Part shown: one piece after another, positions 1-64,000 of the stretch
Numbering within the stretch: position 1 is the stretch's first letter
Layout: every line of letters starts with the position of its first letter
DNA from: a virus
Length of the DNA stretch: 64,000 nt
Reading direction: 5' to 3' (one strand)
Virus record (IMG/VR): IMGVR_UViG_3300036770_005874
Coordinates: 5,073-69,072 of that record
Notes under the pieces: model-generated
Database searches by the model: none
Told to the model about the DNA's origin: nothing
What the model saw: only the letters and a program-made list of their open reading frames with translations
Translations under genes and position numbers: made by a program

Positions 1-6
1 ATCGGC

Positions 7-1479
7 TCACGCTCTGCGGTCCAGCTGCTGCTTGATCCGCCGCCCGATCCAGCGCACCACTGGTACCGCCTTGCTATTGCCGATGGCCTTGTAGCGCGGG
101 CCGTCCGGGCATTCCTCGGCGGTTTTGCCGCGCCATGGGATCAGCGTGTGGTCGTCGGGCATACCCTGCAGGCGTTCGCACTCACGCGGGGTAAGACGCC
201 GAACGCCGGACACGGCAACCAGCATGTCGGCTTCCGTCACCGGATTGCTGTTGTTACGCTGATTGCCGGCGCGCAGTGTTGGTGCCACCACGGCGACCTG
301 GCCGCCGGCATTGGCATGGCTCTCGCCGTGGCCCATGGCGCGGAGCGTGGGTGAAAGCTCGCCAGCGTCAGCGCCATAGTCCTTGCAGCTGAATGCGAGT
401 ACAGCGTTCTCTTGAACGTTGTTGCGGCCGAGGGTGTGAGCCTGATCCAATTCTACGCATGGATCTTGCGTGCCGTGCACCACAAAGGTTTCCGTCTCGG
501 CATCCATCCGCATGCCGCCTGGGTGGGCGCTCAAGGCGGTGCTGACGTCGGTCTGCTGGCAATTGGCGCCGCCACCGAAGGCGACCAGCAGACCCTGCTC
601 GGCATCCTGCAGCGTGGCGGAGCCTGCTGCCTTGCCGCCGGCTTGTAGGGTGCCGGCGATGAGGTTTGTCGGCAGGCAATCATTTCCAGCCGGGATGCCG
701 CCGTTCTTCCCGTAGCTGGAGGTGACAGTGGCAGCAGTCAGGGGGATATCGTCATGGCTGTATCCACCGTCGCGGCGAGCGCCGCCAGCAATGGTGCCGG
801 TAGGGTTTTCCCCCTGGCTTCGGCGCGGCGGATGATCCCGGCGCATGCTTTCGGACTCAAGAAGTACCGCTGCGGGATCGAAGTCTGCTCGAGCACTTGC
901 GACAACGAACACACGGCGGCGTCGTTGGGCCACTCCGAAATATTGGGCATCCAGCACCCGCCACGCGGCTGCTCGCTTGGGTCCATACACACAACCAGCG
1001 TTCGTCCACCTTCCCCCTGACGGGAGGAGCGCATCGGATTCGCCCACCAGGGCCCCGAGGAAGCAGCCGAACGCGTTGCCTTTGTCGGAGAGGACTCCTG
1101 GCACGTTTTCCCAGACGACGATGCACTCGTCTCCTGCGGGGCGAACATGGTCAACTGCATCTGCCAGCTCCACGAATTTAATAGTTAGGGCGCCACGCGG
1201 ATCGGCCAGGCCAGCACGCATTCCGGCCACGCTGAACGCCTGGCAGGGGGTGCCGCCGACGAGGATCAGCGGCGCGGCGATGATGCCGAGCAGGACCTCG
1301 CGGCACAGCTTGGTCATGTCGCCCAGGTTGGGGACCTTCGGCCAGCGGTACGCCAGCACGGCGGACGGGAAGGGCTCTATCTCGGCGAACCAGCGGGGCT
1401 TGAAGTCCAGGCATTCCCAGGCCAGAGACGCCGCCTCGATGCCGCTGCAGATTGAGCCGTAGTCGATAGCGCAGGTCAT
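7..1479 (-). CDS. DNA (cytosine-5) methyltransferase
   Basis: Motifs SICSGIEA, GGTPCQ, WENVPG, AQRRRR, RRLTPRECERLQG, YKAIGNS. Confidence 0.95.
   Translation of the reverse strand: MTCAIDYGSICSGIEAASLAWECLDFKPRWFAEIEPFPSAVLAYRWPKVPNLGDMTKLCREVLLGIIAAPLILVGGTPCQAFSVAGMRAGLADPRGALTIKFVELADAVDHVRPAGDECIVVWENVPGVLSDKGNAFGCFLGALVGESDALLPSGGRWTNAGCVYGPKRAAAWRVLDAQYFGVAQRRRRVFVVASARADFDPAAVLLESESMRRDHPPRRSQGENPTGTIAGGARRDGGYSHDDIPLTAATVTSSYGKNGGIPAGNDCLPTNLIAGTLQAGGKAAGSATLQDAEQGLLVAFGGGANCQQTDVSTALSAHPGGMRMDAETETFVVHGTQDPCVELDQAHTLGRNNVQENAVLAFSCKDYGADAGELSPTLRAMGHGESHANAGGQVAVVAPTLRAGNQRNNSNPVTEADMLVAVSGVRRLTPRECERLQGMPDDHTLIPWRGKTAEECPDGPRYKAIGNSKAVPVVRWIGRRIKQQLDRRA
738..1160 (-). CDS. Overprinted ORF within methylase (M.EcoHK31I beta-subunit-like)
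   Basis: Alternative frame, GGAG 7 nt before ATG, SLSQVLE...PQRYFLSPKACAGIIRRA segment. Confidence 0.55.
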   Translation of the reverse strand: MQLTMFAPQETSASSSGKTCQESSPTKATRSAASSGPWWANPMRSSRQGEGGRTLVVCMDPSEQPRGGCWMPNISEWPNDAAVCSLSQVLEQTSIPQRYFLSPKACAGIIRRAEARGKTLPAPLLAALAATVDTAMTISP

Positions 1480-1573
1480 GCGTACCTCAGAACAGGGCCA
1501 TCTGTAGGTCGAGCGTCGCCACGCCGCTGGGGTAAACTCAGCGGCATATAGATCAACTCAAGGATGGCGGTGC

Positions 1574-1861
1574 GTGAATAAGGTTTTGATTGTTGGTTTG
1601 TCGCTGTTTGGACTGACTGCCTGTGGCGGCGAAGAGGGGCCCTCTACCAGCACGCATGAGCGTTGGGCTGCAGCCTGCGAGGAAATGGAGCGGAACAACG
1701 ATAAGTTCTGGGAAGTTTCCGTAGGAGCTTGTCGTAATGCCGATTCCCTATCTGAAGCTCAGATAGCTGAGCTGCTGAAGTTTTACGAGGCTGCTCAGTC
1801 TGCTGAGGACAAAGTGAGGAATGTCGAAGCAGAGGGGCGCCAGAAGGGTTACACCCAATAG
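1574..1861 (+). CDS. Putative lipoprotein (moron)
   Basis: Signal peptide with lipobox LTAC; AAGGA RBS; opposite strand to flanking early genes. Confidence 0.75.
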   Translation: MNKVLIVGLSLFGLTACGGEEGPSTSTHERWAAACEEMERNNDKFWEVSVGACRNADSLSEAQIAELLKFYEAAQSAEDKVRNVEAEGRQKGYTQ

Positions 1862-2050
1862 CAATTGGCGCGCTCTAACCAGGTATCAGCTACCAGCCTG
1901 TTCTGACAACTTGAGCAGGCTAGAGTGATCACTGCGTATTGCTGGGCTTGCTGGGTGACGCGGAGGCAGTCGGCGACTTGCTGACCATCTGTTCAGGCTT
2001 CGCATGTGCTGGCAGACTGCCTGCACACATCAGCCTCAGGGACGACAACG

Positions 2051-2821
2051 ATGCTTCGAGCGATTGTTCTGGCCTGCCTTTTGGCAGTGACCAATGCGCA
2101 TGCTGCAGCACTACAACCAGCGCCTTTCAACCAGCAGGCTGTCGACGAGATTGCCCGCCACTGGAACCAGACCTATCCCCAGTTCCAGGCTGAGTCGGCC
2201 CAGTACCCCGGTGACTCACCGGAAGCACTGGTGATCCTCGCGGGCTACTTGCACGACGCCTTCGCATCGGCCGGCTACAGCCTGGACGAGACGCTGTACA
2301 TCTACCTTTCGCAGAGCAGCCCTGGCGCCATACAGATGCACCAGTTCGCATCGCTCTCTGGTCTTGGCACGGTGATACTGGGGCTCGACGGTGGCGGCCC
2401 GAAGTCCGTCTACCTGGTAAACGCCGAGATCCTTTCCAAGCGCACGTACGATTACCTGCGGAAGCTGTCCACGAATGTGCCCATCGAGGAGGCCAACTAC
2501 ATCCTCGAGGGCACCCGTGGCGACAGCATCAGCGGTGAAGGCGTTGTGCGGAATGAGTTCCGCGAACTCGGGCGCCTGGTGCTCGGCGAGGATGAGTGGG
2601 AGGGGTGGGTAGTGTTCAAGGAAGGTGAACTGCTCACTACTGCCGGCCGCCCCGTAGGAGTGGCCGACCTTCGCAATGCGTCGGCCGACTACCGCGAGTT
2701 CGTCATGTCCATCGTCAACCAGAAGCGCTTCCTGAAGATTCAGGGCGTCACGGTGCGGGCACCTGGAACAGAGACTGTCTTCGACGAGACGCAGGACATC
2801 CTCATCCTCATGCTGAAGTAA
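2051..2821 (+). CDS. Hypothetical exported protein (moron)
   Basis: Signal peptide MLRAIVLACLLAVTNAHA; ATG at 2051. Confidence 0.75.
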   Translation: MLRAIVLACLLAVTNAHAAALQPAPFNQQAVDEIARHWNQTYPQFQAESAQYPGDSPEALVILAGYLHDAFASAGYSLDETLYIYLSQSSPGAIQMHQFASLSGLGTVILGLDGGGPKSVYLVNAEILSKRTYDYLRKLSTNVPIEEANYILEGTRGDSISGEGVVRNEFRELGRLVLGEDEWEGWVVFKEGELLTTAGRPVGVADLRNASADYREFVMSIVNQKRFLKIQGVTVRAPGTETVFDETQDILILMLK

Positions 2822-2866
2822 CGCGCGGTTTTCGATCAGAGGCCGGCAGTCCCTGGGCGGCAGGTT

Positions 2867-3436
2867 CTACGTGGCGTTGCGCAAGGCCTGCAGGGCGAAG
2901 TAGATGCGGGCGCAGGCCTGGGCATCGGGCATTGCGCGGTGCGCCTCCTGCAGCTCTTCGCCAAAGAAGTGCTTGTAGGCCTCGGCCAGCGTGGGAACCT
3001 TCTTGAGGCCGACGGGGGCGCGCGACTTGTTGCAGGTGCAGAACTTCTCGCTGGCATCTCGGTATGCGTTGGCCTGCTCCTCGCTGCGGTAGCGCATCAG
3101 GGCGATGCGGACGATCCGGTCGTCGAAGTTGATGTTGTGAGCCGCGCGGATGTTGGCCCGGGCATGCAGCGACAGAAATCCCTCCAGCGCCTCGGCCTCG
3201 CTGATTCCTACATCCATGGCCATCTCATGGGTGATGCCGTGAACCTTGGCGACCTCGTCGGTGATCACCCAGCCGTCAGGGCGGACGATGGCGCTGAAGG
3301 TTTCCTCGGCCTGGCCGTCGACTCCGTGCAGGATGGCTGCGATCTCAACGATGTGGGGCTGATGCGGGGCTTCGCTCGGCGCCGGAAAGTCAGGGAAGCC
3401 AGTGGATTCGGTGTCGAAGACGATTACCTTGCTCAT
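2867..3436 (-). CDS. DEDDh 3'-5' exonuclease (DnaQ-like)
   Basis: VFDTESTG, AHNINFD, AHRAMPD motifs. Confidence 0.9.
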   Translation of the reverse strand: MSKVIVFDTESTGFPDFPAPSEAPHQPHIVEIAAILHGVDGQAEETFSAIVRPDGWVITDEVAKVHGITHEMAMDVGISEAEALEGFLSLHARANIRAAHNINFDDRIVRIALMRYRSEEQANAYRDASEKFCTCNKSRAPVGLKKVPTLAEAYKHFFGEELQEAHRAMPDAQACARIYFALQALRNAT

Positions 3437-3786
3437 GCTTTGCTCCGTTGCGGCAGGCTGATGCTGTGCCGCGCGATGAATTGTTCGAAGGCTACGGGGC
3501 CGAGGCCCAGCTTCTTGCGGATCTCCTCGTTCGGTAGCCGTGCATTGGCCAGGGCCCGCGCACGCTTTGCCAGGTCCTGGTCGCGCTGCTCAAGCTCCCG
3601 ACGGCTGCAGCCGTAAATGCGGGTGGTGGCGATCGAACGCTGGCGCAGGTTGCCTTTCGGCTCCGGCGCGCGAGCGGTGATGGCGAGTTGCTCGATCTGG
3701 CCGCCCTTGGCCAGGTAGTCATCGCAGGCCTTGGCAAGCAGGCTGCGCAGCGGCTCCAAGCGTTCGCTGGTGTTTTGTCCGAGCAT
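3433..3786 (-). CDS. Phage hypothetical protein
   Basis: ATGA overlap with exonuclease gene; YLAKGGQI motif typical of phage early proteins. Confidence 0.7.
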   Translation of the reverse strand: MLGQNTSERLEPLRSLLAKACDDYLAKGGQIEQLAITARAPEPKGNLRQRSIATTRIYGCSRRELEQRDQDLAKRARALANARLPNEEIRKKLGLGPVAFEQFIARHSISLPQRSKA

Positions 3787-3808
3787 GTGGTCCTCGGTAT
3801 CTGGGGGG

Positions 3809-4126
3809 TTACTGTTCGGTGCGGTCGAGTTGGGCGGCCTGGAGCCTGCCCTGGCGGTAGAGTTCGCGCGCCACGTCTTCCGATAGCGCGAATTCGTGGC
3901 GCGCGATCACTAGCGCTGAGGTGGAGCCATCCGGGCCCAGAGCGTGGGCATTCCAGATCAGCAGCTGAATGGCCTCGGCCTGCTCGGTGATCCCGTGCCA
4001 GGCCATCAGCTCCTCCAGCTTGTCGCGGGTTCCGCGTCGGCAGCGGTGGCGCAGCTCCTTCTCGTCCAGCTCGATGCGCTTGGCGACGGCTTTCTCGTCG
4101 CGCTCCTTCTGGCTTTTGGCGGCCAT
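3809..4126 (-). CDS. Phage hypothetical protein (possible DNA-binding)
   Basis: In operon, basic N-terminus, host-like codon usage. Confidence 0.75.
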   Translation of the reverse strand: MAAKSQKERDEKAVAKRIELDEKELRHRCRRGTRDKLEELMAWHGITEQAEAIQLLIWNAHALGPDGSTSALVIARHEFALSEDVARELYRQGRLQAAQLDRTEQ

Positions 4127-4136
4127 GCAGGCGTCC

Positions 4137-5858
4137 CTACGCGACGGCCTGGCTGACCTGCACGCTCTGGATGTGAGCGATCAGGGCAGCGCAGATGCGC
4201 GGGAAGTCGTTGGCGCGGTAGAGCTTGGCTGCGCGCTCCTGCTCGACCGGGTCGAAGCCCAGCGAGGATAGGAAGTCTGCGGTCAGCGTGAAGCCGAGGC
4301 GGGTAGTGATGTCGCCCAGCTTGATGCGCTGGCCGTTGTCGGCTGCCAACTGGGTGATCGGCGTCACCGCGGCGGTGGCGACTGGTGCAGCTGCAGGGGC
4401 AGGGGTGGCCTCGATCGCCTCGGCCGTTGCGACCGGCTCCGGCGATTGGATCTGCTCGACCTGCTGGGGTGCCGGCGTCGGCTCCACTGCAGCTGCAGCC
4501 GCCTGCTGCTGAGCCAGGCGCTCCTGCTCGGCTTCAGCTTCACGCTCGGCCTGCTCGGCGGCCTGCCTGGTGCGTTCCTCCTCGGCCTGTTGGTGCTCGT
4601 TGATGCGGACCTTGATCAGCGCCACCAGGTCGTCGTTGGCCTTGAGCACAAGGTCCTGGGCATCGTGGAACAGGAACGCATGACCCCGGGCCAGCTCGTT
4701 CAGGCTGTTGAGGTTGGCGCGGATGCCGTCAGCGATGCGACTGGCCTCGATCTTGGCGCGGGCCAGCTCGCCGTCGGCGGCTTCCTTCAGGCTGGAAACC
4801 GCCTTCTTGCCCTTGATCACGCCGGCGAAGTCCGCGGCGATGCGCGGCAGGCGAATTTTGCCGCCCAGCGTGGCGTTGATCTGATCGACATGAGCCTGGA
4901 GCGCCTTGGCGGCGTCCATCACGATATCCTCGCGGATCGATTTCTTGCGGGTCTCTACCAGCTTGCTCAGTTCCAGGCGCTTGGCGCGGGCCTGCTCGGC
5001 AATCTGATCGATGGTGCGGAACAGCTCGTCGATGCTGGCCGTCTGGCTCAAGGCATGGCGCTTGGCTGCTTCCAGGCGATCCTCGACGTCCTCCTTCAAC
5101 CACTTCACTGTCTTGTCGGCGTCGGCGAAGTCCTGGTCATCCTGCAGATCGGTCTTGATGGAGCCGATCACGCCGAAGGCGTGCTGCTTGAAGGCGTCCA
5201 GGTTGCTGGCGGTCACCATCCCGGTAACTTCGATACGCAGCGCGGGCAGGGCATCGGGTGCAGAACCTACAACCTCGACCTTGGCCGACTGCGGCACGAA
5301 CTCAGCCAGGTCCTGCTCGAACTGCTTCCAGCCGGCCACCAGCTGCTCGGCGCGGCCGGGCACCGGGCGGTACTCCATGTGCTCGAAGTTCTCGCGGGTG
5401 CCGTCGGAGCAGACGAAGATCACGCGCTCGGCGCCGCTGACCAGCAGCTGCTGCTCCAGCTGCCAGTAGTAGTGCGGTTCCAGCTCACCGGCGCGTACCT
5501 GGGCAGCGAGGTTCTGGCCCCACAGCTTGTGCTCGAACAGGGTCTCGCCGAGCATCGTCGCGCCGTCCATGCTGGCCAGCAGGTTGCCCTCGGTTCCAAC
5601 GATGGGGAAGAGCTCCTCGCCGATCAACTCCTCGACCAGCGGTCGGGCCATGGCCTCCGTCGCATGGCCTTGGTCGAAGAGGCGCTGCACGGCGCCGTCG
5701 ACCTCCGGCACGATGCCGGTCTTCTTCTGGGTCAGAAGCTCGTTGCGGGTCTGGTACTTCGAGACGCCCATCATTGCGGGTGCCTCGGAGGCGGTGAAGT
5801 AGTTGGCGCGGAGGGAATGCCACTCGGGGCTGCCCTGCAGGACGTTATGCACTTGCAT
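4137..5858 (-). CDS. YqaJ/lambda-exonuclease family protein with long coiled-coil extension
   Basis: QGSPEW...TASEA, LASMDG, FEHK, YYWQLEQQL motifs. Confidence 0.9.
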   Translation of the reverse strand: MQVHNVLQGSPEWHSLRANYFTASEAPAMMGVSKYQTRNELLTQKKTGIVPEVDGAVQRLFDQGHATEAMARPLVEELIGEELFPIVGTEGNLLASMDGATMLGETLFEHKLWGQNLAAQVRAGELEPHYYWQLEQQLLVSGAERVIFVCSDGTRENFEHMEYRPVPGRAEQLVAGWKQFEQDLAEFVPQSAKVEVVGSAPDALPALRIEVTGMVTASNLDAFKQHAFGVIGSIKTDLQDDQDFADADKTVKWLKEDVEDRLEAAKRHALSQTASIDELFRTIDQIAEQARAKRLELSKLVETRKKSIREDIVMDAAKALQAHVDQINATLGGKIRLPRIAADFAGVIKGKKAVSSLKEAADGELARAKIEASRIADGIRANLNSLNELARGHAFLFHDAQDLVLKANDDLVALIKVRINEHQQAEEERTRQAAEQAEREAEAEQERLAQQQAAAAAVEPTPAPQQVEQIQSPEPVATAEAIEATPAPAAAPVATAAVTPITQLAADNGQRIKLGDITTRLGFTLTADFLSSLGFDPVEQERAAKLYRANDFPRICAALIAHIQSVQVSQAVA

Positions 5859-6753
5859 CGGTGGCCTCTCCTTCGATAGGCGCGAGCGCGCGGATCTTGT
5901 CCTTCTGCTCGTCGCTGAGGGTGTACTTGCTGCTGATCGTGTTGATCAGGTGGTCGGGGCTGGTCTTCTTCGCCGCGATTCGCTCGCGCCACTGCTCGCT
6001 GCTGGCGTCCAGCTGGGCGTCTGGGTAGGGCGGTAGCTCCTGTGGAGCTGCGGCGGCCGGCGGCGGGGTGATGTCGCGCATCACTGGCGCTTCATCCAGC
6101 TCGTCGGGGGTGTAGACGCCGAGGATCACATCGGGGCAGTACAGGCGGGACCAGCGTTTGGTCGCCAAGTACGCCAGCTGCTGTTTCGGGTCGTCTGCCC
6201 AGAGCGTGGAATTGCGGGTACGCGCCTGGATCAGCAGCAGCTCGAGCACGCGGGGCTCGGTTTCGCCCTTGAGGGTGGCCCATACCCGAACACCAAGGCC
6301 TTGCTCGTCCTGCATGGTCCAGTTGGGAACTCGGTACTTCTTCTTCTCACCAGTATCCTCGTCGACCTTGGACTTGCTCTCGCCCTCGCGGAATTTACCG
6401 ATGACCTTGCTCCAGTCGCCGAACCACTCGAAGTGCAGGCGGTCCTTGGTCGGCGCCAGCGCGGTGATCACCGCATTGACCAGCTGCGCCTCGTAACCCA
6501 GCGTGCCGTTGACGACGTGCGTTTTCTGGGCAACGGCGAACGGGTTCATCTTCCATTGCATCGACTGCATGATCACCGCCATGCAGTCCGCTGGGTTCTT
6601 CTGAAGGTGCTTCGGTACCGTGGCGATGCCCCCGGACATTACCTTGGCTACCTCCATGATTTGCTGGAAGGCCTGGCCATCCAGCACTAGGGCGCTGGTC
6701 ATGGTGTTCGGCGTGGCAACCGATGCCAGCGTGCTCTCGACAGGTGCATTCAT
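5845..6753 (-). CDS. recT: RecT-family single-strand annealing protein
   Basis: VPKHLQ..PADC, MNPFAVAQKT, LGYEAQL, WADDPKQQLAY, CPDVILGVYTPDE. Confidence 0.9.
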   Translation of the reverse strand: MNAPVESTLASVATPNTMTSALVLDGQAFQQIMEVAKVMSGGIATVPKHLQKNPADCMAVIMQSMQWKMNPFAVAQKTHVVNGTLGYEAQLVNAVITALAPTKDRLHFEWFGDWSKVIGKFREGESKSKVDEDTGEKKKYRVPNWTMQDEQGLGVRVWATLKGETEPRVLELLLIQARTRNSTLWADDPKQQLAYLATKRWSRLYCPDVILGVYTPDELDEAPVMRDITPPPAAAAPQELPPYPDAQLDASSEQWRERIAAKKTSPDHLINTISSKYTLSDEQKDKIRALAPIEGEATDASA

Positions 6754-6959
6754 TCCAGCTCTCCCTTGCGGAATGCCTGGTAGTCATCCTCGGTGGCAGT
6801 GCTCACGTTGCGGACGTCGGCGGGGTTCTTGTGCTGCTCGTGGAGCTTGCGCTGGGCGGCCATGAACAGGCTGCGATCCCAGACGCGGTGGTAGTTGACG
6901 ACAGGCGAGTGCCGGCCGCTCGGATCGTCCAGGCGGACATAGAGATCGGTGGATTGCAT
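6750..6959 (-). CDS. Phage hypothetical protein
   Basis: ATG at 6959 (MQSTDLYVRL), overlaps recT start. Confidence 0.6.
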   Translation of the reverse strand: MQSTDLYVRLDDPSGRHSPVVNYHRVWDRSLFMAAQRKLHEQHKNPADVRNVSTATEDDYQAFRKGELE

Positions 6960-6967
6960 GGGGGCTC

Positions 6968-7087
6968 TCAGGAAGTAATGGTGTCGGCAATGGCCGGCAA
7001 GATGACGATGAGGGTGAAGAGGAGCAGGGCAGCGGCACACTCTTTCCAGAGAGCTACCCGGCGGGCGCGCTGTTCAGGAGTGGCCAC
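6968..7087 (-). CDS. Small membrane protein (39 aa)
   Basis: GGAGG RBS, GTG start, MATPEQRARRVALW plus hydrophobic helix; read manually. Confidence 0.5.
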   Translation of the reverse strand: MATPEQRARRVALWKECAAALLLFTLIVILPAIADTITS

Positions 7088-7208
7088 GGGGCACCTCCCG
7101 CAACCGCCGCCCCTTGGTCAGCGCCTGCTGGTGCAAGTCCCTGGTCGTGTGGATGCCCATGGCGGCGAGTACGCGAATTGCTGCACGGAGACTGCTGACG
7201 TTGCTCAT
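7074..7208 (-). CDS. Small hypothetical protein (44 aa)
   Basis: ATGA overlap with upstream ORF; MSNVSSLRAAIRVL; read manually. Confidence 0.45.
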   Translation of the reverse strand: MSNVSSLRAAIRVLAAMGIHTTRDLHQQALTKGRRLREVPRGHS

Positions 7209-7444
7209 GAAGGGCTCCCGATCAGTCGTTCATTGCGGAGGTAGCGCAGGCGCTGCCGGCGTGTGGTGGTGGCAATCTCGATGCGGCGCATCCAGTAGCC
7301 GAACTCCACGTCGTCGAGCAGTTCAGTGGCCAGGGCCATTTCCAGCATGCCGGCGGCCTTGCTGCTGTCAGGTGCTACCGACTGGCTGATGTTCTTCAGC
7401 TGCGTCTCGATCAGCGCGATTGCCTTTTCCTTGGCTCTATCCAT
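7205..7444 (-). CDS. Phage hypothetical protein
   Basis: AGGA RBS; coupled to neighbours. Confidence 0.65.
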   Translation of the reverse strand: MDRAKEKAIALIETQLKNISQSVAPDSSKAAGMLEMALATELLDDVEFGYWMRRIEIATTTRRQRLRYLRNERLIGSPS

Positions 7445-7796
7445 GAGGTTCCTTCTCCATCTGGCTGTTGATCAGCCGTTCGGCGGCGGCCCGTATAGGC
7501 TCGCGGAAGCGTTCGGCCAGTCTGCTCGCCAGCTCCTGCTCACCTCGCAGGACTGCCAGCACCAACTGCAGCAGGGGGGATTCGTGATCGTCGGCCTCAG
7601 CGATCGCGTCTGTACCGACCTCGTTGAAGCCGGGGTCGTGGAATGGGGCGCCGGTGCCGAAGAAGGGCACCCGGTCGGCGTCCTCGGCTTTCATCAGCAG
7701 GGCCACCTGGCCGGCCAGGTAGTCAGCTGCGCCGTCGTCTTCTGGTGGTGATGCGAAGTCGTGGCGGCGCTGGGCCGCCTTCAGTGCTGCGTTCAC
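7437..7796 (-). CDS. Phage hypothetical protein
   Basis: GAGG RBS before GTG at 7796; the longer track ORF overlaps the tRNA. Confidence 0.65.
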   Translation of the reverse strand: MNAALKAAQRRHDFASPPEDDGAADYLAGQVALLMKAEDADRVPFFGTGAPFHDPGFNEVGTDAIAEADDHESPLLQLVLAVLRGEQELASRLAERFREPIRAAAERLINSQMEKEPHG

Positions 7797-7898
7797 GGGT
7801 GATACCTCGCTGTCGCGTGCATAGGTCGCCGCCCTGGCCGAGTGCAGACCTTCCGCAAGGTCACCCGGTAAGGCGGCGGCGTATGGAGGCGGGGGATA

Positions 7899-7974
7899 TG
7901 GAGCCGGCAGCAGGGTTCGAACCCGCGACATCCTGATTACAGGTCAGGCGCTCTACCAACTGAGTTATGCCGGC
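7899..7974 (-). tRNA. tRNA-Thr(UGU), atypical C33
   Basis: 76-nt cloverleaf: GCCGGCA/TGCCGGC acceptor, CCTGA-CCTGTAA-TCAGG anticodon arm, GGTTCGAAC T-loop, encoded CCA. Confidence 0.9.
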
Positions 7975-7999
7975 AAAAAGGCCCCGGTGTGAGCGGGGC
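7975..7999 (-). terminator. Intrinsic terminator directly 5' of tRNA
   Basis: GCCCCG-CTCACAC-CGGGGC followed by CTTTTT on the minus strand. Confidence 0.6.
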
Positions 8000-8201
8000 A
8001 AGTGCTGATGAAAGAGTTGATGCGGGGAACGCATCGGAGAGCGGCCTGGCCAGCGGCTGGACACCCATGCCGCACCGCCAGCCTGGCCGCTCTCCGATAC
8101 GCCCTGGTGGGTGATCGGGGCCGAATGCCGGGGTGGCCAACCCCTTGCAGGCCGGGCTGCTCCAGCTGCCCGGGCGGCGACCCCGAACCGACTCGGCGGG
8201 G

Positions 8202-8393
8202 TCAGTTGGCGGCAGGCTGCTGCCCGCCGCTTTCCTTCTGGATGCGCTGGTAGATCTCTTCACGGTGCACGGCCACGTCCTTCGGCGCATTGACGCCGAC
8301 CTTGACCTGGTTGCCGTTGACTCCGGCGATCGTCACGGTGATGTCGTTACCGATGTAGAGGGTTTCGCCAATGCGGCGGGTGAGTATCAGCAT
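8202..8393 (-). CDS. csrA: CsrA/RsmA family RNA-binding protein
   Basis: [15 protein letters not shown]...[24 protein letters not shown]; AAGGAGAAGGA RBS. Confidence 0.95.
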
Positions 8394-8661
8394 GGTCCTT
8401 CTCCTTGGGTGGTTGGCATCCCAGAGCACCCGGTTGCCCAGGTGCTCCAGTGATGCTTCCCATCGCGATCCGCTACTGGCGTCGATCGCGAAGGTGACTC
8501 TGATGTCGCAGTCATCGCCCCGAAGCGCCGGTTCCCCAAACGCTGCAGCGCAATGCCTGCGTGTGCACACCGGCTTACCGAGGTCGATACAGCGACGATC
8601 AGGGAGGCTCCTGCCTATAACCGTGCTAACGACCTTTCCCGGCCGGCGTGCGTGAGATGTG

Positions 8662-8674
8662 TTGTTAAAGAGCG
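8662..8674 (-). promoter_or_regulatory. boxA antitermination element (nutL-like)
   Basis: CGCTCTTTAACAA on the minus strand just downstream of the pL-like promoter. Confidence 0.8.
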
Positions 8675-8719
8675 AGCCCGCTTTCGCAGGCTTGCTTGGT
8701 CATTCGGCGAGGTTCGCGA

Positions 8720-8779
8720 ATAACTCAAGTTATGGGCAATAATAACCAGGGTTCTGGCTTTGTCAATAACTAAAGTTAT
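8720..8779 (-). promoter_or_regulatory. pL/OL: three ATAAC-N4-GTTAT operators overlapping promoter
   Basis: Sites at 8720, 8742, 8766; TTGACA (8761-8766) and TATTAT (8739-8744) on the minus strand. Confidence 0.8.
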
Positions 8780-8821
8780 GTGGAGGTCGGGAGGGTTGAG
8801 GAGGTTGTTATTGTTCGGATA

Positions 8822-8837
8822 CTGTATGGATGTACAG
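8822..8837. promoter_or_regulatory. LexA (SOS) box
   Basis: CTGTATGGATGTACAG matches CTG-N10-CAG. Confidence 0.85.
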
Positions 8838-8851
8838 TACAAGGAGGGCGT

Positions 8852-9166
8852 ATGGCCAAGCAGAAAGCGCAACAGCAACCCCGTGAACTGACCGCCCTGG
8901 AGAAGCTGGGGCTACGGGTGAGCGCGATGATCAACTCGCCGAAGGCGCAGCTGGACAGGCAGGTGACGATTCACCGGATGGACACTGACCCGGACGAGGC
9001 CTGGCAGGCGGTGCTGGAGTTGCTGCTGGAGGAGGATGCGCTGGAGGTGACGTTGAACGACGACGGTTCGGTGACGCTGAGGTGGGCGCTGGCCGGGGAG
9101 GGTGACCAGGTGGTGGAGGAGGGGGAGCTGGTGGCGGTGGAGGGGGAGAATTCGATTGTGGAATGA
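8852..9166 (+). CDS. DUF1654-like protein
   Basis: LEKLGLRVSAMINSPKAQ...DDGSVTLRW; AAGGAGG RBS. Confidence 0.8.
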   Translation: MAKQKAQQQPRELTALEKLGLRVSAMINSPKAQLDRQVTIHRMDTDPDEAWQAVLELLLEEDALEVTLNDDGSVTLRWALAGEGDQVVEEGELVAVEGENSIVE

Positions 9167-9167
9167 C

Positions 9168-9192
9168 AAGGGCCCGCTATGCGGGCCCCTTT
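9168..9192. terminator. Bidirectional terminator
   Basis: GGGCCCGC-TAT-GCGGGCCC between convergent genes. Confidence 0.75.
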
Positions 9193-9197
9193 AAGAT

Positions 9198-9908
9198 TTA
9201 CTCGCTCGGAGGGAGGCCGCATTCGCCTCGCCACTCATTGATCATGTCGTACCGGACCATGGCCTCTTCGCCCATTTCAGTTCGGAATGCTGCGAGCTTT
9301 TCCTCGTAGCAGGTTTCGCCCGATTCGACCTGAACGACTTGATCTGAAACAAGCGGTTCATCCGCAGGTTCGGTGCTGGGGATCACTGGTGCAGGCTCAG
9401 CTACTGGCAGGGGCTTGGGCTTGCCTGGTCTATCCTCCGCAATCTCAAGCAGCTCTTCCTGGGCTTCCTCTCCTGCCTCTATAAGGTCGTCGATCTCCAT
9501 CCCGTCGAGGCGATCTCTCAGCTCGGCCTTAATTCTGCTGATCTGCCACATGCTCGAGAACATGCTGTCCGGCACCTTGCCGTTTGGCGTGAACATCGCT
9601 CGGATTTGATCCCCGTCCACGCTCTCATCTGCCTCGACGTGCGCAAGCATTGCAATGGATCCTAGAGCGAGGTTGATCTGCAGAATCTGGGTGGGGTAGG
9701 TGCGCGACATTTCATCAATGCTAACCGCCATAGCCTGCTCGCTTGAGCCATCCAGCTCGGGGTCGCTTTTGAAGATTGTGATAGGCCAGGTGATCCCAAC
9801 TCCTAGGTTGTAGAAGAAGCTCCTGTGCTGGTAAGGACCAAAGAAGTAGCCCCACGCTCCGAAAATCAGGGATATGACCAAGTACCCGCCAATCAGTTTG
9901 GCCTTCAT
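9198..9908 (-). CDS. Hypothetical membrane protein (immunity-region moron)
   Basis: N-terminal TM segments, acidic body, C-terminal Cys pair; GGAG RBS. Confidence 0.75.
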   Translation of the reverse strand: MKAKLIGGYLVISLIFGAWGYFFGPYQHRSFFYNLGVGITWPITIFKSDPELDGSSEQAMAVSIDEMSRTYPTQILQINLALGSIAMLAHVEADESVDGDQIRAMFTPNGKVPDSMFSSMWQISRIKAELRDRLDGMEIDDLIEAGEEAQEELLEIAEDRPGKPKPLPVAEPAPVIPSTEPADEPLVSDQVVQVESGETCYEEKLAAFRTEMGEEAMVRYDMINEWRGECGLPPSE

Positions 9909-10095
9909 GTAACTGCTCCATGCTTCTGATTATTTATGCTGTCCTGTAGGTCAGCTCTGCCAGTGTAATGGCTTTTTGCCTCCCGGTCCTGAGGGCGTGG
10001 TTTGACCTACCTTGGGAAGGGAATAGTTCTGGATCTCGCCTTTCGGGAGTCATTGCGGCAGGATCGCAGGACACCATGGATGACAGGAGAAGCAC

Positions 10096-10449
10096 ATGGA
10101 AATCAACCTGACTGCGATCGTGCGCAACCTTCGCTATTACGGACCGCCAGCTGCTCTGGCTGTTGGCGGCCTCATCGTCGGCTTTCTTGCTGCACCTGGT
10201 GAAGCGACAACAGGGTTTGCATCAATCCTTCTGCCCATCCAGAAAGCGGTCCATTTCGCCTCCCTTGCTGCGACCTTGGCCGGCTTGATCTGGTTCGCGC
10301 ATTGCGTCTGGATCGAGTGGCGGCTGGAGCGGGGCGAGTATGAGGGCGGATGCATCCAGTGCGGAGGCCCGATGCGTCACCTGGATGGGCGTTATGGGAC
10401 TTACAGCAAGTGCAAGATGTGCGGGGCGAAGCGGGAAGGGTGGCACTGA
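10096..10449 (+). CDS. 2-TM membrane protein with C-terminal C4 zinc ribbon
   Basis: Two hydrophobic helices then CIQCGGPM...GRYG...CKMC. Confidence 0.75.
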   Translation: MEINLTAIVRNLRYYGPPAALAVGGLIVGFLAAPGEATTGFASILLPIQKAVHFASLAATLAGLIWFAHCVWIEWRLERGEYEGGCIQCGGPMRHLDGRYGTYSKCKMCGAKREGWH

Positions 10450-10459
10450 GATTCAAATC

Positions 10460-10485
10460 AAAAGCCCCGCTACTGCGGGGCTTTT
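10460..10485. terminator. Bidirectional terminator
   Basis: AAAAGCCCCGC-TACT-GCGGGGCTTTT. Confidence 0.8.
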
Positions 10486-10546
10486 GGATTGCTAGATCTT
10501 CGTCGATAAGGTGTGAGACGGCGCACGCTGTGGGTTCACCATCGCA

Positions 10547-11479
10547 TCAGCCAGCATCTGCCAGCTTTCGCTCGCCTTTTTCATGCTCTCCGCCAGCTCC
10601 TTCGGCAGCTGGTAGCTCTGGATCGGCTGCTGGGATTGCTTCGGGGATTGGGTTTGCATGGGGCTGAACCTCGATCTCTTGAGAGTTCCAATTGTAAATA
10701 AACTCATCGCCCAACTGGGGCAGCAGAGTATACAGATTCTCCAACAGCGCGAGCTCACGTTCGTCAGGTGCTCGCACGTTGGAAAACAAAGACGTAGCTT
10801 CCTTCCTATCAATCACAAAGCTATGCGCTGGATAGCCCGTAATCAAGCTGAGTAGGGCATTGGCTTTTAGGTTCCTGCTATCTGCATCTAGGCGCTTTCC
10901 GTACTCGAATCCGACAGCGTTGGCTCGGAAAATTTCTCCCAGCCTTACTGGGTCAATCTGACCAAAAACTGGCTGGAAGACGCTTCCCGCGAGCTTCGCC
11001 GAAATATCCGCAGCCATTTTGGTGGATACGCCTGTACGAGCTCGTGTGCTGTACATGAATTCCTCAAACGCTGCGTAGGTCTGCTTCCTAAGGAGCTCAA
11101 GACCTTGCTGAATATCCATTCCCGAAGAGCGCTCCATTAACTCGTCCGGCTTGGTCATCTGGATATCGAGAGGACCCAACTCCCCTCGATCTGCAACGAT
11201 CAGCTCATGTGCACCAATGGCAATGAGCGTGCCAGCGGACTTGCAAATATCTGGAACGAGGAGCTTGAAATCACCGTAATGGTGCCTAAGGCAGCGTGCA
11301 ATTCGGTATCCCGCATGAGGGTCACCGCCGTGGGTAATGAGGATGAGGTAGGCCGAATTACTCAGCTTCCGATTCTGGCAAATATTTGTGATGTGCTCAT
11401 ATCCACGGCGAGAGATATCACCCAGATAGAGAATTATGTCTTCTTCGAAATTATTGAAGCGTTTTATCAGCTGTGGCAT
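10547..11479 (-). CDS. SDH-family ClpP-fold serine protease
   Basis: THGGDP, CKSAGTLIAIGA, ELGPLDIQ, YPAHSFVID; lower GC. Confidence 0.85.
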   Translation of the reverse strand: MPQLIKRFNNFEEDIILYLGDISRRGYEHITNICQNRKLSNSAYLILITHGGDPHAGYRIARCLRHHYGDFKLLVPDICKSAGTLIAIGAHELIVADRGELGPLDIQMTKPDELMERSSGMDIQQGLELLRKQTYAAFEEFMYSTRARTGVSTKMAADISAKLAGSVFQPVFGQIDPVRLGEIFRANAVGFEYGKRLDADSRNLKANALLSLITGYPAHSFVIDRKEATSLFSNVRAPDERELALLENLYTLLPQLGDEFIYNWNSQEIEVQPHANPIPEAIPAADPELPAAEGAGGEHEKGERKLADAG

Positions 11480-11548
11480 TTCCCCTCCCTGTGCCCTATC
11501 CGTCTTATATTTCGAGCAGGATCTACCGCTCTTTATAGCTGGTCCTGG

Positions 11549-12400
11549 TCAAACTTTCTGAGCATTCCAAACCAGCAGAACTCTGGCATGAATGGCGACC
11601 TCGTCGGTGTTGACGACGCGGTCCTTGTGTTTGGGGTTGTCGGATATCAGCTCCAGCTTACCGTCGCCGGCGCTCTGCAGGCGCTTGATGTAGAGCATGC
11701 CGTCCCAGGTGATGACGTAAACGCCGTCGCCGATGAAGTCGGTGACGCCGCGGTCGACGATGACCGGGTCTTTGTCCTGGATGGTGGGCGCCATGGACTG
11801 GCCCCAGCCGCTGATGATCGCCAGGTTGGCCGGGGATGTGTAGTCCAGGCCCAGCTTCTCCAGCTGCGGCGCGCTCACCACCACGTTGCGCATGAAGTCG
11901 GTGTAGTCGGCCGGCACCTGGCCGTGGCCCATGGAGCCGCGCACGTCGTACTGGGGAATGAGCAGCTCGCCGGGCTTCAGTCGGGAGCCGGAGAAGTCGG
12001 CGCTGATGACGTTGCTGCTCTGGACGGCCTCGGCAACTGTTTGCTCGACTGCTTGGGCAATCTGATCGCGGGCCGATTCGCTGAGGCCTTTGTGCTTGCT
12101 CAGCATTTCCAGCACTTTCTCGGCGGCACCACTGGCCGGCGGCGCCGGCTCGCCAATATCTGACGACAGGAAGGCTCGCATAACCTCGTTGTGCCGAGCC
12201 CCGGTCTCCAGCCATTCAGCTGGTACACCCAGCGCCATTGCGATCTGAACCACTTTCTTACTGGTCTGGTTTCGAGCGCTCTCGATGTGGGCAATGGTGA
12301 CCTGGCTGGAGCCGATTTTATCGGCCAGCTGGGATTGGCTTAGGCCACGGCGTTCGCGCGCGAACTGTAGGCGGCCTGCAAGGGTCGTGAGCTCTGTCAT
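11549..12400 (-). CDS. cI: CI-like repressor (HTH + S24 peptidase)
   Basis: RLQFARERRGLSQSQLA HTH; GSMGHG cleavage region, GQSMAPTI, IKRL. Confidence 0.92.
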   Translation of the reverse strand: MTELTTLAGRLQFARERRGLSQSQLADKIGSSQVTIAHIESARNQTSKKVVQIAMALGVPAEWLETGARHNEVMRAFLSSDIGEPAPPASGAAEKVLEMLSKHKGLSESARDQIAQAVEQTVAEAVQSSNVISADFSGSRLKPGELLIPQYDVRGSMGHGQVPADYTDFMRNVVVSAPQLEKLGLDYTSPANLAIISGWGQSMAPTIQDKDPVIVDRGVTDFIGDGVYVITWDGMLYIKRLQSAGDGKLELISDNPKHKDRVVNTDEVAIHARVLLVWNAQKV

Positions 12401-12412
12401 GGCCACAAGCCT

Positions 12413-12475
12413 AAAACGCACGTTATTGGTATTCAAATAACATGCGTTTGATCTTGCCATAACTTGGGTTATGAT
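12413..12475. promoter_or_regulatory. OR/pR: three operators related to OL
   Basis: AAAACGCACGTTAT (12413), ATAACATGCGTTTG (12437), ATAACTTGGGTTAT (12459); TATGAT -10 at 12470. Confidence 0.75.
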
Positions 12476-12503
12476 CTTGGCAGCTTTCACTGAGGCTGTC
12501 GCC

Positions 12504-12743
12504 ATGACCGAAAAAGAAACTCCGATCCAGAAGGCGGTACGAATCGCTGGCGGCCAAGCCGAGCTGGCACGTCGCTGCGAAACCAGCCAGCCCAGAATCT
12601 GGCAGTGCATCCACCGCAACCAGCGAATTCCTGCTGACTTGGTGCTTCCCATCGAGAAAGCCACGGCCGGCGAAGTGTCTCGCCATGAGCTGCGACCTGA
12701 CCTGTATCCGCTTGAGCAGCAAGCGGCCTGCACCGCGGGCTGA
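12504..12743 (+). CDS. cro: Cro/YdaS-like regulator
   Basis: GGQAELAR...IEKATAGEVSRHELRPDLY; divergent from cI. Confidence 0.88.
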   Translation: MTEKETPIQKAVRIAGGQAELARRCETSQPRIWQCIHRNQRIPADLVLPIEKATAGEVSRHELRPDLYPLEQQAACTAG

Positions 12744-12854
12744 GGCATCCCAGGCTGTTGGAGAAGAGGGTGAAGAGCTTGGGCAACGGCCATCAGGTAG
12801 GACTCCGAGAAGATTTGCATCAGCAGCTAAAGCTGCTGGCTGGGAGCATTCCAA

Positions 12855-13148
12855 ATGAATAAGCCAGAAAGGGCACGCAAGAACGAACAAGCCGTCTTGC
12901 AGCGGCTTTCGAGTGTGGGGCAGGCCACCGTTGCAGCGGCGATCAAGGTCGACGAGTCGACTATCAGCCGCATGAAGAGCGACGGGAAGGTCACTCAGTT
13001 CGCCGAGATCCTCGCGGAGCTGGGCCTGAAGGTGGTGCCGGAGACCATGCGCGTCTTCGATCCGAGGGATATCGACGCCCTGTTGCACCTGGCCAAACGC
13101 CAGATGGACAAGATCGTCTCCGCCGAAGAGCTTGGCCTTGACGACTGA
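12855..13148 (+). CDS. cII: CII-like transcriptional regulator
   Basis: GQATVAAAIKVDESTISRMK, LGLKVVP. Confidence 0.85.
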   Translation: MNKPERARKNEQAVLQRLSSVGQATVAAAIKVDESTISRMKSDGKVTQFAEILAELGLKVVPETMRVFDPRDIDALLHLAKRQMDKIVSAEELGLDD

Positions 13149-13177
13149 GCACCAAGTCCTGGGCTTGGGGGCCTGAC

Positions 13178-14167
13178 ATGCAATTCACGATCACCGTCAA
13201 CCAGGTGAAGTCGCTCGAATGGGGGCTGAATGCGCAGCAGGCGCTGCTGTTCGCGTTCGTCTACGAGTGCCCGAGCTGGGCGAAGCTCACCCGCACGGTC
13301 GATGGTGACTTCTACGCCCTGAGCAAGGCGAAGGTCATCGAGGAGCTGCCGCTGCTGACTGATAAGCCAGACACCGTATACCGCCTGCTCAAGAGCCTGG
13401 CAGATGCCGGCGTCATCGAGCTGTCGAGCACGAACAGCATCACGCTGGTGCGCCTGACGAAGAAGGGGCGGCAGTGGAACCGGAAGGGCGATGGGTCGGA
13501 AATTTATCCGACCCAGAACGCCGCTCAACAGGTCGGAAAAAAAACCGATCAGGAGCCGGGTGGGTCGGAAAAAAATCCGAGCCGGGTCGGAAAAAAATCC
13601 GGGCTGGGTCGGAAAAAAATCCGAGATGGGTCGGAAAAAAATCCGACAAATCAGGATACCAGTAATCAGGGTACCAATCAGGATACCAGTCAGATCTCTG
13701 CGCCGGAGGCTTCGCCACCAGCGCCCCTCGTTCTCGTTGGCGACGCCGAACAGCCTCGCTGCGAAATCCCCGATGACATGCCGGGACCTCGCGACCCGAA
13801 GTGCACGACGTACCGCACCTGGGCCAATTACGCGATTGCCTACCACAAGACCTACGGCACCTGGCCTGTGTGGAACAGGACGGTCGGTGCCCAGATCGCC
13901 AAGTTGGTTGAGCGCCTTGGCCAGCAGGATGCCCCGAAGGTGGCCGCGTTCTTCGTGCTGCGGGTCAAGTCGGTTGAGGCGAACAAGAAAACCCACGCTG
14001 TCGGCCTGCTGCTGCAGAACGCCGAGAGCTACCACACGCAGTGGAAGACCCTGAACCCCGTCACCAACATCGCCGCCCGCCAGGCCGAGAGCACTCAGCA
14101 GAACCTGAGTGAGATGGAGCTGGCGCTGGAGGAGCAACGTATGCGGAGGCAAGCCAATGCTCAGTGA
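13178..14167 (+). CDS. Phage replication initiator (O-like)
   Basis: Position after cII, N-terminal wHTH, internal iterons. Confidence 0.85.
   Translation: MQFTITVNQVKSLEWGLNAQQALLFAFVYECPSWAKLTRTVDGDFYALSKAKVIEELPLLTDKPDTVYRLLKSLADAGVIELSSTNSITLVRLTKKGRQWNRKGDGSEIYPTQNAAQQVGKKTDQEPGGSEKNPSRVGKKSGLGRKKIRDGSEKNPTNQDTSNQGTNQDTSQISAPEASPPAPLVLVGDAEQPRCEIPDDMPGPRDPKCTTYRTWANYAIAYHKTYGTWPVWNRTVGAQIAKLVERLGQQDAPKVAAFFVLRVKSVEANKKTHAVGLLLQNAESYHTQWKTLNPVTNIAARQAESTQQNLSEMELALEEQRMRRQANAQ
13493..13693 (+). repeat. Replication origin iterons
   Basis: Six GGTCGGAAA(A/T)n(T/A)CCG repeats then three ATCAGG(A/G)TACCA repeats inside the initiator gene. Confidence 0.85.
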
Positions 14168-14945
14168 GAGCCAGCAGGACCAGCTCCTGGTGTCTTTGTT
14201 CGCGACGGCTGAAGCCATGGGGCAGACGCTGACCAAAGCCGCCGCGCTGCTGATGGTCCAGGACCTGGCCGGCTACACCGAGCCGGCGCTGGTCGCGGCG
14301 CTGCAGGCGTGCCGGCAGCATGGTGGGCGCTTCTCCGTGGACGCTATCCTGAAGCGTGTCCTGGCCGCTGACGGCCGCCCCGAGGCGAATGAGGCCTGGG
14401 CTATCGCCTTGCGCTCCTTCGATGAAGCCGAGTCGGTGCTGATGACTCCAGAGATCCAGCAGGCTGCGGTGGCCGCTGCTCCGATCTTCCATGCCCGGGA
14501 CAAGGTCGGTGCGCGCATGGCTTTCCTGGCTGCCTACGAACGGCTTGTGACCGCGGCGCGCGCCGAAGCGCGGCCAGTCAGCTGGTCCTTGTCGCTCGGC
14601 CACGATCCGCAGGGACGGGAAACGGCTATCCGAGAGGGCGCACGCCTGGGGCAGCTCACTGGCCCGGTCGCCAATCTGCTGCTTGAGCAGCATGCGGTAG
14701 CGCCAGTAGCTGCAGATGGGCAAGCAATCGCCGGGCTCATCACGGGCAATGGTGTTCCGCCTTCGCCAGGTCTGCGCGCCAGGTGGCAGGAGGTCAAGAA
14801 GACCATCCAGGACAGCAAGCGGCGCAAGGAGGTCCAGCAGCGTTGGGATCACCGTAAGCGTCTACGCGCCGAACGTCAGCGCAAGGAGTTTCTCCTGAAG
14901 CAGGTGGAGCAGTTGCAGGCTGCCCAGGCTGGCCACCATGCATAA
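14157..14945 (+). CDS. Replication protein (P-position, putative helicase loader)
   Basis: Overlaps initiator end; DGRPEANEAW, ARMAFLAAYER motifs. Confidence 0.7.
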   Translation: MLSESQQDQLLVSLFATAEAMGQTLTKAAALLMVQDLAGYTEPALVAALQACRQHGGRFSVDAILKRVLAADGRPEANEAWAIALRSFDEAESVLMTPEIQQAAVAAAPIFHARDKVGARMAFLAAYERLVTAARAEARPVSWSLSLGHDPQGRETAIREGARLGQLTGPVANLLLEQHAVAPVAADGQAIAGLITGNGVPPSPGLRARWQEVKKTIQDSKRRKEVQQRWDHRKRLRAERQRKEFLLKQVEQLQAAQAGHHA

Positions 14946-15066
14946 GGCCTGCTGGATGGTCCTGCTGCCTGGCCGCCGGCCGTTCCCCTTGGTTGGGACG
15001 AAGTGCAGCGAGGGCGAGGCCTTGGCCTATGCCCGAGGCATTTGGCCCTGCGCGGAGGTGCTCTGA
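14938..15066 (+). CDS. Small hypothetical protein (42 aa)
   Basis: MHKACWMVLLPGRRPFP...; TGATG coupling to next gene; read manually. Confidence 0.5.
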   Translation: MHKACWMVLLPGRRPFPLVGTKCSEGEALAYARGIWPCAEVL

Positions 15067-15542
15067 TGGCTAAGACCGAGAAGGTAGCCGTTAACGGCGC
15101 CGCCCGGCTCTCCGAGGCGATCTCCAAGTTGACTGCCATGTTCAAGGCGAACAAGTACGTGGTGGTGAGCATGCGCCCAGGCAAGGATCGCACCCTGGAC
15201 CAGAACGCTCTGTGGTTCGCCCTGTACCAGCGAATAGCTGAGATGACGCAGATCGGTGACGTCGAGGATGCTCGGCGGTACTGCAAGCTGCATCTTGGAG
15301 TGCCGATCATGCGCCGCGACTGCGATGACTTCCGTCGTGGCTGGAACCAGGTGTTCCTCCACCTCGAGTACGAGCAGAAGCTGGAGCTGATGGGCGAGTG
15401 CTCGCTGTTCGGCCCGGATGGCTTCCCTGTGACCCGGCTGTTCAACCGCCAGCAGGGCATCGAGTACACCAATCGCATCGTCGACGAGTTCACCGCCAAG
15501 GGCGTCGCGTTCGCTGATCTGCTGAGCGAGGAGGCGGCATGA
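15066..15542 (+). CDS. NinB-like protein
   Basis: RTLDQNALW motif. Confidence 0.7.
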   Translation: MAKTEKVAVNGAARLSEAISKLTAMFKANKYVVVSMRPGKDRTLDQNALWFALYQRIAEMTQIGDVEDARRYCKLHLGVPIMRRDCDDFRRGWNQVFLHLEYEQKLELMGECSLFGPDGFPVTRLFNRQQGIEYTNRIVDEFTAKGVAFADLLSEEAA

Positions 15543-15856
15543 GTGGACTTCGGGTAGGAGGTTTGGCCCTGGTAATCGCTTGCCCACAGATGCCCGAGAA
15601 CGTCGGCTGCGTCGTTGAGTTGGTGCAGCACCTGATGCCAGATGAGCTGTACATCGCGCCCAGCAACGGTGAAGTCCGCTACTCGCAGGGTGAGGGATGG
15701 CTGGTAACTGGTCGAGTTACTGGCCTCGGTCGCCGCCAGGATGGAACGACCTTCCGCGAGTTCGGGCATGCACTCTTCAGTGCTCAAAGGCTAATACCGC
15801 TTGAGGGCGAACCTGCAGTCGAGCCCTATGTAGTCGGCGAGGAAGTGCCGGTATGA
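15539..15856 (+). CDS. Phage hypothetical protein
   Basis: ATGA overlaps on both sides. Confidence 0.7.
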   Translation: MSGLRVGGLALVIACPQMPENVGCVVELVQHLMPDELYIAPSNGEVRYSQGEGWLVTGRVTGLGRRQDGTTFREFGHALFSAQRLIPLEGEPAVEPYVVGEEVPV

Positions 15857-16485
15857 CCGCTATTCGAAAGCCGCTCAAGGCTATAAGCGGCCGGCAAAGG
15901 AAGTGCGCGGTTCGTGCCTGCAGGACGCCTTTCGTGCCGAGACGGCCATTCCAGACCTGGTGCAGCCCAGACTGCGCCATCGTGATCGCCCGCCAGAAGC
16001 AGAACCTCGAGCGCAAGGCTCTCGACAAGATCGAGCGAAAGGCCATCCGAGCGGCCAAGGAGCGGGTGAAGCCGCGCAGCGCGCACATGAAGGAGGCTCA
16101 GGATGCCTTCAACGCTTACATTCGCCAGCGTGACCTGGGCCAGCCGTGCATTTCGTGCGGTACCACAGCCAGAGTGCAGTATGCCGCCGGCCACTATCGG
16201 ACGGTGGGCGCCTGCCCCGAACTGCGTTTCGAGCCGCTGAACGTGCACCTGCAGTGCAACAAGAACTGCAACATGGAGAAGTCGGGAAACATCGTGGAGT
16301 ACCGCATTCGCCTTCTGCGGAAGATCGGCGCGGAGAAGGTGGCCTGGCTGGAAGGGCCGCACGAACCGAAGAAGTACTCGATCGAGGACCTGAAGGCGAT
16401 CAAGGCGCACTACCGCGCCTTGACCCGGCAGCTACGCCAAGGGAATGGGGGACGCATTTGCACTACAGAGGGGGGCTGTCCATGA
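15853..16485 (+). CDS. ninG: NinG/Rap HNH-type endonuclease
   Basis: CSPDCA, FNAYIRQRD, CISCG, AGHYR, LRFEPLNVHLQC. Confidence 0.92.
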   Translation: MTAIRKPLKAISGRQRKCAVRACRTPFVPRRPFQTWCSPDCAIVIARQKQNLERKALDKIERKAIRAAKERVKPRSAHMKEAQDAFNAYIRQRDLGQPCISCGTTARVQYAAGHYRTVGACPELRFEPLNVHLQCNKNCNMEKSGNIVEYRIRLLRKIGAEKVAWLEGPHEPKKYSIEDLKAIKAHYRALTRQLRQGNGGRICTTEGGCP

Positions 16486-16973
16486 GTGAGGGCGGGGAGA
16501 AGAAGTCGTCGACGCAGATCGTGCTGGACGCTGTGCGGGACCTGCACAACCTGGAACAGCTGGTGACCAGGGAGGCTCTGCAGGAGCTGACGAAGCTGAA
16601 GATGACCATCGTCGACGATCGGCTCAAGCACCTGGCTGATGAGGGGCTGATTCACCGGATGCAGCGCGGTGTGTTCGTGCCGGTCGACCAGCACCCCCAG
16701 GCGCGCCAGATCAGCCACACCGAGCTACCGGACGGCACCGTGGTGCTGGATGTGGGCGACGAGGTGTTGCACCTGACGCCGAAGGAAGCCAGGACCATGG
16801 CCAGCCTGCTCGCCGGCCGGGCCATCCAGGCCAGCCAGATCGAGCTGGGCAACCAGGCCGCGGTGATGAATGCCGAGCTGGCGCTTCGAGTTCGCCATCT
16901 GGAGCGGCAGGTGAGGGCGTTACTGGCGGAGCGGTGTGCGCCCGAATCTCTACAACTGGCTTTGATAGGCTGA
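16482..16973 (+). CDS. Winged-helix-like protein in Q position; candidate late activator
   Basis: VTREALQELT...VDDRLKHLADEGLIHRMQRGVF resembles wHTH; follows ninG. Confidence 0.7.
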   Translation: MSEGGEKKSSTQIVLDAVRDLHNLEQLVTREALQELTKLKMTIVDDRLKHLADEGLIHRMQRGVFVPVDQHPQARQISHTELPDGTVVLDVGDEVLHLTPKEARTMASLLAGRAIQASQIELGNQAAVMNAELALRVRHLERQVRALLAERCAPESLQLALIG

Positions 16974-17077
16974 GGTCGTCCCATGGCAACAGTAAAAATG
17001 TATTCGGATAGCTGAATGGACGGCTGAACAGTTTGGAGCGAATAATTTACAACATCGCCAGAGAGTAAGGAGTGGGT

Positions 17078-18034
17078 ATGTCAAAGGGGTGGATCGACGA
17101 TCTGATGCGGCTTATGTGCGTTCGTGGACTGATTCCCACTGAAAACATTGAGCGGGCTCAACGACTCAAGCAAAGCCACTTCCCGCAAGCACTATACAAG
17201 TTCAGGGAGGTTAATAACTATTCCTTGAGCAATCTCAGGGAGGCAACGTTACACTTAACGGTCGCAAGTAATTTCAATGACCCCTATGACTCCGCTGTTA
17301 ACTACGATCCACATTTTGGCTTGAGTCATGCCGAGTTGATATTGGATAGCATCGAGGGAGTTACTGCCGACATTAGAGCGAAAATTCTGATGGCTGAGGA
17401 CCCAGTGCTTGAGGTGGTTAGGTATCAAGCAGATCAAACCGATGCAGCTGGCCAAGTTAATAGCGAGGTTCTGGCAAAGATTGCCAAGGTTATAAGTGTT
17501 GGCCATGAATCATTCATCATGAAGGCAAAAGCTGAGATGAATAGGATGGTCCAGAACACCTACAAGATTTGCTCACTAACTGAGCGCTTGGACTCATTGC
17601 CTCTCTGGGCCCACTACGCCAAAAATCACTGCGGCTTTGCCATGGAGTACGATTTTAGAAGTCTACAGTTTGATGATCTGATGGGGCTTTCTCTCTGGCC
17701 AGTCAGGTACAGCGGAGTTTTTGATGCTTCAGAGATGCTAAAAGGAGTCATTTCAGGTCAGCCAATCAACAACATGTTTGCCCTCGTCGCAGCACTGCAC
17801 AAATCTCCCGATTGGGCATACGAGGAGGAGTGGCGACTGGTCATGGTCGATGGATCAGACCAGCCGCCTCGAAACTTTCGCGTACCGCTCAAGGCTGTCT
17901 ACCTCGGATCTCAGACCGGTGAAGAGCACACCAAGCAGGTCGTGCGGGCTGCAGCGGCTATTGGTGTGCCTGTCTACAGAATGCGCTTGGTTCCGCATGA
18001 GTTTCGGATGGAAGCGGTGCCACACCCCCTGTAA
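17078..18034 (+). CDS. DUF2971 family protein (moron, candidate defence)
   Basis: LYKFR, FNDPYD, LWAHYA.NH.GF..EY, KSPDWAYEEEWR; lower GC. Confidence 0.85.
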   Translation: MSKGWIDDLMRLMCVRGLIPTENIERAQRLKQSHFPQALYKFREVNNYSLSNLREATLHLTVASNFNDPYDSAVNYDPHFGLSHAELILDSIEGVTADIRAKILMAEDPVLEVVRYQADQTDAAGQVNSEVLAKIAKVISVGHESFIMKAKAEMNRMVQNTYKICSLTERLDSLPLWAHYAKNHCGFAMEYDFRSLQFDDLMGLSLWPVRYSGVFDASEMLKGVISGQPINNMFALVAALHKSPDWAYEEEWRLVMVDGSDQPPRNFRVPLKAVYLGSQTGEEHTKQVVRAAAAIGVPVYRMRLVPHEFRMEAVPHPL

Positions 18035-18066
18035 GGTTCGATGCGGGGCAGGAGAGCCGGGACAAT
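18024..18066 (+). promoter_or_regulatory. Late-promoter motif copy 1
   Basis: ACCCCCTGTAAGGTT-22bp-GACAAT. Confidence 0.75.
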
Positions 18067-18105
18067 CAAGGCTCCTCATTCCCTCCCTGAGTGCGAGGTT
18101 GCCCC

Positions 18106-18393
18106 ATGCTCAAGCGCCACCTGTCTCTCGCTGTAGCCCTGTCTCTGGCCTGCGGCCTTGCTTTCGCCGAACCGGAGGATGTCCGTCCGTTACCGGCAGC
18201 GGTGTGCTACTCCACCGCCCAGGATCTCGCCGATGCCGGCGGTGCCCGGCTGGTGCCTGCGATGTTCCTGGTGCCCTCGATCGAGGACTACCGCCATCCG
18301 GCAATGCGCAGCGACATGCGTGTGGCCAGCGCCGGCCTGGTGTTCGAGCAGGTGAGCATGCTGGAGGCCCCGCCGGGCAGTATCTGGCTGTAA
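18106..18393 (+). CDS. Small exported hypothetical protein
   Basis: Signal peptide ending AFA; GAGG RBS. Confidence 0.65.
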   Translation: MLKRHLSLAVALSLACGLAFAEPEDVRPLPAAVCYSTAQDLADAGGARLVPAMFLVPSIEDYRHPAMRSDMRVASAGLVFEQVSMLEAPPGSIWL

Positions 18394-18397
18394 AGAG

Positions 18398-18428
18398 AGA
18401 AGCCCGCTTAGTGCGGGCTTCTTGTTTT
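18398..18428. terminator. Bidirectional terminator
   Basis: AGAAGCCCGC-TTAGT-GCGGGCTTCT. Confidence 0.75.
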
Positions 18429-18441
18429 GCAGAAGACGGCC

Positions 18442-18714
18442 TTAGTAGCTCGGATGGATAGAGGCTAAGCCTTCGCCGCGCGATATCCACGTCTCCTCGG
18501 GAGCGTTGGGTGAGGGCATCAGGAATACCTCGACAGGTTTGCCCTCTGCAGGATCTGCCGGCTTTATGCGGGCGTAGCGGTAGGGCGTATGACCGTGATC
18601 AGTTGTCCAGGTACTCTCGGAGCGGTGGAAGTCCCAGATGCCGCTGCCAGCTGCCTCGCTGAGCTTCCGATCCAGTTTCAGCGCCCAGCCTGTGGCCAGT
18701 TTGATCATCAGCAT
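18442..18714 (-). CDS. Hypothetical protein (moron)
   Basis: GGAG RBS; plausible composition. Confidence 0.65.
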   Translation of the reverse strand: MLMIKLATGWALKLDRKLSEAAGSGIWDFHRSESTWTTDHGHTPYRYARIKPADPAEGKPVEVFLMPSPNAPEETWISRGEGLASIHPSY

Positions 18715-18847
18715 GGGTTGGTCTCCGAGATGCTGTATGGCGCCGCATTGTACCGGGCAGATAGGCCAAATGTTGCATTGATCCTGTGCTGCGTAGTATC
18801 AGGTTCAAAGGAACACCACATTTGGCTGGGCATATGGGAGGGTGGCA

Positions 18848-19450
18848 ATGCCGCTGATCAATCAAGACTCAATCGACTTGCTCAAGCAGGATGGAGCTAC
18901 AGTTGCCGGAATCAGGGCAACGGTAGCGAGCAGTGATCTAATTGTGTTCTCCGCCAAGCAACAAGGAATCGCTGAGCTAGTGCGTGTCGATCCAAATGAT
19001 CTGTTGGTCAGAAAGACGTCTGTAGGCGAAGAGACTTACCAGGTAATCGATCCTGTGTTCTATGAGCAGGGTCTCGGGCCCAGGGGAGCGCACTACCAAT
19101 GCAAAGTGAAGAAGCTTGGGTTGCCCGAAGCTACCGCTGCGATCCAACACATCACCTACAACGTAAGCGGTCCGAATGCTCGAGTGAATGTAAATTCAAC
19201 GGACAACTCGACCAACATCGCCAATATCGATTCACAGGTAGATCAGCACATTGGTGACCTGCGAGAAGCAATCAACACCTCCGGGTTGAATGCTGAGCAG
19301 ATGCGCGAGGCGCTGGAGATAGTCGACGCAGTAAAGGCTCAATTTGAAGCTGGTAAGCCGAAGCGGTCAGTTGTGATGGCTATGCTCTCGGCCATTCCAG
19401 CCGTAGGCAAAATCGCTGCCGCAATCACAGCTCTTATCAGTATTCTCTGA
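18848..19450 (+). CDS. Hypothetical protein with N/S/T/V-rich central motif (moron)
   Basis: GGAGG RBS; lower GC. Confidence 0.75.
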   Translation: MPLINQDSIDLLKQDGATVAGIRATVASSDLIVFSAKQQGIAELVRVDPNDLLVRKTSVGEETYQVIDPVFYEQGLGPRGAHYQCKVKKLGLPEATAAIQHITYNVSGPNARVNVNSTDNSTNIANIDSQVDQHIGDLREAINTSGLNAEQMREALEIVDAVKAQFEAGKPKRSVVMAMLSAIPAVGKIAAAITALISIL

Positions 19451-19493
19451 ACCCCCTGTAGGGTTCGACCATTAAATAGCCGGCCGGGACACT
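19451..19493 (+). promoter_or_regulatory. Late-promoter motif copy 2 (terS)
   Basis: ACCCCCTGTAGGGTT-22bp-GACACT. Confidence 0.8.
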
Positions 19494-19500
19494 CCCGGCC

Positions 19501-20349
19501 ATGGCCACCAAATCCCCGGGCGCAAAGCCCACCTCTCCGAAGAGCAAGAAACCGGCTACCAAGCCCAAGGCTGCCGGCAAATCTGCTCGTCCGCGCAATT
19601 CCGTAAAGGTCCAGAACGCCGAGGTCGCGCTGACGCCCCTGCAGGCGCGCTTCGTCGAGGAGTACCTGGTCGACCTGAACGCGACTCAGGCAGCTATCCG
19701 AGCTGGATACAGCAAGAACACAGCTGCCGAGCAGGGCTACGAGAACCTGAGAAAACCTCAGATCGTCGCCGCCATCGCAGAAGCACGCCAGCGCCAGCAG
19801 GAAAGAACCGAGATCACCGCCGACCGGGTGCTGCGAGAAGCATGGAATCAGGTGACTGCTGACGCCCGCGAGTTGACCCAGCTGCGCATCGGCTGCTGCC
19901 ACTTCTGCCACGGTTTCGAGCATCGCTGGCAGCGCACGGACAATGAGTACGAGGCCGATCTGGCGCTGTGGGAGGCCGACGCCAGCCTGGACAAGGGTGA
20001 GTTCAACGAGAAAGGCGGCCCTGGCTTCAATCCGAACGCAGAGCCGCACCCTGATTGCCCGGAATGCGCAGGCGACGGCATTCCGCGCGTTGTGCTGATG
20101 GACACGGCCAACCTGTCGCCAGCGGCTCGCTCGCTGTTCGCCGGCGTTAAGCAGACGAAGTTCGGCATCGAGGTGATGACGCACAGCAAGGACGCGGCCA
20201 TGGAAAAGCTGTTCAAGCACCTGGGCCTTTACGAGAAGGACAACCAGCAGCGCGTCGACCCGCTGGCCAGCCTGCTGCACACGATTGCCAGCGGCAACTC
20301 CAATGGCTTCAAGCCAGTTGCCCGCGATCCTGAGCATGACGAGGGCTGA
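19501..20349 (+). CDS. terS: Terminase small subunit
   Basis: FVEEYLVDLNATQAAIRAGYS motif. Confidence 0.92.
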   Translation: MATKSPGAKPTSPKSKKPATKPKAAGKSARPRNSVKVQNAEVALTPLQARFVEEYLVDLNATQAAIRAGYSKNTAAEQGYENLRKPQIVAAIAEARQRQQERTEITADRVLREAWNQVTADARELTQLRIGCCHFCHGFEHRWQRTDNEYEADLALWEADASLDKGEFNEKGGPGFNPNAEPHPDCPECAGDGIPRVVLMDTANLSPAARSLFAGVKQTKFGIEVMTHSKDAAMEKLFKHLGLYEKDNQQRVDPLASLLHTIASGNSNGFKPVARDPEHDEG

Positions 20350-20352
20350 CCT

Positions 20353-21969
20353 GTGGCTGCGCAGGTGGTGAGCCAAGAGCCGCTCAAGCCGCTTCCAGAG
20401 AATGCGGAGGAGTTGGCGCGCTGCCTGGCCGACCCAGAATGGCGCCTGTTCTCCGGCTGCCTCTACAAGATCATGATCAAGGGCGACGACAAGCTCGACG
20501 AGCACGGCAACGTGGTCGAGGAGGGCGAGTCGTTCGTGATGCCGTTCAAGCCGAATCGGGCGCAGAAGCGATTCCTGAAGCGGCTCTGGCACCGTAACCT
20601 GATCCTGAAAGCTCGCCAGCTCGGTTTCACCACGCTGATCGCCATCCTCTGGCTGGATCACGCGCTGTTCAATGCCAACCAGCGCTGCGGCATCATCGCC
20701 CAGGACCGCGAGGCTGCCGAGGCGATCTTCCGCGACAAGGTGAAGTTCGCCTACGACAACCTGCCCGACGAGATCCGTGAGCGCTTTCCACTGGCGCGGG
20801 ATAGCGCGGTCGAGCTCCTGTTCGCCCACAACAACAGCTCAGTGCGCGTGGCCACCTCCATGCGTTCCGGCACGATCCACCGCCTGCACGTCTCCGAGTT
20901 CGGGAAGATCTGTGCCAAGTATCCCGATAAGGCCCAGGAAGTGGTCACTGGCTCGATCCCTGCCGTTCCAACCAACGGGGTGCTGGTGATTGAGAGCACG
21001 GCGGAAGGCCGCGACGGCGAGTTCTTCAAGATGGTGCAGATTGCCCAGAAGAACCACCGGGACAAGAAGCCGCTCACGCCGAAGGACTATCGCTTCCACT
21101 TCTACGCCTGGTGGCAGGAGCCGAACTACCGGCTGCCGAGCGTGACGGTTCCGGTCGACATGGGGCAGCACAAGTATTTCGACAAGCTCGAAGCGCTGAT
21201 GGACTGCAAGATCGACCCGGACCAGCGAGCCTGGTACGTGGCCACGAAGCAGGCCGACTTTGCTGGCAAGGAAGAGCGGATGTGGCAGGAATACCCTGGC
21301 ACGCCCGACGAAGCATTCCAGATCAGCACCGAGGGCAACTACTACGCCGAGGACATGCAGGCCATGCGCAAGCGTGGAGGCATTACCCGCGTGCCAGTCC
21401 TCGACCTGCCGGTGAATACCTTCTGGGATATCGGCAACAGCGATGGCTGCGCGGTCTGGTTCCAGCAGGAGCTGCGCGGCGAGGACCGGTTCGTCGACTA
21501 CTACGAGGAGCATGGCAAGGATCTGCGCCACTACGCCCAGGCTCTGAAGGATCGCGGCTACCTCTATGGCACGCACTACCTGCCGCATGACGCAGCACAT
21601 AAGCGCCTGGGCGACTACAACCGCAGCGTTCTGGAGATGCTTCAGGACCTGCTGCCCGGGCACACCTTCATCATCGTTCCGCGGATCACCGAGCTGATCA
21701 CCGGCATCCAGCAGACCCGCAAGCACATGAAGGGCTGCTTCATCGACGAGATCGCCTGTGAAGACGGAATCAATCGCCTGGACAACTACAAGAAGAAGTT
21801 CAGCCGCGCTGAGAGCCGCTTCATCGATCACGAGCCGAACAAGGCCAACGGCTGCAGCGAGGGCGCAGATGCGTTCCGCCAGTGGGCCCAAGCCAAAGAA
21901 CTGGACATGCTTGGCAGCCCTGCCCAGCGCCGCTACGAAGAAGCCCCTGCGCCAGACTGGCGCACCTGA
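20353..21969 (+). CDS. terL: Terminase large subunit
   Basis: ILKARQLGFTT Walker A variant, HVSE, IESTAEG, WDIG nuclease motif. Confidence 0.95.
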   Translation: MAAQVVSQEPLKPLPENAEELARCLADPEWRLFSGCLYKIMIKGDDKLDEHGNVVEEGESFVMPFKPNRAQKRFLKRLWHRNLILKARQLGFTTLIAILWLDHALFNANQRCGIIAQDREAAEAIFRDKVKFAYDNLPDEIRERFPLARDSAVELLFAHNNSSVRVATSMRSGTIHRLHVSEFGKICAKYPDKAQEVVTGSIPAVPTNGVLVIESTAEGRDGEFFKMVQIAQKNHRDKKPLTPKDYRFHFYAWWQEPNYRLPSVTVPVDMGQHKYFDKLEALMDCKIDPDQRAWYVATKQADFAGKEERMWQEYPGTPDEAFQISTEGNYYAEDMQAMRKRGGITRVPVLDLPVNTFWDIGNSDGCAVWFQQELRGEDRFVDYYEEHGKDLRHYAQALKDRGYLYGTHYLPHDAAHKRLGDYNRSVLEMLQDLLPGHTFIIVPRITELITGIQQTRKHMKGCFIDEIACEDGINRLDNYKKKFSRAESRFIDHEPNKANGCSEGADAFRQWAQAKELDMLGSPAQRRYEEAPAPDWRT

Positions 21970-21980
21970 GGACACACCAG

Positions 21981-24275
21981 ATGGACGCGACCGCGATCAA
22001 GTATGCCGATCAGCAACAGGCCGACGAGCAGCCGGTAAACGAGCTGGCGCTTACCCTTGATGAGTACTCCGAGATCATGCGGGAGATCGAGGAGCAGCCG
22101 AACTGGCGTGGCACGGCGGACAAGGAAATGGACTACGCCGATGGTAACCAGCTGGCCAGCGATCTCCTGCAACGTCAGCGTGCCCTGGGCATCCCGCCGG
22201 CGGTAGAGGACCTGGTGGGGCCTGCACTCCTGTCGATCCAGGGCTATGAGACTGCCACTCGCACCGACTGGCGCGTGACTCCCGATGGCGACGTGGGCGG
22301 CCAGGATGTCGCCGATGCCCTGAACTACAAGCTGAACCAGGCCGAGCGCCACTCAAGAGCTGACCGAGCTTGCAGCGATGCTTTCCGTCCGCAGATCGGC
22401 ATTGGCGTGGGATTCGTCGAGGTGAAGCGCGAGAGCGACCCCTTCAAGTTTCCCTATCGCTGCGTTGCAGTGCACCGCAATGAGCTGCATTGGGACTTTG
22501 CAGCGCTGGAGGATGATCTGAGCGATGCGCGGTGGCTTCGCCGGCAGCGCTGGCTACGGCCTGAGCGCATTGCCCGGGTCTTTCCGCAGCATGCTGATCT
22601 GATCAAGGCAATCGGCCGGAGCGGCGCCACCTGGTGGCTGGATGACCCGATTGGCAGCAATGACGGTGGCAACTCCACCGGTCTCCAGAATGCGTGGGCA
22701 GAGGCCCGCACGTGGACCGTTCAGGAGGAGCGCTGGTACAACCCGACGTCGAAGGAGGTATGCCTGGCTGAGGTCTGGTACCGCCGCTGGGTCGATGTCG
22801 GCGTGATCACGACACCGGACGGAAGGGTGGTCGAGTACGACCCGGCCAACATGGCCCACGCAGTGGCCCTGGCTAGCGGCCGGGCGGAGTTCAGCATGGC
22901 TGTCGTCGCCCGGGTGCGCCGCAGCTACTGGCTTGGCCCTCACTGTCTGCATGATGGGCCGACCCCCTACAGCCATCGCCACTTCCCCTACGTCCCGTTC
23001 TGGGGTTTCCGCGAGGACAGCACCAGGGTTCCCTATGGGTACGTGCGCGGCATGATCTACCCGCAGGACAGCCTCAACAGCGGTATCAGCAAGCTGCGCT
23101 GGGGCATGGCATCTGTGCGTACAGAGCGCACGAAAGGCGCCGTGGATATGACCGATGCTCAGTTCCGCAACCAGATTGGCCGTGTAGACGCCGATATCGT
23201 GCTGAACGCCGATCACTTCCGAAACAATCCTGGCGCTCGCTTCCAGGTACACCGCGACTTCCAGCTCAATCAGCAGCAGTTCCAGATGATGCAAGACAAT
23301 CGGTCGGCGATTCAGCGCGTATCGGCGGTGACCAGCGGCTTCATGGGCAAGCAGGGCAATGCCACCAGCGGCCGGCAGGAGCAGATGCAGATCGAGCAGA
23401 GCAACCAGTCTCTGGCGCGGATGATGGACAACTTCCGGGCTGCCAGGACCATGGTCGGCGAGCTGCTGCTGTCGATGATCGTCGAGGACCTGGGCGACAA
23501 GGAGGCCACCATCATCATCGAGGGTGATGCCGTCCGCGCCGATCGTGCAGTGGTGATCAACAAGCCGGAGCAGGACCCGGCCGGCTACAGCTACCTGTCC
23601 AATGACCTGCAGCGCACTCGCCTGAAGGTGGCGCTCGAGGATGTTCCCAGCACCACCAGCTATCGCGGTCAGCAGCTCAGCGCCCTTTCCGAGGCGGTCA
23701 AATCGCTGCCGGCTCAGTACCAGGCCGCCGCCATGCCCTACCTGGTCAGCCTCATGGACGTGCCGTTCAAGCGCGACGTGGTCGAGGCTATCCGCGCCGC
23801 CGGCGAGCAGGAGAGTCCCGAGGCGATCGAGAAGCGCATTCAGGAGCGTGTGCGCCAAGAACTGGCCAACGCTGGCATGGAGGTGAAGCTGCGGGAGGTG
23901 GCGCTCAAGGAGAAGCGCAGTGAAGCAGAGATCGAGATGATGCTGGCCAAGGCTGTGCAGATCGGCGTACAGACGGCGTACTCGGCCATGCAGGGCGGCG
24001 CCCAGGTCGCTCAGATGCCGATGATCGCGCCCATCGCGGACGAGATCATGAAGGGCGCAGGCTTCCAGCAGAAGAAGGGCGATGACCCGAACTTCCCGCT
24101 ACCCGACCAGCAGGCGGCGATGAACATCAAGTCGCCTTACATCCAGGGTGAGGGGCTGGCGGCGGAGGCGGTTGAGGTGCGTGAGAACACCAGTCCGGCG
24201 TCGCCGCCGGTGCCGGCTTTAGGAATGAATGGCATAGAGACGGCAACAGCTGCGGACAACCTGGAAAGCCGCTGA
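21981..24275 (+). CDS. Portal protein (P22-like)
   Basis: Position and size; DYADGNQ, FPYVPFWG, ATSG motifs. Confidence 0.88.
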   Translation: MDATAIKYADQQQADEQPVNELALTLDEYSEIMREIEEQPNWRGTADKEMDYADGNQLASDLLQRQRALGIPPAVEDLVGPALLSIQGYETATRTDWRVTPDGDVGGQDVADALNYKLNQAERHSRADRACSDAFRPQIGIGVGFVEVKRESDPFKFPYRCVAVHRNELHWDFAALEDDLSDARWLRRQRWLRPERIARVFPQHADLIKAIGRSGATWWLDDPIGSNDGGNSTGLQNAWAEARTWTVQEERWYNPTSKEVCLAEVWYRRWVDVGVITTPDGRVVEYDPANMAHAVALASGRAEFSMAVVARVRRSYWLGPHCLHDGPTPYSHRHFPYVPFWGFREDSTRVPYGYVRGMIYPQDSLNSGISKLRWGMASVRTERTKGAVDMTDAQFRNQIGRVDADIVLNADHFRNNPGARFQVHRDFQLNQQQFQMMQDNRSAIQRVSAVTSGFMGKQGNATSGRQEQMQIEQSNQSLARMMDNFRAARTMVGELLLSMIVEDLGDKEATIIIEGDAVRADRAVVINKPEQDPAGYSYLSNDLQRTRLKVALEDVPSTTSYRGQQLSALSEAVKSLPAQYQAAAMPYLVSLMDVPFKRDVVEAIRAAGEQESPEAIEKRIQERVRQELANAGMEVKLREVALKEKRSEAEIEMMLAKAVQIGVQTAYSAMQGGAQVAQMPMIAPIADEIMKGAGFQQKKGDDPNFPLPDQQAAMNIKSPYIQGEGLAAEAVEVRENTSPASPPVPALGMNGIETATAADNLESR

Positions 24276-24316
24276 TGTCGTGATAGCATTCTGTGATCCA
24301 GTACAGGGAAGTGCCG

Positions 24317-24694
24317 ATGCCAACAGATCTCCCACCATTATCAGCCTCCGAGCGTGCAAGCCTGATTTTTAATCTACGCACCATATTGAGTATCAGGGCG
24401 GAGTGCGAAGAAGACCCTTGCATCACCTACAGCGATCTCGTCAATGAACTGCCGTTCGACATCGCTCCGAGCGATAAGCGCTTTCATGATCTGCTGGATC
24501 AGCTTTCAGTTGAGGAATATCACTCTGGCCGGGGCTTGCTCTCAGTTCTAGTTGTGCAGAAAGACAGTCGGTTACCTGGCCCTGGTTTCTTTGCGATAGC
24601 CCGATTTTGCGGTGAGCGCTTTGATGATGAGCGAAAGTTTTTCGAATTGGCGAAGCAGCAAGTGCTCGATTACTACCGAGGTGAGCGATGCTAG
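24317..24694 (+). CDS. Hypothetical protein (moron gene 1)
   Basis: ITYSDL...GRGLLSVLVVQK...PGPGFF; low GC. Confidence 0.75.
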   Translation: MPTDLPPLSASERASLIFNLRTILSIRAECEEDPCITYSDLVNELPFDIAPSDKRFHDLLDQLSVEEYHSGRGLLSVLVVQKDSRLPGPGFFAIARFCGERFDDERKFFELAKQQVLDYYRGERC

Positions 24695-25569
24695 AGAAAA
24701 TCGGGCATATCAAAAATCCGCTCACGGTCATTGCGATGTTCGCGGGTATAGCTGAAGTCAGCGGAGCTGTGGCACTTCCGTTTCTCAAGCCAGAAGTGCA
24801 GGGCACCTATGTCTGGTTCCTAATGCTTTTTCCCTTTTTTCTGGTAGGTGTGTTCTTTATTGTCTTGTGGCGACGGCACCACGTCCTTTACGCACCATCC
24901 GACTTCCAGAATGAGCAGCTTTTCGCTGATTTGTTCCGCCCTACGAAAACCGAACTTACGCCAGCAAATGCTATGCAGCAGGTCATAGTAGAAGAGGAGA
25001 GTGTGCCTAGATTCTCTGTAGTCTCTGGGGCGGGTGAGGATGAGAAAGTAGTTGAAGATGCTTCTGCCGAAGCCTCTGCAAGGCTTGAGGAAGTCGAAAT
25101 TCTTGAAGAGCAGCTAGATCGAATTAAGCGCTTGCGCTCCAATGGTGATGTGTTATTGCGGCGCATTGAGAGGAGGCGGCTTGCATCTATTGCACTGAGC
25201 AGGCTCTCCAATGAGAGTGGCTTATTGTTTGCTCCAAACGTCGAGTTAAAGAGCGTGCCAGGAGTGGTGTTCGACGGCGCATGTCTGCTGCCTAATTCTG
25301 AACGTGTTGTTCAGATATATTGGTTTGGGAAACACACTAAAGTGTTGCCATCGATAAATTCCTATGAAAATGTGATGAAGCTCTACTCTGGTTTGGATTT
25401 ACATGCGAAAGCCAACTTCGTTTTTATTCTTGTGGTTCTAGAGGAAAAAACCGATGCGGGGCGTTATTTCAAATCGAAAATGAAAATGTATGCCGAGGCA
25501 TATCCTTTTAAGGTTGAGTTTGTAACGTACGCCATTAGTGATCTGGTGAACTACGACTTGATTGAGTGA
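24688..25569 (+). CDS. 2-TM membrane protein (moron gene 2)
   Basis: IKNPLTVIAMFAG...LYAPSDF N-terminus; overlaps previous gene; low GC. Confidence 0.8.
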   Translation: MLEKIGHIKNPLTVIAMFAGIAEVSGAVALPFLKPEVQGTYVWFLMLFPFFLVGVFFIVLWRRHHVLYAPSDFQNEQLFADLFRPTKTELTPANAMQQVIVEEESVPRFSVVSGAGEDEKVVEDASAEASARLEEVEILEEQLDRIKRLRSNGDVLLRRIERRRLASIALSRLSNESGLLFAPNVELKSVPGVVFDGACLLPNSERVVQIYWFGKHTKVLPSINSYENVMKLYSGLDLHAKANFVFILVVLEEKTDAGRYFKSKMKMYAEAYPFKVEFVTYAISDLVNYDLIE

Positions 25570-25610
25570 TGTCCCCTGGGCCTGGTGCAACGCCGGGTCA
25601 TTTGATTTTG

Positions 25611-25653
25611 ACCCCCTGTAGGGTTTTTGCTTTTTCCTCCCCCTCTCGACACT
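25611..25653 (+). promoter_or_regulatory. Late-promoter motif copy 3 (scaffold/capsid)
   Basis: ACCCCCTGTAGGGTT-22bp-GACACT. Confidence 0.8.
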
Positions 25654-25751
25654 CGTTGGCAAGTTGAGCCACCCGCTCAACGATGCGCAGGGCGGCGACG
25701 CCTTGCACCTGCTGAACCCCTGCGGCCACGGCGATATGTGGCGGGACAAGC

Positions 25752-26801
25752 ATGAATCCAAGCGAGTTTATCCAGCAGCACGCACCTGAAGGTGAGATGA
25801 CCGCAGCACAGGCCGCACAGCTCCTTGAGCTGGTGGACCAGGGCGATACCGGCGCCGAATCGCCGGAACAAGGCAGCGCGCCCGACGCCGCCCCTGCCGC
25901 TGCAGCACCGGAAGCCGTGCAGGCAACCACGAACGAACAGAACACCGATGGCGCCGCGCCGTCGACCGAAACGGAACCGGACCCGGCGAAAGCCGTTCTC
26001 CTGGCCAAGGACGGTATCCACACCATCCCCTACGAGCGGTTGGTAGAGGCGCGGCAGGGCAAGCAGGTAGCCGAGATGCAGGCGCAGGAAGCGCTGCAGA
26101 AGCTACAAGCGAAAGAGCAGGAGCTGAACGCGCTCCGGCAGCAGGCACAGCAGCGGGCGGACGCAGGGATTGCGCCCACCAGCACCGACCAGAACCTGGC
26201 CGCAGCGGAAGCGGCGATCGAGGCCGGTGTTGACCCTGACCTCTTCGGGGATTTCTCCGAGGAGGCGCTGGCCAAGGGCATCCGGAAGCTGGTCAGCATG
26301 GATCTGCCGAAGCTGGTGGAGCAACTGGTCCAGAAGCAGCTGGAGCCGTTGCACCAGGAGCGCCAGGAAAGTGTGCACGACGCGCACGCCAAGGCACTTT
26401 ACGAGGCACACCCGGACCTCGACTCCATTGTGGAAAGCAAGGAGTTGCAGGACTGGGTCGCCAGCCAGCCGAGCTACGCCCGCCCCGGTATCGAGCAGGT
26501 GCTCAAGGAAGGCACCACTGACCAGGTCATCGAACTGTTCAATTCGTTCAAGGAAGCCACTGGAAAAGCTCAGGCAGCCGCGCCGACGCCCTCTGTCGAG
26601 AGCGTGAAGGCAGCTGCCGCTAAAGCTGTCGCTGCGGCTAAGCCGCCTATTCCTGCAAGCCTCACGGACATTCCGGGTGGCACGCCAGGTCCGGCAACTG
26701 GCCATGAAGCGTTGGCGAACCTAAGCGCCGTCGATCAGCTGGAGGCCCTGGCGGGCAAGACTCCCGAGCAGATCGAGGCATGGCTCAACCGGAGCCTCTG
26801 A
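25752..26801 (+). CDS. Putative scaffolding protein
   Basis: Acidic/coiled-coil, TIPYERL motif, directly before major capsid gene. Confidence 0.75.
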   Translation: MNPSEFIQQHAPEGEMTAAQAAQLLELVDQGDTGAESPEQGSAPDAAPAAAAPEAVQATTNEQNTDGAAPSTETEPDPAKAVLLAKDGIHTIPYERLVEARQGKQVAEMQAQEALQKLQAKEQELNALRQQAQQRADAGIAPTSTDQNLAAAEAAIEAGVDPDLFGDFSEEALAKGIRKLVSMDLPKLVEQLVQKQLEPLHQERQESVHDAHAKALYEAHPDLDSIVESKELQDWVASQPSYARPGIEQVLKEGTTDQVIELFNSFKEATGKAQAAAPTPSVESVKAAAAKAVAAAKPPIPASLTDIPGGTPGPATGHEALANLSAVDQLEALAGKTPEQIEAWLNRSL

Positions 26802-26833
26802 GCTCCGGGTCCCGTTGAACAAGGAGATTTACC

Positions 26834-28126
26834 GTGTCCGACAAGACTCACATGCGCTACGGCGACCCCAAGGCAATGGTCGAGCAGGCCGTGGGCCTGT
26901 TCGCAACCCACACCCAGCGCAACACCACTCTGGCGCGTCTGACCGGCAAGATGCCGAAGGGCACCGCCGGCGCTGAGGCTACCCTGCGCAAGCAGACCAG
27001 CTCTCACATGCCCATCGTGCGTTGCCAGGACCTCAGCAAGGGCCGTGGCGACGAGGTGACCTTCCACCTGCTGAACCCCACTGGTGGCTACCCGATCATG
27101 GGCAGCGCGTATGCCGAAGGCCGCGGTGTGGGCATGAAACTGTCCGAGGACAAGCTGCGCGTGAACCAGGCGCGCTTCCCGATCGACCTCGGCGACACCA
27201 TGACCACCATCCGTAGCCCGGCTGACTTCCGCCAGCTCGGCCGTCCGGTTGCGCAGGCGAAGATGGACGCCTATGTAGACCAGAGCCTGCTGGTGCATAT
27301 GGGCGGTGCCCGGGGCTTCCACGACAACATCGAGTGGGCCATCCCCACCGAGACCCACTCGAAGTTCGCGGAGATCATGGTCAACCCGGTGAAGGCGCCG
27401 ACCAAGAACCGCCACTTCATCGCCGACGGCGGCAATGGCATCAAGCAGTTCACCGTCAATGCGGGTGAGGTGGACTTGGCCAGCACCGACCTGCTGAAGA
27501 TGGATACCGTGGACGGCATCCGCAACTTCATGGACCAGATCGCGCTGCCACCGCCCCCGGTCATCTTCGAGGGCGATGCCGCAGCCAACGACTCGCCGCT
27601 GCGTGTGCTGCTGGTATCTCCGGCCCAGTACAACCTGTTCGCCGCGGATAACAGCTTCCGCCAGCTGCAGGCGAGCGCCATGGCGCGCTCTCAGCAGGCA
27701 AAGGGGCACCCGCTGTTCCTGGGCGAGGTGGGGCTGTGGAACGGCATCCTGATCGTGAAGATGCCGAAGCCGATCCGCTTCTATGCGGGCGACACCATCC
27801 GCTACTGCGGCTCCTACGACAGCGAGAACGAGTCGACCTGCACCGTGCCGGCCGCCTTCGGCACTACCCACGCCGTCGATCGCGCCATCCTGCTGGGTGG
27901 CCAGGCGGTGGCCGAGGCAATGGCGGCCAGCGAGAAGTCCAAGATTCCGTTCTTTTGGAGCGAAAAGGAGCTGGACCACGGTGACAAGGTCGAGCTGCTG
28001 CTGGGTGCGATTCGCGGTGTGTCGAAGATCCGCTTTGCGGTGGATACCGGCAACGGCACTCAGTTCACCGACTACGGTGCCACCGTGATCGACACCGCGG
28101 TGCCGATCATCGGCGCCCGCCTGTGA
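26834..28126 (+). CDS. Major capsid protein (N4-gp56/DUF4043 type)
   Basis: DLSKGRGDEVTF, HPLFLGEVGLWNGILI, RAILLGGQA. Confidence 0.88.
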   Translation: MSDKTHMRYGDPKAMVEQAVGLFATHTQRNTTLARLTGKMPKGTAGAEATLRKQTSSHMPIVRCQDLSKGRGDEVTFHLLNPTGGYPIMGSAYAEGRGVGMKLSEDKLRVNQARFPIDLGDTMTTIRSPADFRQLGRPVAQAKMDAYVDQSLLVHMGGARGFHDNIEWAIPTETHSKFAEIMVNPVKAPTKNRHFIADGGNGIKQFTVNAGEVDLASTDLLKMDTVDGIRNFMDQIALPPPPVIFEGDAAANDSPLRVLLVSPAQYNLFAADNSFRQLQASAMARSQQAKGHPLFLGEVGLWNGILIVKMPKPIRFYAGDTIRYCGSYDSENESTCTVPAAFGTTHAVDRAILLGGQAVAEAMAASEKSKIPFFWSEKELDHGDKVELLLGAIRGVSKIRFAVDTGNGTQFTDYGATVIDTAVPIIGARL

Positions 28127-28185
28127 TGGGTTGGGCCGGCTAGTCCGGCCCGCCTTTCCATACCCAAGATCAAGGAGAGCCCATC

Positions 28186-28656
28186 ATGGCTAAGCGAACC
28201 CTCAAGCAGTTCGGCAAGCGCCAGTTCGGCGGTGCCGCAGGTTGCTACGGCAACACCACCACCCTGCATTTCAAACTCACCACCAACGCCTCCGGCGGCG
28301 CGCTGGATGCGGACGACAGCACTGCTCTGGCGATCGCGGATGTGGTCGACCTGGGCCCGCTGCCGGAAGGCATGCGCCTGGATGACCTCAGCGCGATTGT
28401 CTCCGTGGGCATGACCGCCTCGGTGACTGGCTCGCTCGGCTTCGCCTATGCCGACGGCGTGGACGACGCGGGCGTGCCACAGGATGCCGCCTACTTCGGT
28501 GCCGGCCTAAACCTGGCCACTGCCGCGCGATTGCGCGCCAACGCCAGCAAGGCTCTGGTCGTGTTGCCGAAGCCGGCGCGTTTGATCCTCACCATCGCTG
28601 GCGCGAACAACGCCAAGGCCAGCGCCATCGACGTGCTGGTGACCGGCGAGCTGTAG
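28186..28656 (+). CDS. Putative capsid decoration protein
   Basis: Follows major capsid gene; small and beta-rich. Confidence 0.6.
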   Translation: MAKRTLKQFGKRQFGGAAGCYGNTTTLHFKLTTNASGGALDADDSTALAIADVVDLGPLPEGMRLDDLSAIVSVGMTASVTGSLGFAYADGVDDAGVPQDAAYFGAGLNLATAARLRANASKALVVLPKPARLILTIAGANNAKASAIDVLVTGEL

Positions 28657-28728
28657 GGCGATCGCTAAGGTCGCCATTCGGGAGGGCCTTCTGGCCCTTC
28701 CATCTTTTCGCAGGAGCAGGACACCGAC

Positions 28729-29607
28729 ATGAAGATTCTCGTCATCGCGCAGGTTGCGCATGCCATCAACGCCGCATACTGCCTGTCGCTCGGCGACACC
28801 TCCGTTCCGGCCTGGGAGGATGCGGGCGAGCAGCATCAGCTGAGCATCCAGGCTGGTGTGCAGATGCACTTGGATAATCCCGATGCCACTCCCGAGGACT
28901 CGCACGCCGCCTGGCTGGCGGACAAGGTCGCCCAGGGCTGGGTCTACGGTGAGGCCAAGGACACCGAGGCCAAGACCCACCCTTGTTGCCGTCCCTACGA
29001 GGAGCTGCCGCCCGAGCAGAAGTCGAAGGACTACCTCTTCCGCGCTGTGGTGCACGCACTCAAGGGCATCCCCGACGCCGAGGAGGAGGTCGCTGCGGCC
29101 CTGGCCAACCTGACGGTTACACCTGCTGCCCGGGAGCAAGTCGCAGGTCCGGCGCCTGTGGGAGTCATCCCCGCCGGGCAGATCCCGGTCGAGTACATCG
29201 GCCGCCGCCCGACTTATACCGATCACCTCTACGGCACTGGCCTGGTGTTCGAGAAGGGCCAGGTGCGCAACCTGCCGAGCGAGCTGGCTCGCAAGTTTCT
29301 GCGCCACGGCGATCAGTTTGCGGAAAACGTGGCGCGCGAAGGCGAGCAGCAGATCGTGCAAGCCTCGGCAGCGCCTGACCAGGACGACACTGCTGCCAAG
29401 CTGGCGGAGGCTCAGAAGCTGCAGGAACTGGAGCGCGACAAGGAGAGCCAGCTACAGGACCTGAAGGTCCAGGTCAACGCCATGACCAAGACCGCGCTCG
29501 GCCAGTATGCCCTGACCAACTATCAGCAGAAGCTGGACCAGAGCAAGACTGTGGCCGAGCTGCGCGCTCAGGTCATCGGCATGATTGACCAGTTCGGCCC
29601 GGTGTAA
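28729..29607 (+). CDS. RyR-domain-containing protein
   Basis: HAAW...GWVYGEAKD...THPCCRPYEELPPEQKSKD. Confidence 0.8.
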   Translation: MKILVIAQVAHAINAAYCLSLGDTSVPAWEDAGEQHQLSIQAGVQMHLDNPDATPEDSHAAWLADKVAQGWVYGEAKDTEAKTHPCCRPYEELPPEQKSKDYLFRAVVHALKGIPDAEEEVAAALANLTVTPAAREQVAGPAPVGVIPAGQIPVEYIGRRPTYTDHLYGTGLVFEKGQVRNLPSELARKFLRHGDQFAENVAREGEQQIVQASAAPDQDDTAAKLAEAQKLQELERDKESQLQDLKVQVNAMTKTALGQYALTNYQQKLDQSKTVAELRAQVIGMIDQFGPV

Positions 29608-29610
29608 GCG

Positions 29611-30282
29611 ATGCTGCAGGAGGAGCTGGAAAAGGACTTTCGGGCCACCGCCCAGGACAAGGTCGGCCCGGAGTTCTTGTTTGACCGGGCAGATGTGGCT
29701 CGCTGGCTTATTGAGGCGGAGCAGGAGGCGTGCATTCGTGGTCGCCTGCTGCACGACTCGTCGACGCCAGCGGTTTGCGAGATTCCTGTCGTAGCCGGCG
29801 TCTCCAGTTACCCCCTGCATGCTGCGCTGTACGAGATCGATCATCTGGGCTTGAAACTGAGCGGCGCCACGGATCGGCGCCGAGTCCAGCTGGTATCCAA
29901 GGAATGGCTCGACGAGCACCTCAACGGGTGGCGCGACCGCTCCGGTACCCCGGAGTATGCAATTCAAGGCGATACCTCTCTTCGCCTGGTGCCGAGGCCT
30001 GATGCTGCGGCGACCCTGCTGCTGGAGGGCTACCGGCTGCCCATCCGAGGTCTGACGGCTGACGCCAAGTCCAAGCCCGAGATCTTCCAGGCCCACCACC
30101 GGCACCTGGTGAACTGGGCCCTGTACCGCGCCTTCAGTCAGCCGGATTCCGAAACGATGGACCTCGGCCGGGCTGGCGATGCTGAGGCAGCATTCACCGC
30201 CTACTTCGGCCCGCGCCCCGACAGCGACCTTCGACGCCTCACCCAGGAAGATGGGCAGCACCATAACCAAGCCTGGATCTGA
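29611..30282 (+). CDS. Putative head-tail adaptor
   Basis: Position; LVNWALYRAFS motif. Confidence 0.65.
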   Translation: MLQEELEKDFRATAQDKVGPEFLFDRADVARWLIEAEQEACIRGRLLHDSSTPAVCEIPVVAGVSSYPLHAALYEIDHLGLKLSGATDRRRVQLVSKEWLDEHLNGWRDRSGTPEYAIQGDTSLRLVPRPDAAATLLLEGYRLPIRGLTADAKSKPEIFQAHHRHLVNWALYRAFSQPDSETMDLGRAGDAEAAFTAYFGPRPDSDLRRLTQEDGQHHNQAWI

Positions 30283-30324
30283 CCCCCTGTAGGGTTCGTC
30301 GCATCCGCCTGCTGTTCATAGCAT
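30282..30324 (+). promoter_or_regulatory. Late-promoter motif copy 4 (lysis)
   Basis: ACCCCCTGTAGGGTT-22bp-TAGCAT. Confidence 0.8.
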
Positions 30325-30359
30325 CCCGTCATCGCAACCAGCCGGCACGGGAGAGCGGC

Positions 30360-30614
30360 ATGGCACAGCAGGTCAATGAGGGCGTGGTCGACGCTCTAGT
30401 CGTTTCGGTTACCAACAAGGGAATGGTCGGCGGTGCGATTGCTGGCTTGTATGGCTATCTGGTGCAGATCAACTGGCTTGGCCTCGGCGGCTTTCTGATT
30501 GCTCTGATCGGCCTGGCGGCCAATATCTACTTCCAGCACCGCCGCGATAAGCGCGAAGCCGCAGAAAGCCTGGCTCGCATCGCTGCGCTGCGTGACCAGT
30601 GCGAAACGCCATGA
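30360..30614 (+). CDS. Holin
   Basis: Small 2-TM protein with basic tail directly before endolysin. Confidence 0.8.
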   Translation: MAQQVNEGVVDALVVSVTNKGMVGGAIAGLYGYLVQINWLGLGGFLIALIGLAANIYFQHRRDKREAAESLARIAALRDQCETP

Positions 30615-31132
30615 ACCGCACCCGCACTTGGGTTGGCGCACTCACCATGAGCCTGGCGGCATTTGCGACATGGCAGGCGTCGGAAGGCTTCACACCTGTG
30701 CCGATGATCCCGACCCAGGGCGACGTGCCTACCATCGGCTACGGCTCGACCCGCTATGAGAGTGGGGCGCCGGTGACCCTGGCTGATCCTCCCATCACCC
30801 GCGAGCGCGCCGAGCAGCTTGCTCGATCGCTGCATGAGGAAGAGGAGCAGCGCTTTCGGGCATCGTTGCCCGGGGTGAAGCTCTTCCAGGAGGAGTACGA
30901 CCTCTATCTCGACTTCACCGGCCAGTACGGCATCGCCAACTGGCGCAAGTCCTCCATGCGACGACTCCTGCTCTCCGGCCAATACGGCCAGGCCTGCGAT
31001 GCCTTGCTGCAATGGCGCAAGGCTGGCGGCTACGACTGCGCAACGCTGGTGAACGGCCGGCCGAACAACCGCTGCTGGGGTGTGTGGACGCGCCAGCTTG
31101 AGCGCCATGCAAAGTGCTGGAGCGTGCAATGA
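30611..31132 (+). CDS. Endolysin (GH24 lysozyme, SAR-like)
   Basis: SEG...GDVPTIGYGST catalytic motif; hydrophobic N-terminus. Confidence 0.9.
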   Translation: MNRTRTWVGALTMSLAAFATWQASEGFTPVPMIPTQGDVPTIGYGSTRYESGAPVTLADPPITRERAEQLARSLHEEEEQRFRASLPGVKLFQEEYDLYLDFTGQYGIANWRKSSMRRLLLSGQYGQACDALLQWRKAGGYDCATLVNGRPNNRCWGVWTRQLERHAKCWSVQ

Positions 31133-31614
31133 CCAGAGCCCTGCTGATCATCTTGGCTGCCATGGGCCTGCTGCTCGGCGCTGTGCTGTGGCGCCTCGAT
31201 CACGTCACCAGCGAGCGTGACGACGCGGTGACTCTGAGTGACACAGCGTTGAAGTCGGTTGCGTCACTGCGCGCCACCATGCGCCTGCAGCGCGAGCTTG
31301 CCCAGGACCAAGCAGCCATCGAAACAACCTACCTCGAGGAGAAGCAACGTGCCGAGGACTATGCCGAAAGCCTGCGCCGCTGCCTTGCTGATGGCACTTG
31401 CGGGCTGCGTGTCGCCGCCACCTGCATGCGAGTGGGTGCAGCCGGGACCGCTGCCGGAGAGCCTGATGCAGGAGCCCCAGAACTTACAGCCGCTGCTCGA
31501 CGAGCTTATCCAGCCCTCGTTGCCGGCCTCCGGCAGCAGCGAACCCAAATAGTCGGCCTGCAGGCCGAACTCACATCCCTGCACCGCGTGTGCAACATAG
31601 GAGCTACTCCATGA
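31129..31614 (+). CDS. i-spanin (Rz)
   Basis: N-terminal TM, coiled coil, LRVAATC. Confidence 0.85.
   Translation: MTRALLIILAAMGLLLGAVLWRLDHVTSERDDAVTLSDTALKSVASLRATMRLQRELAQDQAAIETTYLEEKQRAEDYAESLRRCLADGTCGLRVAATCMRVGAAGTAAGEPDAGAPELTAAARRAYPALVAGLRQQRTQIVGLQAELTSLHRVCNIGATP
31361..31552 (+). CDS. o-spanin (Rz1), embedded in Rz
   Basis: GAGGA RBS, lipobox LAGC, proline-rich. Confidence 0.8.
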   Translation: MPKACAAALLMALAGCVSPPPACEWVQPGPLPESLMQEPQNLQPLLDELIQPSLPASGSSEPK

Positions 31615-31988
31615 GCGACAAAGATATCGAGCAGGAAATCCTAGCCAAGGGCCTTACCGCGCCGCGCATCACTCTGGCGGACCTTCAGGGGAACATCGCC
31701 AGCGAGCAATACTTCACTGCGGCTCAAGGCGTGCATGGAGCAACGAAGGGGAAGATCAGCTACGCGAGTGACCATGCGCTCAGTTGCCTGACCTTCTGCG
31801 TTCTGGTGCTGCGCAACGGCTTCACCGTGACCGGCGAGAGCGCCTGTGCCAGCCCGGAGAACTTCGACGCCGAGTTGGGTCGCAAGATCGCCCGCGAGAA
31901 TGCTGTCAGCAAGATCTGGCCGCTGATGGGTTACGAGCTGCGCTGTCGCCTGCATCGCGAGGCTGGTCAAGGCGTCGCGGGTAGCTGA
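31611..31988 (+). CDS. N4 Gp49/Sf6 gp66 family protein
   Basis: LTFCVLVLRNGFTVTGESACASPENFDAELGRKIA...IWPLMGY. Confidence 0.85.
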   Translation: MSDKDIEQEILAKGLTAPRITLADLQGNIASEQYFTAAQGVHGATKGKISYASDHALSCLTFCVLVLRNGFTVTGESACASPENFDAELGRKIARENAVSKIWPLMGYELRCRLHREAGQGVAGS

Positions 31989-31998
31989 GGAGCAGTCC

Positions 31999-32625
31999 AT
32001 GGGCGCCGTGCAGCAGGATCTTGAGATCACCCAGGGCAAGACCTTCGAGGCCGCCTTCGGCTGGGCCCAGGGCAAGTTCGTGTGGAAGGCGATCACCGGA
32101 GTCAGCCAGGCGGCGCCGCTGCAGCTGACGGCGGTTGGCCACGACCTGAAGGACGGCTGGCCGTACTGGATCAGCGACCTGAAGGAGCCGGCCTGCCTGA
32201 ACAACGTGCGCAACGGCTGCGAGGGTGAGCCCGACGAGCTGGGTGAGCCTTACCTGGCCGAGGTGGTGGACGCCGATACCCTGGCGATCAACCACCTCAA
32301 CGGCGCGCGCTTCAAGGCCTATGCCAGTGGCGGCGCCATTCGCTACTACACCCGCGAGGACATCACCGACTACACCGCGCTGCTGCAGGTCCGCCGCAGC
32401 GAGCAGGATGAGACGGTGCTGTTCGAGGCCAGCAGCGAGGGCCTGGACCCGATGATCGCTGTCGACGAGGACGGGGCGACCTTCTACCTGACCATCCCGG
32501 CCGGTGCTTTCGACGAGGCTGCCTTCACCAGTGGCGTCTACGAGATCGAGATCGCTTCAGCGGACGGGAAGCGGTACCAGCTGGCCTACGGCGCCTTCAC
32601 CATCTCACGGGACCGGGTGCGATGA
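31999..32625 (+). CDS. Virion-associated hypothetical protein
   Basis: DLEITQG.TF and GVYEIEI; tail region. Confidence 0.65.
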   Translation: MGAVQQDLEITQGKTFEAAFGWAQGKFVWKAITGVSQAAPLQLTAVGHDLKDGWPYWISDLKEPACLNNVRNGCEGEPDELGEPYLAEVVDADTLAINHLNGARFKAYASGGAIRYYTREDITDYTALLQVRRSEQDETVLFEASSEGLDPMIAVDEDGATFYLTIPAGAFDEAAFTSGVYEIEIASADGKRYQLAYGAFTISRDRVR

Positions 32626-32912
32626 CCGCTGTGGCCGTCAGCAGTCGCCGGCCGTTGCATGTTGCCGTGCACCGCGGCGCTGCTCTGGCTGTCGGTACCG
32701 GCGACGAGCCTGTCGCGCTGGCCGGCGGGGAGGGCATCGAGCAGGCCCTGGCCCTTGCCGACCAGGCGCCGCGAGCGATCGCCCTGCAGGCGCGGGAGCG
32801 CTTCGGCATCTCCTTCCGTGGTCAGCAGCTGTTCACCGCCATAGGCGCCGTTGCGGGCCGACCTGGGCCGCCCGGCGAGGGTGCTGCCGCCTGGCAGCAA
32901 AAAGACTGGTAA
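32622..32912 (+). CDS. Hypothetical protein
   Basis: ATGA overlap; GRPGPPG, ends in W. Confidence 0.6.
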   Translation: MTAVAVSSRRPLHVAVHRGAALAVGTGDEPVALAGGEGIEQALALADQAPRAIALQARERFGISFRGQQLFTAIGAVAGRPGPPGEGAAAWQQKDW

Positions 32913-32934
32913 CTCACTACAGCAGGAACCCGCT

Positions 32935-33501
32935 ATGGCCCTGGTCAAATTCTTCAAGGTCACCTCGTTGCCTGGCACGCTGGAGCCGGACAGCCTCTAT
33001 TTCGTCCTCAACTCGGGGTACACCGAGTCCTACCTGACCAACGCCGCCGGCGAGGCCAAGGCGATCGGCAACAGCGCAATGATCAATGCGCTAATCGCCG
33101 ATGCGCTGAGCAGCCTGCCGTCCTCGGGCGCGCCAGTGCTGTATGCCGCCGATATCGACGCACGCGATGCCCTGGAGCCCAGCCTGACGCAGGCGGTGTT
33201 CGTGCTGGTGGCTGACGCTAGCGCTGACCCGACCGTTAATGCCGGCGCCGCCATGTACGCCTGGAACCCCTCGGCCAGCGCCTGGATCAAGGTGGCTGAG
33301 TACGAGTCGATGGACGTGACGCTGACCTGGGCATCGATTGTCGGCGGTCCCAGCTCGACACCGGCACAGATCGATAGCGCCGTTTCGGCATCGCACACGC
33401 ACGCCAACAAGGCGACGCTGGACAAGTTCGGAGAGGCAGGCGGTCTCCTTCGATTCAATGGCAGTCCGATCCCGGCAGAATGGGACGGCGCGACCTGGTG
33501 A
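32935..33501 (+). CDS. Tail-fibre-associated protein
   Basis: AGGA RBS; N-terminus paralogous to tail fibre. Confidence 0.65.
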   Translation: MALVKFFKVTSLPGTLEPDSLYFVLNSGYTESYLTNAAGEAKAIGNSAMINALIADALSSLPSSGAPVLYAADIDARDALEPSLTQAVFVLVADASADPTVNAGAAMYAWNPSASAWIKVAEYESMDVTLTWASIVGGPSSTPAQIDSAVSASHTHANKATLDKFGEAGGLLRFNGSPIPAEWDGATW

Positions 33502-33505
33502 CCCC

Positions 33506-34852
33506 ATGGCGACGATCAAGCATTACAAGGTGGTCGCCGCACTGCCATCCACCCTTGTGGCCGATTCGATCTACCTGGTGCGCGTGGGCACGGGCTTCGA
33601 CCTGTATGTGACCAACAGCTCCGGCACCATCGTGGCCTACCCGGCCAACTATCAGCAGGGCTCGGCGAACCTGAGCGCGCTGTCGGGTCTGACCGGGGCT
33701 GCCAACAAGGCATCGTACTTCACCGCTGCGGGGGCCATGGCGGTCTACGACCTGACGGTTTTTGGTCGTTCGTTCGCGGCGGCGGCGGACGCTGCCGCTG
33801 GTCGGACGGTGTTGGGGTTGGGGACGGCTGCTGTTCGCAACACCGGGACCAGCGGCGCCAACGTACCGCTACTATCCACTGGGAATACTTGGTCTGTCAG
33901 CCAGACGATCAACTCTGGCGGGGCTGGATATGTCGGGCTCCAGCTGGTAAGGGCAGACCAGGGGGTAGTGGGTGAGACGGACACTGCTCTGATAGACATC
34001 CAGACCAGCACAGGCGCTACTCGACTGCTGCAGGTCAGCGGGCCGGGCGGTGCAACGCAACGATGGATTTCAATTCCGCGAGGCGGCGCGGCACCGCTGT
34101 ACCACGATGGCAGTGGTAACAGGGAGATATGGCACAGCGGCAATCTAGTAAAGCAGTCTAGCAACGTAGACGTCACTTCCGGCAGCGTGATGTTGGCCGG
34201 AGCCGGTGGCTGGCTGGGCCCAGCCCCGTTGTTACCCTCTAACGACTACAACAACGGGGCGGATTATTCCGGTATCGTCAGGAACGATAACAGCGCTGCT
34301 GCAGTAAACTACCCGCCTCAAATCGCTTCCAATGCCCCAATGGCTGCGCTCAACGTGCGCTTCAGCACCGGATACGGGTGGCAGCTCGGTGTGCAGACTG
34401 CTGGCGCGGCCCCGAACGATGCCAACACAAGAGCTTTTCTGCGCACAGAGGTCAACACCGCCTGGAGTAGCTGGCTAGAGCTTTGGCATTCGGGGAACTT
34501 GGACAACACCGAAAGCGGCTGGCTGACCCCAACCTTGGTGAATAGCTATACCCATGGCACCGATCCGGTTCGCTATCGCCGGGTTGGAAAGTTCGTAGTT
34601 GCGACCTGCACTTTGCGGAGATCCTCACCCCCCGAGGCGCTGCAGACGATCTGTACTCTGCCTACTGGGTACCGGCCTACTAAGCAGCACACGGTCGCGG
34701 TGCTCTGGATAAGCGATAACCTGGCCTTGCAAGCGACGAACGTAGCGATAGGTACGGACGGCGCAATCGTTACAGGGCTTATTTACAGCCTTCTCGGCAC
34801 TCCGAGCGGAGCGGGCGGGGCTTCATTCACGCTGATATTCCCGGTGGGATGA
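33506..34852 (+). CDS. Tail fibre protein
   Basis: GRTVLGLGTAA, two E(I/L)WHSGNL repeats, TLPTGYRP. Confidence 0.85.
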   Translation: MATIKHYKVVAALPSTLVADSIYLVRVGTGFDLYVTNSSGTIVAYPANYQQGSANLSALSGLTGAANKASYFTAAGAMAVYDLTVFGRSFAAAADAAAGRTVLGLGTAAVRNTGTSGANVPLLSTGNTWSVSQTINSGGAGYVGLQLVRADQGVVGETDTALIDIQTSTGATRLLQVSGPGGATQRWISIPRGGAAPLYHDGSGNREIWHSGNLVKQSSNVDVTSGSVMLAGAGGWLGPAPLLPSNDYNNGADYSGIVRNDNSAAAVNYPPQIASNAPMAALNVRFSTGYGWQLGVQTAGAAPNDANTRAFLRTEVNTAWSSWLELWHSGNLDNTESGWLTPTLVNSYTHGTDPVRYRRVGKFVVATCTLRRSSPPEALQTICTLPTGYRPTKQHTVAVLWISDNLALQATNVAIGTDGAIVTGLIYSLLGTPSGAGGASFTLIFPVG

Positions 34853-35352
34853 CCATGTACGGCTACGAGCTAGATAGTCAGGGTTTTTTCATCTGCGATA
34901 TACCAACCGAGGCTGGAGTAGCAGGGGCTCAGTGGTGGACCCGCGATCCTGTGCTACAGCCTGCTAATAGGCCGCAGTATGTCGGTGGGCAAGACGTCGG
35001 CGGTACGGGCGAGCAGACCGGCGGCGCTTGGGTGGACGCAGAGGCCGTGAGTGCCGAAGAGCAGGCTCGGCAGCTGTTCAACACCCAGCAGCTAAGGCTG
35101 ACCGCAGTCATCCAGCGCCGGCTCGACGAAATCGCGGCTGAGCGGGGCTACGACAGCATCCTCAGTCTGTGCAGCTACGCCACCTCAAGCGTACCGAGGT
35201 TCCGTGCCGAGGGTCAGGCTGGCGTCGATCTCCGAGACCGGTGCTGGATGATCGGCTATCAGGTGCTCGCGGACGTGGCCCAGGGGCTGCGCGACTTTCC
35301 TTCCGACGATGAGGCCCTGGCGATGATGCCGGCCATGGATTGGCCGGAGTAG
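34849..35352 (+). CDS. Putative tail fibre assembly/chaperone protein
   Basis: RGYDSILSLCSYATS...RDRCW, terminal WPE. Confidence 0.7.
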   Translation: MTMYGYELDSQGFFICDIPTEAGVAGAQWWTRDPVLQPANRPQYVGGQDVGGTGEQTGGAWVDAEAVSAEEQARQLFNTQQLRLTAVIQRRLDEIAAERGYDSILSLCSYATSSVPRFRAEGQAGVDLRDRCWMIGYQVLADVAQGLRDFPSDDEALAMMPAMDWPE

Positions 35353-35412
35353 GCTTGGAGTTTTCATCGCCGCGATGACATTCCGGCCTGATCATCAGCT
35401 GGGTCTACAGTT

Positions 35413-35640
35413 CTAGGTCGCTGTCAATTCTGTGTCTGCCATAGACGAGTGCTGCTCCGGGCGCGAAGCGGTGAGCGCCCTAGGGGCTGTAATGTCGAGC
35501 TGTGCCCGTGTGGCGGAGGATTGGGTCACCTTGATCCTAAGACCGCTTTGCAGCTGATCCCATAGCTCCTGCGGCGTAGTCCCTGGTGTGATTTCAAGCA
35601 GAACCGTCTCACCAACTTTGCGCGTAACCGTCAGTCCCAT
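35413..35640 (-). CDS. RsmN/RsmF-like CsrA-family protein
   Basis: LTVTRKVGE, inserted helix, LRIKV...AQLDITAPR; AAGGAGG RBS. Confidence 0.75.
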   Translation of the reverse strand: MGLTVTRKVGETVLLEITPGTTPQELWDQLQSGLRIKVTQSSATRAQLDITAPRALTASRPEQHSSMADTELTAT

Positions 35641-35708
35641 GTTTGCCTCCTTGCGAAATGAGTCATCTGACAGTAGCAGAGTATTTGTTGTATGTGTTTG
35701 GTTTTTAA

Positions 35709-36050
35709 TTAGTATTCGACCATTTGAGCTAATCCGAAAATATCTGCAAGATCACCTAGTTTGTTTAAATGGAGCAGTTCAATCAAACTGTCCGTAGCAT
35801 CTGTTGTCCCTATTTTGAAGCTGTGATAAGAATTGAACCACTCAATTGCACAGGTTGACGTTAAAAAGGTATTGAGCCGGTCTTCGCAGTTTTGAATATT
35901 GGCGAGCTGGTCAGCAACCTCTGGGAGTTGATAAGTAAGTTGTGCAAGTAAGAATTTGGCGGCATATGGGTTTTGTATCTTTCTGGTTAGGTTTTGCTCT
36001 ATATGCCATTTGAATTTAGAAGCTATGCTGCAGTATCTATGTGTGGGCAT
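35709..36050 (-). CDS. Low-GC hypothetical protein (moron)
   Basis: GGAG 6 nt before ATG at 36050. Confidence 0.5.
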   Translation of the reverse strand: MPTHRYCSIASKFKWHIEQNLTRKIQNPYAAKFLLAQLTYQLPEVADQLANIQNCEDRLNTFLTSTCAIEWFNSYHSFKIGTTDATDSLIELLHLNKLGDLADIFGLAQMVEY

Positions 36051-36086
36051 TAAGTGCTCCAGATATTCAGTTAATAACTCGCAACG

Positions 36087-36129
36087 ACCCCCTGTAGGGT
36101 TGGCCAGCAGCAATTTGCATCACGAAACT
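36087..36129 (+). promoter_or_regulatory. Late-promoter motif copy 5 (tail)
   Basis: ACCCCCTGTAGGGTT-22bp-GAAACT. Confidence 0.8.
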
Positions 36130-36154
36130 CGCCCTATCAAGCAAGGGCGAGAAT

Positions 36155-37363
36155 ATGGATCTTATCCGTCGCGACAATTGGACAGCCGGCGCAAACAATA
36201 TCGCACCGCGTGACCGGCTGCCCGAGGCCTCCGCCAGGGAGCTGGTAAACCTAGACCCCCTGCCGGGCGGGCGTCTCGCATTGCGCGCCGGGTACCAGAA
36301 GCGCCTCACTACCAATGCAGCCCGAGGTCTGCTGGCCCTTGGTCGCAAGGTACTGCTGGCGGACGGAACCGATCTCATCGAGTTCGACACCAACACCAAC
36401 AGCTCCAGGGTGATCCGAACGATCGCCGGCGCCGGCCAGCTGGTGGGAGCAGTCCTGAACGACCGTCTGTACTTCTGCACCGCCAACGAGGCGCTTGAGT
36501 ATGACGGTGAGGAGGTTCGCCCGTGGGGCGTGCCTGATGTCATCCAGCAGCCGGTTGTCAGCAGCGCGGCTGGTGGAACCCTGCTGGAGGGTGACTATCA
36601 GGTGGCCATGACCCTTACCGACCAGTGGGGCCGAGAAGGCGGCACAGGATCGCCAGTGGTCATCAGCGTGCCGGCGTTTGGCTCTCTCACTGTTCAGGTG
36701 CCAAGCCTGCCTTCCGGTTGCACCGCGAACCTCTACGCCAGTGCCGTCAACGGCCAGACCCTATATCTGCAGCGCCGCGTGACTGCTGAAGGCAGCGTTG
36801 AGATTGGAGCGGTCGACGACAGTACCCAGCGTTGCGAAACGGTGCGCGCCTGGGCACCGCCGGTCGGTCATCGGGTCTGCGCGCACAATGGCGTGCTGGC
36901 CATCGCGGTGGGCAACACCGTGCAGATCACCAGGCCCTTGCGCCCGCACCTGATCGACCGGGCGCGCAGCTTCTTCCAGTTTCCGCGCCTTGTCGGCGAC
37001 GTGTTGAGCGCTGCCGGCGCCTTGTTCGTCAGCTCTGATCGTATGTACGCCGTCCGCAGCGTAGAGACCGCCGAGGTCACCCAGGGCGTGGTGCACGAAT
37101 ATCCGGCCATCCCAGGCACCGCCATCCTGCTGCCGGACGGTCGCGGCGCGTGGATGACCCAATACGGACAAGCCATCGCCGGCGCAGACGGCGTGCAGCT
37201 GGTTACCCGCGAGCGCTACCTGCCTGCCGAGGCCGCCAGCGGCGCAGCCGGCGTTCTCGATCACAACGGCACCCAGCTGATTCTGTCCGTACTCCATGGC
37301 CCTCAGGGGGCCGACAACCCACTGGCTTCGGCCGATAGTTACCTTGGTGAGGTTTTTCAATGA
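36155..37363 (+). CDS. Putative tail (nozzle/stabilisation) protein
   Basis: GANN...NLD...RAGY, beta-rich; position. Confidence 0.65.
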   Translation: MDLIRRDNWTAGANNIAPRDRLPEASARELVNLDPLPGGRLALRAGYQKRLTTNAARGLLALGRKVLLADGTDLIEFDTNTNSSRVIRTIAGAGQLVGAVLNDRLYFCTANEALEYDGEEVRPWGVPDVIQQPVVSSAAGGTLLEGDYQVAMTLTDQWGREGGTGSPVVISVPAFGSLTVQVPSLPSGCTANLYASAVNGQTLYLQRRVTAEGSVEIGAVDDSTQRCETVRAWAPPVGHRVCAHNGVLAIAVGNTVQITRPLRPHLIDRARSFFQFPRLVGDVLSAAGALFVSSDRMYAVRSVETAEVTQGVVHEYPAIPGTAILLPDGRGAWMTQYGQAIAGADGVQLVTRERYLPAEAASGAAGVLDHNGTQLILSVLHGPQGADNPLASADSYLGEVFQ

Positions 37364-37863
37364 GCATTCTTGGTCGCGGCTTCACCTTTTACGAAGAGCT
37401 ATTGCTGCCCAGCGGCGAGCTGATCAAAGGTCCGCCCATTCGCAACAAAACCCCGCAGGAGGGTGTGGATTTCCTCGCCGACTTGATCCTGGGTACCGTT
37501 GTTCCGATCAGTTCCTGGTACCTCTTCCTGTTCGAGTCGAACTACGTGCCGACTGGTACCGAGAAGGCTAGCGACCTGCCGGGCGCTATTGGTGAGTGCA
37601 CCGCCTATTCCCAGGCTTCGCGTCCGGCCTTCAGCGGCGTGTACGACGGCATCTCCGTGATCGACAACCTGGCGGCCAAGGGCAAGTTCAACTTCAGCGC
37701 GAACAAGACCATCTATGGCGCCGGCATCGTTTCCAGCGGAACCAAGGCCGGCACCGGTGGGCTGATTATTTCGATCGCACGCTTCCCTTCGCCGCGGGTA
37801 ATTGCCGCCGGCACCGAGTATTCCCTTGGCGCAGCTATCCCGCTGCTTTCAACTGACCTGTAA
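37360..37863 (+). CDS. Virion structural protein
   Basis: Coupled ORF in tail operon. Confidence 0.65.
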   Translation: MSILGRGFTFYEELLLPSGELIKGPPIRNKTPQEGVDFLADLILGTVVPISSWYLFLFESNYVPTGTEKASDLPGAIGECTAYSQASRPAFSGVYDGISVIDNLAAKGKFNFSANKTIYGAGIVSSGTKAGTGGLIISIARFPSPRVIAAGTEYSLGAAIPLLSTDL

Positions 37864-37875
37864 GGAGTCATCATC

Positions 37876-38322
37876 ATGGGCATGAAGATCAGCACCGGAC
37901 TGGCTAAGGGGCTGCTCGATACCGGCAGCCTGCGCGACCTGCTCACCGGTATGACGTTGAAGATCTACTCGGGTACCGAGCCGACCAGTGCAGATGCGCC
38001 CCTCGGAGCCGCCACCCTGCTGTGCGAAGTCTCGCTGGATGGTTTGGGTGATCCGATCAGTTTCGAAGCTACGGCTGTGGGCAACGTACTGCAGAAGAAC
38101 TCCAGCGAAACCTGGAAGGGTACTGTGCTCGCAACTGGCGTGGCGGCTTTCTGCCGACTGGAGCTGGCTTCTGATACAGGTAACGCCAGTTCGAGCGAGG
38201 TGCGCTTGCAAGGTGATGTTGGCATAGCAGGCAAGTTCCTCAACCTGTCCAGTACCAGCCTGACCGCCTCCGCAGAACAGGGCATCGCCAACTTAGCTAT
38301 TGCCATGCCTCTGCAGGCATAA
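37876..38322 (+). CDS. Virion structural protein
   Basis: LKIYSG.EP..AD, RLQGDVG. Confidence 0.65.
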   Translation: MGMKISTGLAKGLLDTGSLRDLLTGMTLKIYSGTEPTSADAPLGAATLLCEVSLDGLGDPISFEATAVGNVLQKNSSETWKGTVLATGVAAFCRLELASDTGNASSSEVRLQGDVGIAGKFLNLSSTSLTASAEQGIANLAIAMPLQA

Positions 38323-38334
38323 GAGGCATTCACC

Positions 38335-40173
38335 ATGGCCAACCGGCTGCAGAAGCTCGCGCTGGTTAAGTACACCCCAGGCACGCCTGAGGTGCTGCCT
38401 GTACCAGCCTATTGCGTGAAGGTGCCGGAGTACCTGCCCGCGCGTACAGGCATCTCCGGTTGGATCTATGGTGTGGTCACCGGTATTGGTCAGAACGCAG
38501 GCCAGACCGCCTATATCCCGCAGTACAAGCAGTTTCCTGCCCAGACCATCTACAGGGATATCTGCTACCCGGCTGTGCCGGGCAGAAAGGCGGTACCAGC
38601 AGTCGTCCAGTACACCGCCATCAACGGATGGAGCAGCGGAGCACGCAGCAGCGAGATGCTGGAGGCTGACGGGCATTTCGCTTTCCAGGTTGGCCGCTCG
38701 GTTGGCGCCGTTGTGGTTGGGCTTTCCAGAAACAACATCACCACGTTGCCGAATGAGCAGACCCACGCGCTGTATATCCATGATGGGCAAGTCGACATCA
38801 TGGAGAGCGGCTACGTAGTCGCCAGCAATGTGCTGGAGCATTTCGGCTCAACCGTTTACCGAATCGCCCGGCGCGGTGACCGCATCACATACGAGACGGA
38901 AGATTGGTCGTATGAGAGCAGCATGCCTTCCCAAGGCCCGGTCGCGCTCGACGCATCTCTTTACAGCTCTGGGGACTACATCGAAAACCCGGAACTTGAG
39001 GTGTATGCACCGTCAGGGTATGCCGCCGGACCTCTCCCTGCACTATCTGGCATCGGCAGCGACAGCAGTGGCTATGCCTTCGGCGGCGGTTCGCTGGTTG
39101 CACTGCGCGGCGAGGGCGCTGGTGGAATGCTTGAGGGGGGCTCCGGCAGCCTGCAGGCGCTATCTGGGTGGGGCTCTGACCAGGCAGGCTACGGTGCTGG
39201 GGCAGGCGTGCTGCCGGCGCTGATCGGCGACGGCGACGGTGGATTCCCAGAGTTTCAGATTGCAACTGCCCAGGGCTTTCTGTCCCCTCTGATCGGCCTT
39301 GGCTTTGGCATCACCGGCGAGATCGGCGAAGGCGCGGGATCGCTGGGTGCTTTGACCGGGTGGGGTTCTGATCGTGACGGCTATGCGGCCGCCAGCGGCA
39401 CGCTGCAGGCCGTAACCGGTTTTGGCAACGGCAGCATTCCTGGTCTGAGCGAGGACATCATCAGCAGCACGCTGGTGATTGGAAGTTCCTTCGATGCACC
39501 GCTGGTTGCTGCCGACAACATTTCCAGCCAGCTCACTATCGGCAACAGCTTCACTCTGACAGGTCTGTCCGGTGACGATTTCACCTCTGCGTTGATCTTC
39601 GGCGGGTCGTTTGCTGACGAGTTTGCGGTGGTGGACAGCTATCGAAGCGGTCTCCTTTTGGGCTTCCGACTCTATGACCAGCTTGCGGCAGAGGATCTTG
39701 CCGGCGTACTGGCCGCCCAATCTCAGCAGCTTGCCGTGAACGCGCTGACGGGGGCTCCAAGCCGCTATGTGGACTTCGACTTTAAGGCATTCGCTCAGGT
39801 CGGTCAGGAGCTCTACGCGCTGCGTGCCGACGGGCTTTATCGCGTTCGTGCTGGCGATGATGACGGCGAGAAGCTGCGCGCCATGGTTGATCTTGGCGCC
39901 TCTGATTTCGGCGTCAGCCAGGTCAAGCGAGTGGAGTCCGTGCTGCTGGGAGCGGACACCGATGCAACTGTGCGAGTGAGGCTGACTGCCGACAGCGGCA
40001 ACAACGTCTACCCGCTGAAGTTCTATGGACCCATGGCCAGGGCAATAACCGCCAAGGGCGCCAGCGGCCGCCTGTGGAACACCGTCCTGGAGATCGATGG
40101 GGCCAGTTTCTTCGATATGGACACTATTGAGTGGCGGGTAGGCGCATCAAGCCGTCGCCTTCTCAGGAGGTAG
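38335..40173 (+). CDS. Gly-rich virion/tail protein
   Basis: Repeated G(W/I)GSD..GY units; position. Confidence 0.65.
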   Translation: MANRLQKLALVKYTPGTPEVLPVPAYCVKVPEYLPARTGISGWIYGVVTGIGQNAGQTAYIPQYKQFPAQTIYRDICYPAVPGRKAVPAVVQYTAINGWSSGARSSEMLEADGHFAFQVGRSVGAVVVGLSRNNITTLPNEQTHALYIHDGQVDIMESGYVVASNVLEHFGSTVYRIARRGDRITYETEDWSYESSMPSQGPVALDASLYSSGDYIENPELEVYAPSGYAAGPLPALSGIGSDSSGYAFGGGSLVALRGEGAGGMLEGGSGSLQALSGWGSDQAGYGAGAGVLPALIGDGDGGFPEFQIATAQGFLSPLIGLGFGITGEIGEGAGSLGALTGWGSDRDGYAAASGTLQAVTGFGNGSIPGLSEDIISSTLVIGSSFDAPLVAADNISSQLTIGNSFTLTGLSGDDFTSALIFGGSFADEFAVVDSYRSGLLLGFRLYDQLAAEDLAGVLAAQSQQLAVNALTGAPSRYVDFDFKAFAQVGQELYALRADGLYRVRAGDDDGEKLRAMVDLGASDFGVSQVKRVESVLLGADTDATVRVRLTADSGNNVYPLKFYGPMARAITAKGASGRLWNTVLEIDGASFFDMDTIEWRVGASSRRLLRR

Positions 40174-40175
40174 CG

Positions 40176-41123
40176 TTGAGCAACTACAACGAAACAACCG
40201 GTTTTCTGCAGGATGTCGCCTCGCAGGCGATGACTGCAGCCAGCAACAATGCCAGCCGACTCTACTCGTTGCCAGGCAGCGTGTCGCTGCGCAACCCGCG
40301 CTTCGATGTGGAGCTGAAAAAGCCAGTTATCGGTCCGCCGCCAGCCTTCTCCGACCTGTTCGTCGGAGGTGATAGCACAGATCCGACGATCCGCTACATG
40401 GACGATCAGGCGGATAAGTGGTTGGAGAAGTTCTTTCCGGAGATGAATGGCGGGTTCCGCAATCAGCCAGAAGAGACGCTGTGCAACATTCTCTCCGGCG
40501 TCAAGCCGTTTGGTATCGATAGAACCATCTTCGATCTGGTCTGGCATCAGGCGCGCGACCGTGCGTACCGAACGGTTTCCAGCGAGCAACGCGCAGTTGA
40601 GGCATCGTTCTCTGGGCGAGGCTTTACTCTGCCGCCTGGAGCAATGGTAGACACGCTGGCGCAGATTGAGCAGCGTGCTACTGACACCATCCTCGACGTG
40701 AATCGCGACCAGGCCATCAAGGATGCTGATATCAAACAGCGGATGTTGGAGATTGGTCTGCAGCTGTCCGCCCAGCTGAAAACCGGTGTGCTCGCAGCGA
40801 TGGCAGACTTTTACCGCATGTGGATCAGCCTGCCTGACAAGGATATTGAGCGAGCTCGGATTCGTGCCCAGGCGATGGGATCGTTCTACTCGGCGCTGAG
40901 CAGCTACCACAACGTCGAGATGGCATTTCAAGAGCTGACCTTGAGGGCGGCGCAGCTTCGCTCAGTGGTCGATGTCGACGTTGACCGGAATGCCTTGGCC
41001 CGCCAAAACAACTCAGCAGCCGCAACCGGCGCATTGGGCTCTGCGGTGAATGCCTTTGCCGGCATTGCTTCGAGCGCCGCTCAGGCTGGTGGGTCGCTCA
41101 CTGCAGAGATCGAGACGCTGTAA
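40176..41123 (+). CDS. Putative internal virion protein
   Basis: AGGAGG RBS with TTG start; SGRGFTLPPGA motif. Confidence 0.65.
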   Translation: MSNYNETTGFLQDVASQAMTAASNNASRLYSLPGSVSLRNPRFDVELKKPVIGPPPAFSDLFVGGDSTDPTIRYMDDQADKWLEKFFPEMNGGFRNQPEETLCNILSGVKPFGIDRTIFDLVWHQARDRAYRTVSSEQRAVEASFSGRGFTLPPGAMVDTLAQIEQRATDTILDVNRDQAIKDADIKQRMLEIGLQLSAQLKTGVLAAMADFYRMWISLPDKDIERARIRAQAMGSFYSALSSYHNVEMAFQELTLRAAQLRSVVDVDVDRNALARQNNSAAATGALGSAVNAFAGIASSAAQAGGSLTAEIETL

Positions 41124-41776
41124 TGACCGTCTTCTTGTTGGACAAATTCACGCTTGAAGGAGCGCTGAACGGCAGCCTGCCTGAGATAGGCCGCCCATCA
41201 ACCACCTGGTCGGCTTCTTCCGGGATCAAGTCTGGTGGATACCTCGTCGCTCCAAACAATGCATCGTTCAACTGGTTCGGGGGAGAGATTCGTCTCCCAT
41301 CGCCAGGTGCTGCGTACTCGCACCTGACAGTGCGTTGCAAGTGGTTGTTCTCGACTGAGTCGCCCGTGCGGGCATATGCCGGGTTTGCCGAGGGCTGGTA
41401 CAAAACTGTGTTCGAGTACAACACGTCCAGTGGCGTGCCAGCGTGCACCGGCATACTCGGGCCTATAGATGCTGCTTCGATCAATCCCGATGGCGTGAAC
41501 GAGGTTGTGGTTTCTCTCAACTTCCAAGACAAGACTGCGATCACCTACATCAACGGTGTCCTCGTGCAGACCGGGGTTATGGCTTTTGGGGGAGGTGAGG
41601 GCAGCGCCTACCCCAGAGCCAGCCTGCTGTTCTTCGAGGTGGGAGGGACCACCGAGAGATTCAACGGTACGCTCCTGCGCTCCCAGCTGGACGAGCTTGA
41701 AGTAACAGATGAGCCATACGTCCCCCTGGTCGAGCCATTCTGGACCAACGTGGTTGGTGCGGTAGAGACGCCGTGA
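41123..41776 (+). CDS. Hypothetical protein
   Basis: TAATG coupling; C-terminal FWTNVVGA. Confidence 0.65.
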   Translation: MTVFLLDKFTLEGALNGSLPEIGRPSTTWSASSGIKSGGYLVAPNNASFNWFGGEIRLPSPGAAYSHLTVRCKWLFSTESPVRAYAGFAEGWYKTVFEYNTSSGVPACTGILGPIDAASINPDGVNEVVVSLNFQDKTAITYINGVLVQTGVMAFGGGEGSAYPRASLLFFEVGGTTERFNGTLLRSQLDELEVTDEPYVPLVEPFWTNVVGAVETP

Positions 41777-43968
41777 GGTTCATCTTCCGGCCACTGGTGA
41801 GCTATGCCGTCCATACCCGCAAGTGGTGTCGTGATCTCGCGCTTGGGCTCCCAGGGGTGGGGGTTGTTCGGCGAATCATCGATGGATTCCTGGTGCAGGT
41901 ATCCAAGCGCAACGACACGGCCGTCGCTGATGTCATAGACATGCCGGGTACCATCTTCGTGGCGGGCATGCAGTCGCATTGGTCGGAGGTCAGTGGTGGC
42001 GTGGAGACCTTCTATCCGCAGGGACGATGCGGATACATCCTGAGCTCTGCTGATGGCGAGCCTTACGCCGGCAACATGACCTACGCGCTTATGATGCCAG
42101 AGGGTGTCGCGTACTCAGGGTTCTTCGATATCGGCTGGCTGCAGCCGACCAAGTATCTCTCCGCCTCAGGGAAGCCGTGGGCTCCTTTCAGCTGCTGGAG
42201 TGTATCAACGCTACCTGGAAGCGGAGGCAGTCTCACCTACGCGATGGCGGGTGCAGACGGAGTCAACCAGTTCTCGGACCTGTATGTCGCACGTATGGCC
42301 CCTGATCCTCAAGTGGGCGACGGTGCATGGAGCCTGGCCGGTGAAGCGGTGGAAGCTGAGACGGCAAGCTGGCGCGTTCTGCATATAGCGCGCACCGACA
42401 TTGCGAGCGAGCCAGGAGAACACCCGCTGTCAGACTTTCCCGACGTTGCCGCTACGGGATACGGAAACGACATCGTTTATGTGGTCACCTGTTCCATCAA
42501 CAACCAGCCAGGTAGCAGCAGTGGAACACCTGCATGGGATGCAAGCAGGAATGGTTTGTCGGTGGCTAGAGTGGAGATCGTTGATGGAGAAGATGGTCCG
42601 CAGGCGAAGGTAGTAAAGCTCGGGCGCATCACCGCAGATGATCTTCTGCCACTGGACAGGCCTCAGCGCGTGATGTGGAGCATGGCACCGCCCAGGGCGT
42701 ACACCCTCGTCAGGCTGAACGGTGACTACAACATCAACAGCCCCCGCAGCGGCGTGTTTAATCCCAGCGCCTCTCTGGACTATGGCCCATTTGCCTCCTT
42801 CGGTGCATTCCAGAATCCCGGAGAGCCGAAGACTCGCTTTGTGTGGAGGCGGGCACCCCGCCTCGCTTGCGTGGGGCTCGCTGAAGGGGTGGACATACTG
42901 TTCACCGTTCAGACATCCCGAGAGCTGCCTCTGGTACAAGCAACATGGTCTTACTCGACGCCAGAACTGGTCACCGTCGAGGAGGATATCGCCGTGCCAG
43001 AGTACTCAGCGTCTGGGGACATAAGCCTAAATCACACGGCTACCTACCTGGTGCACGTTGCACTAGATGGCAGCAAAACCGTGCGCTGCATCCACAGGCA
43101 TACGTTCTCTGTTCACGACCAGACGCTGCGCGTTCTGCCGCGGGTTGAGTTCAGCCCGGTCCTGACGTACCGGGACTTAACAGTCGAAGGGGATGAGGTG
43201 GTTGAGGTATCGCGCTTTGTCTGCATTCGTGCAGAGAGCGGGGAGTATGCCGTCGGCAACCCAGATCCTGATCTGCGGCGCGTGCATCGAGCTGTTGCCC
43301 CAACCAAAGAGGGCGTGGATCTGGCGGTTATCTCAAGCGACGGCAGCTACGTCATTGCCGAGCTCGGTGACCTGTACCCGGTGAGCTATCCGTGTGTGGC
43401 TGACGGGATATCGGATGTCTCTTCGGATTCAGTGGATGGCGCCATACGGCGGCATGGATACGGCTGCGACAAGTTCCTATGGCCGGAGTACAGGAATGGC
43501 TATTCATCTGTAGCCCCGGCCTGCGTGTATGCCCCAGGCATGATTGCAGTAGTGGTTGCCACCAGGGCCGGGTTCTCCAGCGCATCTCAAATCGCCAAGC
43601 TAGCTGTGATCCGGGTCCGCGACGGTGAGCTTGTGCGGCTTTCCGATTTTGAGCTGCCGTTTGTGGTCAGTAACGCCTCCGGAGATGCAGATCAGTGGAA
43701 CGTCACTTGTGTGGAAGAGGGCGCAGTCGATGAGGACGGTGAGCTGACGCGCTACGCCAAGTTGTTGCTCTCCAAGGTAGGACGCAGGGTGCCGTCGATT
43801 CTTTATCGGGCTGATGATCTGAGCACACTGAGAAGTGTTGGCGCTTGGGGGTTGATAGGTCAGAACTACCTCAGGGGCCCAGCCTACTACCTTGGCTCTC
43901 CTATCGCGCCAGCAAGAGCGGGGCGCACCACTGGGCGTAGCTTTCTTGCGGGGAAGTCGGTGCAGTAA
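41773..43968 (+). CDS. Large hypothetical protein (possible receptor-binding)
   Basis: GTGA overlap; beta-rich, atypical codon usage. Confidence 0.65.
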   Translation: MRFIFRPLVSYAVHTRKWCRDLALGLPGVGVVRRIIDGFLVQVSKRNDTAVADVIDMPGTIFVAGMQSHWSEVSGGVETFYPQGRCGYILSSADGEPYAGNMTYALMMPEGVAYSGFFDIGWLQPTKYLSASGKPWAPFSCWSVSTLPGSGGSLTYAMAGADGVNQFSDLYVARMAPDPQVGDGAWSLAGEAVEAETASWRVLHIARTDIASEPGEHPLSDFPDVAATGYGNDIVYVVTCSINNQPGSSSGTPAWDASRNGLSVARVEIVDGEDGPQAKVVKLGRITADDLLPLDRPQRVMWSMAPPRAYTLVRLNGDYNINSPRSGVFNPSASLDYGPFASFGAFQNPGEPKTRFVWRRAPRLACVGLAEGVDILFTVQTSRELPLVQATWSYSTPELVTVEEDIAVPEYSASGDISLNHTATYLVHVALDGSKTVRCIHRHTFSVHDQTLRVLPRVEFSPVLTYRDLTVEGDEVVEVSRFVCIRAESGEYAVGNPDPDLRRVHRAVAPTKEGVDLAVISSDGSYVIAELGDLYPVSYPCVADGISDVSSDSVDGAIRRHGYGCDKFLWPEYRNGYSSVAPACVYAPGMIAVVVATRAGFSSASQIAKLAVIRVRDGELVRLSDFELPFVVSNASGDADQWNVTCVEEGAVDEDGELTRYAKLLLSKVGRRVPSILYRADDLSTLRSVGAWGLIGQNYLRGPAYYLGSPIAPARAGRTTGRSFLAGKSVQ

Positions 43969-43971
43969 CTG

Positions 43972-44014
43972 GCCCCCTGTAGGGTTTTTCAACGGTCGCC
44001 GCTTCGAGAACAAT
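43972..44014 (+). promoter_or_regulatory. Late-promoter motif copy 6
   Basis: GCCCCCTGTAGGGTT-22bp-AACAAT. Confidence 0.8.
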
Positions 44015-44042
44015 CCAGCTATTCCATTGGAGGTGCGAAGCC

Positions 44043-45821
44043 ATGTTCGGCGTTCCCGGCTACAAAAAGACCCCCGGCGGTAAGATCGAGGGGCCTGGTA
44101 CTGGCACTTCAGATTCGATCCATAAAGCTGTTCAGGCCGGCACTTACATCATGCCTGCGGACTCGACCAGAGAGATTGGTGAGCGGAATTTGGCTGGGCT
44201 CGGGGTTCCTGGATACCAGGGTAAAGAAGTGTCGGTAAATTTGAGCAAAGGTGAGTTCGAGCTCACTCCTGGGCAAGTGCATGCCGTTGGTGTGCAGGCT
44301 CTGGACGCCATGAAGCAGGCGACGCACAAACCCACCGGCCGAGGTGTTCCGCGCAAGGAGCTTTTCTTCGCCGACGGTGGCCTGGTTGAAGACCCGCAGA
44401 AAAAGCGACTCACCGGTCCAGGTCTACAGGCCATGGGAACTCAGGCGGTCCAGGCCGCACGGCAGGCCGCGGTGTCGCCTGTGACCCAGCAGAAGGCTGG
44501 TCGGGGTGTTCCCGGGTGGCAGACGTTGAGGGATGGCCTTGCCGGTGGCGCAAAGGCGCTGGTTGGCGCAGCTGCAGTGCCGCATGCAGCTGTGGCTGAT
44601 GCCGTGCGCAATACCGCGACCCTCGCAACCGGTGGCGACCCCGACACCCTTGAGGGTGGCCGTGCGAAGTACCGTGATATGGCGGTCGGTACCACCCAGG
44701 AAGGGCTGGATCAGGCTGGCACGGCCGCGCAGACTTTCCGTGAGGCAGGCCGGGAGGCACTCGGTGCCCAGCCCCTGGCCTCGGCCCAGCAATCCTCAGT
44801 CGCTCCACCAGCAGCACCCGCTGCGCCGGTAGCTGGAGCTGCAGCAGCGCCTGCTGAAGCATCAGCACCTGCTGGTCGTGGTGCGCCAGGCTGGCAAGGG
44901 ACTGGCATTGGGGCTGACCGCCAGGGCGGCGAGATTGCCATGCGGCAGGGCGCAAGCGGCGTGCCGGAGTTCACCAACGAGGCGGCGACGCCGGGCGCGG
45001 TATCCGCTGGCCGCGGTGTTCCCGCTCCAAGTTCTCAGCCTTCTGCAAGCTCTCAGCCGCGCCTCGGCGTGCCTGGGTATGGTTCTGCCGCGAACGTAGG
45101 CAACGGTGTGGGCACCTTCAGCCAGGCCGAGGCGGGCAGCTCACAGCTGGCCCTGGATCGCTTCGAGCGCGCCAACCAGGAACGTGGGCGCATGGTTGAG
45201 CAAGCCCAGGCCGGCGAACTCGGTAACAACGGTGGCCGGCTGACTGTGGTGCGAGACAGCTCCCGCACTCCGACCCTGCAGGAGCGTCGCTTGGGCCGAC
45301 ATGAGGCACAACTGGCCCAGACCGAGGCACTACGATCCCGCACGTCCAACGAATCTGGGGAGTCTGCAGTCCGCACTGCCGCCGAGCACCAGCGCATGCA
45401 AACCGAGCAGCTCAACCAGCAGCGGCTGGGCCAGCAGATTGAGGAGGGCGAAGTCGCCGCGGTTGATCGCCAGCGGCTGGAGTCGCTGCGCGCGGCCATT
45501 GCCGACCCGAACACCAGCGAGCAGGAACGCAATGCTGCGCGCCAGGCCTACAACGTGCTTGCCACCCAGGCGAAGGACCGCTACATCACGCAGGATGTCG
45601 TAATGGGGCAGGGTAACAATGGTCCGGTGATTGGTCGCCAGGTGATCGACGTCACGACTGGTCAGCCTGTAAGTGGGAAGGCGCAGGCTGAGTCAGACCA
45701 ATTCGCAGGTGGGCCTCCTGCTGCTGCCGTTGCGGCCCTACTTGAGAATCCCAATCGCGCTGCAGAGTTCGATAAGAAGTTCGGGCAGGGGGCAAGCGCA
45801 AGGTATCTCGGCGCTGGTTAG
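44043..45821 (+). CDS. Putative DNA ejection protein
   Basis: GPGTGTSDSI N-terminal domain, A/G/Q-rich; position before giant protein. Confidence 0.65.
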   Translation: MFGVPGYKKTPGGKIEGPGTGTSDSIHKAVQAGTYIMPADSTREIGERNLAGLGVPGYQGKEVSVNLSKGEFELTPGQVHAVGVQALDAMKQATHKPTGRGVPRKELFFADGGLVEDPQKKRLTGPGLQAMGTQAVQAARQAAVSPVTQQKAGRGVPGWQTLRDGLAGGAKALVGAAAVPHAAVADAVRNTATLATGGDPDTLEGGRAKYRDMAVGTTQEGLDQAGTAAQTFREAGREALGAQPLASAQQSSVAPPAAPAAPVAGAAAAPAEASAPAGRGAPGWQGTGIGADRQGGEIAMRQGASGVPEFTNEAATPGAVSAGRGVPAPSSQPSASSQPRLGVPGYGSAANVGNGVGTFSQAEAGSSQLALDRFERANQERGRMVEQAQAGELGNNGGRLTVVRDSSRTPTLQERRLGRHEAQLAQTEALRSRTSNESGESAVRTAAEHQRMQTEQLNQQRLGQQIEEGEVAAVDRQRLESLRAAIADPNTSEQERNAARQAYNVLATQAKDRYITQDVVMGQGNNGPVIGRQVIDVTTGQPVSGKAQAESDQFAGGPPAAAVAALLENPNRAAEFDKKFGQGASARYLGAG

Positions 45822-46147
45822 CGGCTGTCGAACTGGTCGAAGAAGTTCTCATTGTACAAGCGATCACAGGCCAGACGGATCTGGTATGCGGCGGTGCGGC
45901 TCCGGGTATCACCAGACTGATCTAGAGCACAGTCGGCACCAGAGTCGTATCCAAGCATGCCGCGGCCGTCCCCCTGCGTCACAGCTTCCAGACCACCAGG
46001 GTGATCGGCTCGGCATACCTGGATTGCAGCTGCCGCTGCTTGGTCATTCTCCAGCCCCGGCAGCTTGTCCAGCAGGCAGGTGGCGTAGTTGGAAGCGCTC
46101 GCCAAGCCCGGCAAGCTCAATAGAGTAAGCATAAGAAATTTTGTCAT
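45818..46147 (-). CDS. Exported four-cysteine protein (VF_A0006-like) moron
   Basis: Signal peptide, NYATCLLDKLPG..ND.AA, C-terminal ACDRLY.ENFFDQFD. Confidence 0.75.
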   Translation of the reverse strand: MTKFLMLTLLSLPGLASASNYATCLLDKLPGLENDQAAAAAIQVCRADHPGGLEAVTQGDGRGMLGYDSGADCALDQSGDTRSRTAAYQIRLACDRLYNENFFDQFDSR

Positions 46148-46227
46148 TGCGCCATCCTTGATTTTCATGATCTAGCGGCTATTCATTAAATGGCCATAAG
46201 CCATGATCGTAGCTGAGGGACCAGACG

Positions 46228-47286
46228 ATGCGTGCTCCTGCCTTTGCTTGTTTTTCAGTGTTCTTCAGCGGATGCACATTGTTCCCTAGTGAGCCTGACT
46301 TCCCTTGGGCATCTAAGCCTATCTGTGCAGACAATAACGTGGCGGTGGAATGCACCAGCAAACATGTCGCTGATGCCTACAAGGATGCGCGTGTTTATTG
46401 CCTGAACCTGGCAAAAAGCTACGAAGACGGCAGCGATCTAGTCAACTCGTCCACCTTCTTTATCGGCGGAATTGGCACGCTTGCAGGGGCAGTTTTCTCC
46501 CCGCTTGCGGGGGGCAGCGCCAAGACCGCTTGGTCTGGTCTCTCTGGTTCGGCCAATGCTCTTCAAACCGGGGTAAATACGAGCTTCTCTAATGCCGTCA
46601 ATGCGCGGCGGCGAGCGGAGATTGCCAACGCGGGAACTGCTGGCAAGGACGCAGTGGTGCAGGGAACAGACCCAACTAAGAGGGTGCTGGCGGCAATCGA
46701 TTTAGCGTATGACTGCAAGATGGCAATTGGCAGGGCGGATGTAGCTGCGGCAGAAGCCTTGAATAAAATCCAATCCGGGGCGCCGATTAAGTCAGAGAGT
46801 CCGTCTGCAACAGTTGACCCTGTCGGGACTAAGGTTGATGCCGAGAAAAGCGCCGAAGAAGCTGCAAAGCCGGCTGCTGATGCTGCTACGAAGGTGGCTA
46901 TCGATCCGAGTGCCACTGTCAAGGATAAAGCAACAATTGAAAAGCTCCGTGGCCAAATTGCGGAAGCTGCCGCTGTAGCGGCTGCACCAGTTGCTGCGGC
47001 AGCCGCTACAGACGTGGCCAGAAAGGCATCGGTAGTTGGGGGCGAGACTCCAAGCCTAAACCAGACTCAGGCAGCTGCAACGGTTGCGGCGCAAATGGCG
47101 GCAGAGCCTGTGGCGAGGGCAGCAGCAGAAGAAAAAGCAGCTGAAATTCTCACCGGTAAATCTCAGGAAGTTAAGAACGCGGTGCTGGAGACTACTGTTC
47201 CTGCCGCATCCGCAGCCGCAGAGGCCGCTGCCAAGGCTGCCGCGAGTACGGCGACTGCGCCGGCGCAGCCTGTAATCACTCCGTAG
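46228..47286 (+). CDS. Putative lipoprotein with Ala-rich C-terminus (moron)
   Basis: Lipobox FSGC; lower GC. Confidence 0.7.
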   Translation: MRAPAFACFSVFFSGCTLFPSEPDFPWASKPICADNNVAVECTSKHVADAYKDARVYCLNLAKSYEDGSDLVNSSTFFIGGIGTLAGAVFSPLAGGSAKTAWSGLSGSANALQTGVNTSFSNAVNARRRAEIANAGTAGKDAVVQGTDPTKRVLAAIDLAYDCKMAIGRADVAAAEALNKIQSGAPIKSESPSATVDPVGTKVDAEKSAEEAAKPAADAATKVAIDPSATVKDKATIEKLRGQIAEAAAVAAAPVAAAAATDVARKASVVGGETPSLNQTQAAATVAAQMAAEPVARAAAEEKAAEILTGKSQEVKNAVLETTVPAASAAAEAAAKAAASTATAPAQPVITP

Positions 47287-47429
47287 AAATCTAAGGTATG
47301 AGCGTGAGTGTAGTTAGGGGCCTATTGCCTTAGGCCCAGTTCTGACTCATTCAATACTCAACACAAAGGCTGAGTCGGACAGGCCAAGTTTTTCTCGGCG
47401 GCTTTTCGTCTTGATCGGTATTTGACCCG

Positions 47430-47472
47430 CCCCCCTGTAGGGTTCGTTAGTTTTTCCTGTTTCCAGTGACAT
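47430..47472 (+). promoter_or_regulatory. Late-promoter motif copy 7 (giant protein)
   Basis: CCCCCCTGTAGGGTT-22bp-TGACAT. Confidence 0.75.
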
Positions 47473-47515
47473 AGCTCCATCGCGCGCCGTGGTGGTGCTG
47501 CTGCTGGAGAGCGGG

Positions 47516-50500
47516 ATGAGTAACTACTTCGACCAGTTCGATGAGGCTGATGGCAGCCCGAAGTCTGCCAACTACTTCGACCAGTTCGACGAGAAGCCCG
47601 CAGCGTCGAAAGGCAGCTCCGATCAGAACACCTCCACCCTCGGTGACCTGGGCACCGACCTGAAGCGCGGTGTGCAGCAGCTTCCCGGCGTAGCTACCGG
47701 CCTTGCCGATGTGGTTGCCGGCGGTCTAACCAATCGCCGCTTCGCCGACGACCTGGCCGACCAGGCTGGTGAGCTGACCGGTTTCCAGCCAGAGAAGTGG
47801 GCCGAGGAGGCGCGCCAGGAGTACAGCCCCGAGCGGCAGGCTGCCCAGGCCGAGGTCAACCAGGCCTGGGAGGAAGGTGATGCGCTTGATGTTACCGGCG
47901 CTTATGTTCGCAACCCCAGAGTGATTGCAGGTCTTGTAGCCGAATCCGTTCCGCAGATGCTGGCCGGCGGCGCCATAGGTCGCGGTGCGCTGGCTGCTGG
48001 CCGGGCTACTGGCGCGATTTCTGCACCGGCTACGGCCATTCAAGCCGCGCGCCAAGCTGCCACAGCCGGCGCCGCCGGCGAGGGCGCAGTGGTCGCTGGC
48101 TCGACCATGAACCAGATCGATGAAGAGGTTGAGCCTCAGCGCGCTGCAGCTGCAGCTGTCGGAGCAGGTGTCGGCACGGCGCTGCTCGGCCGCGCTGGTG
48201 CTGCAGTTGTTCAGCGACTCGGGCTCACCGACGTGGATACTGCTATTGCCGGCGGCGTGCAGCGCACTGCAGCCGAGGCGCCAGGCCTTGGCCGTCGCCT
48301 GGCGGGTGGTGCCGCAGTCGAGGGCCTGCTCGAGGAGTTGCCGCAATCCGTTCAGGAGCAAATGTGGCGAAACTTCGCCGAGAACAAGGCACTGATGGAT
48401 GGCACGGGTCGCGCTGCGGTTGAGGGTGCCCTGGCCGGCAGTGTAATGGGCGCAGGCATCAACGTGCTCCCTGCACGCAAGCCGTCCGAGCAGATGGGCA
48501 TCGACCCAAACGCGGGGCCGCTGTCGGCTGCTGCCGCCACTGCGGTGGATGGCGGGCCGGCCGGTACACAGAGCCCTGTGATGGAGGCAGCCCGTCGGGC
48601 GCTGCTGGCTGGCGCGCCGCAGGAGCAGGCATCGGCGCCTTACCAGCCGGCCGATTTGCAGACCGCTGTGGCGCAGCAGCTGTTCCGCACCGAGATTGAC
48701 GAGACCAACCCGGGCGCGCTGCGCTTCTACCGCCGCGACAACGACCTGCAGAGCTGGGTCGAGGTACCGGAGCAGGAGGCGCTGGCCGCCGCCCAGGCGC
48801 GTATCCAAGAGGCTGAGCAATTCGGCGAGGATCCGCTGGGCCAGCGCTCGCCTCAGCAGCTGCTACCGGAGGTGGCGGCCGAGAGCGGCGCTGGTCAGGT
48901 CGAGGATGTGGAGGCCCTGCCGGCGTTCGAGCAAGGCGAGACCGTGGTCTGGGCGAACAAGGATTTCGACTACCCGGTTGAATTCCTCGGCTTCGAGGCG
49001 TCGCCTGGCGCCGATGGCCGCCAGTACGCGCGAGTGCGTGTGGCCGGGCGCGAAGGGCATGTGCCGGCCGCTGAGCTGCAGGCTCAGCCCGAGCAGGCGC
49101 CGCCGCTGCCAACTGTGGAGATGGACAGTGGCCCCCAGCAGACGGAGCAGGTGCAGGCCACGCCGGCCGCCGGCGATCCGGACTATGAGTACCGTGTGCA
49201 GAAGAACGGGCGCCCATTCAAGGGCCAGGGCGACGTGCGTCTGCGCAAGGCCCTCAACGATGCCATCGCCGCCGGCGAGAATCCGATGGTCGTGCAGCAT
49301 GAGGGTGGCTGGGCCGTGGCTGTGCCGCGCGCACCAGCCGAGCCTGCTGCGCCGCTGGCCTTGCCGGCGCCGAACACCATGGTGGTGGACGCCCAGGGCA
49401 ACACCCAGCGTGGGCCGGTCGAACCGTTCGTGGAGCCCGCTGCCAGGCTTCGGCCGCTGGGAGGTCCTGGCATGGAGCGCCAGGCGCCGCCGGCCAGCAG
49501 GGTCGACAAGGAGGCGAACGAAGCCGCTACCTCGCCGGCCAACGAGCTGCCGGAGCCGACTGAGGCGCAGAAGGAGGCCGGCAACTACCGCAAGGGCCAT
49601 GTGCGCGTGGCTGGCCTTGATATCTCGATCGAGAACCCGCGAGGCTCGGAGCGCGCCGGGCGCCGTCCCGATGGTAGCGAGTGGCGCCACACGATGAGCG
49701 ACCACTACGGCTACATCCGCCGTACAGAGGGCGCCGATGGCGAGCAGGTCGATGTTTACCTGGGCCCACAGGGAGATAGCGGCCAGGTGTTCGTCGTTGA
49801 CCAGCTGAACCAGGGCGATGGCAGCTTCGACGAGCACAAGGTGATGATCGGCTTCCCGAGCCAGGAGGCGGCGGTCTCGGCCTACCGGAGCAACTTCGAC
49901 GCCGACTGGAAGGTCGGGCCTGTCACCTCCATGCCCATGGATCAGTTCAAGTCCTGGCTGAAGGGGGGCGATCTGCGCAAGCCGCTTGCTGCGCCGGCGT
50001 CGGCGCAGGAGCAACGCGCGGCGTCCAAGGGGCCGCGGCGCCGGGTCGATCGTGAGCGTGACTCCCTGCTGCAGGCTGTCATCCGTCTCGGCGGCATCAA
50101 GACTGAGTGGCGCCAGGACACCACCGGCGAGAGCAAGGGGAATCGCCATCTTCCGGGCGTCGGTGCCCTCTGGAGCGACAAGACCGGGACCAGCATCGAC
50201 GACATGGCCAGTCAGCTGGATCAATACGGCTATCTGCCTGCCGGCGAGATGGACAACCTGGGTGGTGTACCATGGCTGCAGCAGGCGATCCGCGACGAAC
50301 TGGCCGGAATCCGCTACTACGCAGCAGAGTCCGCCGCCCAGCAGGAGCAGATGGAGCGTGAGCTGCAGCAGCGCTACGCTGATGAGGCTGAGCGGGAGCG
50401 GCAGCAGTTCGAGGCGTACCTGGCTCAGGTGGAAAGCGAGTATGGTGCGGCCCTGGCCAACAGGTTGCGCGAGCACCAGCAGGCTGCCGAGGCCCTGGAC

Positions 50501-53500
50501 AATCAGTTGCTGGCCGAGGCACAGCGCTACGAGGATGAGTATGACGAGCGAGAAGACAGTCGAGCCGAAAGCCTTGAGTACGGACCAGGAGCTGCTGGCC
50601 AAGCAGCTGTGGAAGGAGAGTCCTTACGGCAAGCTGATGACGGACAAGATAGCCAGCAGCGAGCGCCTGCGGGATCTGGCCAAGGCCAAGCTGGAGAACC
50701 AACCGGCTTCAGCCTCGAACAGCAAACCGAAGAAAGCCTGAGGGAGCAGGCCGCCCAACAGCAGGCGGCCGAGAAGGCAGATGCCGAGGCGCAACGCCAG
50801 GCCGAGCAGAAGGCGCAGGCTGACCGCGATCGCGCCGACTTCACCCTCTCTGGGTCTGATCGTCCCGCCGATGTCGCCGAGGCGCGCGGCCAGAACGATA
50901 TGTTTGCGCCACGCACCCGGGGCGACGCCAAGAAGATCGAGGATTTTGGCGAGAAGCTGCTGGGAGCGCGGAAGTTCCAGACGTTCAGCCAGCGCATGGA
51001 TGAAGCCAAGGCGCTGGACGTGAAGGCTGTTCCCCTATCGAAGTCCTGGCCTGAGCCGGATTACCAGGCGCTGCTGGCCGATGGCGCTGATCCCTGGGCG
51101 GTAGGTTTTCTGCGCGCGGCTCGCGAAGAAGTCCCGAACAAACCCAGCAAGGGCTGGAAGGTCGAGCGCTGGGCAGAGCAAGTGACCAAGCTTCGCGACA
51201 TGGCCACCAAGGTCGCAGCCGATCCCGACTATGCAGTGAGGGTGAAGGCTCGCGCCGGAGATGCGACGGGGCTCGATAAGGGATTCCTCGGCCGGGTCGA
51301 GCTCTACGAGCGCTTTGGTCACGACGTGCCGCTGAAAGGCATGAAGCTTCACTCCAGCTACTTCAGCCTGTATCGCGGCGAGAAGGACGTGACGAAGTGG
51401 ATCGTCGATGGCCCGAACGAGCGTAACCGGCTGAGCAACTGGCCTGTCGAGTACGCCGTAGCCGATACCAAGGAGGCCGTGATCGAGGCTTTCGCCAAGG
51501 TGCACGCCAAGCTGAAGGCGAAGGGCGAAGAGGCCGACGTCGGCCCGAAGATCCGCTTCGATATCTTCAGCGATCGCTACACCAAGTCGGTGTTCATCGG
51601 TAAGAAGAACGGCAAGCGCGTGGTGAAGATGAAGAACTTCCCCGACGTGCAGGCCGCGCGCGACTACCTCAAGAGCAACCAGGCCGAGCTGGAAGCCCAG
51701 TACGAGCGGATGAAGCAGCTGCCGGCGGTGCGCGGCGAGGACAACGCACCGCGAGTAGGTTCCGACTACCGTAACGGGCTGGACGTGACGCCTGAGCTGT
51801 TCAGCGAGACATTCGGCTTCCGCGGGGTGCAGTTCGGCAACTACGTTGAGGGGCGTCGCCGGCAGCAGGACCTCAATGACGCCTTCGATGCCCTGATGGA
51901 CATGGCGGGCGTGCTGAATATTCCGCCCAGGGCGCTCTCGCTAAATGGCGAGTTGGGACTGGCGTTCGGCGCGCGCGGGACTGGCGGGCCGGACCCGGCC
52001 ATGGCGCACTACGAGCGTGACCAGGTGGTGATCAACCTGACCAAGGCGAAGGGAGCAGGCTCGCTTGGCCATGAGTGGTGGCACTCCCTGGACAACTACC
52101 TCAGCCGGGCGCGTGGGGCACCTGACGGCATGCTGAGCGAGGCCGCCTATGAGCGTGGCACCGGCGTACGGCCGGAGATCGTCGAAGCCTTTGCCAACAT
52201 CAACAAGGCCATCAATCGCACCCAGCTGCGCCAGCGCTCCGAAAAGATGGACGAGCTGCGCACCAAGGACTATTGGTCTACCAAGCTGGAAATGACTGCC
52301 CGCGCCTTCGAGAGCTACCTGATCGCGAAGCTGAATGAGGGCGGTGTGCGTAGTGATTACCTGGCCAACGTCGTCAGCGAGCAGGCGTTCGAGCTGGAGG
52401 ACTCCTATCCATACCCGACTGCTGCCGAGATTCCAGAGATCCGCGCCGCCTACGACGAGCTGTTCCGGGTGATCGAGACCCGCCAGGACGACAAGGGAAA
52501 TGTTGCCCTGTATCGGCTTAATCCCGACGAGCCGATGCTGCGGCTCAATCCTGGTAGTGCCAAGGGTATTCCGCCTGTCAGCGCCAAGGCGATCGCCCAG
52601 CAGGTGCAGGAGGCTACCGGTCTCCGCGCCCTAGTGGTCGACACCGAGTTCGCTCTACCCATGCCAGTGCTTGAGCAGGTGCTGCGTGACGGCGCCGTGG
52701 GTAGGGTCGCTGGCGTGTACCACAACGGCCAGGCCTACCTGGTGGCGTCGAACCTGCAGAGCGCCAAGCATGCTCAGGAGGTTCTGCTGCATGAGGTCGT
52801 AGGCCACCAGGGCGTGCGCGCCGTGCTGGGCAGCCGCACTGCCAAGGTGATGGAGCAGATCTATGTCGACATGCCGGCCGCAGATCGGCGCGAGCTGGAG
52901 GAGCGTTACGCTGGTCAGCTCGAAAACCTCAGCGAGCAGGAGCAGCGCATCACCGTCGCGGAGGAGTACGTAGCCCACCTGGCGGAAACCAATCCGCAGC
53001 ACAGCCTGATCCAGCGCCTGGTGGCCATGGTCCGAGCCGCTCTGCGGCGTTTGTTCGGCGCTACCGGCGCGCTGAGCTGGACCAACGCCGATATTGTCGC
53101 GCTTCTGGCTGACTCCCGGCGCATGGTCTCCGGTAGCGTTCAGACTTCTGTGCCGGCGCCCCAGTCGGCAGCAGCGGTCAACTACCGGCAGAAGCCGGTG
53201 GAGCCGCGGCCTGTTGCTCTGCTGCATGTGGAGGAGATGGATGTAACTGATGCCATCGATGAGCTGGCTGGGCAGGATGGCACGCAGGCCTTCGCGCGTA
53301 GCCTGTACCGCGCCAGGGGCACCGACTCGCCATTCTTTCAGCGCTGGTTCAAGGGCTCCCGTATGGCGGATCGAACCGGCCGCCCGATTGCCTTCTACCA
53401 CCGCAGTTTCGGCGAGAAGGACCGTTTCGACGACACTCGCTTGGGCGGCAAGACCGGCACTGGCACCGCGGCGTTGGGCCATTTCCTGGCACGCCAGGAC

Positions 53501-56464
53501 GTTGGCAACGTCGAGCGATATGGGCCGGTCGTCGAGCGCTTCTTCGTGCGCATGCGCAAGCCGAAGGTTGTCAGCCAGCAGCAATTCGAGGCGATGGGCG
53601 ACTGGACGGATGCCCAGATCAAGGCCTATCGCAAGACGACGATGGAGCAGGGGCACGATGGCCTGTACATCCTGGGGCTGGACTGGCCGGTGGTGTTCGA
53701 GGGTAAGAACATCAAGGCGGTGCGGAACAGCGGAACCTTCGACGAGAGCGACCAGGTGCGCTACAGCCTGACCCAAGACGCCGGCGACCTGTTCAGCCGC
53801 TTTGGCCGGCGCCCGGCCGACCTGAATGATCCTTTCGCTGAAGAGAACCGGCGCCTGCGCGAGCAGGACAAGACTCTGTGGAGCCGAGCCAAGCAGCAGT
53901 TCCGCCGGCAATTCGCCCCGGGCGGGCTGCTGCCGGAGGCGGTTTTCTCGGAGAAGATCCGACGCGACAGCGAATTCCAAGCGGTCGAGTTCGATGTGCG
54001 ACACCTGGCTGGCGGGCTGGAACAGGCGGTACAGGCAGATTTCGGTTCCCCGATCGACCAGTTGCCAGAGGCGCAGATGAAGCCACTGGCGGAAGCGCTA
54101 GCGGGCCGGGTAGACCCGGCGCTGCCGCAGCGCACTCGCGAGGCGGTGGTAGCCATGCGGCAGTACATCGACACGCTGTCGGGCGAGTACATCGGCATCC
54201 TGCAGCAGCAGGTGGAGCAGAACCTGAAGGACGCAGACCCGGCTCTGGTGGAGACCATCACCCGCAACCTGGGCAGCTACGTGCATCGTTCCTACCGTGC
54301 CTTCGATGATGCGAAGTGGTTCGAGAAGGTGCCGACTGAGACCCTGAATGCCGCGCGCCGCTACCTGGCCAACCAGTACGCAGGCCAAGGCGCAACCTCC
54401 CAAGAGGCCCTGCGTATGGCCGACGTGAAGGTCAACGAGCTGCTCAAGACCGGCACAGCCTATAGCTCGATGGAGTCGATGATTGCCGAGGGCATGCTCG
54501 GCGCCAAGGACCTGAGCGTGCTGATCAAGCGGAAGGAGATCGCGCCGGAGATCCGCGCGCTGCTGGGGGAGTACATCGACCCCCGGGTGAACTTCGCGAA
54601 GTCCGCCACCAAGATGGGTCGCCTGATCTGGAACCAGCGCTTCCTCGATCGCACCCGCGCGCAGGGCATGGGCGCCTTCCTTTTCGAGGAGGGCGATCGT
54701 CCAGCTGGCGCCACCGAGCAGCTGGCCGGGGAGCAGTCAGACACCTATGCACCTCTGAACGGTCTCTGGACCTTCCCTGAGGTGGCCCAGGCCTTTCGCG
54801 ATGCCATGGGCAAGGAGCAGATGAGCGATCTGTATCGCGCCGTCGTGCGGATCAACGGCATGGTGAAGTACGGCAAGACCGTGCTCAGTCCAACCACGGC
54901 GATGCGTAACTGGCAGTCGGCGCTGTTCTTTAGCCTGGCAAACGGCCACTTCGACCTGACCCAGATGAAGAAGAGTCTGGCAGCTTTCCGTGAGCAGGTT
55001 GCCCAGAACGCCACCGGCGAAGACCTGACCTACCTGCGCAAGCTGAAACAGCTGGGCGTGGTGTATGACACCCCCTACGCCGGTGAGATGGCGCGCCTGC
55101 TTGAGGACGCTAGGTTGGACGAGCTGCTGGACGGCAAGACTGGCACTGGCCTGAAGTGGTTGCGCAAGGTCAACCAGGCGGCCCAGGGCTTCTACTCGTT
55201 CGGCGATGACTTCTGGAAGATCATCGGCTTCGAGAATGAGAAGGCCGGCCTGCAGAAGGCCGGTTTCAGCGAGGCTGAGGCCGAGCGCATGGCCGCCGAG
55301 CGAATCCGCAATACCTACCCGACCTACTCGATGGTTGGTCGCGGCATCGACTGGCTGCGCCGTTTCCCGCTGATGGGCACCTTCGTCAGCTTCCCGGCCG
55401 AGATCGTCAGGACGACGGTGAATATGATGCGGCTGACGTCCGCCGATCTGAAGAGCGGCAACCCTGAGTTGCAGGCACTCGGTCGTCGGCGCGCGGTCGG
55501 CATGGCCATGGTTTCGGCCGGCTTCTACGCGCTCTCGGCCATGACTGCCGCGGCGTTTGGTGTGGATGACGAAGAGGAGGAGGCTCTGCGCGATCTGGCG
55601 CCGGACTGGCAGAAGAACTCCACCTTCCTTTACGCAGGCCGCGACGCTGACGGCAAGCTGCGCTATTTCGATATGAGCTTCCTTGATCCCTATGGGTACT
55701 GGAAGCGTCCTCTGACAGCGATGATGCGCGACCAGCCGTGGGAGAAGGCTGCAGCCAGCGGCCTGGGTGACATGTTGGCTCCGTTCCTGGGCGCCGACAT
55801 CGCCGCCGGCGCGCTGTTTGAGGTGATGGCGAACAAAAAAGGGAGCGGCGGGCTCGTCTACCAAGAGAACGGCGATCCGGTCGATCAGACCTTGGATATC
55901 GCCAATCACCTGCGCAAAGCACTGCAGCCTGGATTCGTGAGTAACGCCGAGCGCTTGGTGCTGGCTGGGCAGGGGGTACGAAGGGAGGGTAGTGGGCAGG
56001 CCTACGACCTGCGCGATGAGGTGGTGAGCCTGCTGGGCTGGCGCGCATCGACAACCGATGCCAGAACCGCGCTGCACTATCGTGCATACGAGTTCGGCGA
56101 CGCTCTGGCCGAGTCGCGGCAGGTGCTGACCCGCGAGCTACGCAGCCAGAACAAGGTGGGCGAGGAGGACATCCGGGATGCCCGCGAAACGGCCGAGCGG
56201 CAGTACCAGCAGGCTTTCCGTGAGATGAATCGTCTGGTGCAGGCTGCACAGACGGCGGGGATGAGCCGCCCGCAGGTCATGCAGACCCTGCGGATGAGCG
56301 GTGTTTCGTCGGCTGACGTCGCGCAGCTGATGCGGGGAGAGGCTCCGCGCTTCCGGCTTGGGCCAACTGCCATGGGGCGTGCAGTGCAGCAGGCTCGCCT
56401 GGTGGGTGGGCAGGCGCATGCAGAGGAGGTGGCCAGGCGATACCGGCTGGCTATGAGTCTCTAG
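47516..56464 (+). CDS. Large polyvalent virion/ejection protein (~2980 aa)
   Basis: Inorganic-pyrophosphatase-like (IENPRGS..HYGYI..DGEQVDV), LPD1-like (VQFGNY, LAFGARG, HEWWH, EMTARAFE), zincin HEVVGH and ART-like (FYHRS..GHF) segments. Confidence 0.88.
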   Translation: MSNYFDQFDEADGSPKSANYFDQFDEKPAASKGSSDQNTSTLGDLGTDLKRGVQQLPGVATGLADVVAGGLTNRRFADDLADQAGELTGFQPEKWAEEARQEYSPERQAAQAEVNQAWEEGDALDVTGAYVRNPRVIAGLVAESVPQMLAGGAIGRGALAAGRATGAISAPATAIQAARQAATAGAAGEGAVVAGSTMNQIDEEVEPQRAAAAAVGAGVGTALLGRAGAAVVQRLGLTDVDTAIAGGVQRTAAEAPGLGRRLAGGAAVEGLLEELPQSVQEQMWRNFAENKALMDGTGRAAVEGALAGSVMGAGINVLPARKPSEQMGIDPNAGPLSAAAATAVDGGPAGTQSPVMEAARRALLAGAPQEQASAPYQPADLQTAVAQQLFRTEIDETNPGALRFYRRDNDLQSWVEVPEQEALAAAQARIQEAEQFGEDPLGQRSPQQLLPEVAAESGAGQVEDVEALPAFEQGETVVWANKDFDYPVEFLGFEASPGADGRQYARVRVAGREGHVPAAELQAQPEQAPPLPTVEMDSGPQQTEQVQATPAAGDPDYEYRVQKNGRPFKGQGDVRLRKALNDAIAAGENPMVVQHEGGWAVAVPRAPAEPAAPLALPAPNTMVVDAQGNTQRGPVEPFVEPAARLRPLGGPGMERQAPPASRVDKEANEAATSPANELPEPTEAQKEAGNYRKGHVRVAGLDISIENPRGSERAGRRPDGSEWRHTMSDHYGYIRRTEGADGEQVDVYLGPQGDSGQVFVVDQLNQGDGSFDEHKVMIGFPSQEAAVSAYRSNFDADWKVGPVTSMPMDQFKSWLKGGDLRKPLAAPASAQEQRAASKGPRRRVDRERDSLLQAVIRLGGIKTEWRQDTTGESKGNRHLPGVGALWSDKTGTSIDDMASQLDQYGYLPAGEMDNLGGVPWLQQAIRDELAGIRYYAAESAAQQEQMERELQQRYADEAERERQQFEAYLAQVESEYGAALANRLREHQQAAEALDNQLLAEAQRYEDEYDEREDSRAESLEYGPGAAGQAAVEGESLRQADDGQDSQQRAPAGSGQGQAGEPTGFSLEQQTEESLREQAAQQQAAEKADAEAQRQAEQKAQADRDRADFTLSGSDRPADVAEARGQNDMFAPRTRGDAKKIEDFGEKLLGARKFQTFSQRMDEAKALDVKAVPLSKSWPEPDYQALLADGADPWAVGFLRAAREEVPNKPSKGWKVERWAEQVTKLRDMATKVAADPDYAVRVKARAGDATGLDKGFLGRVELYERFGHDVPLKGMKLHSSYFSLYRGEKDVTKWIVDGPNERNRLSNWPVEYAVADTKEAVIEAFAKVHAKLKAKGEEADVGPKIRFDIFSDRYTKSVFIGKKNGKRVVKMKNFPDVQAARDYLKSNQAELEAQYERMKQLPAVRGEDNAPRVGSDYRNGLDVTPELFSETFGFRGVQFGNYVEGRRRQQDLNDAFDALMDMAGVLNIPPRALSLNGELGLAFGARGTGGPDPAMAHYERDQVVINLTKAKGAGSLGHEWWHSLDNYLSRARGAPDGMLSEAAYERGTGVRPEIVEAFANINKAINRTQLRQRSEKMDELRTKDYWSTKLEMTARAFESYLIAKLNEGGVRSDYLANVVSEQAFELEDSYPYPTAAEIPEIRAAYDELFRVIETRQDDKGNVALYRLNPDEPMLRLNPGSAKGIPPVSAKAIAQQVQEATGLRALVVDTEFALPMPVLEQVLRDGAVGRVAGVYHNGQAYLVASNLQSAKHAQEVLLHEVVGHQGVRAVLGSRTAKVMEQIYVDMPAADRRELEERYAGQLENLSEQEQRITVAEEYVAHLAETNPQHSLIQRLVAMVRAALRRLFGATGALSWTNADIVALLADSRRMVSGSVQTSVPAPQSAAAVNYRQKPVEPRPVALLHVEEMDVTDAIDELAGQDGTQAFARSLYRARGTDSPFFQRWFKGSRMADRTGRPIAFYHRSFGEKDRFDDTRLGGKTGTGTAALGHFLARQDVGNVERYGPVVERFFVRMRKPKVVSQQQFEAMGDWTDAQIKAYRKTTMEQGHDGLYILGLDWPVVFEGKNIKAVRNSGTFDESDQVRYSLTQDAGDLFSRFGRRPADLNDPFAEENRRLREQDKTLWSRAKQQFRRQFAPGGLLPEAVFSEKIRRDSEFQAVEFDVRHLAGGLEQAVQADFGSPIDQLPEAQMKPLAEALAGRVDPALPQRTREAVVAMRQYIDTLSGEYIGILQQQVEQNLKDADPALVETITRNLGSYVHRSYRAFDDAKWFEKVPTETLNAARRYLANQYAGQGATSQEALRMADVKVNELLKTGTAYSSMESMIAEGMLGAKDLSVLIKRKEIAPEIRALLGEYIDPRVNFAKSATKMGRLIWNQRFLDRTRAQGMGAFLFEEGDRPAGATEQLAGEQSDTYAPLNGLWTFPEVAQAFRDAMGKEQMSDLYRAVVRINGMVKYGKTVLSPTTAMRNWQSALFFSLANGHFDLTQMKKSLAAFREQVAQNATGEDLTYLRKLKQLGVVYDTPYAGEMARLLEDARLDELLDGKTGTGLKWLRKVNQAAQGFYSFGDDFWKIIGFENEKAGLQKAGFSEAEAERMAAERIRNTYPTYSMVGRGIDWLRRFPLMGTFVSFPAEIVRTTVNMMRLTSADLKSGNPELQALGRRRAVGMAMVSAGFYALSAMTAAAFGVDDEEEEALRDLAPDWQKNSTFLYAGRDADGKLRYFDMSFLDPYGYWKRPLTAMMRDQPWEKAAASGLGDMLAPFLGADIAAGALFEVMANKKGSGGLVYQENGDPVDQTLDIANHLRKALQPGFVSNAERLVLAGQGVRREGSGQAYDLRDEVVSLLGWRASTTDARTALHYRAYEFGDALAESRQVLTRELRSQNKVGEEDIRDARETAERQYQQAFREMNRLVQAAQTAGMSRPQVMQTLRMSGVSSADVAQLMRGEAPRFRLGPTAMGRAVQQARLVGGQAHAEEVARRYRLAMSL
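50541..50741 (+). CDS. Overprinted small protein (66 aa) inside giant gene
   Basis: GAGGA RBS; GC3-rich codons switch from the main frame to this frame over exactly this span. Confidence 0.6.
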   Translation: MTSEKTVEPKALSTDQELLAKQLWKESPYGKLMTDKIASSERLRDLAKAKLENQPASASNSKPKKA

Positions 56465-56919
56465 CCGTTGCGCAGCTCTTCCCAGTTCGGCGCCGGCGCG
56501 GCCTCGATCGCTACCGGCCAGCGGTCGTGGGCCCAGGCGAAGCCGGCCGGCGCTGGGCCGGTGACCAGGTAGACGCGGCGCTGCGCATCCTCACCCACCA
56601 CCAGCGCCTCCAGGCGTGCGCCGCCGGCCGATTCGAACCAGTGGGAGACCTTCTCCTCGTCCTTCTCCATGAAGGCGTCGACAGGAACGGCGGCTGGCTG
56701 GGGGCTGTACTTCTGCCATCGGCCCTCGGTTATCGACTCCGTGCGCGCCCATCCACCAGCCGGGCCATGGCCTGGCTCTTCTCTCCGGCGCCCCCAGGGC
56801 AGCCATTCCACGCCGCTATCGGTCAGTACCGGCAGCGCCGCCTTCGGGTTGGGGAAGTAGATCCTGATCGGCTTCCCGTCGCGGGTGTACTCGCCCGCAA
56901 TCCTCACCCCTCCGCACAT
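56461..56919 (-). CDS. SRAP-like (SOS response-associated peptidase) protein
   Basis: N-terminal MCG, ARTE, HDRWP; divergent from umuD. Confidence 0.75.
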   Translation of the reverse strand: MCGGVRIAGEYTRDGKPIRIYFPNPKAALPVLTDSGVEWLPWGRRREEPGHGPAGGWARTESITEGRWQKYSPQPAAVPVDAFMEKDEEKVSHWFESAGGARLEALVVGEDAQRRVYLVTGPAPAGFAWAHDRWPVAIEAAPAPNWEELRNG

Positions 56920-56964
56920 CGCATTCCCTCCTGATTCCGTTGACGGCCGCCTGCTTGCTGAATA

Positions 56965-56980
56965 CTGTATTTATATACAG
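56965..56980. promoter_or_regulatory. LexA (SOS) box
   Basis: CTGTATTTATATACAG. Confidence 0.92.
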
Positions 56981-56999
56981 TTAATTCAGGCATTCAACC

Positions 57000-57437
57000 G
57001 TGGACAGCTTTACCATCCTCGGCCCCGTCGCGCCCTCGTCGGTCTCCATTCCCTTCTTTCTGCCGTCCATCCCGGCCGGCTTCCCAAGCCCCGCCCAGGA
57101 TCACCTCGAGCAGCGCATTTCGCTGGATGAGCTTTTCGGCCTGCACCGCCCGCAGATCTATCTGGTGCGCGTAGCCGGCAACAGCCTGCAGGGGCTCGGC
57201 ATCCATGATGCCGACCTGGTGCTGATCGACAAGGCGCTTACACCTCGCCGCGGCGACGTCGTGGTGGCCTGCGTGAACGGCGAACCGCTGTTGAAGATCC
57301 TCGGCGGCGACAAGCATCAGGTCATCCTGCTGTCCGCCAACCCTCAGTATCCGCCGCGCTACATCATGGAGTCCGAGGAGTTCCAGATCTGGGGCGTTTA
57401 CATCGGCCTATGCCGGGTAGGGCGCGCCAGTGGCTGA
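57000..57437 (+). CDS. umuD: UmuD/RulA
   Basis: [24 protein letters not shown]. Confidence 0.9.
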
Positions 57438-57675
57438 GCGAGCCTTCGCCCTGATCGACTGCAACTCGTTCTACTGTAGCTGTGAGCGGGTCTTCCGCCC
57501 GGAGCTGGCTCGCACGCCCATCGTGGTGCTGAGCAATAACGACGGGTGTGTGGTGAGCCGCACGGCCGAGGCAAAGGCGCTGGGCGTGAAGATGGGCGAG
57601 CCCTGGCACCAGATCCGGAAACGCTACGAGGCGGCCGGCGGCTTGGCTTTCAGCTCGAACTACGCGCTGTATTAA
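57430..57675 (+). pseudogene. umuC: umuC/rulB 5' fragment
   Basis: [13 protein letters not shown]...SNNDGC...FSSNYALY, then a stop supplied by the insertion. Confidence 0.92.
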
Positions 57676-57730
57676 GTTAGGTGGAATGCTTTTGAGCTAG
57701 GCTGAATCCGTTGACGCTCAGGGGGCGCCC

Positions 57731-58750
57731 ATGACCACCACCCCATTGCACAAGCAAGTGTTAAGTCGTTATTCCAGTGTACAAGCTTGGCTGGAGCTCT
57801 TGGGTAATCTGGGGCGTGCGCCGGCCACCCTTGACGCCTATGGCCGTGCCCTTGCGCATTACTTATTGCATTGCGAAGGGAGTGGGCTGAAACCCGAATC
57901 CGCGACATTCGAACAAGTCACGCTCTACATCCGTGAGCTGCTACCTGGCGCAAAGAGCGCGGTGGCGAATTCAACCTTGCACCAGCGGCTTACTGCTATC
58001 CGGTTGTGGTACGACCACCTCGTTTTTCAGGGTCTTTGCGAGCACAACCCCGTGCCCCGCGGACAGCATGGTCGGCTGGCCCAAGTGCCTGGACATGGAG
58101 GGTTTGTCAGGGGCTTGCTCCCACGGCTGATTAAGTTGCCAGACATTCCCACCGATGAGCAGTGGCGACACTTTCTCAGTATTGCGGCCAGGTCGTCTAT
58201 CCGTGATCGACTAATGCTGTCGTTGGCGTATTTCGGGGCTCTTCGCCGTGCCGAGTTGGTGGCCTTGCGTATTGAGGATTTAGACGTTGCACACCGACTG
58301 ATCTCGGTGCGAGCGGAAACGACCAAAGGCAAACGCAGCCGCGTCGTGTGCTACAGCCCAGACATTGCACCTGTCTTGATAGAGCATCTACATGCTCTTC
58401 GCGGCGCTGGCTGGATGCGAGGTTCGTTGTTTCGATCAGCATCAGATCGTAATCGAGGCTCGCCACTGTCCCGTTGGGCGTGGAGTAAAACGGTTGAAGG
58501 GTGGGCCAAGGAAGCGAAACTATCGCACCTGAGCACTCATACCTTTCGCCACCTTCGGCTTACCCATCTGGCCCGTGCGGGCTGGAAGCTCCATGAACTG
58601 ACCACGTATGCTGGACATCGAGACCCCAAAACCACTTTGATTTACCTGCACCTATCTGGCGCGGATTTAACCGCAAAGATGGCGCACTCCGTCGGCAGTC
58701 TCGATGCTCGGATGTTCTGTGAACTCTTTGGGTCTGAGGCATTGCTATGA
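57731..58750 (+). CDS. Tyrosine recombinase 1
   Basis: ALRRAEL, TKG, HTFRH, AGH, Y. Confidence 0.92.
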   Translation: MTTTPLHKQVLSRYSSVQAWLELLGNLGRAPATLDAYGRALAHYLLHCEGSGLKPESATFEQVTLYIRELLPGAKSAVANSTLHQRLTAIRLWYDHLVFQGLCEHNPVPRGQHGRLAQVPGHGGFVRGLLPRLIKLPDIPTDEQWRHFLSIAARSSIRDRLMLSLAYFGALRRAELVALRIEDLDVAHRLISVRAETTKGKRSRVVCYSPDIAPVLIEHLHALRGAGWMRGSLFRSASDRNRGSPLSRWAWSKTVEGWAKEAKLSHLSTHTFRHLRLTHLARAGWKLHELTTYAGHRDPKTTLIYLHLSGADLTAKMAHSVGSLDARMFCELFGSEALL

Positions 58751-60912
58751 GCACCCCCTCAGTCACCCCTTATGTTCCGTTCGACGCGAGCAAGTACGTA
58801 CGTCAGAGCGATCTATCGAAAATCGAGCTGAGCATACTTTCGAATCGCTCTCACCGTTCAGACTGGGGCTACCTCCAATCAGAGATACCTGAGCTCATGA
58901 GGCCGCTAGCTGATATAGCGGCGCACAGCGGCGTTTCTCAGCGATTAGCCATTTCATCAGTGGCAGTCATTCTCTGGAATGTCAGCAAAACCGGTAAACC
59001 CTACTGGTGTTGGTCTGAGTCGCAGTGGTTGACCTTGCTCAGTAATCGAGCAGGATCACGACCATATCTCGCTTCCGTTGCTTACCATCTCGGCGATTTT
59101 CGAACCCCGCAGCGTATCGCCAAATTCCGGCAGCCGGCGATATATGCTTCTTTTATCTTCGGCCATGCCGTGTTCAGACATGAGCACGTTCGCTTGAGCC
59201 AAGCGTTGAGATCGCTGGGCTACGCTGCTCGCCATCTTGAGCAGTTCCTTTCCAACGTGCTGGGTGCCTTGATGCTGGAAAACGGCGATCCGCGGTTGGA
59301 GACATTCACCGAGGAACTGCTACTGAAGGGCCAACAGCATCGAAGCGAAGGTGTCGCGAGATCGGTCGGAAAGGTATCTCACGGCCTCGCTGCCATGGGG
59401 ATTTTGGCGAAACCTTTACGCATGCGAGGCTATACCTGTTGGCGGGCGAAAAGCATCGAAGGCATCGATCCGACTTGGGCAATGTGGTGCCGTCGATGGC
59501 GAGACACTTCCACCTTGCGTCCACGCACACGTGAAAGCAATTACAGTTTTATCTTGAGGACCGGTGTCTGGCTAGCGCGCGAGCAATCAGGAATGGCGGC
59601 GCCTACCGATTGGAGCATGTCCACTTGCGCTGCATTTATTGCTGCCGTCGACCGGATGACGGTCGGTGAGTGGGCTTTGGAGTCAGCGAAGGGAACACAG
59701 CTAAAGGGGCTTGGTCAGCCTATCGCTGCCAACTCGAAGCGCGGCTTTCTACATGCCTTGCGACGATTTTTTACAGACTTTGAACTCTGGGGATGGGGTC
59801 GTTTGAAGTTCAGCCCCCGGCATCACCTCGCCACCCCGCGATCCGTGACATTCAACTCGGGTATCAACCCGCGGGTAATTGATGACTCGACCTGGCTCAA
59901 GCTGATTTGGGCGAGTCTAAATCTTGAGCGTAGTGATCTGCTTTCGGAGATTCACTATCCGCTGTCGATGGTTCAAGCCATTGCTGTAGTGTGGACGCAC
60001 GCTGGTTTGCGCAGCAATGAAATCATGCGCTTGGATAAAAGATGCGCGCATCCTCAGACCAATGATGTGGTACACGAGGATGGGACCATCGTTCCAGCAA
60101 AAACTTTATGCTATCTCGATATTCCTGCCAGCAAGACGTTCAAAGCTTTCGTCAAACCTGTAGCGGTGGTCGTGAAGGAGCGCATTGACGCCTGGCTGGA
60201 GGACAGGCCTGCTAACCAGGCCGCTTTGCTGGATGAGCGAACCGGGGAAAAAGTTAGCTACCTATTTCAGTTTCGAGGCAAGCGCATAGGCTCCAGTGTC
60301 ATTAATGGCACCATCATTCCAATGCTATGCGCCAAGGCGGGTGTGCCACTGGAGGACAGTCGCGGGCGAATCACCAGCCACCGGGGACGTGCCTCCGCAG
60401 TGACGGCGCTCGCCAGCGTCCCTCAGGGCATGTCGCTGATCGAGCTAATGCAGTGGTCGGGACATAGCTCGCCGAATTCGACTTTGCATTACATTCGAAT
60501 TCGGCCTACCAAGCTGGCAGCATCCTTCGTTAAAGCCGATCAAATGGCCCATATGGTCTCCGTTTTGATCGATCATGACGTAATTGTTCGCCATTCAGAT
60601 GCCCCCTACACCTTCTATGACTTGGGCGACTCGTATTGTTCAAATCCCTTCTGGAGCAGCTGCCCACATCGCATGGCCTGTGCGGGGTGTGACTTCAACT
60701 TGCCGAAAGCCAGCGCAAGGGCCCAAGCATTGGAAAGCAAATCGTCTATCGGACGGTACTTGGAGGCCGTGCCTTTAACTCCCGACGAGCGAGCCATTGC
60801 CGAGGGCGACTTGGAAAAGCTGGAGAGCCTCATTCGAAAGCTGGACAATGTGCCGGCTCTAGACGGCAGGATGCCGAGGAGATCGATGAGAGAAAGAGGA
60901 GGCTATAAGTAG
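58747..60912 (+). CDS. Large tyrosine recombinase 2 with C-terminal Cys cluster
   Basis: GLRSNEI, SHRGR, WSGH, HY; CPHRMACAGC; ATGA coupling. Confidence 0.9.
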   Translation: MSTPSVTPYVPFDASKYVRQSDLSKIELSILSNRSHRSDWGYLQSEIPELMRPLADIAAHSGVSQRLAISSVAVILWNVSKTGKPYWCWSESQWLTLLSNRAGSRPYLASVAYHLGDFRTPQRIAKFRQPAIYASFIFGHAVFRHEHVRLSQALRSLGYAARHLEQFLSNVLGALMLENGDPRLETFTEELLLKGQQHRSEGVARSVGKVSHGLAAMGILAKPLRMRGYTCWRAKSIEGIDPTWAMWCRRWRDTSTLRPRTRESNYSFILRTGVWLAREQSGMAAPTDWSMSTCAAFIAAVDRMTVGEWALESAKGTQLKGLGQPIAANSKRGFLHALRRFFTDFELWGWGRLKFSPRHHLATPRSVTFNSGINPRVIDDSTWLKLIWASLNLERSDLLSEIHYPLSMVQAIAVVWTHAGLRSNEIMRLDKRCAHPQTNDVVHEDGTIVPAKTLCYLDIPASKTFKAFVKPVAVVVKERIDAWLEDRPANQAALLDERTGEKVSYLFQFRGKRIGSSVINGTIIPMLCAKAGVPLEDSRGRITSHRGRASAVTALASVPQGMSLIELMQWSGHSSPNSTLHYIRIRPTKLAASFVKADQMAHMVSVLIDHDVIVRHSDAPYTFYDLGDSYCSNPFWSSCPHRMACAGCDFNLPKASARAQALESKSSIGRYLEAVPLTPDERAIAEGDLEKLESLIRKLDNVPALDGRMPRRSMRERGGYK

Positions 60913-61056
60913 AAAAGTTCTTAAGCGACTAGTGGCTCGCTAGACATACCTGTCGCGTTACTCCTAAGTTATGCGACACACTAGATTTTTCGGGGTTTTG
61001 CTGGGCTGCGGGTGTCGCAGGAGTGTGCCGCACGTAGATCGAAGTTAAGCCTGATG

Positions 61057-61620
61057 CTAGGCCGGCTCATGCACTAGCCGGATGTCGATTTCTCTGTCGA
61101 CATACTGCCACTCCACCGAGGCTCGGAGTTCGGCCAGAAGCCTGTTAAAGGCCGTCTCATCAGACGGGGAATATTCGAACCAAGTCAAGAAGTCGAAGGG
61201 TTCGTTCTCGCCCAGGTCCCGACAATGGTGGAGGCGGCGGGCCACAGCAGGGAGATATTGGAGCCCGATGTGAATGTGACGGGACTGTTCCTCAAAAATC
61301 TTCCGGCGTTCGTCTTGAGACAGTCCCCACCATGAGGGGTTTTTCCGGATAGGGATCAGGGCGGCGCAGGTAGCCTCTGCTCGACCCAAGCTTGGCTGCT
61401 TCGCCACGAGACGATCCTTCTCTTCACGCACGACATAGCGCTCGTTACTCGTTATCCCGCGAAGGAGCCATTTGGTGCCCGGAGGCTGCGGCGAAACAGA
61501 GCCAGCGGCTACGTTGAGCCGTGGGATTCCAGGGAGAGGGGCTCCTGCCACGGCATTCATCGCAACAACGCGCCAAACCCCCGTTTCTCCACCAGCGAAC
61601 GTAAATACTCGTGTATTCAT
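61057..61620 (-). CDS. cld: Chlorite dismutase (short, lineage II-type)
   Basis: LRGITSNERY, IPIRKNPSWW, HI..G..YLP.VARRL.H, FDFLTWFEY. Confidence 0.9.
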   Translation of the reverse strand: MNTRVFTFAGGETGVWRVVAMNAVAGAPLPGIPRLNVAAGSVSPQPPGTKWLLRGITSNERYVVREEKDRLVAKQPSLGRAEATCAALIPIRKNPSWWGLSQDERRKIFEEQSRHIHIGLQYLPAVARRLHHCRDLGENEPFDFLTWFEYSPSDETAFNRLLAELRASVEWQYVDREIDIRLVHEPA

Positions 61621-61643
61621 CAGGTTCCTCTCAGGCCTTTCGC

Positions 61644-62006
61644 CTATTTCTCAGATAACGCAAAACCTGCACTGCCCGGCGCAACCACGGAGACAAATAT
61701 GAAAGGTCCTGGACCAGAGTTCACGGCACCATGTACTTGCCCAGGTTTTGCAATGGCAATATCTCCAGCTTTAAGATGAATTTCTACGCCGTTGCCTTGA
61801 TAATACTTGGCCTCACCTGAGATAACCGTCCAAGTATCTTGGCCGTGAGGATGGACATGGGCAGCTATTTCCTGCCTAGGGTAGGCGTGCCAAACTACAA
61901 CGACAGAATCGTTGGTCTCCAGAACAACTGAACGGATCGGTTCGCCGTTAGACGGACGGACATATTCGTCCACCGAAAAAATCCGCGATTCCGTTTCTGC
62001 TTTCAT
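61644..62006 (-). CDS. Cupin domain protein
   Basis: AHVHPHGQD...GDIA...GQVHGAVN. Confidence 0.88.
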   Translation of the reverse strand: MKAETESRIFSVDEYVRPSNGEPIRSVVLETNDSVVVVWHAYPRQEIAAHVHPHGQDTWTVISGEAKYYQGNGVEIHLKAGDIAIAKPGQVHGAVNSGPGPFIFVSVVAPGSAGFALSEK

Positions 62007-62514
62007 GTTCACACTCCATTCCTGCACCGCAAGGTGACGTGCATCTGGCACTAACACCAAGACGAAGCCTTGATCTTGATGGGGGCGGAGAAGCTCGACA
62101 CGCCGAACGGCATCATGAAGAGCACTTTCATGCGGCACCAACCATTTCTTTTAACGACACGAGGCTCGTATGCACATGACGATATGTACTTGAGCGCCTT
62201 TCGGAAAAGCTATGTTATAGGACGGAGACCGTCAATACTCCGTCGTGGGTAGGCATGACAGAACGGTAGGATAACGGCGACGTTTTGGTCATATGTACAT
62301 GGGAGGGCGGTTCACCGCTCGGCAGGGGTGTTGTCGATGGACAGGTGTCCGCCTTCGATGTAACAGATCAGCTTTGACCGGTTACTAACAGGATGACCGG
62401 ATGATCCGGTGAGCGACGGCGATCTCCTCAGAAGCTACAGCCATACCGGTTGGGTATGAGAAGCTCCAAGGGCGAGCATGGCCCGGTTCTTATTGACTTT
62501 CTATTACACATAAA

Positions 62515-63550
62515 CGGCGACATGAGCGAGCGAGTGATGACCATCATCGAGAGCCTGGTACCGGCGCTGGAGGTGTACAGCATCGACGAGGCCTTCGCCG
62601 AGCTGACCGGCATCCCTGGCGACCTTGTGCCGCTGGGCCGTGAGATTCGCGCCCAGGTCCTGGCCGGAACCGGCATTCCCACTGGCGTGGGCATCGGCCC
62701 GAGCAAGACGCTGGCGAAGCTGGCCAATTACGCCGCCAAGCGCTGGCAGAGGCAGACGGGTGGGGTAGTGGATATCCGCGACCCGGAGCGCCGCGACAAG
62801 CTGCTGCGCGCGGTGGAGGTCTCCGAGGTGTGGGGCGTGGGCCGGCGGCTGACCGAGAAGCTCGGCGCTATGGGCATCCAGACCGCCTGGGACCTGGCCA
62901 CGGCCGATGCCTGGACCCTGCGCAAGCAGTTCAACGTGGTGCTGGAGAAGACGGCCCGCGAGCTGCGCGGCACCGCCTGTCTGGAGCTGGATGGCGTGGC
63001 GCCGCCGAAGCAGGAGATCTGCTGCAGTCGCTCCTTCGGTTCGCGGTTGCAGCACCTGGAGCCGATCCGGGAGGCGGTGGCCGCCTACGCGGCCCGGGCC
63101 TGCGAGAAGCTGCGCCAGCAAGGTTCCGTGTGCAAGCGCGTGCGCGTGAGCATCCGCACCGGCATGTTCAACCCGGACGAGCCGAAGTTCGCCCGGGGCG
63201 TGCTCTGCGAGCTGCCGCACCCGAGCGACGACACGCGGCTGATCACTCAGGCGGCCCTGGCCGGCCTGGAGCAGATCTACCGCCCCGGCTACTCCTACGC
63301 CAAGGCCCAGGTGCTGCTGCTCGATCTGTACCAGCGCGGCGAGTTCACGGATGACCTCTTCGCTGCGACTCCGCCGGCAGCCGCCGAAAAGGTCATGGCT
63401 GTGTTGGATGCGGTTAATGCGAAGTGGGGGAGAGGGACGCTGAGGCCGGGCATAGTGCCGGTGGCGCCTGAGTGGGGCATGAAGCGGGAGATGCTGAGCC
63501 AGAGCTACACGACTCGGCTGGATCAGCTGTGGCAGGTGCAGGCGAAGTAG
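62515..63550 (+). pseudogene. umuC: umuC/rulB 3' fragment
   Basis: GDMSERVM...YSIDEAF...KTLAKLAN...WGMKREMLSQSYTT. Confidence 0.92.
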
Positions 63551-63553
63551 GCA

Positions 63554-63712
63554 TCAGCGTGCCTGCGGTTTGTTGCTGATTTCGGCGTACCGTTCCTCGG
63601 CCCAGCGCTTCGCGTCACGCACTTTCTTGAGCCGTTCGGCGTCCGTTCCGTCTGATTTTGTGGCGTCGTTGACGCGCGCCATGAAGTCTAGGAGAAGGGT
63701 TTCGATGTCCAT
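63554..63712 (-). CDS. Small hypothetical protein (52 aa)
   Basis: GGAG RBS, MDIETLLLDFMARVND...; read manually. Confidence 0.5.
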   Translation of the reverse strand: MDIETLLLDFMARVNDATKSDGTDAERLKKVRDAKRWAEERYAEISNKPQAR

Positions 63713-63795
63713 TGGTGACTCCAATGCAGATGTTATTGATGTTACGATATGCGGTTATGGAATGGCAGCTTGCTGCTAGCCCAGGCTTCACGGAT

Positions 63796-63817
63796 TAGTA
63801 CATCATGTAGTACATCA
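63796..63817. repeat. Probable integrase arm-type sites
   Basis: Direct repeat TAGTACATCA x2 about 55 bp inside the att core. Confidence 0.6.
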
Positions 63818-63873
63818 GGCTTGGGTTGGTTTGCTGGAGGTCCCATTCTTGTGGTGTTCAAGCTATTAGATGT

Positions 63874-63893
63874 GAGTCTCTCCGTCCGCACCA
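63874..63893 (+). other. Prophage att core: duplicated tRNA 3' end (likely tRNA-Leu)
   Basis: GAGTCTCTCCGTCCGCACCA is a partial T-arm, acceptor strand and CCA with no upstream tRNA body. Confidence 0.75.
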
Positions 63894-64000
63894 TCTTTTT
63901 CTTTCGCTAGCTTCCGATACCTTTCGCGAAACCACTAGCGGCGCGCTCTACAGCGCATTCCCCAAGAGCATATATCTTTCGCAGTCCTTCGCTGCGTTCG

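Follow-up and report, generated by a model that had tools for sequence, protein, structure and literature searches.

The 64,000-nucleotide stretch of viral DNA analysed here (the window; positions 5,073 to 69,072 of IMG/VR record IMGVR_UViG_3300036770_005874) raises the question of how a phage that appears to lack a Q gene switches on its late genes. A sequence-only reading had proposed seven near-identical + strand sites, each directly upstream of a late module and separated by a fixed 22 bp of unrelated sequence from a hexamer that fits NANNNT in six of seven cases. The sites were taken to be activator-dependent sigma70 late promoters, and a wHTH-like ORF (16482-16973) located after ninG was suggested to occupy the place of Q.

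The boxes and their probable promoter geometry

The window contains seven copies of a 14-mer box, six of them exact (CCCCCTGTAGGGTT, starting at 19452, 25612, 30283, 36088, 43973 and 47431) and one with a single mismatch (CCCCCTGTAAGGTT, at 18025). The coordinates given in the sequence-only reading are one base lower, because a 15-mer was counted there. All seven copies are on the + strand, and their number compares with an expectation of 0.28 per window, no shuffled window reaching seven (0/100). When up to three mismatches were allowed, the only additional matches were four hits on the - strand, 4.5 hits in all being expected by chance. The complete virus record of 69,072 bases includes seven forward boxes and no reverse box. 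The same strand bias is seen in 80 portal-related loci (1.45 Mb), with 158 sites versus 0 on the other strand, and in loci oriented by their late genes (198 sites on the + strand and 0 on the - strand). Boxes often adjoin the stop codon of the upstream gene. The 14-bp box lacks overall symmetry, and its dyad core, CCCT-N2-AGGG, is very short: the half-sites are only 6 bp apart, a distance unusual for a dimeric helix-turn-helix protein.

The first box (18025-18038) overlaps the stop codon of a DUF2971 gene (17072-18034) and is followed, after the 22-bp spacer, by the predicted -10 hexamer GACAAT (18061-18066). This putative promoter (18025..18066, + strand) precedes a gene for a small, predicted exported protein with a signal peptide (18091/18106-18393) and two unknown genes. 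The second (19452..19503, +) consists of a box at 19452-19465 and GACACT at 19488-19493, with the terS ATG at 19501. The third (25612-25653, +; box 25612-25625, GACACT 25648-25653) is directly preceded by a terminator-like hairpin (25579-25599) and then ATTTGATTTT, so that the whole feature spans 25579..25653 on the + strand; a gene in the scaffold position (25752) and the capsid gene (26834) follow, and p42 of phage F116 is preceded by the same box. The box of the fourth (30283..30324, +; TAGCAT 30319-30324) starts at the base that directly follows the stop codon of the adaptor gene and lies upstream of genes for holin (30360), lysozyme, Rz, tail fibre and others. Head-closure and virion genes (36155-43968) follow the fifth (36088..36129, +; GAAACT 36124-36129), whose predicted transcript opens with a 5' hairpin, CGCCCT...AGGGCG (z -3.12). 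The sixth (43973..44014, +; AACAAT 44009-44014) precedes 44043-45821 (phrog_11341) and then further genes. The seventh (47431..47472, +) has the hexamer TGACAT (47467-47472), the sole one in the window without A at position 2, and precedes the gene for a polyvalent virion protein of 2991 aa (47489-56464) with Pfam domains InPase, LPD5 and LPD1, and ART-PolyVal below the cut-off. The genes downstream of all seven sites confirm that each lies before a late module. The 22-bp spacing and the NANNNT pattern (A at position 2, T at position 6) in six of the seven hexamers likewise hold exactly, and the spacers, as judged by eye, share no evident similarity.

Of 101 non-redundant sites in related phages, 76 have NANNNT at spacer 22 and 24 have it at spacer 23, as against at most 12 at any other offset between 10 and 39. 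In a set of 125 sites, 81 have A at -11 and 88 have T at -7. Prophages of Acinetobacter, Alkanindiges and Psychrobacter have AATAAT, GATTAT or TAACAT as the hexamer, the first two of these sequences illustrating a drift towards TATAAT in AT-rich hosts. A weak -35-like sequence, T(C/T)GAC, overlaps the end of the box by one base, 17 bp from the -10 hexamer. Positions 14-19 have on average 3.17 of 6 matches to TTGACA, as compared with 1.2-1.8 at other offsets (101 sites), although one of the six is guaranteed because position 14 is the near-invariant T of the box itself. At least four of six matches were found at this position in 43/101 sites, and the window sites have 2-4 of 6. A plain sigma70 consensus scan gave no canonical promoter at the box sites. 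The NANNNT hexamer at spacer 22 and the -35-like hexamer at 17 bp therefore place the boxes at about -48 to -35 of sigma70-type promoters, and the comparison of sites supports activator-dependent late promoters of this type. The start sites are predicted from the same geometry, the terS ATG lying where the transcript should start. Reading of the box and -10 by a phage sigma alone is disfavoured, since the distance of ~32 bp between their centres would be too long for a single sigma. Most likely, the boxes are the upstream parts of seven late promoters of an F116-like temperate Pseudomonas-type phage.

Other known elements were also considered. The box is not a LexA box, its CTGT half-site having no ACAG partner at N8, nor an UP element, being C-rich. 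A promoter for an N4-type virion polymerase was rejected, as Pfam shows no polymerase domain in the giant protein, a homologue of which is also encoded by the box-free relative G002 described below.

ORF 16482-16973 and its co-occurrence with the box

The candidate late activator is encoded by ORF 16482-16973 (+ strand, 163 aa), which directly follows the NinG gene (15853-16485; Pfam E 6.6e-63). It belongs to phrog_8117 (PHROGs E 6.6e-56), where its function is given as unknown, and it has no match at threshold in Pfam or NCBIfam. Clustered at 50% identity, its family makes up 542 clusters of a library that contains 1.84 billion proteins, and the Atlas search returned unnamed clusters only. 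In the AF2 model (pLDDT 80.1), an N-terminal winged helix (about residues 7-70) is followed by a small beta sheet at 78-98 and a long C-terminal helix at 100-152. The elements of the first domain, H10-23, H30-37, H41-54, E57-61 and E64-67 (pLDDT about 80-86), correspond to three helices and a beta-hairpin wing, and the domain aligns with the wHTH of IdeR (VIA Z 10.4, rmsd 2.0, 64 residues). A Foldseek search of the model against the PDB gave no match at E <=0.001 (best 6e-3), and the family profile had no significant PDB match (best E 0.095). Sub-threshold matches to wHTH families were found in 19/30 family members, and to HTH_Crp_2 in 8/30. Thus, the model points to a winged-helix protein, a very common domain whose fold match is silent on the target sequence.

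The label AbiEi_4 (PF13338, an antitoxin-type wHTH), under which two phage homologues of the ORF are annotated, was not adopted: even at E up to 1 the window protein does not match it, and the matches of 19/30 family members at that limit (best 1.2e-4) are sub-threshold. An AbiEii partner was not seen among the Pfam and PHROGs annotations of the window ORFs.

No match to a Q, Mor/C, Ogr or sigma family was obtained for the 90 ORFs scanned (E up to 0.001-0.01), nor was a phage sigma or RNA polymerase domain found among them; the 30 members of the ORF family include no Mor-type Pfam domain at E up to 1. Both the absence of a recognisable Q gene and, in the model, the wHTH-like nature of the ORF after ninG, as proposed from the sequence, are borne out.

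The sequence-only reading suggested co-occurrence of the motif and ORF homologues as a check. Both were found in 43 of 50 assessable portal loci and neither in 4; two loci have the ORF with 1-mismatch boxes only, and the remaining one is an apparent exception whose ORF sits elsewhere in the record. The four records with neither share one gene arrangement and are probably one lineage, so that the negative side of the co-occurrence represents few independent events. Among 14 records at least 90% complete, chosen by the presence of one exact box, eight carry the ORF and have between 2 and 6 boxes apiece, all on a single strand; the other six lack the ORF and have exactly one box. ORF 16482-16973 is the sole member of the 61 profiled window genes that all six box-bearing genomes share (35-50% identity) and that G002 lacks. 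The F116 homologue of the ORF has its stop codon 2 bp before the start of the first box. Hosts with the ORF and box include Pseudomonas, Acinetobacter, Psychrobacter, Methylotenera, a Desulfuromonas MAG and others. In one record (G045), the ORF is opposite to most boxes and one box is on the other strand, an unusual layout that is compatible with a trans-acting factor. The search pattern found no box in the ORF-bearing loci of the Aquabacterium and Moraxella bovis genomes.

G002 is a close relative (portal 71% and capsid 76% identity) that has neither a CCCCCTGTAGGGTT-type box nor a homologue of the ORF. Its GC content is the same (0.63), which suggests a similar host. Seven co-oriented boxes of another sequence, AGTCACATAGCGTC, are found on the late-gene strand of G002; they lie across the -10 region, behind a TTGCNN -35. 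Three of these were placed: before the lysis cassette, before terS and before the region after the portal gene. In G002 the Q slot is occupied by a different small gene, which ends 23 bp before the first box and whose 89-aa product is unrelated to the ORF. Profile comparison showed no relation of the ORF family to the slot genes L179:6092-6583 and L157:5598-5867 of other records. The late regulon of G002 is, as judged from its sequence, a different regulator and site pair, and the swap would illustrate how regulatory cassettes are exchanged in nature among phages whose virion genes are nearly the same.

We therefore favour, with reasonable though not full confidence, seven sigma70-type late promoters, with ORF 16482-16973 most likely encoding the activator that binds the box. 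Each promoter would consist of the box (-48 to -35, centred at -41.5), the -35-like hexamer (-35 to -30) and NANNNT (-12 to -7), and all seven would be read by host sigma70 RNA polymerase. The ORF would be expressed as the final gene of the early rightward operon, where lambdoid phages have Q, and its product, bound beside the -35 region, would recruit or stabilise polymerase at promoters too weak alone. The packaging, head, lysis, tail and virion-protein modules would thereby be switched on together. In this scheme we infer DNA binding by the ORF product, activation rather than repression, polymerase contact and the start sites.

Alternatively, the promoters could be as described and the activator be another phage protein or a conserved host protein, with the ORF accompanying the boxes for other reasons. 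Co-occurrence is not binding, and the 61-gene profile covers called genes and leaves room for small uncalled ones. However, the ORF is the sole profiled gene that tracks the box in six divergent genomes and is missing from G002, and the hosts of the box are diverse, extending from Pseudomonas to the Desulfuromonas MAG. G002, whose GC content suggests a similar host, nevertheless has no box. We consider this explanation unlikely.

Hairpins at terS-type sites and further alternatives

At the second promoter, seven bases intervene between the -10 hexamer and the terS ATG, which has no Shine-Dalgarno sequence. Because the ATG is so close to the -10, a leaderless terS mRNA is predicted. A hairpin, GGCCGGG-ACACT-CCCGGCC (19481-19499), has the -10 in its loop; its fold is -17 kcal/mol (z -3.76), and 0/200 shuffles were as good. 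In other phages, 28 non-redundant sites have an ATG at the same place after the hexamer, and the hairpin around the hexamer recurs there (mean z -2.31; 16/28 below -2) with stems that differ in sequence between phages. The 120 other sites are without structure (mean z 0.08, 1/120 below -2), and 75 of them keep NANNNT at spacer 22. Hairpins were assessed by per-sequence folds versus shuffles, with compensatory changes judged by eye; RNAalifold of 22 terS-type sites, whose alignment register shifts between phages, yielded nothing beyond a stem of three pairs within the box. The 14-mer alone forms at most 3 pairs. Downstream of the box, low-GC relatives have a CAGGGG and then a T run; the CAGGGG pairs with the 5' part of the box. 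A hairpin around the -10 of terS-type sites is not predicted by a plain promoter model.

These features leave some room for the box acting in RNA or extruded ssDNA, in processing, anti-termination or translational control, with the hexamer as a hairpin-loop motif rather than a -10. Strict co-orientation of boxes with genes, their frequent contact with upstream stop codons, the variable-stem hairpins at the 28 ATG sites and the pairing with CAGGGG and the T run would all fit. Such a role is quite improbable, however: the 120 other sites are unstructured and 75 of them nevertheless retain the spaced hexamer, the conserved positions are exactly A-11 and T-7 with the drift towards TATAAT in AT-rich hosts, the -35-like hexamer lies at 17 bp, and the 14-mer alone can form only three pairs.

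A further, tentative possibility, which we regard as less likely than not, is that terS-type sites are a promoter-choice switch on translation, layered on a new, widespread activator family with swapped regulator and site cassettes. The mRNA would be leaderless, with the -10 in the loop of a 5-9 bp hairpin and the start codon right after the stem, and the stem sequence would change between phages with pairing kept. Only read-through RNA started upstream would contain the hairpin, and there the start codon, which has no Shine-Dalgarno sequence, would be concealed by it, so that terminase would be made only from activator-started transcripts; alternatively, an extruded DNA hairpin might present the -10 as a single strand. 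The regulator and site cassettes would be exchanged between otherwise near-identical phages.

That the ORF encodes a repressor delaying or limiting late promoters that fire alone or with another factor is very improbable, for although a site abutting the -35 could equally occlude polymerase and 43 sites have four or more TTGACA matches, the -10 hexamers are poor (GACACT, GAAACT), most -35 hexamers have only 2-4 of 6 matches, the gene is the last of the early operon and in F116 directly precedes the first late promoter, as expected for a late activator or Q, and no other late regulator is recognisable among the 90 ORFs.

Significance and comparison with known systems

F116 is a classical generalised transducing phage of Pseudomonas aeruginosa. 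Searches on F116 late promoters, late genes and conserved motifs and on Hollowayvirus found nothing in print on its late-gene switch. Among the matches listed for the literature strings CCCTGTAGGG and CCCTACAGGG there was no phage paper, and the passages covered in PMC5217972 and PMC3558961 describe no late promoter or activator. The proposal that the activator and site pair is uncharacterised thus agrees with the literature searched and with the family libraries, which give it no name. Given the 542 clusters and many hosts, the F116 late switch, once established, would annotate a large group of temperate phages. With the box known, late transcription units could be predicted from sequence alone, and the activator with its promoter may serve as a compact, orthogonal pair in Pseudomonas and Acinetobacter.

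Lambda Q is an antiterminator acting at one promoter. Like Q, the ORF comes after ninG and closes the early rightward operon, just ahead of the first late unit. In contrast, seven promoters are involved here, the ORF has no Q family match, and at 25579-25653 a terminator-like hairpin is followed by a fresh promoter.

Ogr of P2, a protein of ~72 aa, and Delta of P4 belong to a family of small Cys4 zinc-finger proteins that act on a TGT-N12-ACA site near -55 at four or more late promoters. Control of several late promoters by one small phage activator would be common to both systems, but the candidate here has no Pfam Ogr match and a single Cys, and its box differs in sequence and position.

Lambda cI at PRM and CRP at class II promoters are centred near -42 and -41.5, respectively, on symmetric operators of 17-22 bp. 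The box is similarly centred at -41.5 and overlaps the weak -35-like hexamer by one base; a protein bound there could by analogy touch sigma region 4 or the alpha N-terminal domain. It differs in being a 14-bp asymmetric sequence with a short dyad core, and the protein family is unrelated.

In phage Mu, the late promoters Plys, PI, PP and Pmom depend on the activator C, and Pm on Mor; these promoters have poor -35 regions, an activator site that overlaps or abuts the -35 at about -30 to -55, and are read by host sigma70 polymerase. Dispersed late promoters that each head a module, a poor -35 and an abutting site for a candidate phage activator are shared with the window phage. The differences are the ORF protein, which has no named Pfam family and is modelled as a winged helix with a small sheet and long helix, the unrelated site sequence, and the phage itself, an F116-type podophage of lambdoid layout that is not transposable. 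The analogy to Mu C and P2 Ogr drawn in the sequence-only reading stands for the mode of action and is limited to it, because the ORF protein is in neither family. By analogy, we read the activator and site pair as belonging to neither the Mu C nor the lambda cI family while working like Mu C or like lambda cI at PRM.

Genome layout of the phage

Pfam and PHROGs scans identify the window (64 kb out of a 69,072-base IMG/VR virus record) as DNA of a temperate phage whose layout is lambdoid. Among phages with names, Pseudomonas phage F116 and kin of the genus Hollowayvirus are closest to it. RecT, a YqaJ exonuclease and a CsrA homologue (8202–8570, minus strand; Pfam E 9.3e-24) are encoded among the leftward early genes. 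The CI-type repressor (11549–12820, minus strand) has domains HTH_3 and Peptidase_S24, and the rightward early operon comprises a Cro/YdaS-like gene, CII, an O-like gene, NinB and NinG. The late region encodes terS, terL, a P22-type portal, capsid and an SU10-type adaptor, as well as holin, lysozyme, Rz, tail fibre, head-closure and virion proteins. At its end lies the gene for a 2991-aa polyvalent virion protein (47489–56464; InPase, LPD5 and LPD1, with an ART-PolyVal match below the cut-off), which has a putative late promoter of its own; homologues (29–65% identity) are encoded by five of seven compared genomes.

The frame of the CI-type repressor region (10547–12820, minus strand) is open for 423 aa. 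The HTH sits only at residues 147–207, hence the true start is probably internal. A ClpP-like SDH-protease gene follows downstream on the same strand, and a plus-strand ORF from the first-pass call (11207–12163) that overlaps the repressor region is probably spurious. A weak CsrA-like ORF (35413–35640, minus strand; E 0.0054) is found just upstream of predicted late promoter 5, on the opposite strand, and a CsrA-like gene is also annotated among the late genes of F116. The umuC-type gene (57430–63550), directly preceded by umuD (57000–57437), is split into an N-terminal part of 81 aa (57430–57675) and a remainder at 62450–63550. The intervening ~4.8-kb stretch, with two tyrosine recombinase genes (57731–58750 and 58747–60912), a chlorite-dismutase-like gene and a cupin gene, is evidently an inserted mobile element.

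Predicted late promoter sites

Seven copies of a 14-mer, CCCCCTGTAGGGTT, referred to here as the box, are present on the plus strand in the interval 18025–47431; six are exact and the other has a single mismatch. The expected count is 0.28, and none of 100 shuffles reached 7. When three mismatches were allowed, four extra hits were obtained, all on the minus strand, with 4.5 chance hits expected in all. Exactly 22 bp downstream of the seven boxes are GACAAT, GACACT, GACACT, TAGCAT, GAAACT, AACAAT and TGACAT. Inspection by eye revealed no evident similarity among the seven spacers, and every box is upstream of a gene block. The sequence-only reading had described these near-identical sites, their fixed 22-bp distance and their unrelated spacers, and that observation is confirmed in every particular.

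Related DNA was sampled by an exact-match box scan of viral contigs (>130 stretches returned), via the portal protein (80 related loci), and via the ORF family described below (17 prophage loci of named genomes, 16 of which were examined). With the loci oriented by their late genes, a relaxed box, CCCCTNTARGGYT, was found 198 times on the plus strand and 0 times on the minus strand. A NANNNT hexamer is present at spacer 22 in 76 of 101 non-redundant sites and at spacer 23 in 24, and at other offsets from 10 to 39 never in more than 12. The conserved letters are A-11 and T-7, which define the sigma70 -10 element, and in AT-rich hosts the hexamer is AATAAT, GATTAT or TAACAT. The last base of the box and the next five form a -35-like hexamer, with a consensus T(C/T)GAC that resembles TTGACA and a mean match to TTGACA of 3.17 out of 6 compared with 1.2–1.8 at other offsets, one match being guaranteed by the near-invariant T at position 14 of the box. 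This hexamer is separated from the -10 by exactly 17 bp. The geometry therefore places the box at -48 to -35 (centre -41.5), abutting a weak -35. A plain consensus promoter scan called none of these sites, which fits promoters that need help. The terS ATG (19501) has no Shine-Dalgarno sequence; 7 bases lie between it and the -10, which puts it at the expected transcript start.

The box promoters had been proposed to be activator-dependent and of sigma70 type, a reading supported by the fixed geometry and the conserved A-11 and T-7 in related phages. The seven sites are very likely to be real, conserved, activator-type late promoters.

At the third site of six low-GC relatives (L170, L173, L174, L180, L192 and L218), ACCCCTG, from the 5' part of the box, forms base pairs with a CAGGGGT further downstream, after which come a T run and, immediately beyond it, a CATAAT hexamer. 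The promoter spacer of these sites therein includes a terminator-like hairpin.

One feature is left unexplained by a plain promoter model. Where the hexamer is immediately followed by an ATG, mostly at terS sites, a stable hairpin carries the -10 in its loop; that of the window terS site, GGCCGGG-ACACT-CCCGGCC, has a predicted energy of -17 kcal/mol (z -3.76). Mean z is -2.31 for 28 non-redundant sites of this class (16 below -2), as compared with 0.08 for the other 120 sites (one below -2). As judged by eye, the stems vary in sequence among phages and the pairing is kept. Because the 5' arm would be missing from a late transcript that begins at the ATG, the hairpin could form only in read-through RNA, where, speculatively, it would hide a start codon that has no Shine-Dalgarno sequence, or as extruded DNA.

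The candidate activator

ORF 16482–16973, the final conserved gene of the early set, overlaps the stop codon of ninG. PHROGs places it in phrog_8117, whose function is not given there, and neither Pfam nor NCBIfam provides a name for it. Its family, which comprises 542 clusters at 50% identity in a library of 1.84 billion proteins, has members with only sub-threshold matches to winged-helix families. In an AlphaFold2 model based on 30 homologues (pLDDT 80.1), residues ~7–70 form a canonical winged helix, after which come a small sheet and a C-terminal helix of 50 residues. Comparison with the IdeR DNA-binding domain gave a VIA-align Z of 10.4 (rmsd 2.0 over 64 residues), with many other winged helices next, and Foldseek returned no match at E 0.001 or better. 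The model thus agrees with the earlier assignment of a wHTH-like ORF to the slot of Q after ninG. The closest named homologue (60% identity) is in MW749009.1 (H1), labelled Bacillus phage vB_BspP_Dartukuta; this host label may deserve a check, since all other relatives infect Proteobacteria.

Co-occurrence of the box with ORF homologues, the check proposed with the original reading, was found in 43 of the 50 portal loci with enough flank, and four have neither. Two more have the ORF with 1-mismatch boxes only, and in one apparent exception the ORF is elsewhere in the same record, together with five boxes. Fourteen near-complete records were chosen solely for holding one exact box. Eight include the ORF and have 2–6 boxes each, on one strand, and the six ORF-less records have exactly one box, which we read as a chance match. 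The four portal loci with neither ORF nor box seem to represent a single lineage, so independent losses are few. When 61 window genes were compared with seven whole genomes, only the ORF was both found in each of the six genomes with boxes (35–50% identity) and missing from the seventh, the box-free G002. The first box of F116 begins 2 bp past the stop codon of the ORF homologue (p37), and hexamers of this phage are at 22727, 28680, 45730 and 59201.

In another virus record, G045, two box promoters with identical downstream sequence stand back to back (3529, minus strand; 3971, plus strand), and the ORF homologue is oriented opposite to most boxes. An inverted duplication or an invertible segment might account for this arrangement.

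G002 is a close relative of the window phage (portal 71% and capsid 76% identity), and neither the ORF nor CCCCCTGTAGGGTT was found in its whole genome. Instead, it includes seven plus-strand copies of a different box, AGTCACATAGCGTC (24243, 26527, 31877, 36482, 39027, 47707 and 50743), and a TTGCNN hexamer precedes every copy. The slot of the ORF is occupied by an unrelated 89-aa gene (5598–5867 of L157, the locus from this record), 23 bp before the first copy. G002 looks like a phage with a swapped late regulon of a different promoter type. Given that it keeps portal and capsid without the ORF and box, the virion genes and the regulatory cassette are separable, as predicted by a regulator-site pair. 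Taken jointly with the promoter assignment, ORF 16482–16973 is the probable activator of the seven late promoters.

Comparison with known systems

No Mor, Ogr or Q domain was found in Pfam and PHROGs scans of the window ORFs or in Pfam searches with ORF family members, consistent with the earlier statement that no Q gene is recognisable. The box and the protein were not found described in the open literature covered by string and keyword searches or in passages of F116-related papers. The kind of system is familiar, and the protein family and its site appear to be undescribed. The analogy drawn originally with Mu C and P2 Ogr would hold for the mode of action and does not extend to family membership. 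The predicted system would act in the manner of Mu C and Mor, of P2 Ogr, and of activators positioned near -42, an example of which is lambda cI at PRM, and in gene position the ORF resembles lambda Q. It differs from the Mu C/Mor, P2 Ogr and lambda Q families in both fold and site.

Follow-up and report, generated by a model that had tools for sequence, protein, structure and literature searches.

One of the closest described counterparts of the system considered here is SieA of phage P22. The earlier note had placed sieA next to the ejection genes and described it as a block to DNA injection, which agrees with the published account (PMC10883804); according to the available parts of that account, sieA is accessory, being carried by 22/66 P22-like phages, and escape mutations fall in C-terminal parts of ejection proteins gp16 and gp20. 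The same parts state that SieA types only ~25% identical share a target range and call the basis of recognition hard to understand, and how recognition survives the diversity of ejection proteins is left unexplained there by the authors (PMC10883804). As far as the accessible text goes, the ejected giant proteins of N4 and DEV are noted as being without Cys, and the DEV tunnel protein binds the C-terminal part of its giant and not N-terminal constructs (PMC11445570). For the F116 group, the portion of the source at hand reports that the C-terminal part of the giant is homologous to T7 gp16 (PMC4819975), and the partial description of H66 gp60, a relative of the giant P0004 described below, reports IVP-D homology and verification in the virion by mass spectrometry.

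The locus compared here lies in a 64-kb window (the whole stretch of 64,000 nucleotides that was analysed), the source of which is an F116-like prophage. Its giant polyvalent internal virion protein, P0004 (2982 aa, 47516..56464, plus strand), was recognized by Pfam and PHROG matches and follows genes for head closure, tail fibre and virion protein. Scores exceed the Pfam cut-offs for InPase (190 bits), LPD5 (116) and LPD1 (63), and ART-PolyVal, at 20.5 bits, falls short of its threshold (31.2). P0004 thus agrees with the definition of polyvalent proteins as single giant products of the late gene region that combine several effector or LPD domains (Iyer et al. 2017). The PHROG matches are to virion structural protein, DarB-like and N4 vRNAP N-region families: residues 115-396 match the N4-type vRNAP N-region family phrog_2206 (E 1.8e-10) and residues 2228-2946 match phrog_22602, 'virion structural protein' (E 3.3e-81). 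Identity to the giant of phage LKA5 is 33% over 298 aa. P0004 contains no Cys in 2982 aa, and across giants a single Cys occurs in 78,643 aa, whereas neighbouring virion genes do encode Cys.

The translated N-terminus of P0004 reads M-S-NYFDQFD, then 8 residues, then A-NYFDQFD; the two motif copies, seen in the translation and in a repeat scan, occupy residues 3-9 (47522..47542, plus strand) and residues 19-25 (47570..47590, plus strand). The twin arrangement is general. Every classed giant N-terminus holds exactly two matches to its class, the first copy lies no more than ~5 residues from the initiator Met in 14 of the 15 giants examined, and twin motifs, called at a score of at least 26, were found in 57/80 giants compared with 4/240 shuffles. 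The small gene described next is accessory, being present in only 14 of the same 80 giants.

This small gene encodes a predicted exported four-Cys protein, P0001 (116 aa, 45818..46168, minus strand), defined by translation, 53 homologues and an AF2 model. Translation more likely starts at the second ATG (Met8, 46147), which is preceded by an AAGGA box. A signal peptide (about residues 1-25) is followed by a helical core (26-105) and a variable tail (106-116); an A-x-A site (A23, A25) precedes the mature N-terminus of the family, and C31, C52, C80 and C101 are invariant in at least 51 family sequences. The hypervariable tail NENFFDQFDSR (45821..45853, minus strand) carries the motif NFFDQFD at 45827-45847. 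Thus both elements from which the earlier note started, the doubled NYFDQFD with its direct repeat at the start of the giant and an antisense signal-peptide four-Cys protein ending in NFFDQFD within inverted-repeat DNA, were found as it had described them, by translation and repeat scan. The AF2 model has a mean pLDDT of 82, with 88-98 in the core and near 52 for the last residues, and thus depicts a disordered tail on a confident core. A conserved core with a hypervariable tail recurs across 88 loci, and tails diverge between otherwise near-identical cores.

P0001 and 51 of its 52 listed homologues have a precomputed Pfam match to PF28034.1, and the nearest Atlas clusters bear the PF28034 / VF_A0006 family name. 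Like that family, P0001 has a signal peptide, four Cys arranged as two C-x20-C units and the same fold family; it scores 45.8 bits (E 3.9e-12) against NCBIfam NF041602 (VF_A0006_fam), under the curated cut-off of 65 bits, and is therefore related to NF041602 but outside the curated subfamily. In print we found only a name, and no function, for the VF_A0006 family (PF28034, NF041602), and PADLOC-DB 2.0 returned no match for P0001, P0002 or P0003 at E <= 0.1. The family comprises 475 representative clusters at E <=1e-3. In its long members the motif sits in a linker, with a further conserved C-terminal domain behind it, and four tails (L022, P0049, L050 and L063) carry motifs of two classes.

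The small ORF is oriented against the late operon and lies in a hypervariable moron island of low GC (0.47-0.58 vs 0.65-0.71 in the flanks). It shares this island with P0002 (352 aa, 46228..47286, plus strand), a lipoprotein-like moron with a lipobox-like FSGC, for which no homologue was present in the island of any other locus; P0002 is an island companion, and its membership of the system discussed here is only putative. Within prophages the small gene sits beside ejection-type genes, a position kept in 58 distinct loci, and gene order varies between lineages: in the order of the window the tail abuts the domain and the giant starts 187 bp to ~6 kb away with unrelated cargo between, whereas in LKA5 it is the giant that directly adjoins the domain, with the small ORF 2.2 kb off. 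No sigma-70-like promoter for the small ORF was detected at the scan threshold, and the RNA runs for the small gene are contigs that also cover late genes.

The third component is ORF 44043 (P0003, phrog_11341, 592 aa, 44043..45821, plus strand), a Cys-free, largely low-complexity protein that, the moron island ignored, is encoded by the last gene ahead of the giant and whose stop codon overlaps that of the small ORF. LKA5_058 and F116 gene 58 are homologues. Its C-terminal ~35-residue module (45714..45818, plus strand; class 'a', ...AAEFDKKFGQG...) was delimited by covariation and is the proposed receptor of the motif; it is modelled as three short helices (pLDDT 76-81). ORF 44043 gave no PDB sequence match, no Pfam match and no detectable similarity to T7 gp15, N4 gp51 or DEV gp72, and with these periplasmic-tunnel ejection proteins it has only the syntenic position in common. 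In the H66 record the homologue carries no virion-protein flag and the giant is flagged. Cys is absent from its 592 aa and from 17,995 aa of domain-bearing proteins, and on the basis of synteny and this absence ORF 44043 is a candidate for ejection.

The shared peptide might be considered a feature of the DNA: an inverted repeat that is used for inversion or gene conversion, or a remnant left when the moron was inserted. A direct repeat does exist (47522-47545 / 47570-47593; 24 nt, 96%), and the tail motif DNA (45827-45847) matches both 47570-47590 (21 nt, 95%) and 47522-41 (20 nt, 95%) in inverted orientation; a 1.7-kb segment lies between the arms of the 21-nt repeat, and its inversion could formally create an in-frame fusion. 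However, codons at identical tail and giant residues agree in 101/193 cases vs 95.4 expected from codon usage (37 loci), LKA5 encodes the shared peptide with different codons in tail and giant, and each of ~14 unrelated classes retains the match. In addition, no invertase was found near the inverted repeat, and the integrases (57731-60912) lie at the prophage end. Because codon agreement is close to the codon-usage expectation, the match is at the protein level; the inverted repeat reported in the earlier note is real, but its DNA identity is a by-product of codon bias without separate meaning, and a DNA-level origin is very improbable. Within the 64-kb window the degenerate 15-mer for FDQFD occurs 3 times, always at the tail or giant motifs (0.02 expected; 0/100 shuffles reach 3).

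The earlier note had proposed motif covariation between the small protein and the giant as a check, and had suggested that the C-terminus of ORF 44043 might be involved. The covariation proved overwhelming, and that C-terminus turned out to be a third co-varying element. With motif classes that were defined after the lists were seen, the tail class equals the twin-motif class of the cognate giant in 37/39 distinct cases across ~14 unrelated classes (the mismatches being L011 and L082), tail and C-terminal domain agree in 58/58 (5 further domains were unclassable), and giant motif and domain agree in 35/35. In an unbiased 7-mer test on 49 distinct combinations, drawn from 58 usable of 88 loci, cognate tail and giant pairs scored a mean of 30.7 vs 17.5 for non-cognate pairs, and a sum as high as the observed one arose in 0 of 10,000 permutations. 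A 7-residue match in a single genome could arise randomly from a short acidic-aromatic peptide, but these permutations, the agreement of classed pairs and the 15-mer count of the window rule out chance, to which we assign a negligible probability.

Correlations over 33 loci were 0.78 between tail and domain, 0.79 between tail and giant motif and 0.80 between domain and giant motif; for the domain, Mantel r also came out at 0.82 with the tail and 0.80 with the giant motif, and a separate covariation run gave a partial r of 0.81. By contrast, r was at most 0.26 for the core of the small protein, for segments ahead of the domain, for the protein encoded next upstream and for four segments further along the giant. 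Direct observation thus establishes that only tail, domain and giant motif track one another, with sharp module boundaries. The domain falls into discrete classes, each conserved even where the rest of the protein is unrelated, and the break-points coincide exactly with its edge; related motifs pair with related domains, as in the EFG-type classes B and C, which share one related domain type. Among 43 distinct giant loci without the small gene, motif and domain still correlated (r=0.88, partial r 0.85, 0/2000 permutations); this persistence suggests that the docking code belongs to the virion proteins and would have been copied by the small protein. As the domain is always encoded beside one of the motif carriers, part of its covariation could be due to hitch-hiking.

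That adjacency, together with the short, aromatic-acidic nature of motifs lying in disordered segments, is also compatible with motif and tail being ligands of a host periplasmic protein, the domain of ORF 44043 co-varying only as their neighbour. They would then be import epitopes of the kind that colicins carry as Tol and Ton boxes. A host ligand would, however, predict the opposite of the distribution found, in which one motif class spans phages of Pseudomonas and of Comamonas/Delftia-type hosts, while a single host group can have many classes; the discrete domain classes on unrelated bodies and the related domain type of classes B and C also count against it, and we regard this explanation as improbable.

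We therefore consider that the small protein may act as a decoy in the periplasm, filling the docking domain of a phage that is trying to enter and so preventing ejection, a reading suggested by the sequences to which we give a probability of roughly 0.6; to this extent the decoy-exclusion interpretation of the earlier note is partly supported. In F116-like podophages, the ~35-residue module of the protein encoded just upstream would bind the twin N-terminal motif of the giant, and module and motif would be exchanged together as a specificity cassette, with ~14 classes beside the small gene and more elsewhere. The small protein, predicted to be Sec-exported, disulfide-bonded and helical, would be made by the resident prophage and wait in the periplasm, its disordered tail displaying one motif copy and sometimes two. 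When a phage of the same class ejects its Cys-free upstream protein, the tail would occupy the docking module, the giant would fail to dock, the trans-envelope conduit would stay incomplete and the DNA would remain outside. We infer the binding, the periplasmic location, that the upstream protein is ejected, that the small gene is expressed in the lysogen, and that exclusion results. As the decoy would mimic the class motif, exclusion would be class-specific and re-programmable by a swap of ~10 residues.

Compartment logic counts for the decoy, as a small protein with a signal peptide and four Cys is set against giants and domain proteins that are nearly Cys-free. The antisense low-GC island, the two-class tails and the heterotypic decoy candidate L011, in which a class-I tail lies beside a class-M giant having its own matching domain, are signs that point to defence over a role in assembly. 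Against the docking model, the nearest studied system uses another interface, DEV coupling through the C-terminal part of its giant in the available text, and should the giant dock before it leaves the virion, the decoy would have to displace it. A different outcome of the same binding can also be imagined: the tail would engage the docking module, yet the small protein would be a periplasmic sensor or tether that reports or captures incoming kin phages, for instance to set off another response, or a helper of their entry. Covariation reveals only shared specificity and not the sign of the effect, the linker motif and extra C-terminal domain of long members hint at coupling to another activity, and two class-G loci, L018 and L039, whose record names share a prefix but which are distinct, may co-reside; sharing one cell would mean that homotypic exclusion is not absolute. 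Nevertheless, the 116-aa form has no signalling or enzymatic domain, helping a competitor brings the resident prophage no obvious gain, and heterotypic and bispecific tails fit blocking more simply, which makes the sensor or helper unlikely, if the least so of the alternatives to a decoy.

A decoy of this kind would provide a function-level hypothesis for a nameless family, together with an apparently undescribed modular docking interface between two internal virion proteins; we found no published description of this combination of tail, module and giant motif. Specificity of superinfection exclusion could, as a rare case, be predictable from ~10 residues, and the recognition rule, unexplained for SieA, is legible here and open to direct testing through exchange of tails. 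If the scheme is true, temperate podophages could be typed by their code, the phages against which a given prophage protects its strain could be forecast, and the sequence of steps in podophage ejection could be probed. At slightly less than even odds, we further propose an ejection machine assembled through a swappable peptide-domain address code of at least 15 classes and weaponised as a one-gene decoy, in which heterotypic and two-motif tails target other classes and an arms race between decoys and docking pairs has left its mark as class diversity; no earlier entry-exclusion system would have a specificity that can be read, predicted and rewritten from sequence.

Several known systems share parts of this scheme. 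The translocation epitopes of colicins and pyocins mimic a host ligand in the periplasm (TolB box vs Pal) and likewise are short disordered peptides competing for a periplasmic binding site; there the invader mimics the host to enter, whereas here the resident would mimic a subunit of the invader to exclude it. Polymorphic toxin-immunity and cohesin-dockerin pairs also combine conserved scaffolds with discrete, swappable specificity classes whose break-points fall at the edges of modules, but the present case involves no toxin: the pair is a structural virion pair, one side of which is copied by a third party. In HXS, as described in the available text, a periplasmic protein effector is likewise proposed to halt phage DNA entry, but HXS is a broad-spectrum host system of four genes with radical-SAM maturation and a proposed electrostatic holding of DNA (PMC13128918), in contrast to the one small gene and narrow-spectrum peptide mimicry proposed here. 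The N4, DEV and T7 ejectosomes resemble this system in having a giant Cys-free virion protein that is ejected after smaller ejection proteins and coupled to one encoded by a neighbour, whereas the accessible parts of their descriptions include no twin N-terminal peptide or 35-residue docking module (PMC13434306, PMC11445570). With P22 SieA the small gene shares its accessory status and its place in a prophage beside ejection-protein genes, and SieA blocks injection by relatives only; unlike the small protein, SieA appears in the available account as a polytopic inner-membrane protein, with no soluble signal-peptide form and no copy of a phage peptide (PMC10883804). The specificity of the small protein would reside in ~10 residues matching the partner of its target.

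The region studied falls among the late genes of a Hollowayvirus-type (F116-like) prophage, downstream of head-closure, tail-fibre and virion-protein genes; F116, H66, LKA5 and their relatives are the phage records closest to the window, and two adjacent tyrosine-integrase-like ORFs (57731-58750 and 58747-60912; 339 and 721 aa) stand at the prophage end. After the ORF at 44043-45821 (+; P0003, 592 aa, phrog_11341), GC drops to 0.47-0.58, versus 0.65-0.71 in the flanks, and this low-GC island carries a small antisense ORF at 45818-46168 (P0001) and a lipoprotein-like ORF at 46228-47286 (+; P0002, 352 aa) with a lipobox-like FSGC and an Ala-rich C-terminal half. P0002 had no Pfam, PHROG, NCBIfam or PADLOC match, and the islands of other loci contain no homologue; possibly it is a second moron that acts on the envelope. 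The giant gene at 47516-56464 (+; P0004, 2982 aa) encodes a polyvalent protein with InPase, LPD5 and LPD1 domains; its PHROG matches are to a virion structural protein family, a DarB-like one and that of the N4 virion-polymerase N-region. A scan of 45500-47700 found no promoter, and terminator-like sites were at the level of shuffled sequence. Throughout the low-complexity region of P0003, a short motif, G-[VA]-P-[GREA]-[YWF...], recurs about eight times (FGVPGY, LGVPGY, GRGVPGW, GRGAPGW and others), and analogous repeats occur in its homologues (GF[ST]P in LKA5_058, PPSRGFG in the locus L062); these repeats may represent another set of linear docking motifs.

NYFDQFD stands twice near the N-terminus of the giant protein (residues 3-9 and 19-25), and the small protein ends in NENFFDQFDSR. 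The 15-mer coding for FDQFD occurs three times in 64 kb (0.02 expected), and the direct repeat at the giant's start and the inverted copy at the end of the small ORF, both reported in an earlier note, were confirmed at their positions in the sequence. In LKA5, the motif at the end of the small ORF is KPWEEY, and the giant starts with KPWEEF twice; the peptide differs from that of the window, but the relationship is the same. Repeats of this kind might be left by inversion, by gene conversion or as the relic of an insertion. At identical tail and giant residues, 101 of 193 codons were the same, versus 95.4 expected from the codon usage of the giant, and in LKA5, where the small ORF is AT-rich and the giant GC-rich, the two use different codons. 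Therefore, all three DNA-level readings are ruled out; the tail and the giant match at the protein level, not at the DNA level.

This relationship was followed through 88 loci, comprising 62 viral and 23 genomic loci fetched with the family profile together with LKA5, Atpa001 and the window. Across the loci compared, the motif in the tail of the small protein was the one doubled at the N-terminus of the neighbouring giant, and the motifs fell into the classes NFFDQFD, DLFDEFG, LAxEFGL, GLFDDLK, PWxxY/F, DWExG, WWKx, KPFxGxLD, IDxFL, FSYExAxG, DxFGG, FDPxxA, NPFxDP and NPFxKFH. A test that uses no classes scored each tail against residues 1-130 of each ORF of at least 900 aa. It covered 58 usable loci with 49 distinct combinations; in the other 30 loci, there was no such ORF start in view or the tail was unusable. 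The mean score was 30.7 for cognate and 17.5 for non-cognate pairs, and the observed sum was reached in none of 10,000 permutations, a statistic to be read, like the class-free correlations below, with the reservation that related phages are non-independent samples. With motif and domain classes, which are our own post-hoc regular expressions and of which the class-free tests are independent, tail and giant matched in 37 of 39 distinct pairs. At L045, which is not among the 39, the giant is split into shorter ORFs and the tail matches too. The covariation of tail and giant motif, which the earlier note had named as a check on its proposal, was borne out in both tests. Tail and giant mismatch at L082, in what looks like a prophage remnant beside a uvrC-like gene, and at L011 a class-I tail accompanies a giant of class M, which is matched by its own upstream domain. 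Tandem motifs of two classes are present in the tails at L022, L050 and L063 and in the homologue P0049, and L018 and L039, both of class G, are possibly two prophages in one genome, in which case exclusion within a class would be less than absolute. As a separate observation, the giants of L012 and L013 carry a composite twin motif, NFFDQFDPSTA[RK]P, in which class A overlaps class L, and tail and domain there are of class A only. In the F116 record (AY625898; L089, 5340-5640), the annotated start of gene 59 is out of frame with an N-terminus of the LKA5 KPWEEF type and comes into frame only further on, which suggests a frameshift or a sequencing error in an old record.

A third element varies with these two. 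Between close phage pairs with unlike motifs, DNA homology is lost for 160-290 bp directly after the small-ORF core, more than the length of the tail; the additional divergence falls in the counterpart of ORF 44043, at the 3' end of this convergent gene, where its stop and the stop of the small ORF overlap. The last ~35 residues of these counterparts form domain classes that track the motif classes one to one, with agreement in 58 of 58 classed cases for tail versus domain (five further domains were unclassable) and in 35 of 35 for giant versus domain, and similar motifs pair with similar domains. Over 33 loci, the correlations were r 0.78 for tail and domain, 0.79 for tail and giant motif and 0.80 for domain and giant motif; the small-protein core, three pre-domain segments, the next upstream protein and four later giant segments each gave r ≤0.26. 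A Mantel test on 59 loci gave r = 0.82 for tail and domain (0/2000 permutations; partial r 0.81). Linkage contributes to the covariation of the domain in general, as the domain gene always adjoins one motif carrier. The segment preceding the domain exists in alternative versions that assort freely with domain class. In the model of the window's class-'a' domain, three short helices are seen at moderate confidence. Co-folding of the C-terminal 93 aa of ORF 44043 with the mature small protein reached at best 0.22 against a mark of 0.32 in a run of this pair alone, a value that weighs neither for nor against binding. Sequence searches with P0003 and with the profile of the giant N-region against solved structures found nothing below E 0.08, and in Pfam at E ≤1, P0003 and four upstream ORFs gave only a 14-bit SpoIIIAH match, which was disregarded. 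Within class 'a', inspection by eye for a plain exchange of charges between motif and domain gave an inconsistent picture, and this rule was dropped.

The motif and the domain also occur together where the small gene is missing. A search with the N-region of the giant yielded 80 further loci, in which 57 giants had twin N-terminal motifs (score ≥26) versus 4 of 240 shuffles, and just 14 had the small gene within 7 kb. In 43 distinct loci lacking it, which include classes never found beside the small gene, the motif correlated with the upstream C-terminal domain at r = 0.88 (partial r 0.85; 0/2000 permutations). On this distribution, the small gene is an add-on to a primary system, the candidate docking pair of domain and motif. 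The small ORF is absent from F116 and H66 and present in LKA5, phiC725A, E220, F1Pa, Atpa001 and JBD90; where found, it stays constant within a moron island that is hypervariable, between 187 bp (L046) and ~6 kb from the giant start. The cargo of these islands (L004-L088) includes antirepressor-like genes, toxin-antitoxin-like genes with PIN/HicB-type pairs, and a C5-methyltransferase-like gene with its neighbours (L064), among others; unrelated genes accumulate at this insertion hotspot.

P0001 belongs to PF28034 ('VF_A0006-like four-cysteine'), with a score under the NCBIfam subfamily cut-off, and a full profile search of this type gave 475 representative clusters at E ≤1e-3; a PADLOC search with P0001, P0002 and P0003 returned no matches. 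The family alignment held 51 of 53 listed proteins, query included, after omission of one near-duplicate and one 76-aa fragment. All 51 share a signal peptide, an A-x-A site, four invariant Cys and a core ending in C-x-R-L-Y-D/N, past which the sequences are unalignable; Delftia/Comamonas-type members have virtually identical cores and quite different tails. In the AlphaFold2 model of P0001, the helical core is confident (pLDDT 88-98) and the tail is of low confidence. Foldseek against the PDB found no match to this model at E ≤0.001 (best E 6.5), and a wide VIA-align search (best Z 3.1) gave no convincing fold relative in the PDB. With a C-x20-C helix-loop-helix unit at residues 25-55 and another at 74-104, the core looks internally duplicated, and the NCBIfam model aligns to it in two separate stretches. 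In long members (200-390 aa; P0067, P0072, P0087, P0088, P0128, P0166 and P0169), the motif lies inside a linker, and an extra conserved C-terminal domain (HYxxIYxAHPDAD...W...) has a Cys pair at its end (C...MTDADYxACG). The small ORF was left unannotated in several deposited genomes (LKA5, L001 3989-4339; phiC725A; E220; F1Pa), and the LKA5 record has only predicted promoters and a terminator across this stretch. At L064 and L065 (~10001), it is truncated, with 48 and 32 residues matched, and the flanking domain-motif pairing is retained; these look like decayed decoys. Sequencing runs matched to the LKA5-type locus L054 numbered four, all as contigs. In one, from an RNA library, a 201-nt contig fell within the small ORF, but other contigs lay in the flanking late genes, so this run does not bear on expression in lysogens.

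One peptide on two proteins, together with a co-varying module of other sequence, is the signature expected of two ligands sharing one putative receptor. Over 35 loci, the giants have 1 Cys in 78,643 aa and the domain-bearing proteins none in 17,995 aa (in the window, 0/2982 for the giant and 0/592 for P0003); neighbouring virion genes have normal Cys content, with 11 in ORF 41773-43968. In the part of the source consulted, the ejected N4 and DEV giants are noted as Cys-free (PMC11445570), and excerpts of another report describe the F116-group giant as a virion protein with a C-terminal part homologous to T7 gp16 (PMC4819975). The H66 record flags the giant homologue as a virion protein, and the ORF 44043 homologue has no such flag. 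This pattern of compartments, with a signal peptide and Cys in the small protein and nearly Cys-free giant and domain proteins, suggests roles for each. Proteins of the ORF 44043 type would leave the capsid through the periplasm, where their terminal module would catch the N-terminus of the giant; a resident decoy, exported and presumably disulfide-bonded, would display the same peptide and saturate the module, so that conduit assembly would be aborted. Alternatively, the small protein might serve the phage's own assembly. The heterotypic tail at L011, the two-class tails and the recognisable motif kept directly after the core in distant, longer family members fit better with a role in defence. 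We thus favour the small protein as a putative class-specific exclusion decoy, its binding, export, expression and exclusion being predictions from sequence.

P22 SieA is the closest known system. According to the sections consulted of its description, SieA lies beside the ejection genes, blocks injection, is accessory and is escaped through mutations in C-terminal regions of ejection proteins; in contrast to the protein proposed here, it is integral to the membrane (PMC10883804) and contains no copied phage peptide. The same source reports that SieA types, though divergent, act on one range of targets, and its authors have difficulty explaining this (PMC10883804). HXS is also periplasmic, but the abstract of its report presents a broad-spectrum host system of a different kind (PMC13128918). 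In N4 and DEV, as far as excerpts of the two reports describe, a giant is coupled to an ejection protein encoded by a neighbouring gene (PMC13434306, PMC11445570), although DEV uses another interface than the N-terminal docking proposed here (PMC11445570). In a literature search of openly accessible main texts, neither PF28034/VF_A0006 nor a peptide-mimic exclusion protein nor the twin motif was the subject of any paper found. The proposed system would be an entry exclusion aimed at ejection proteins, with a recognition principle that is, to our knowledge, new.
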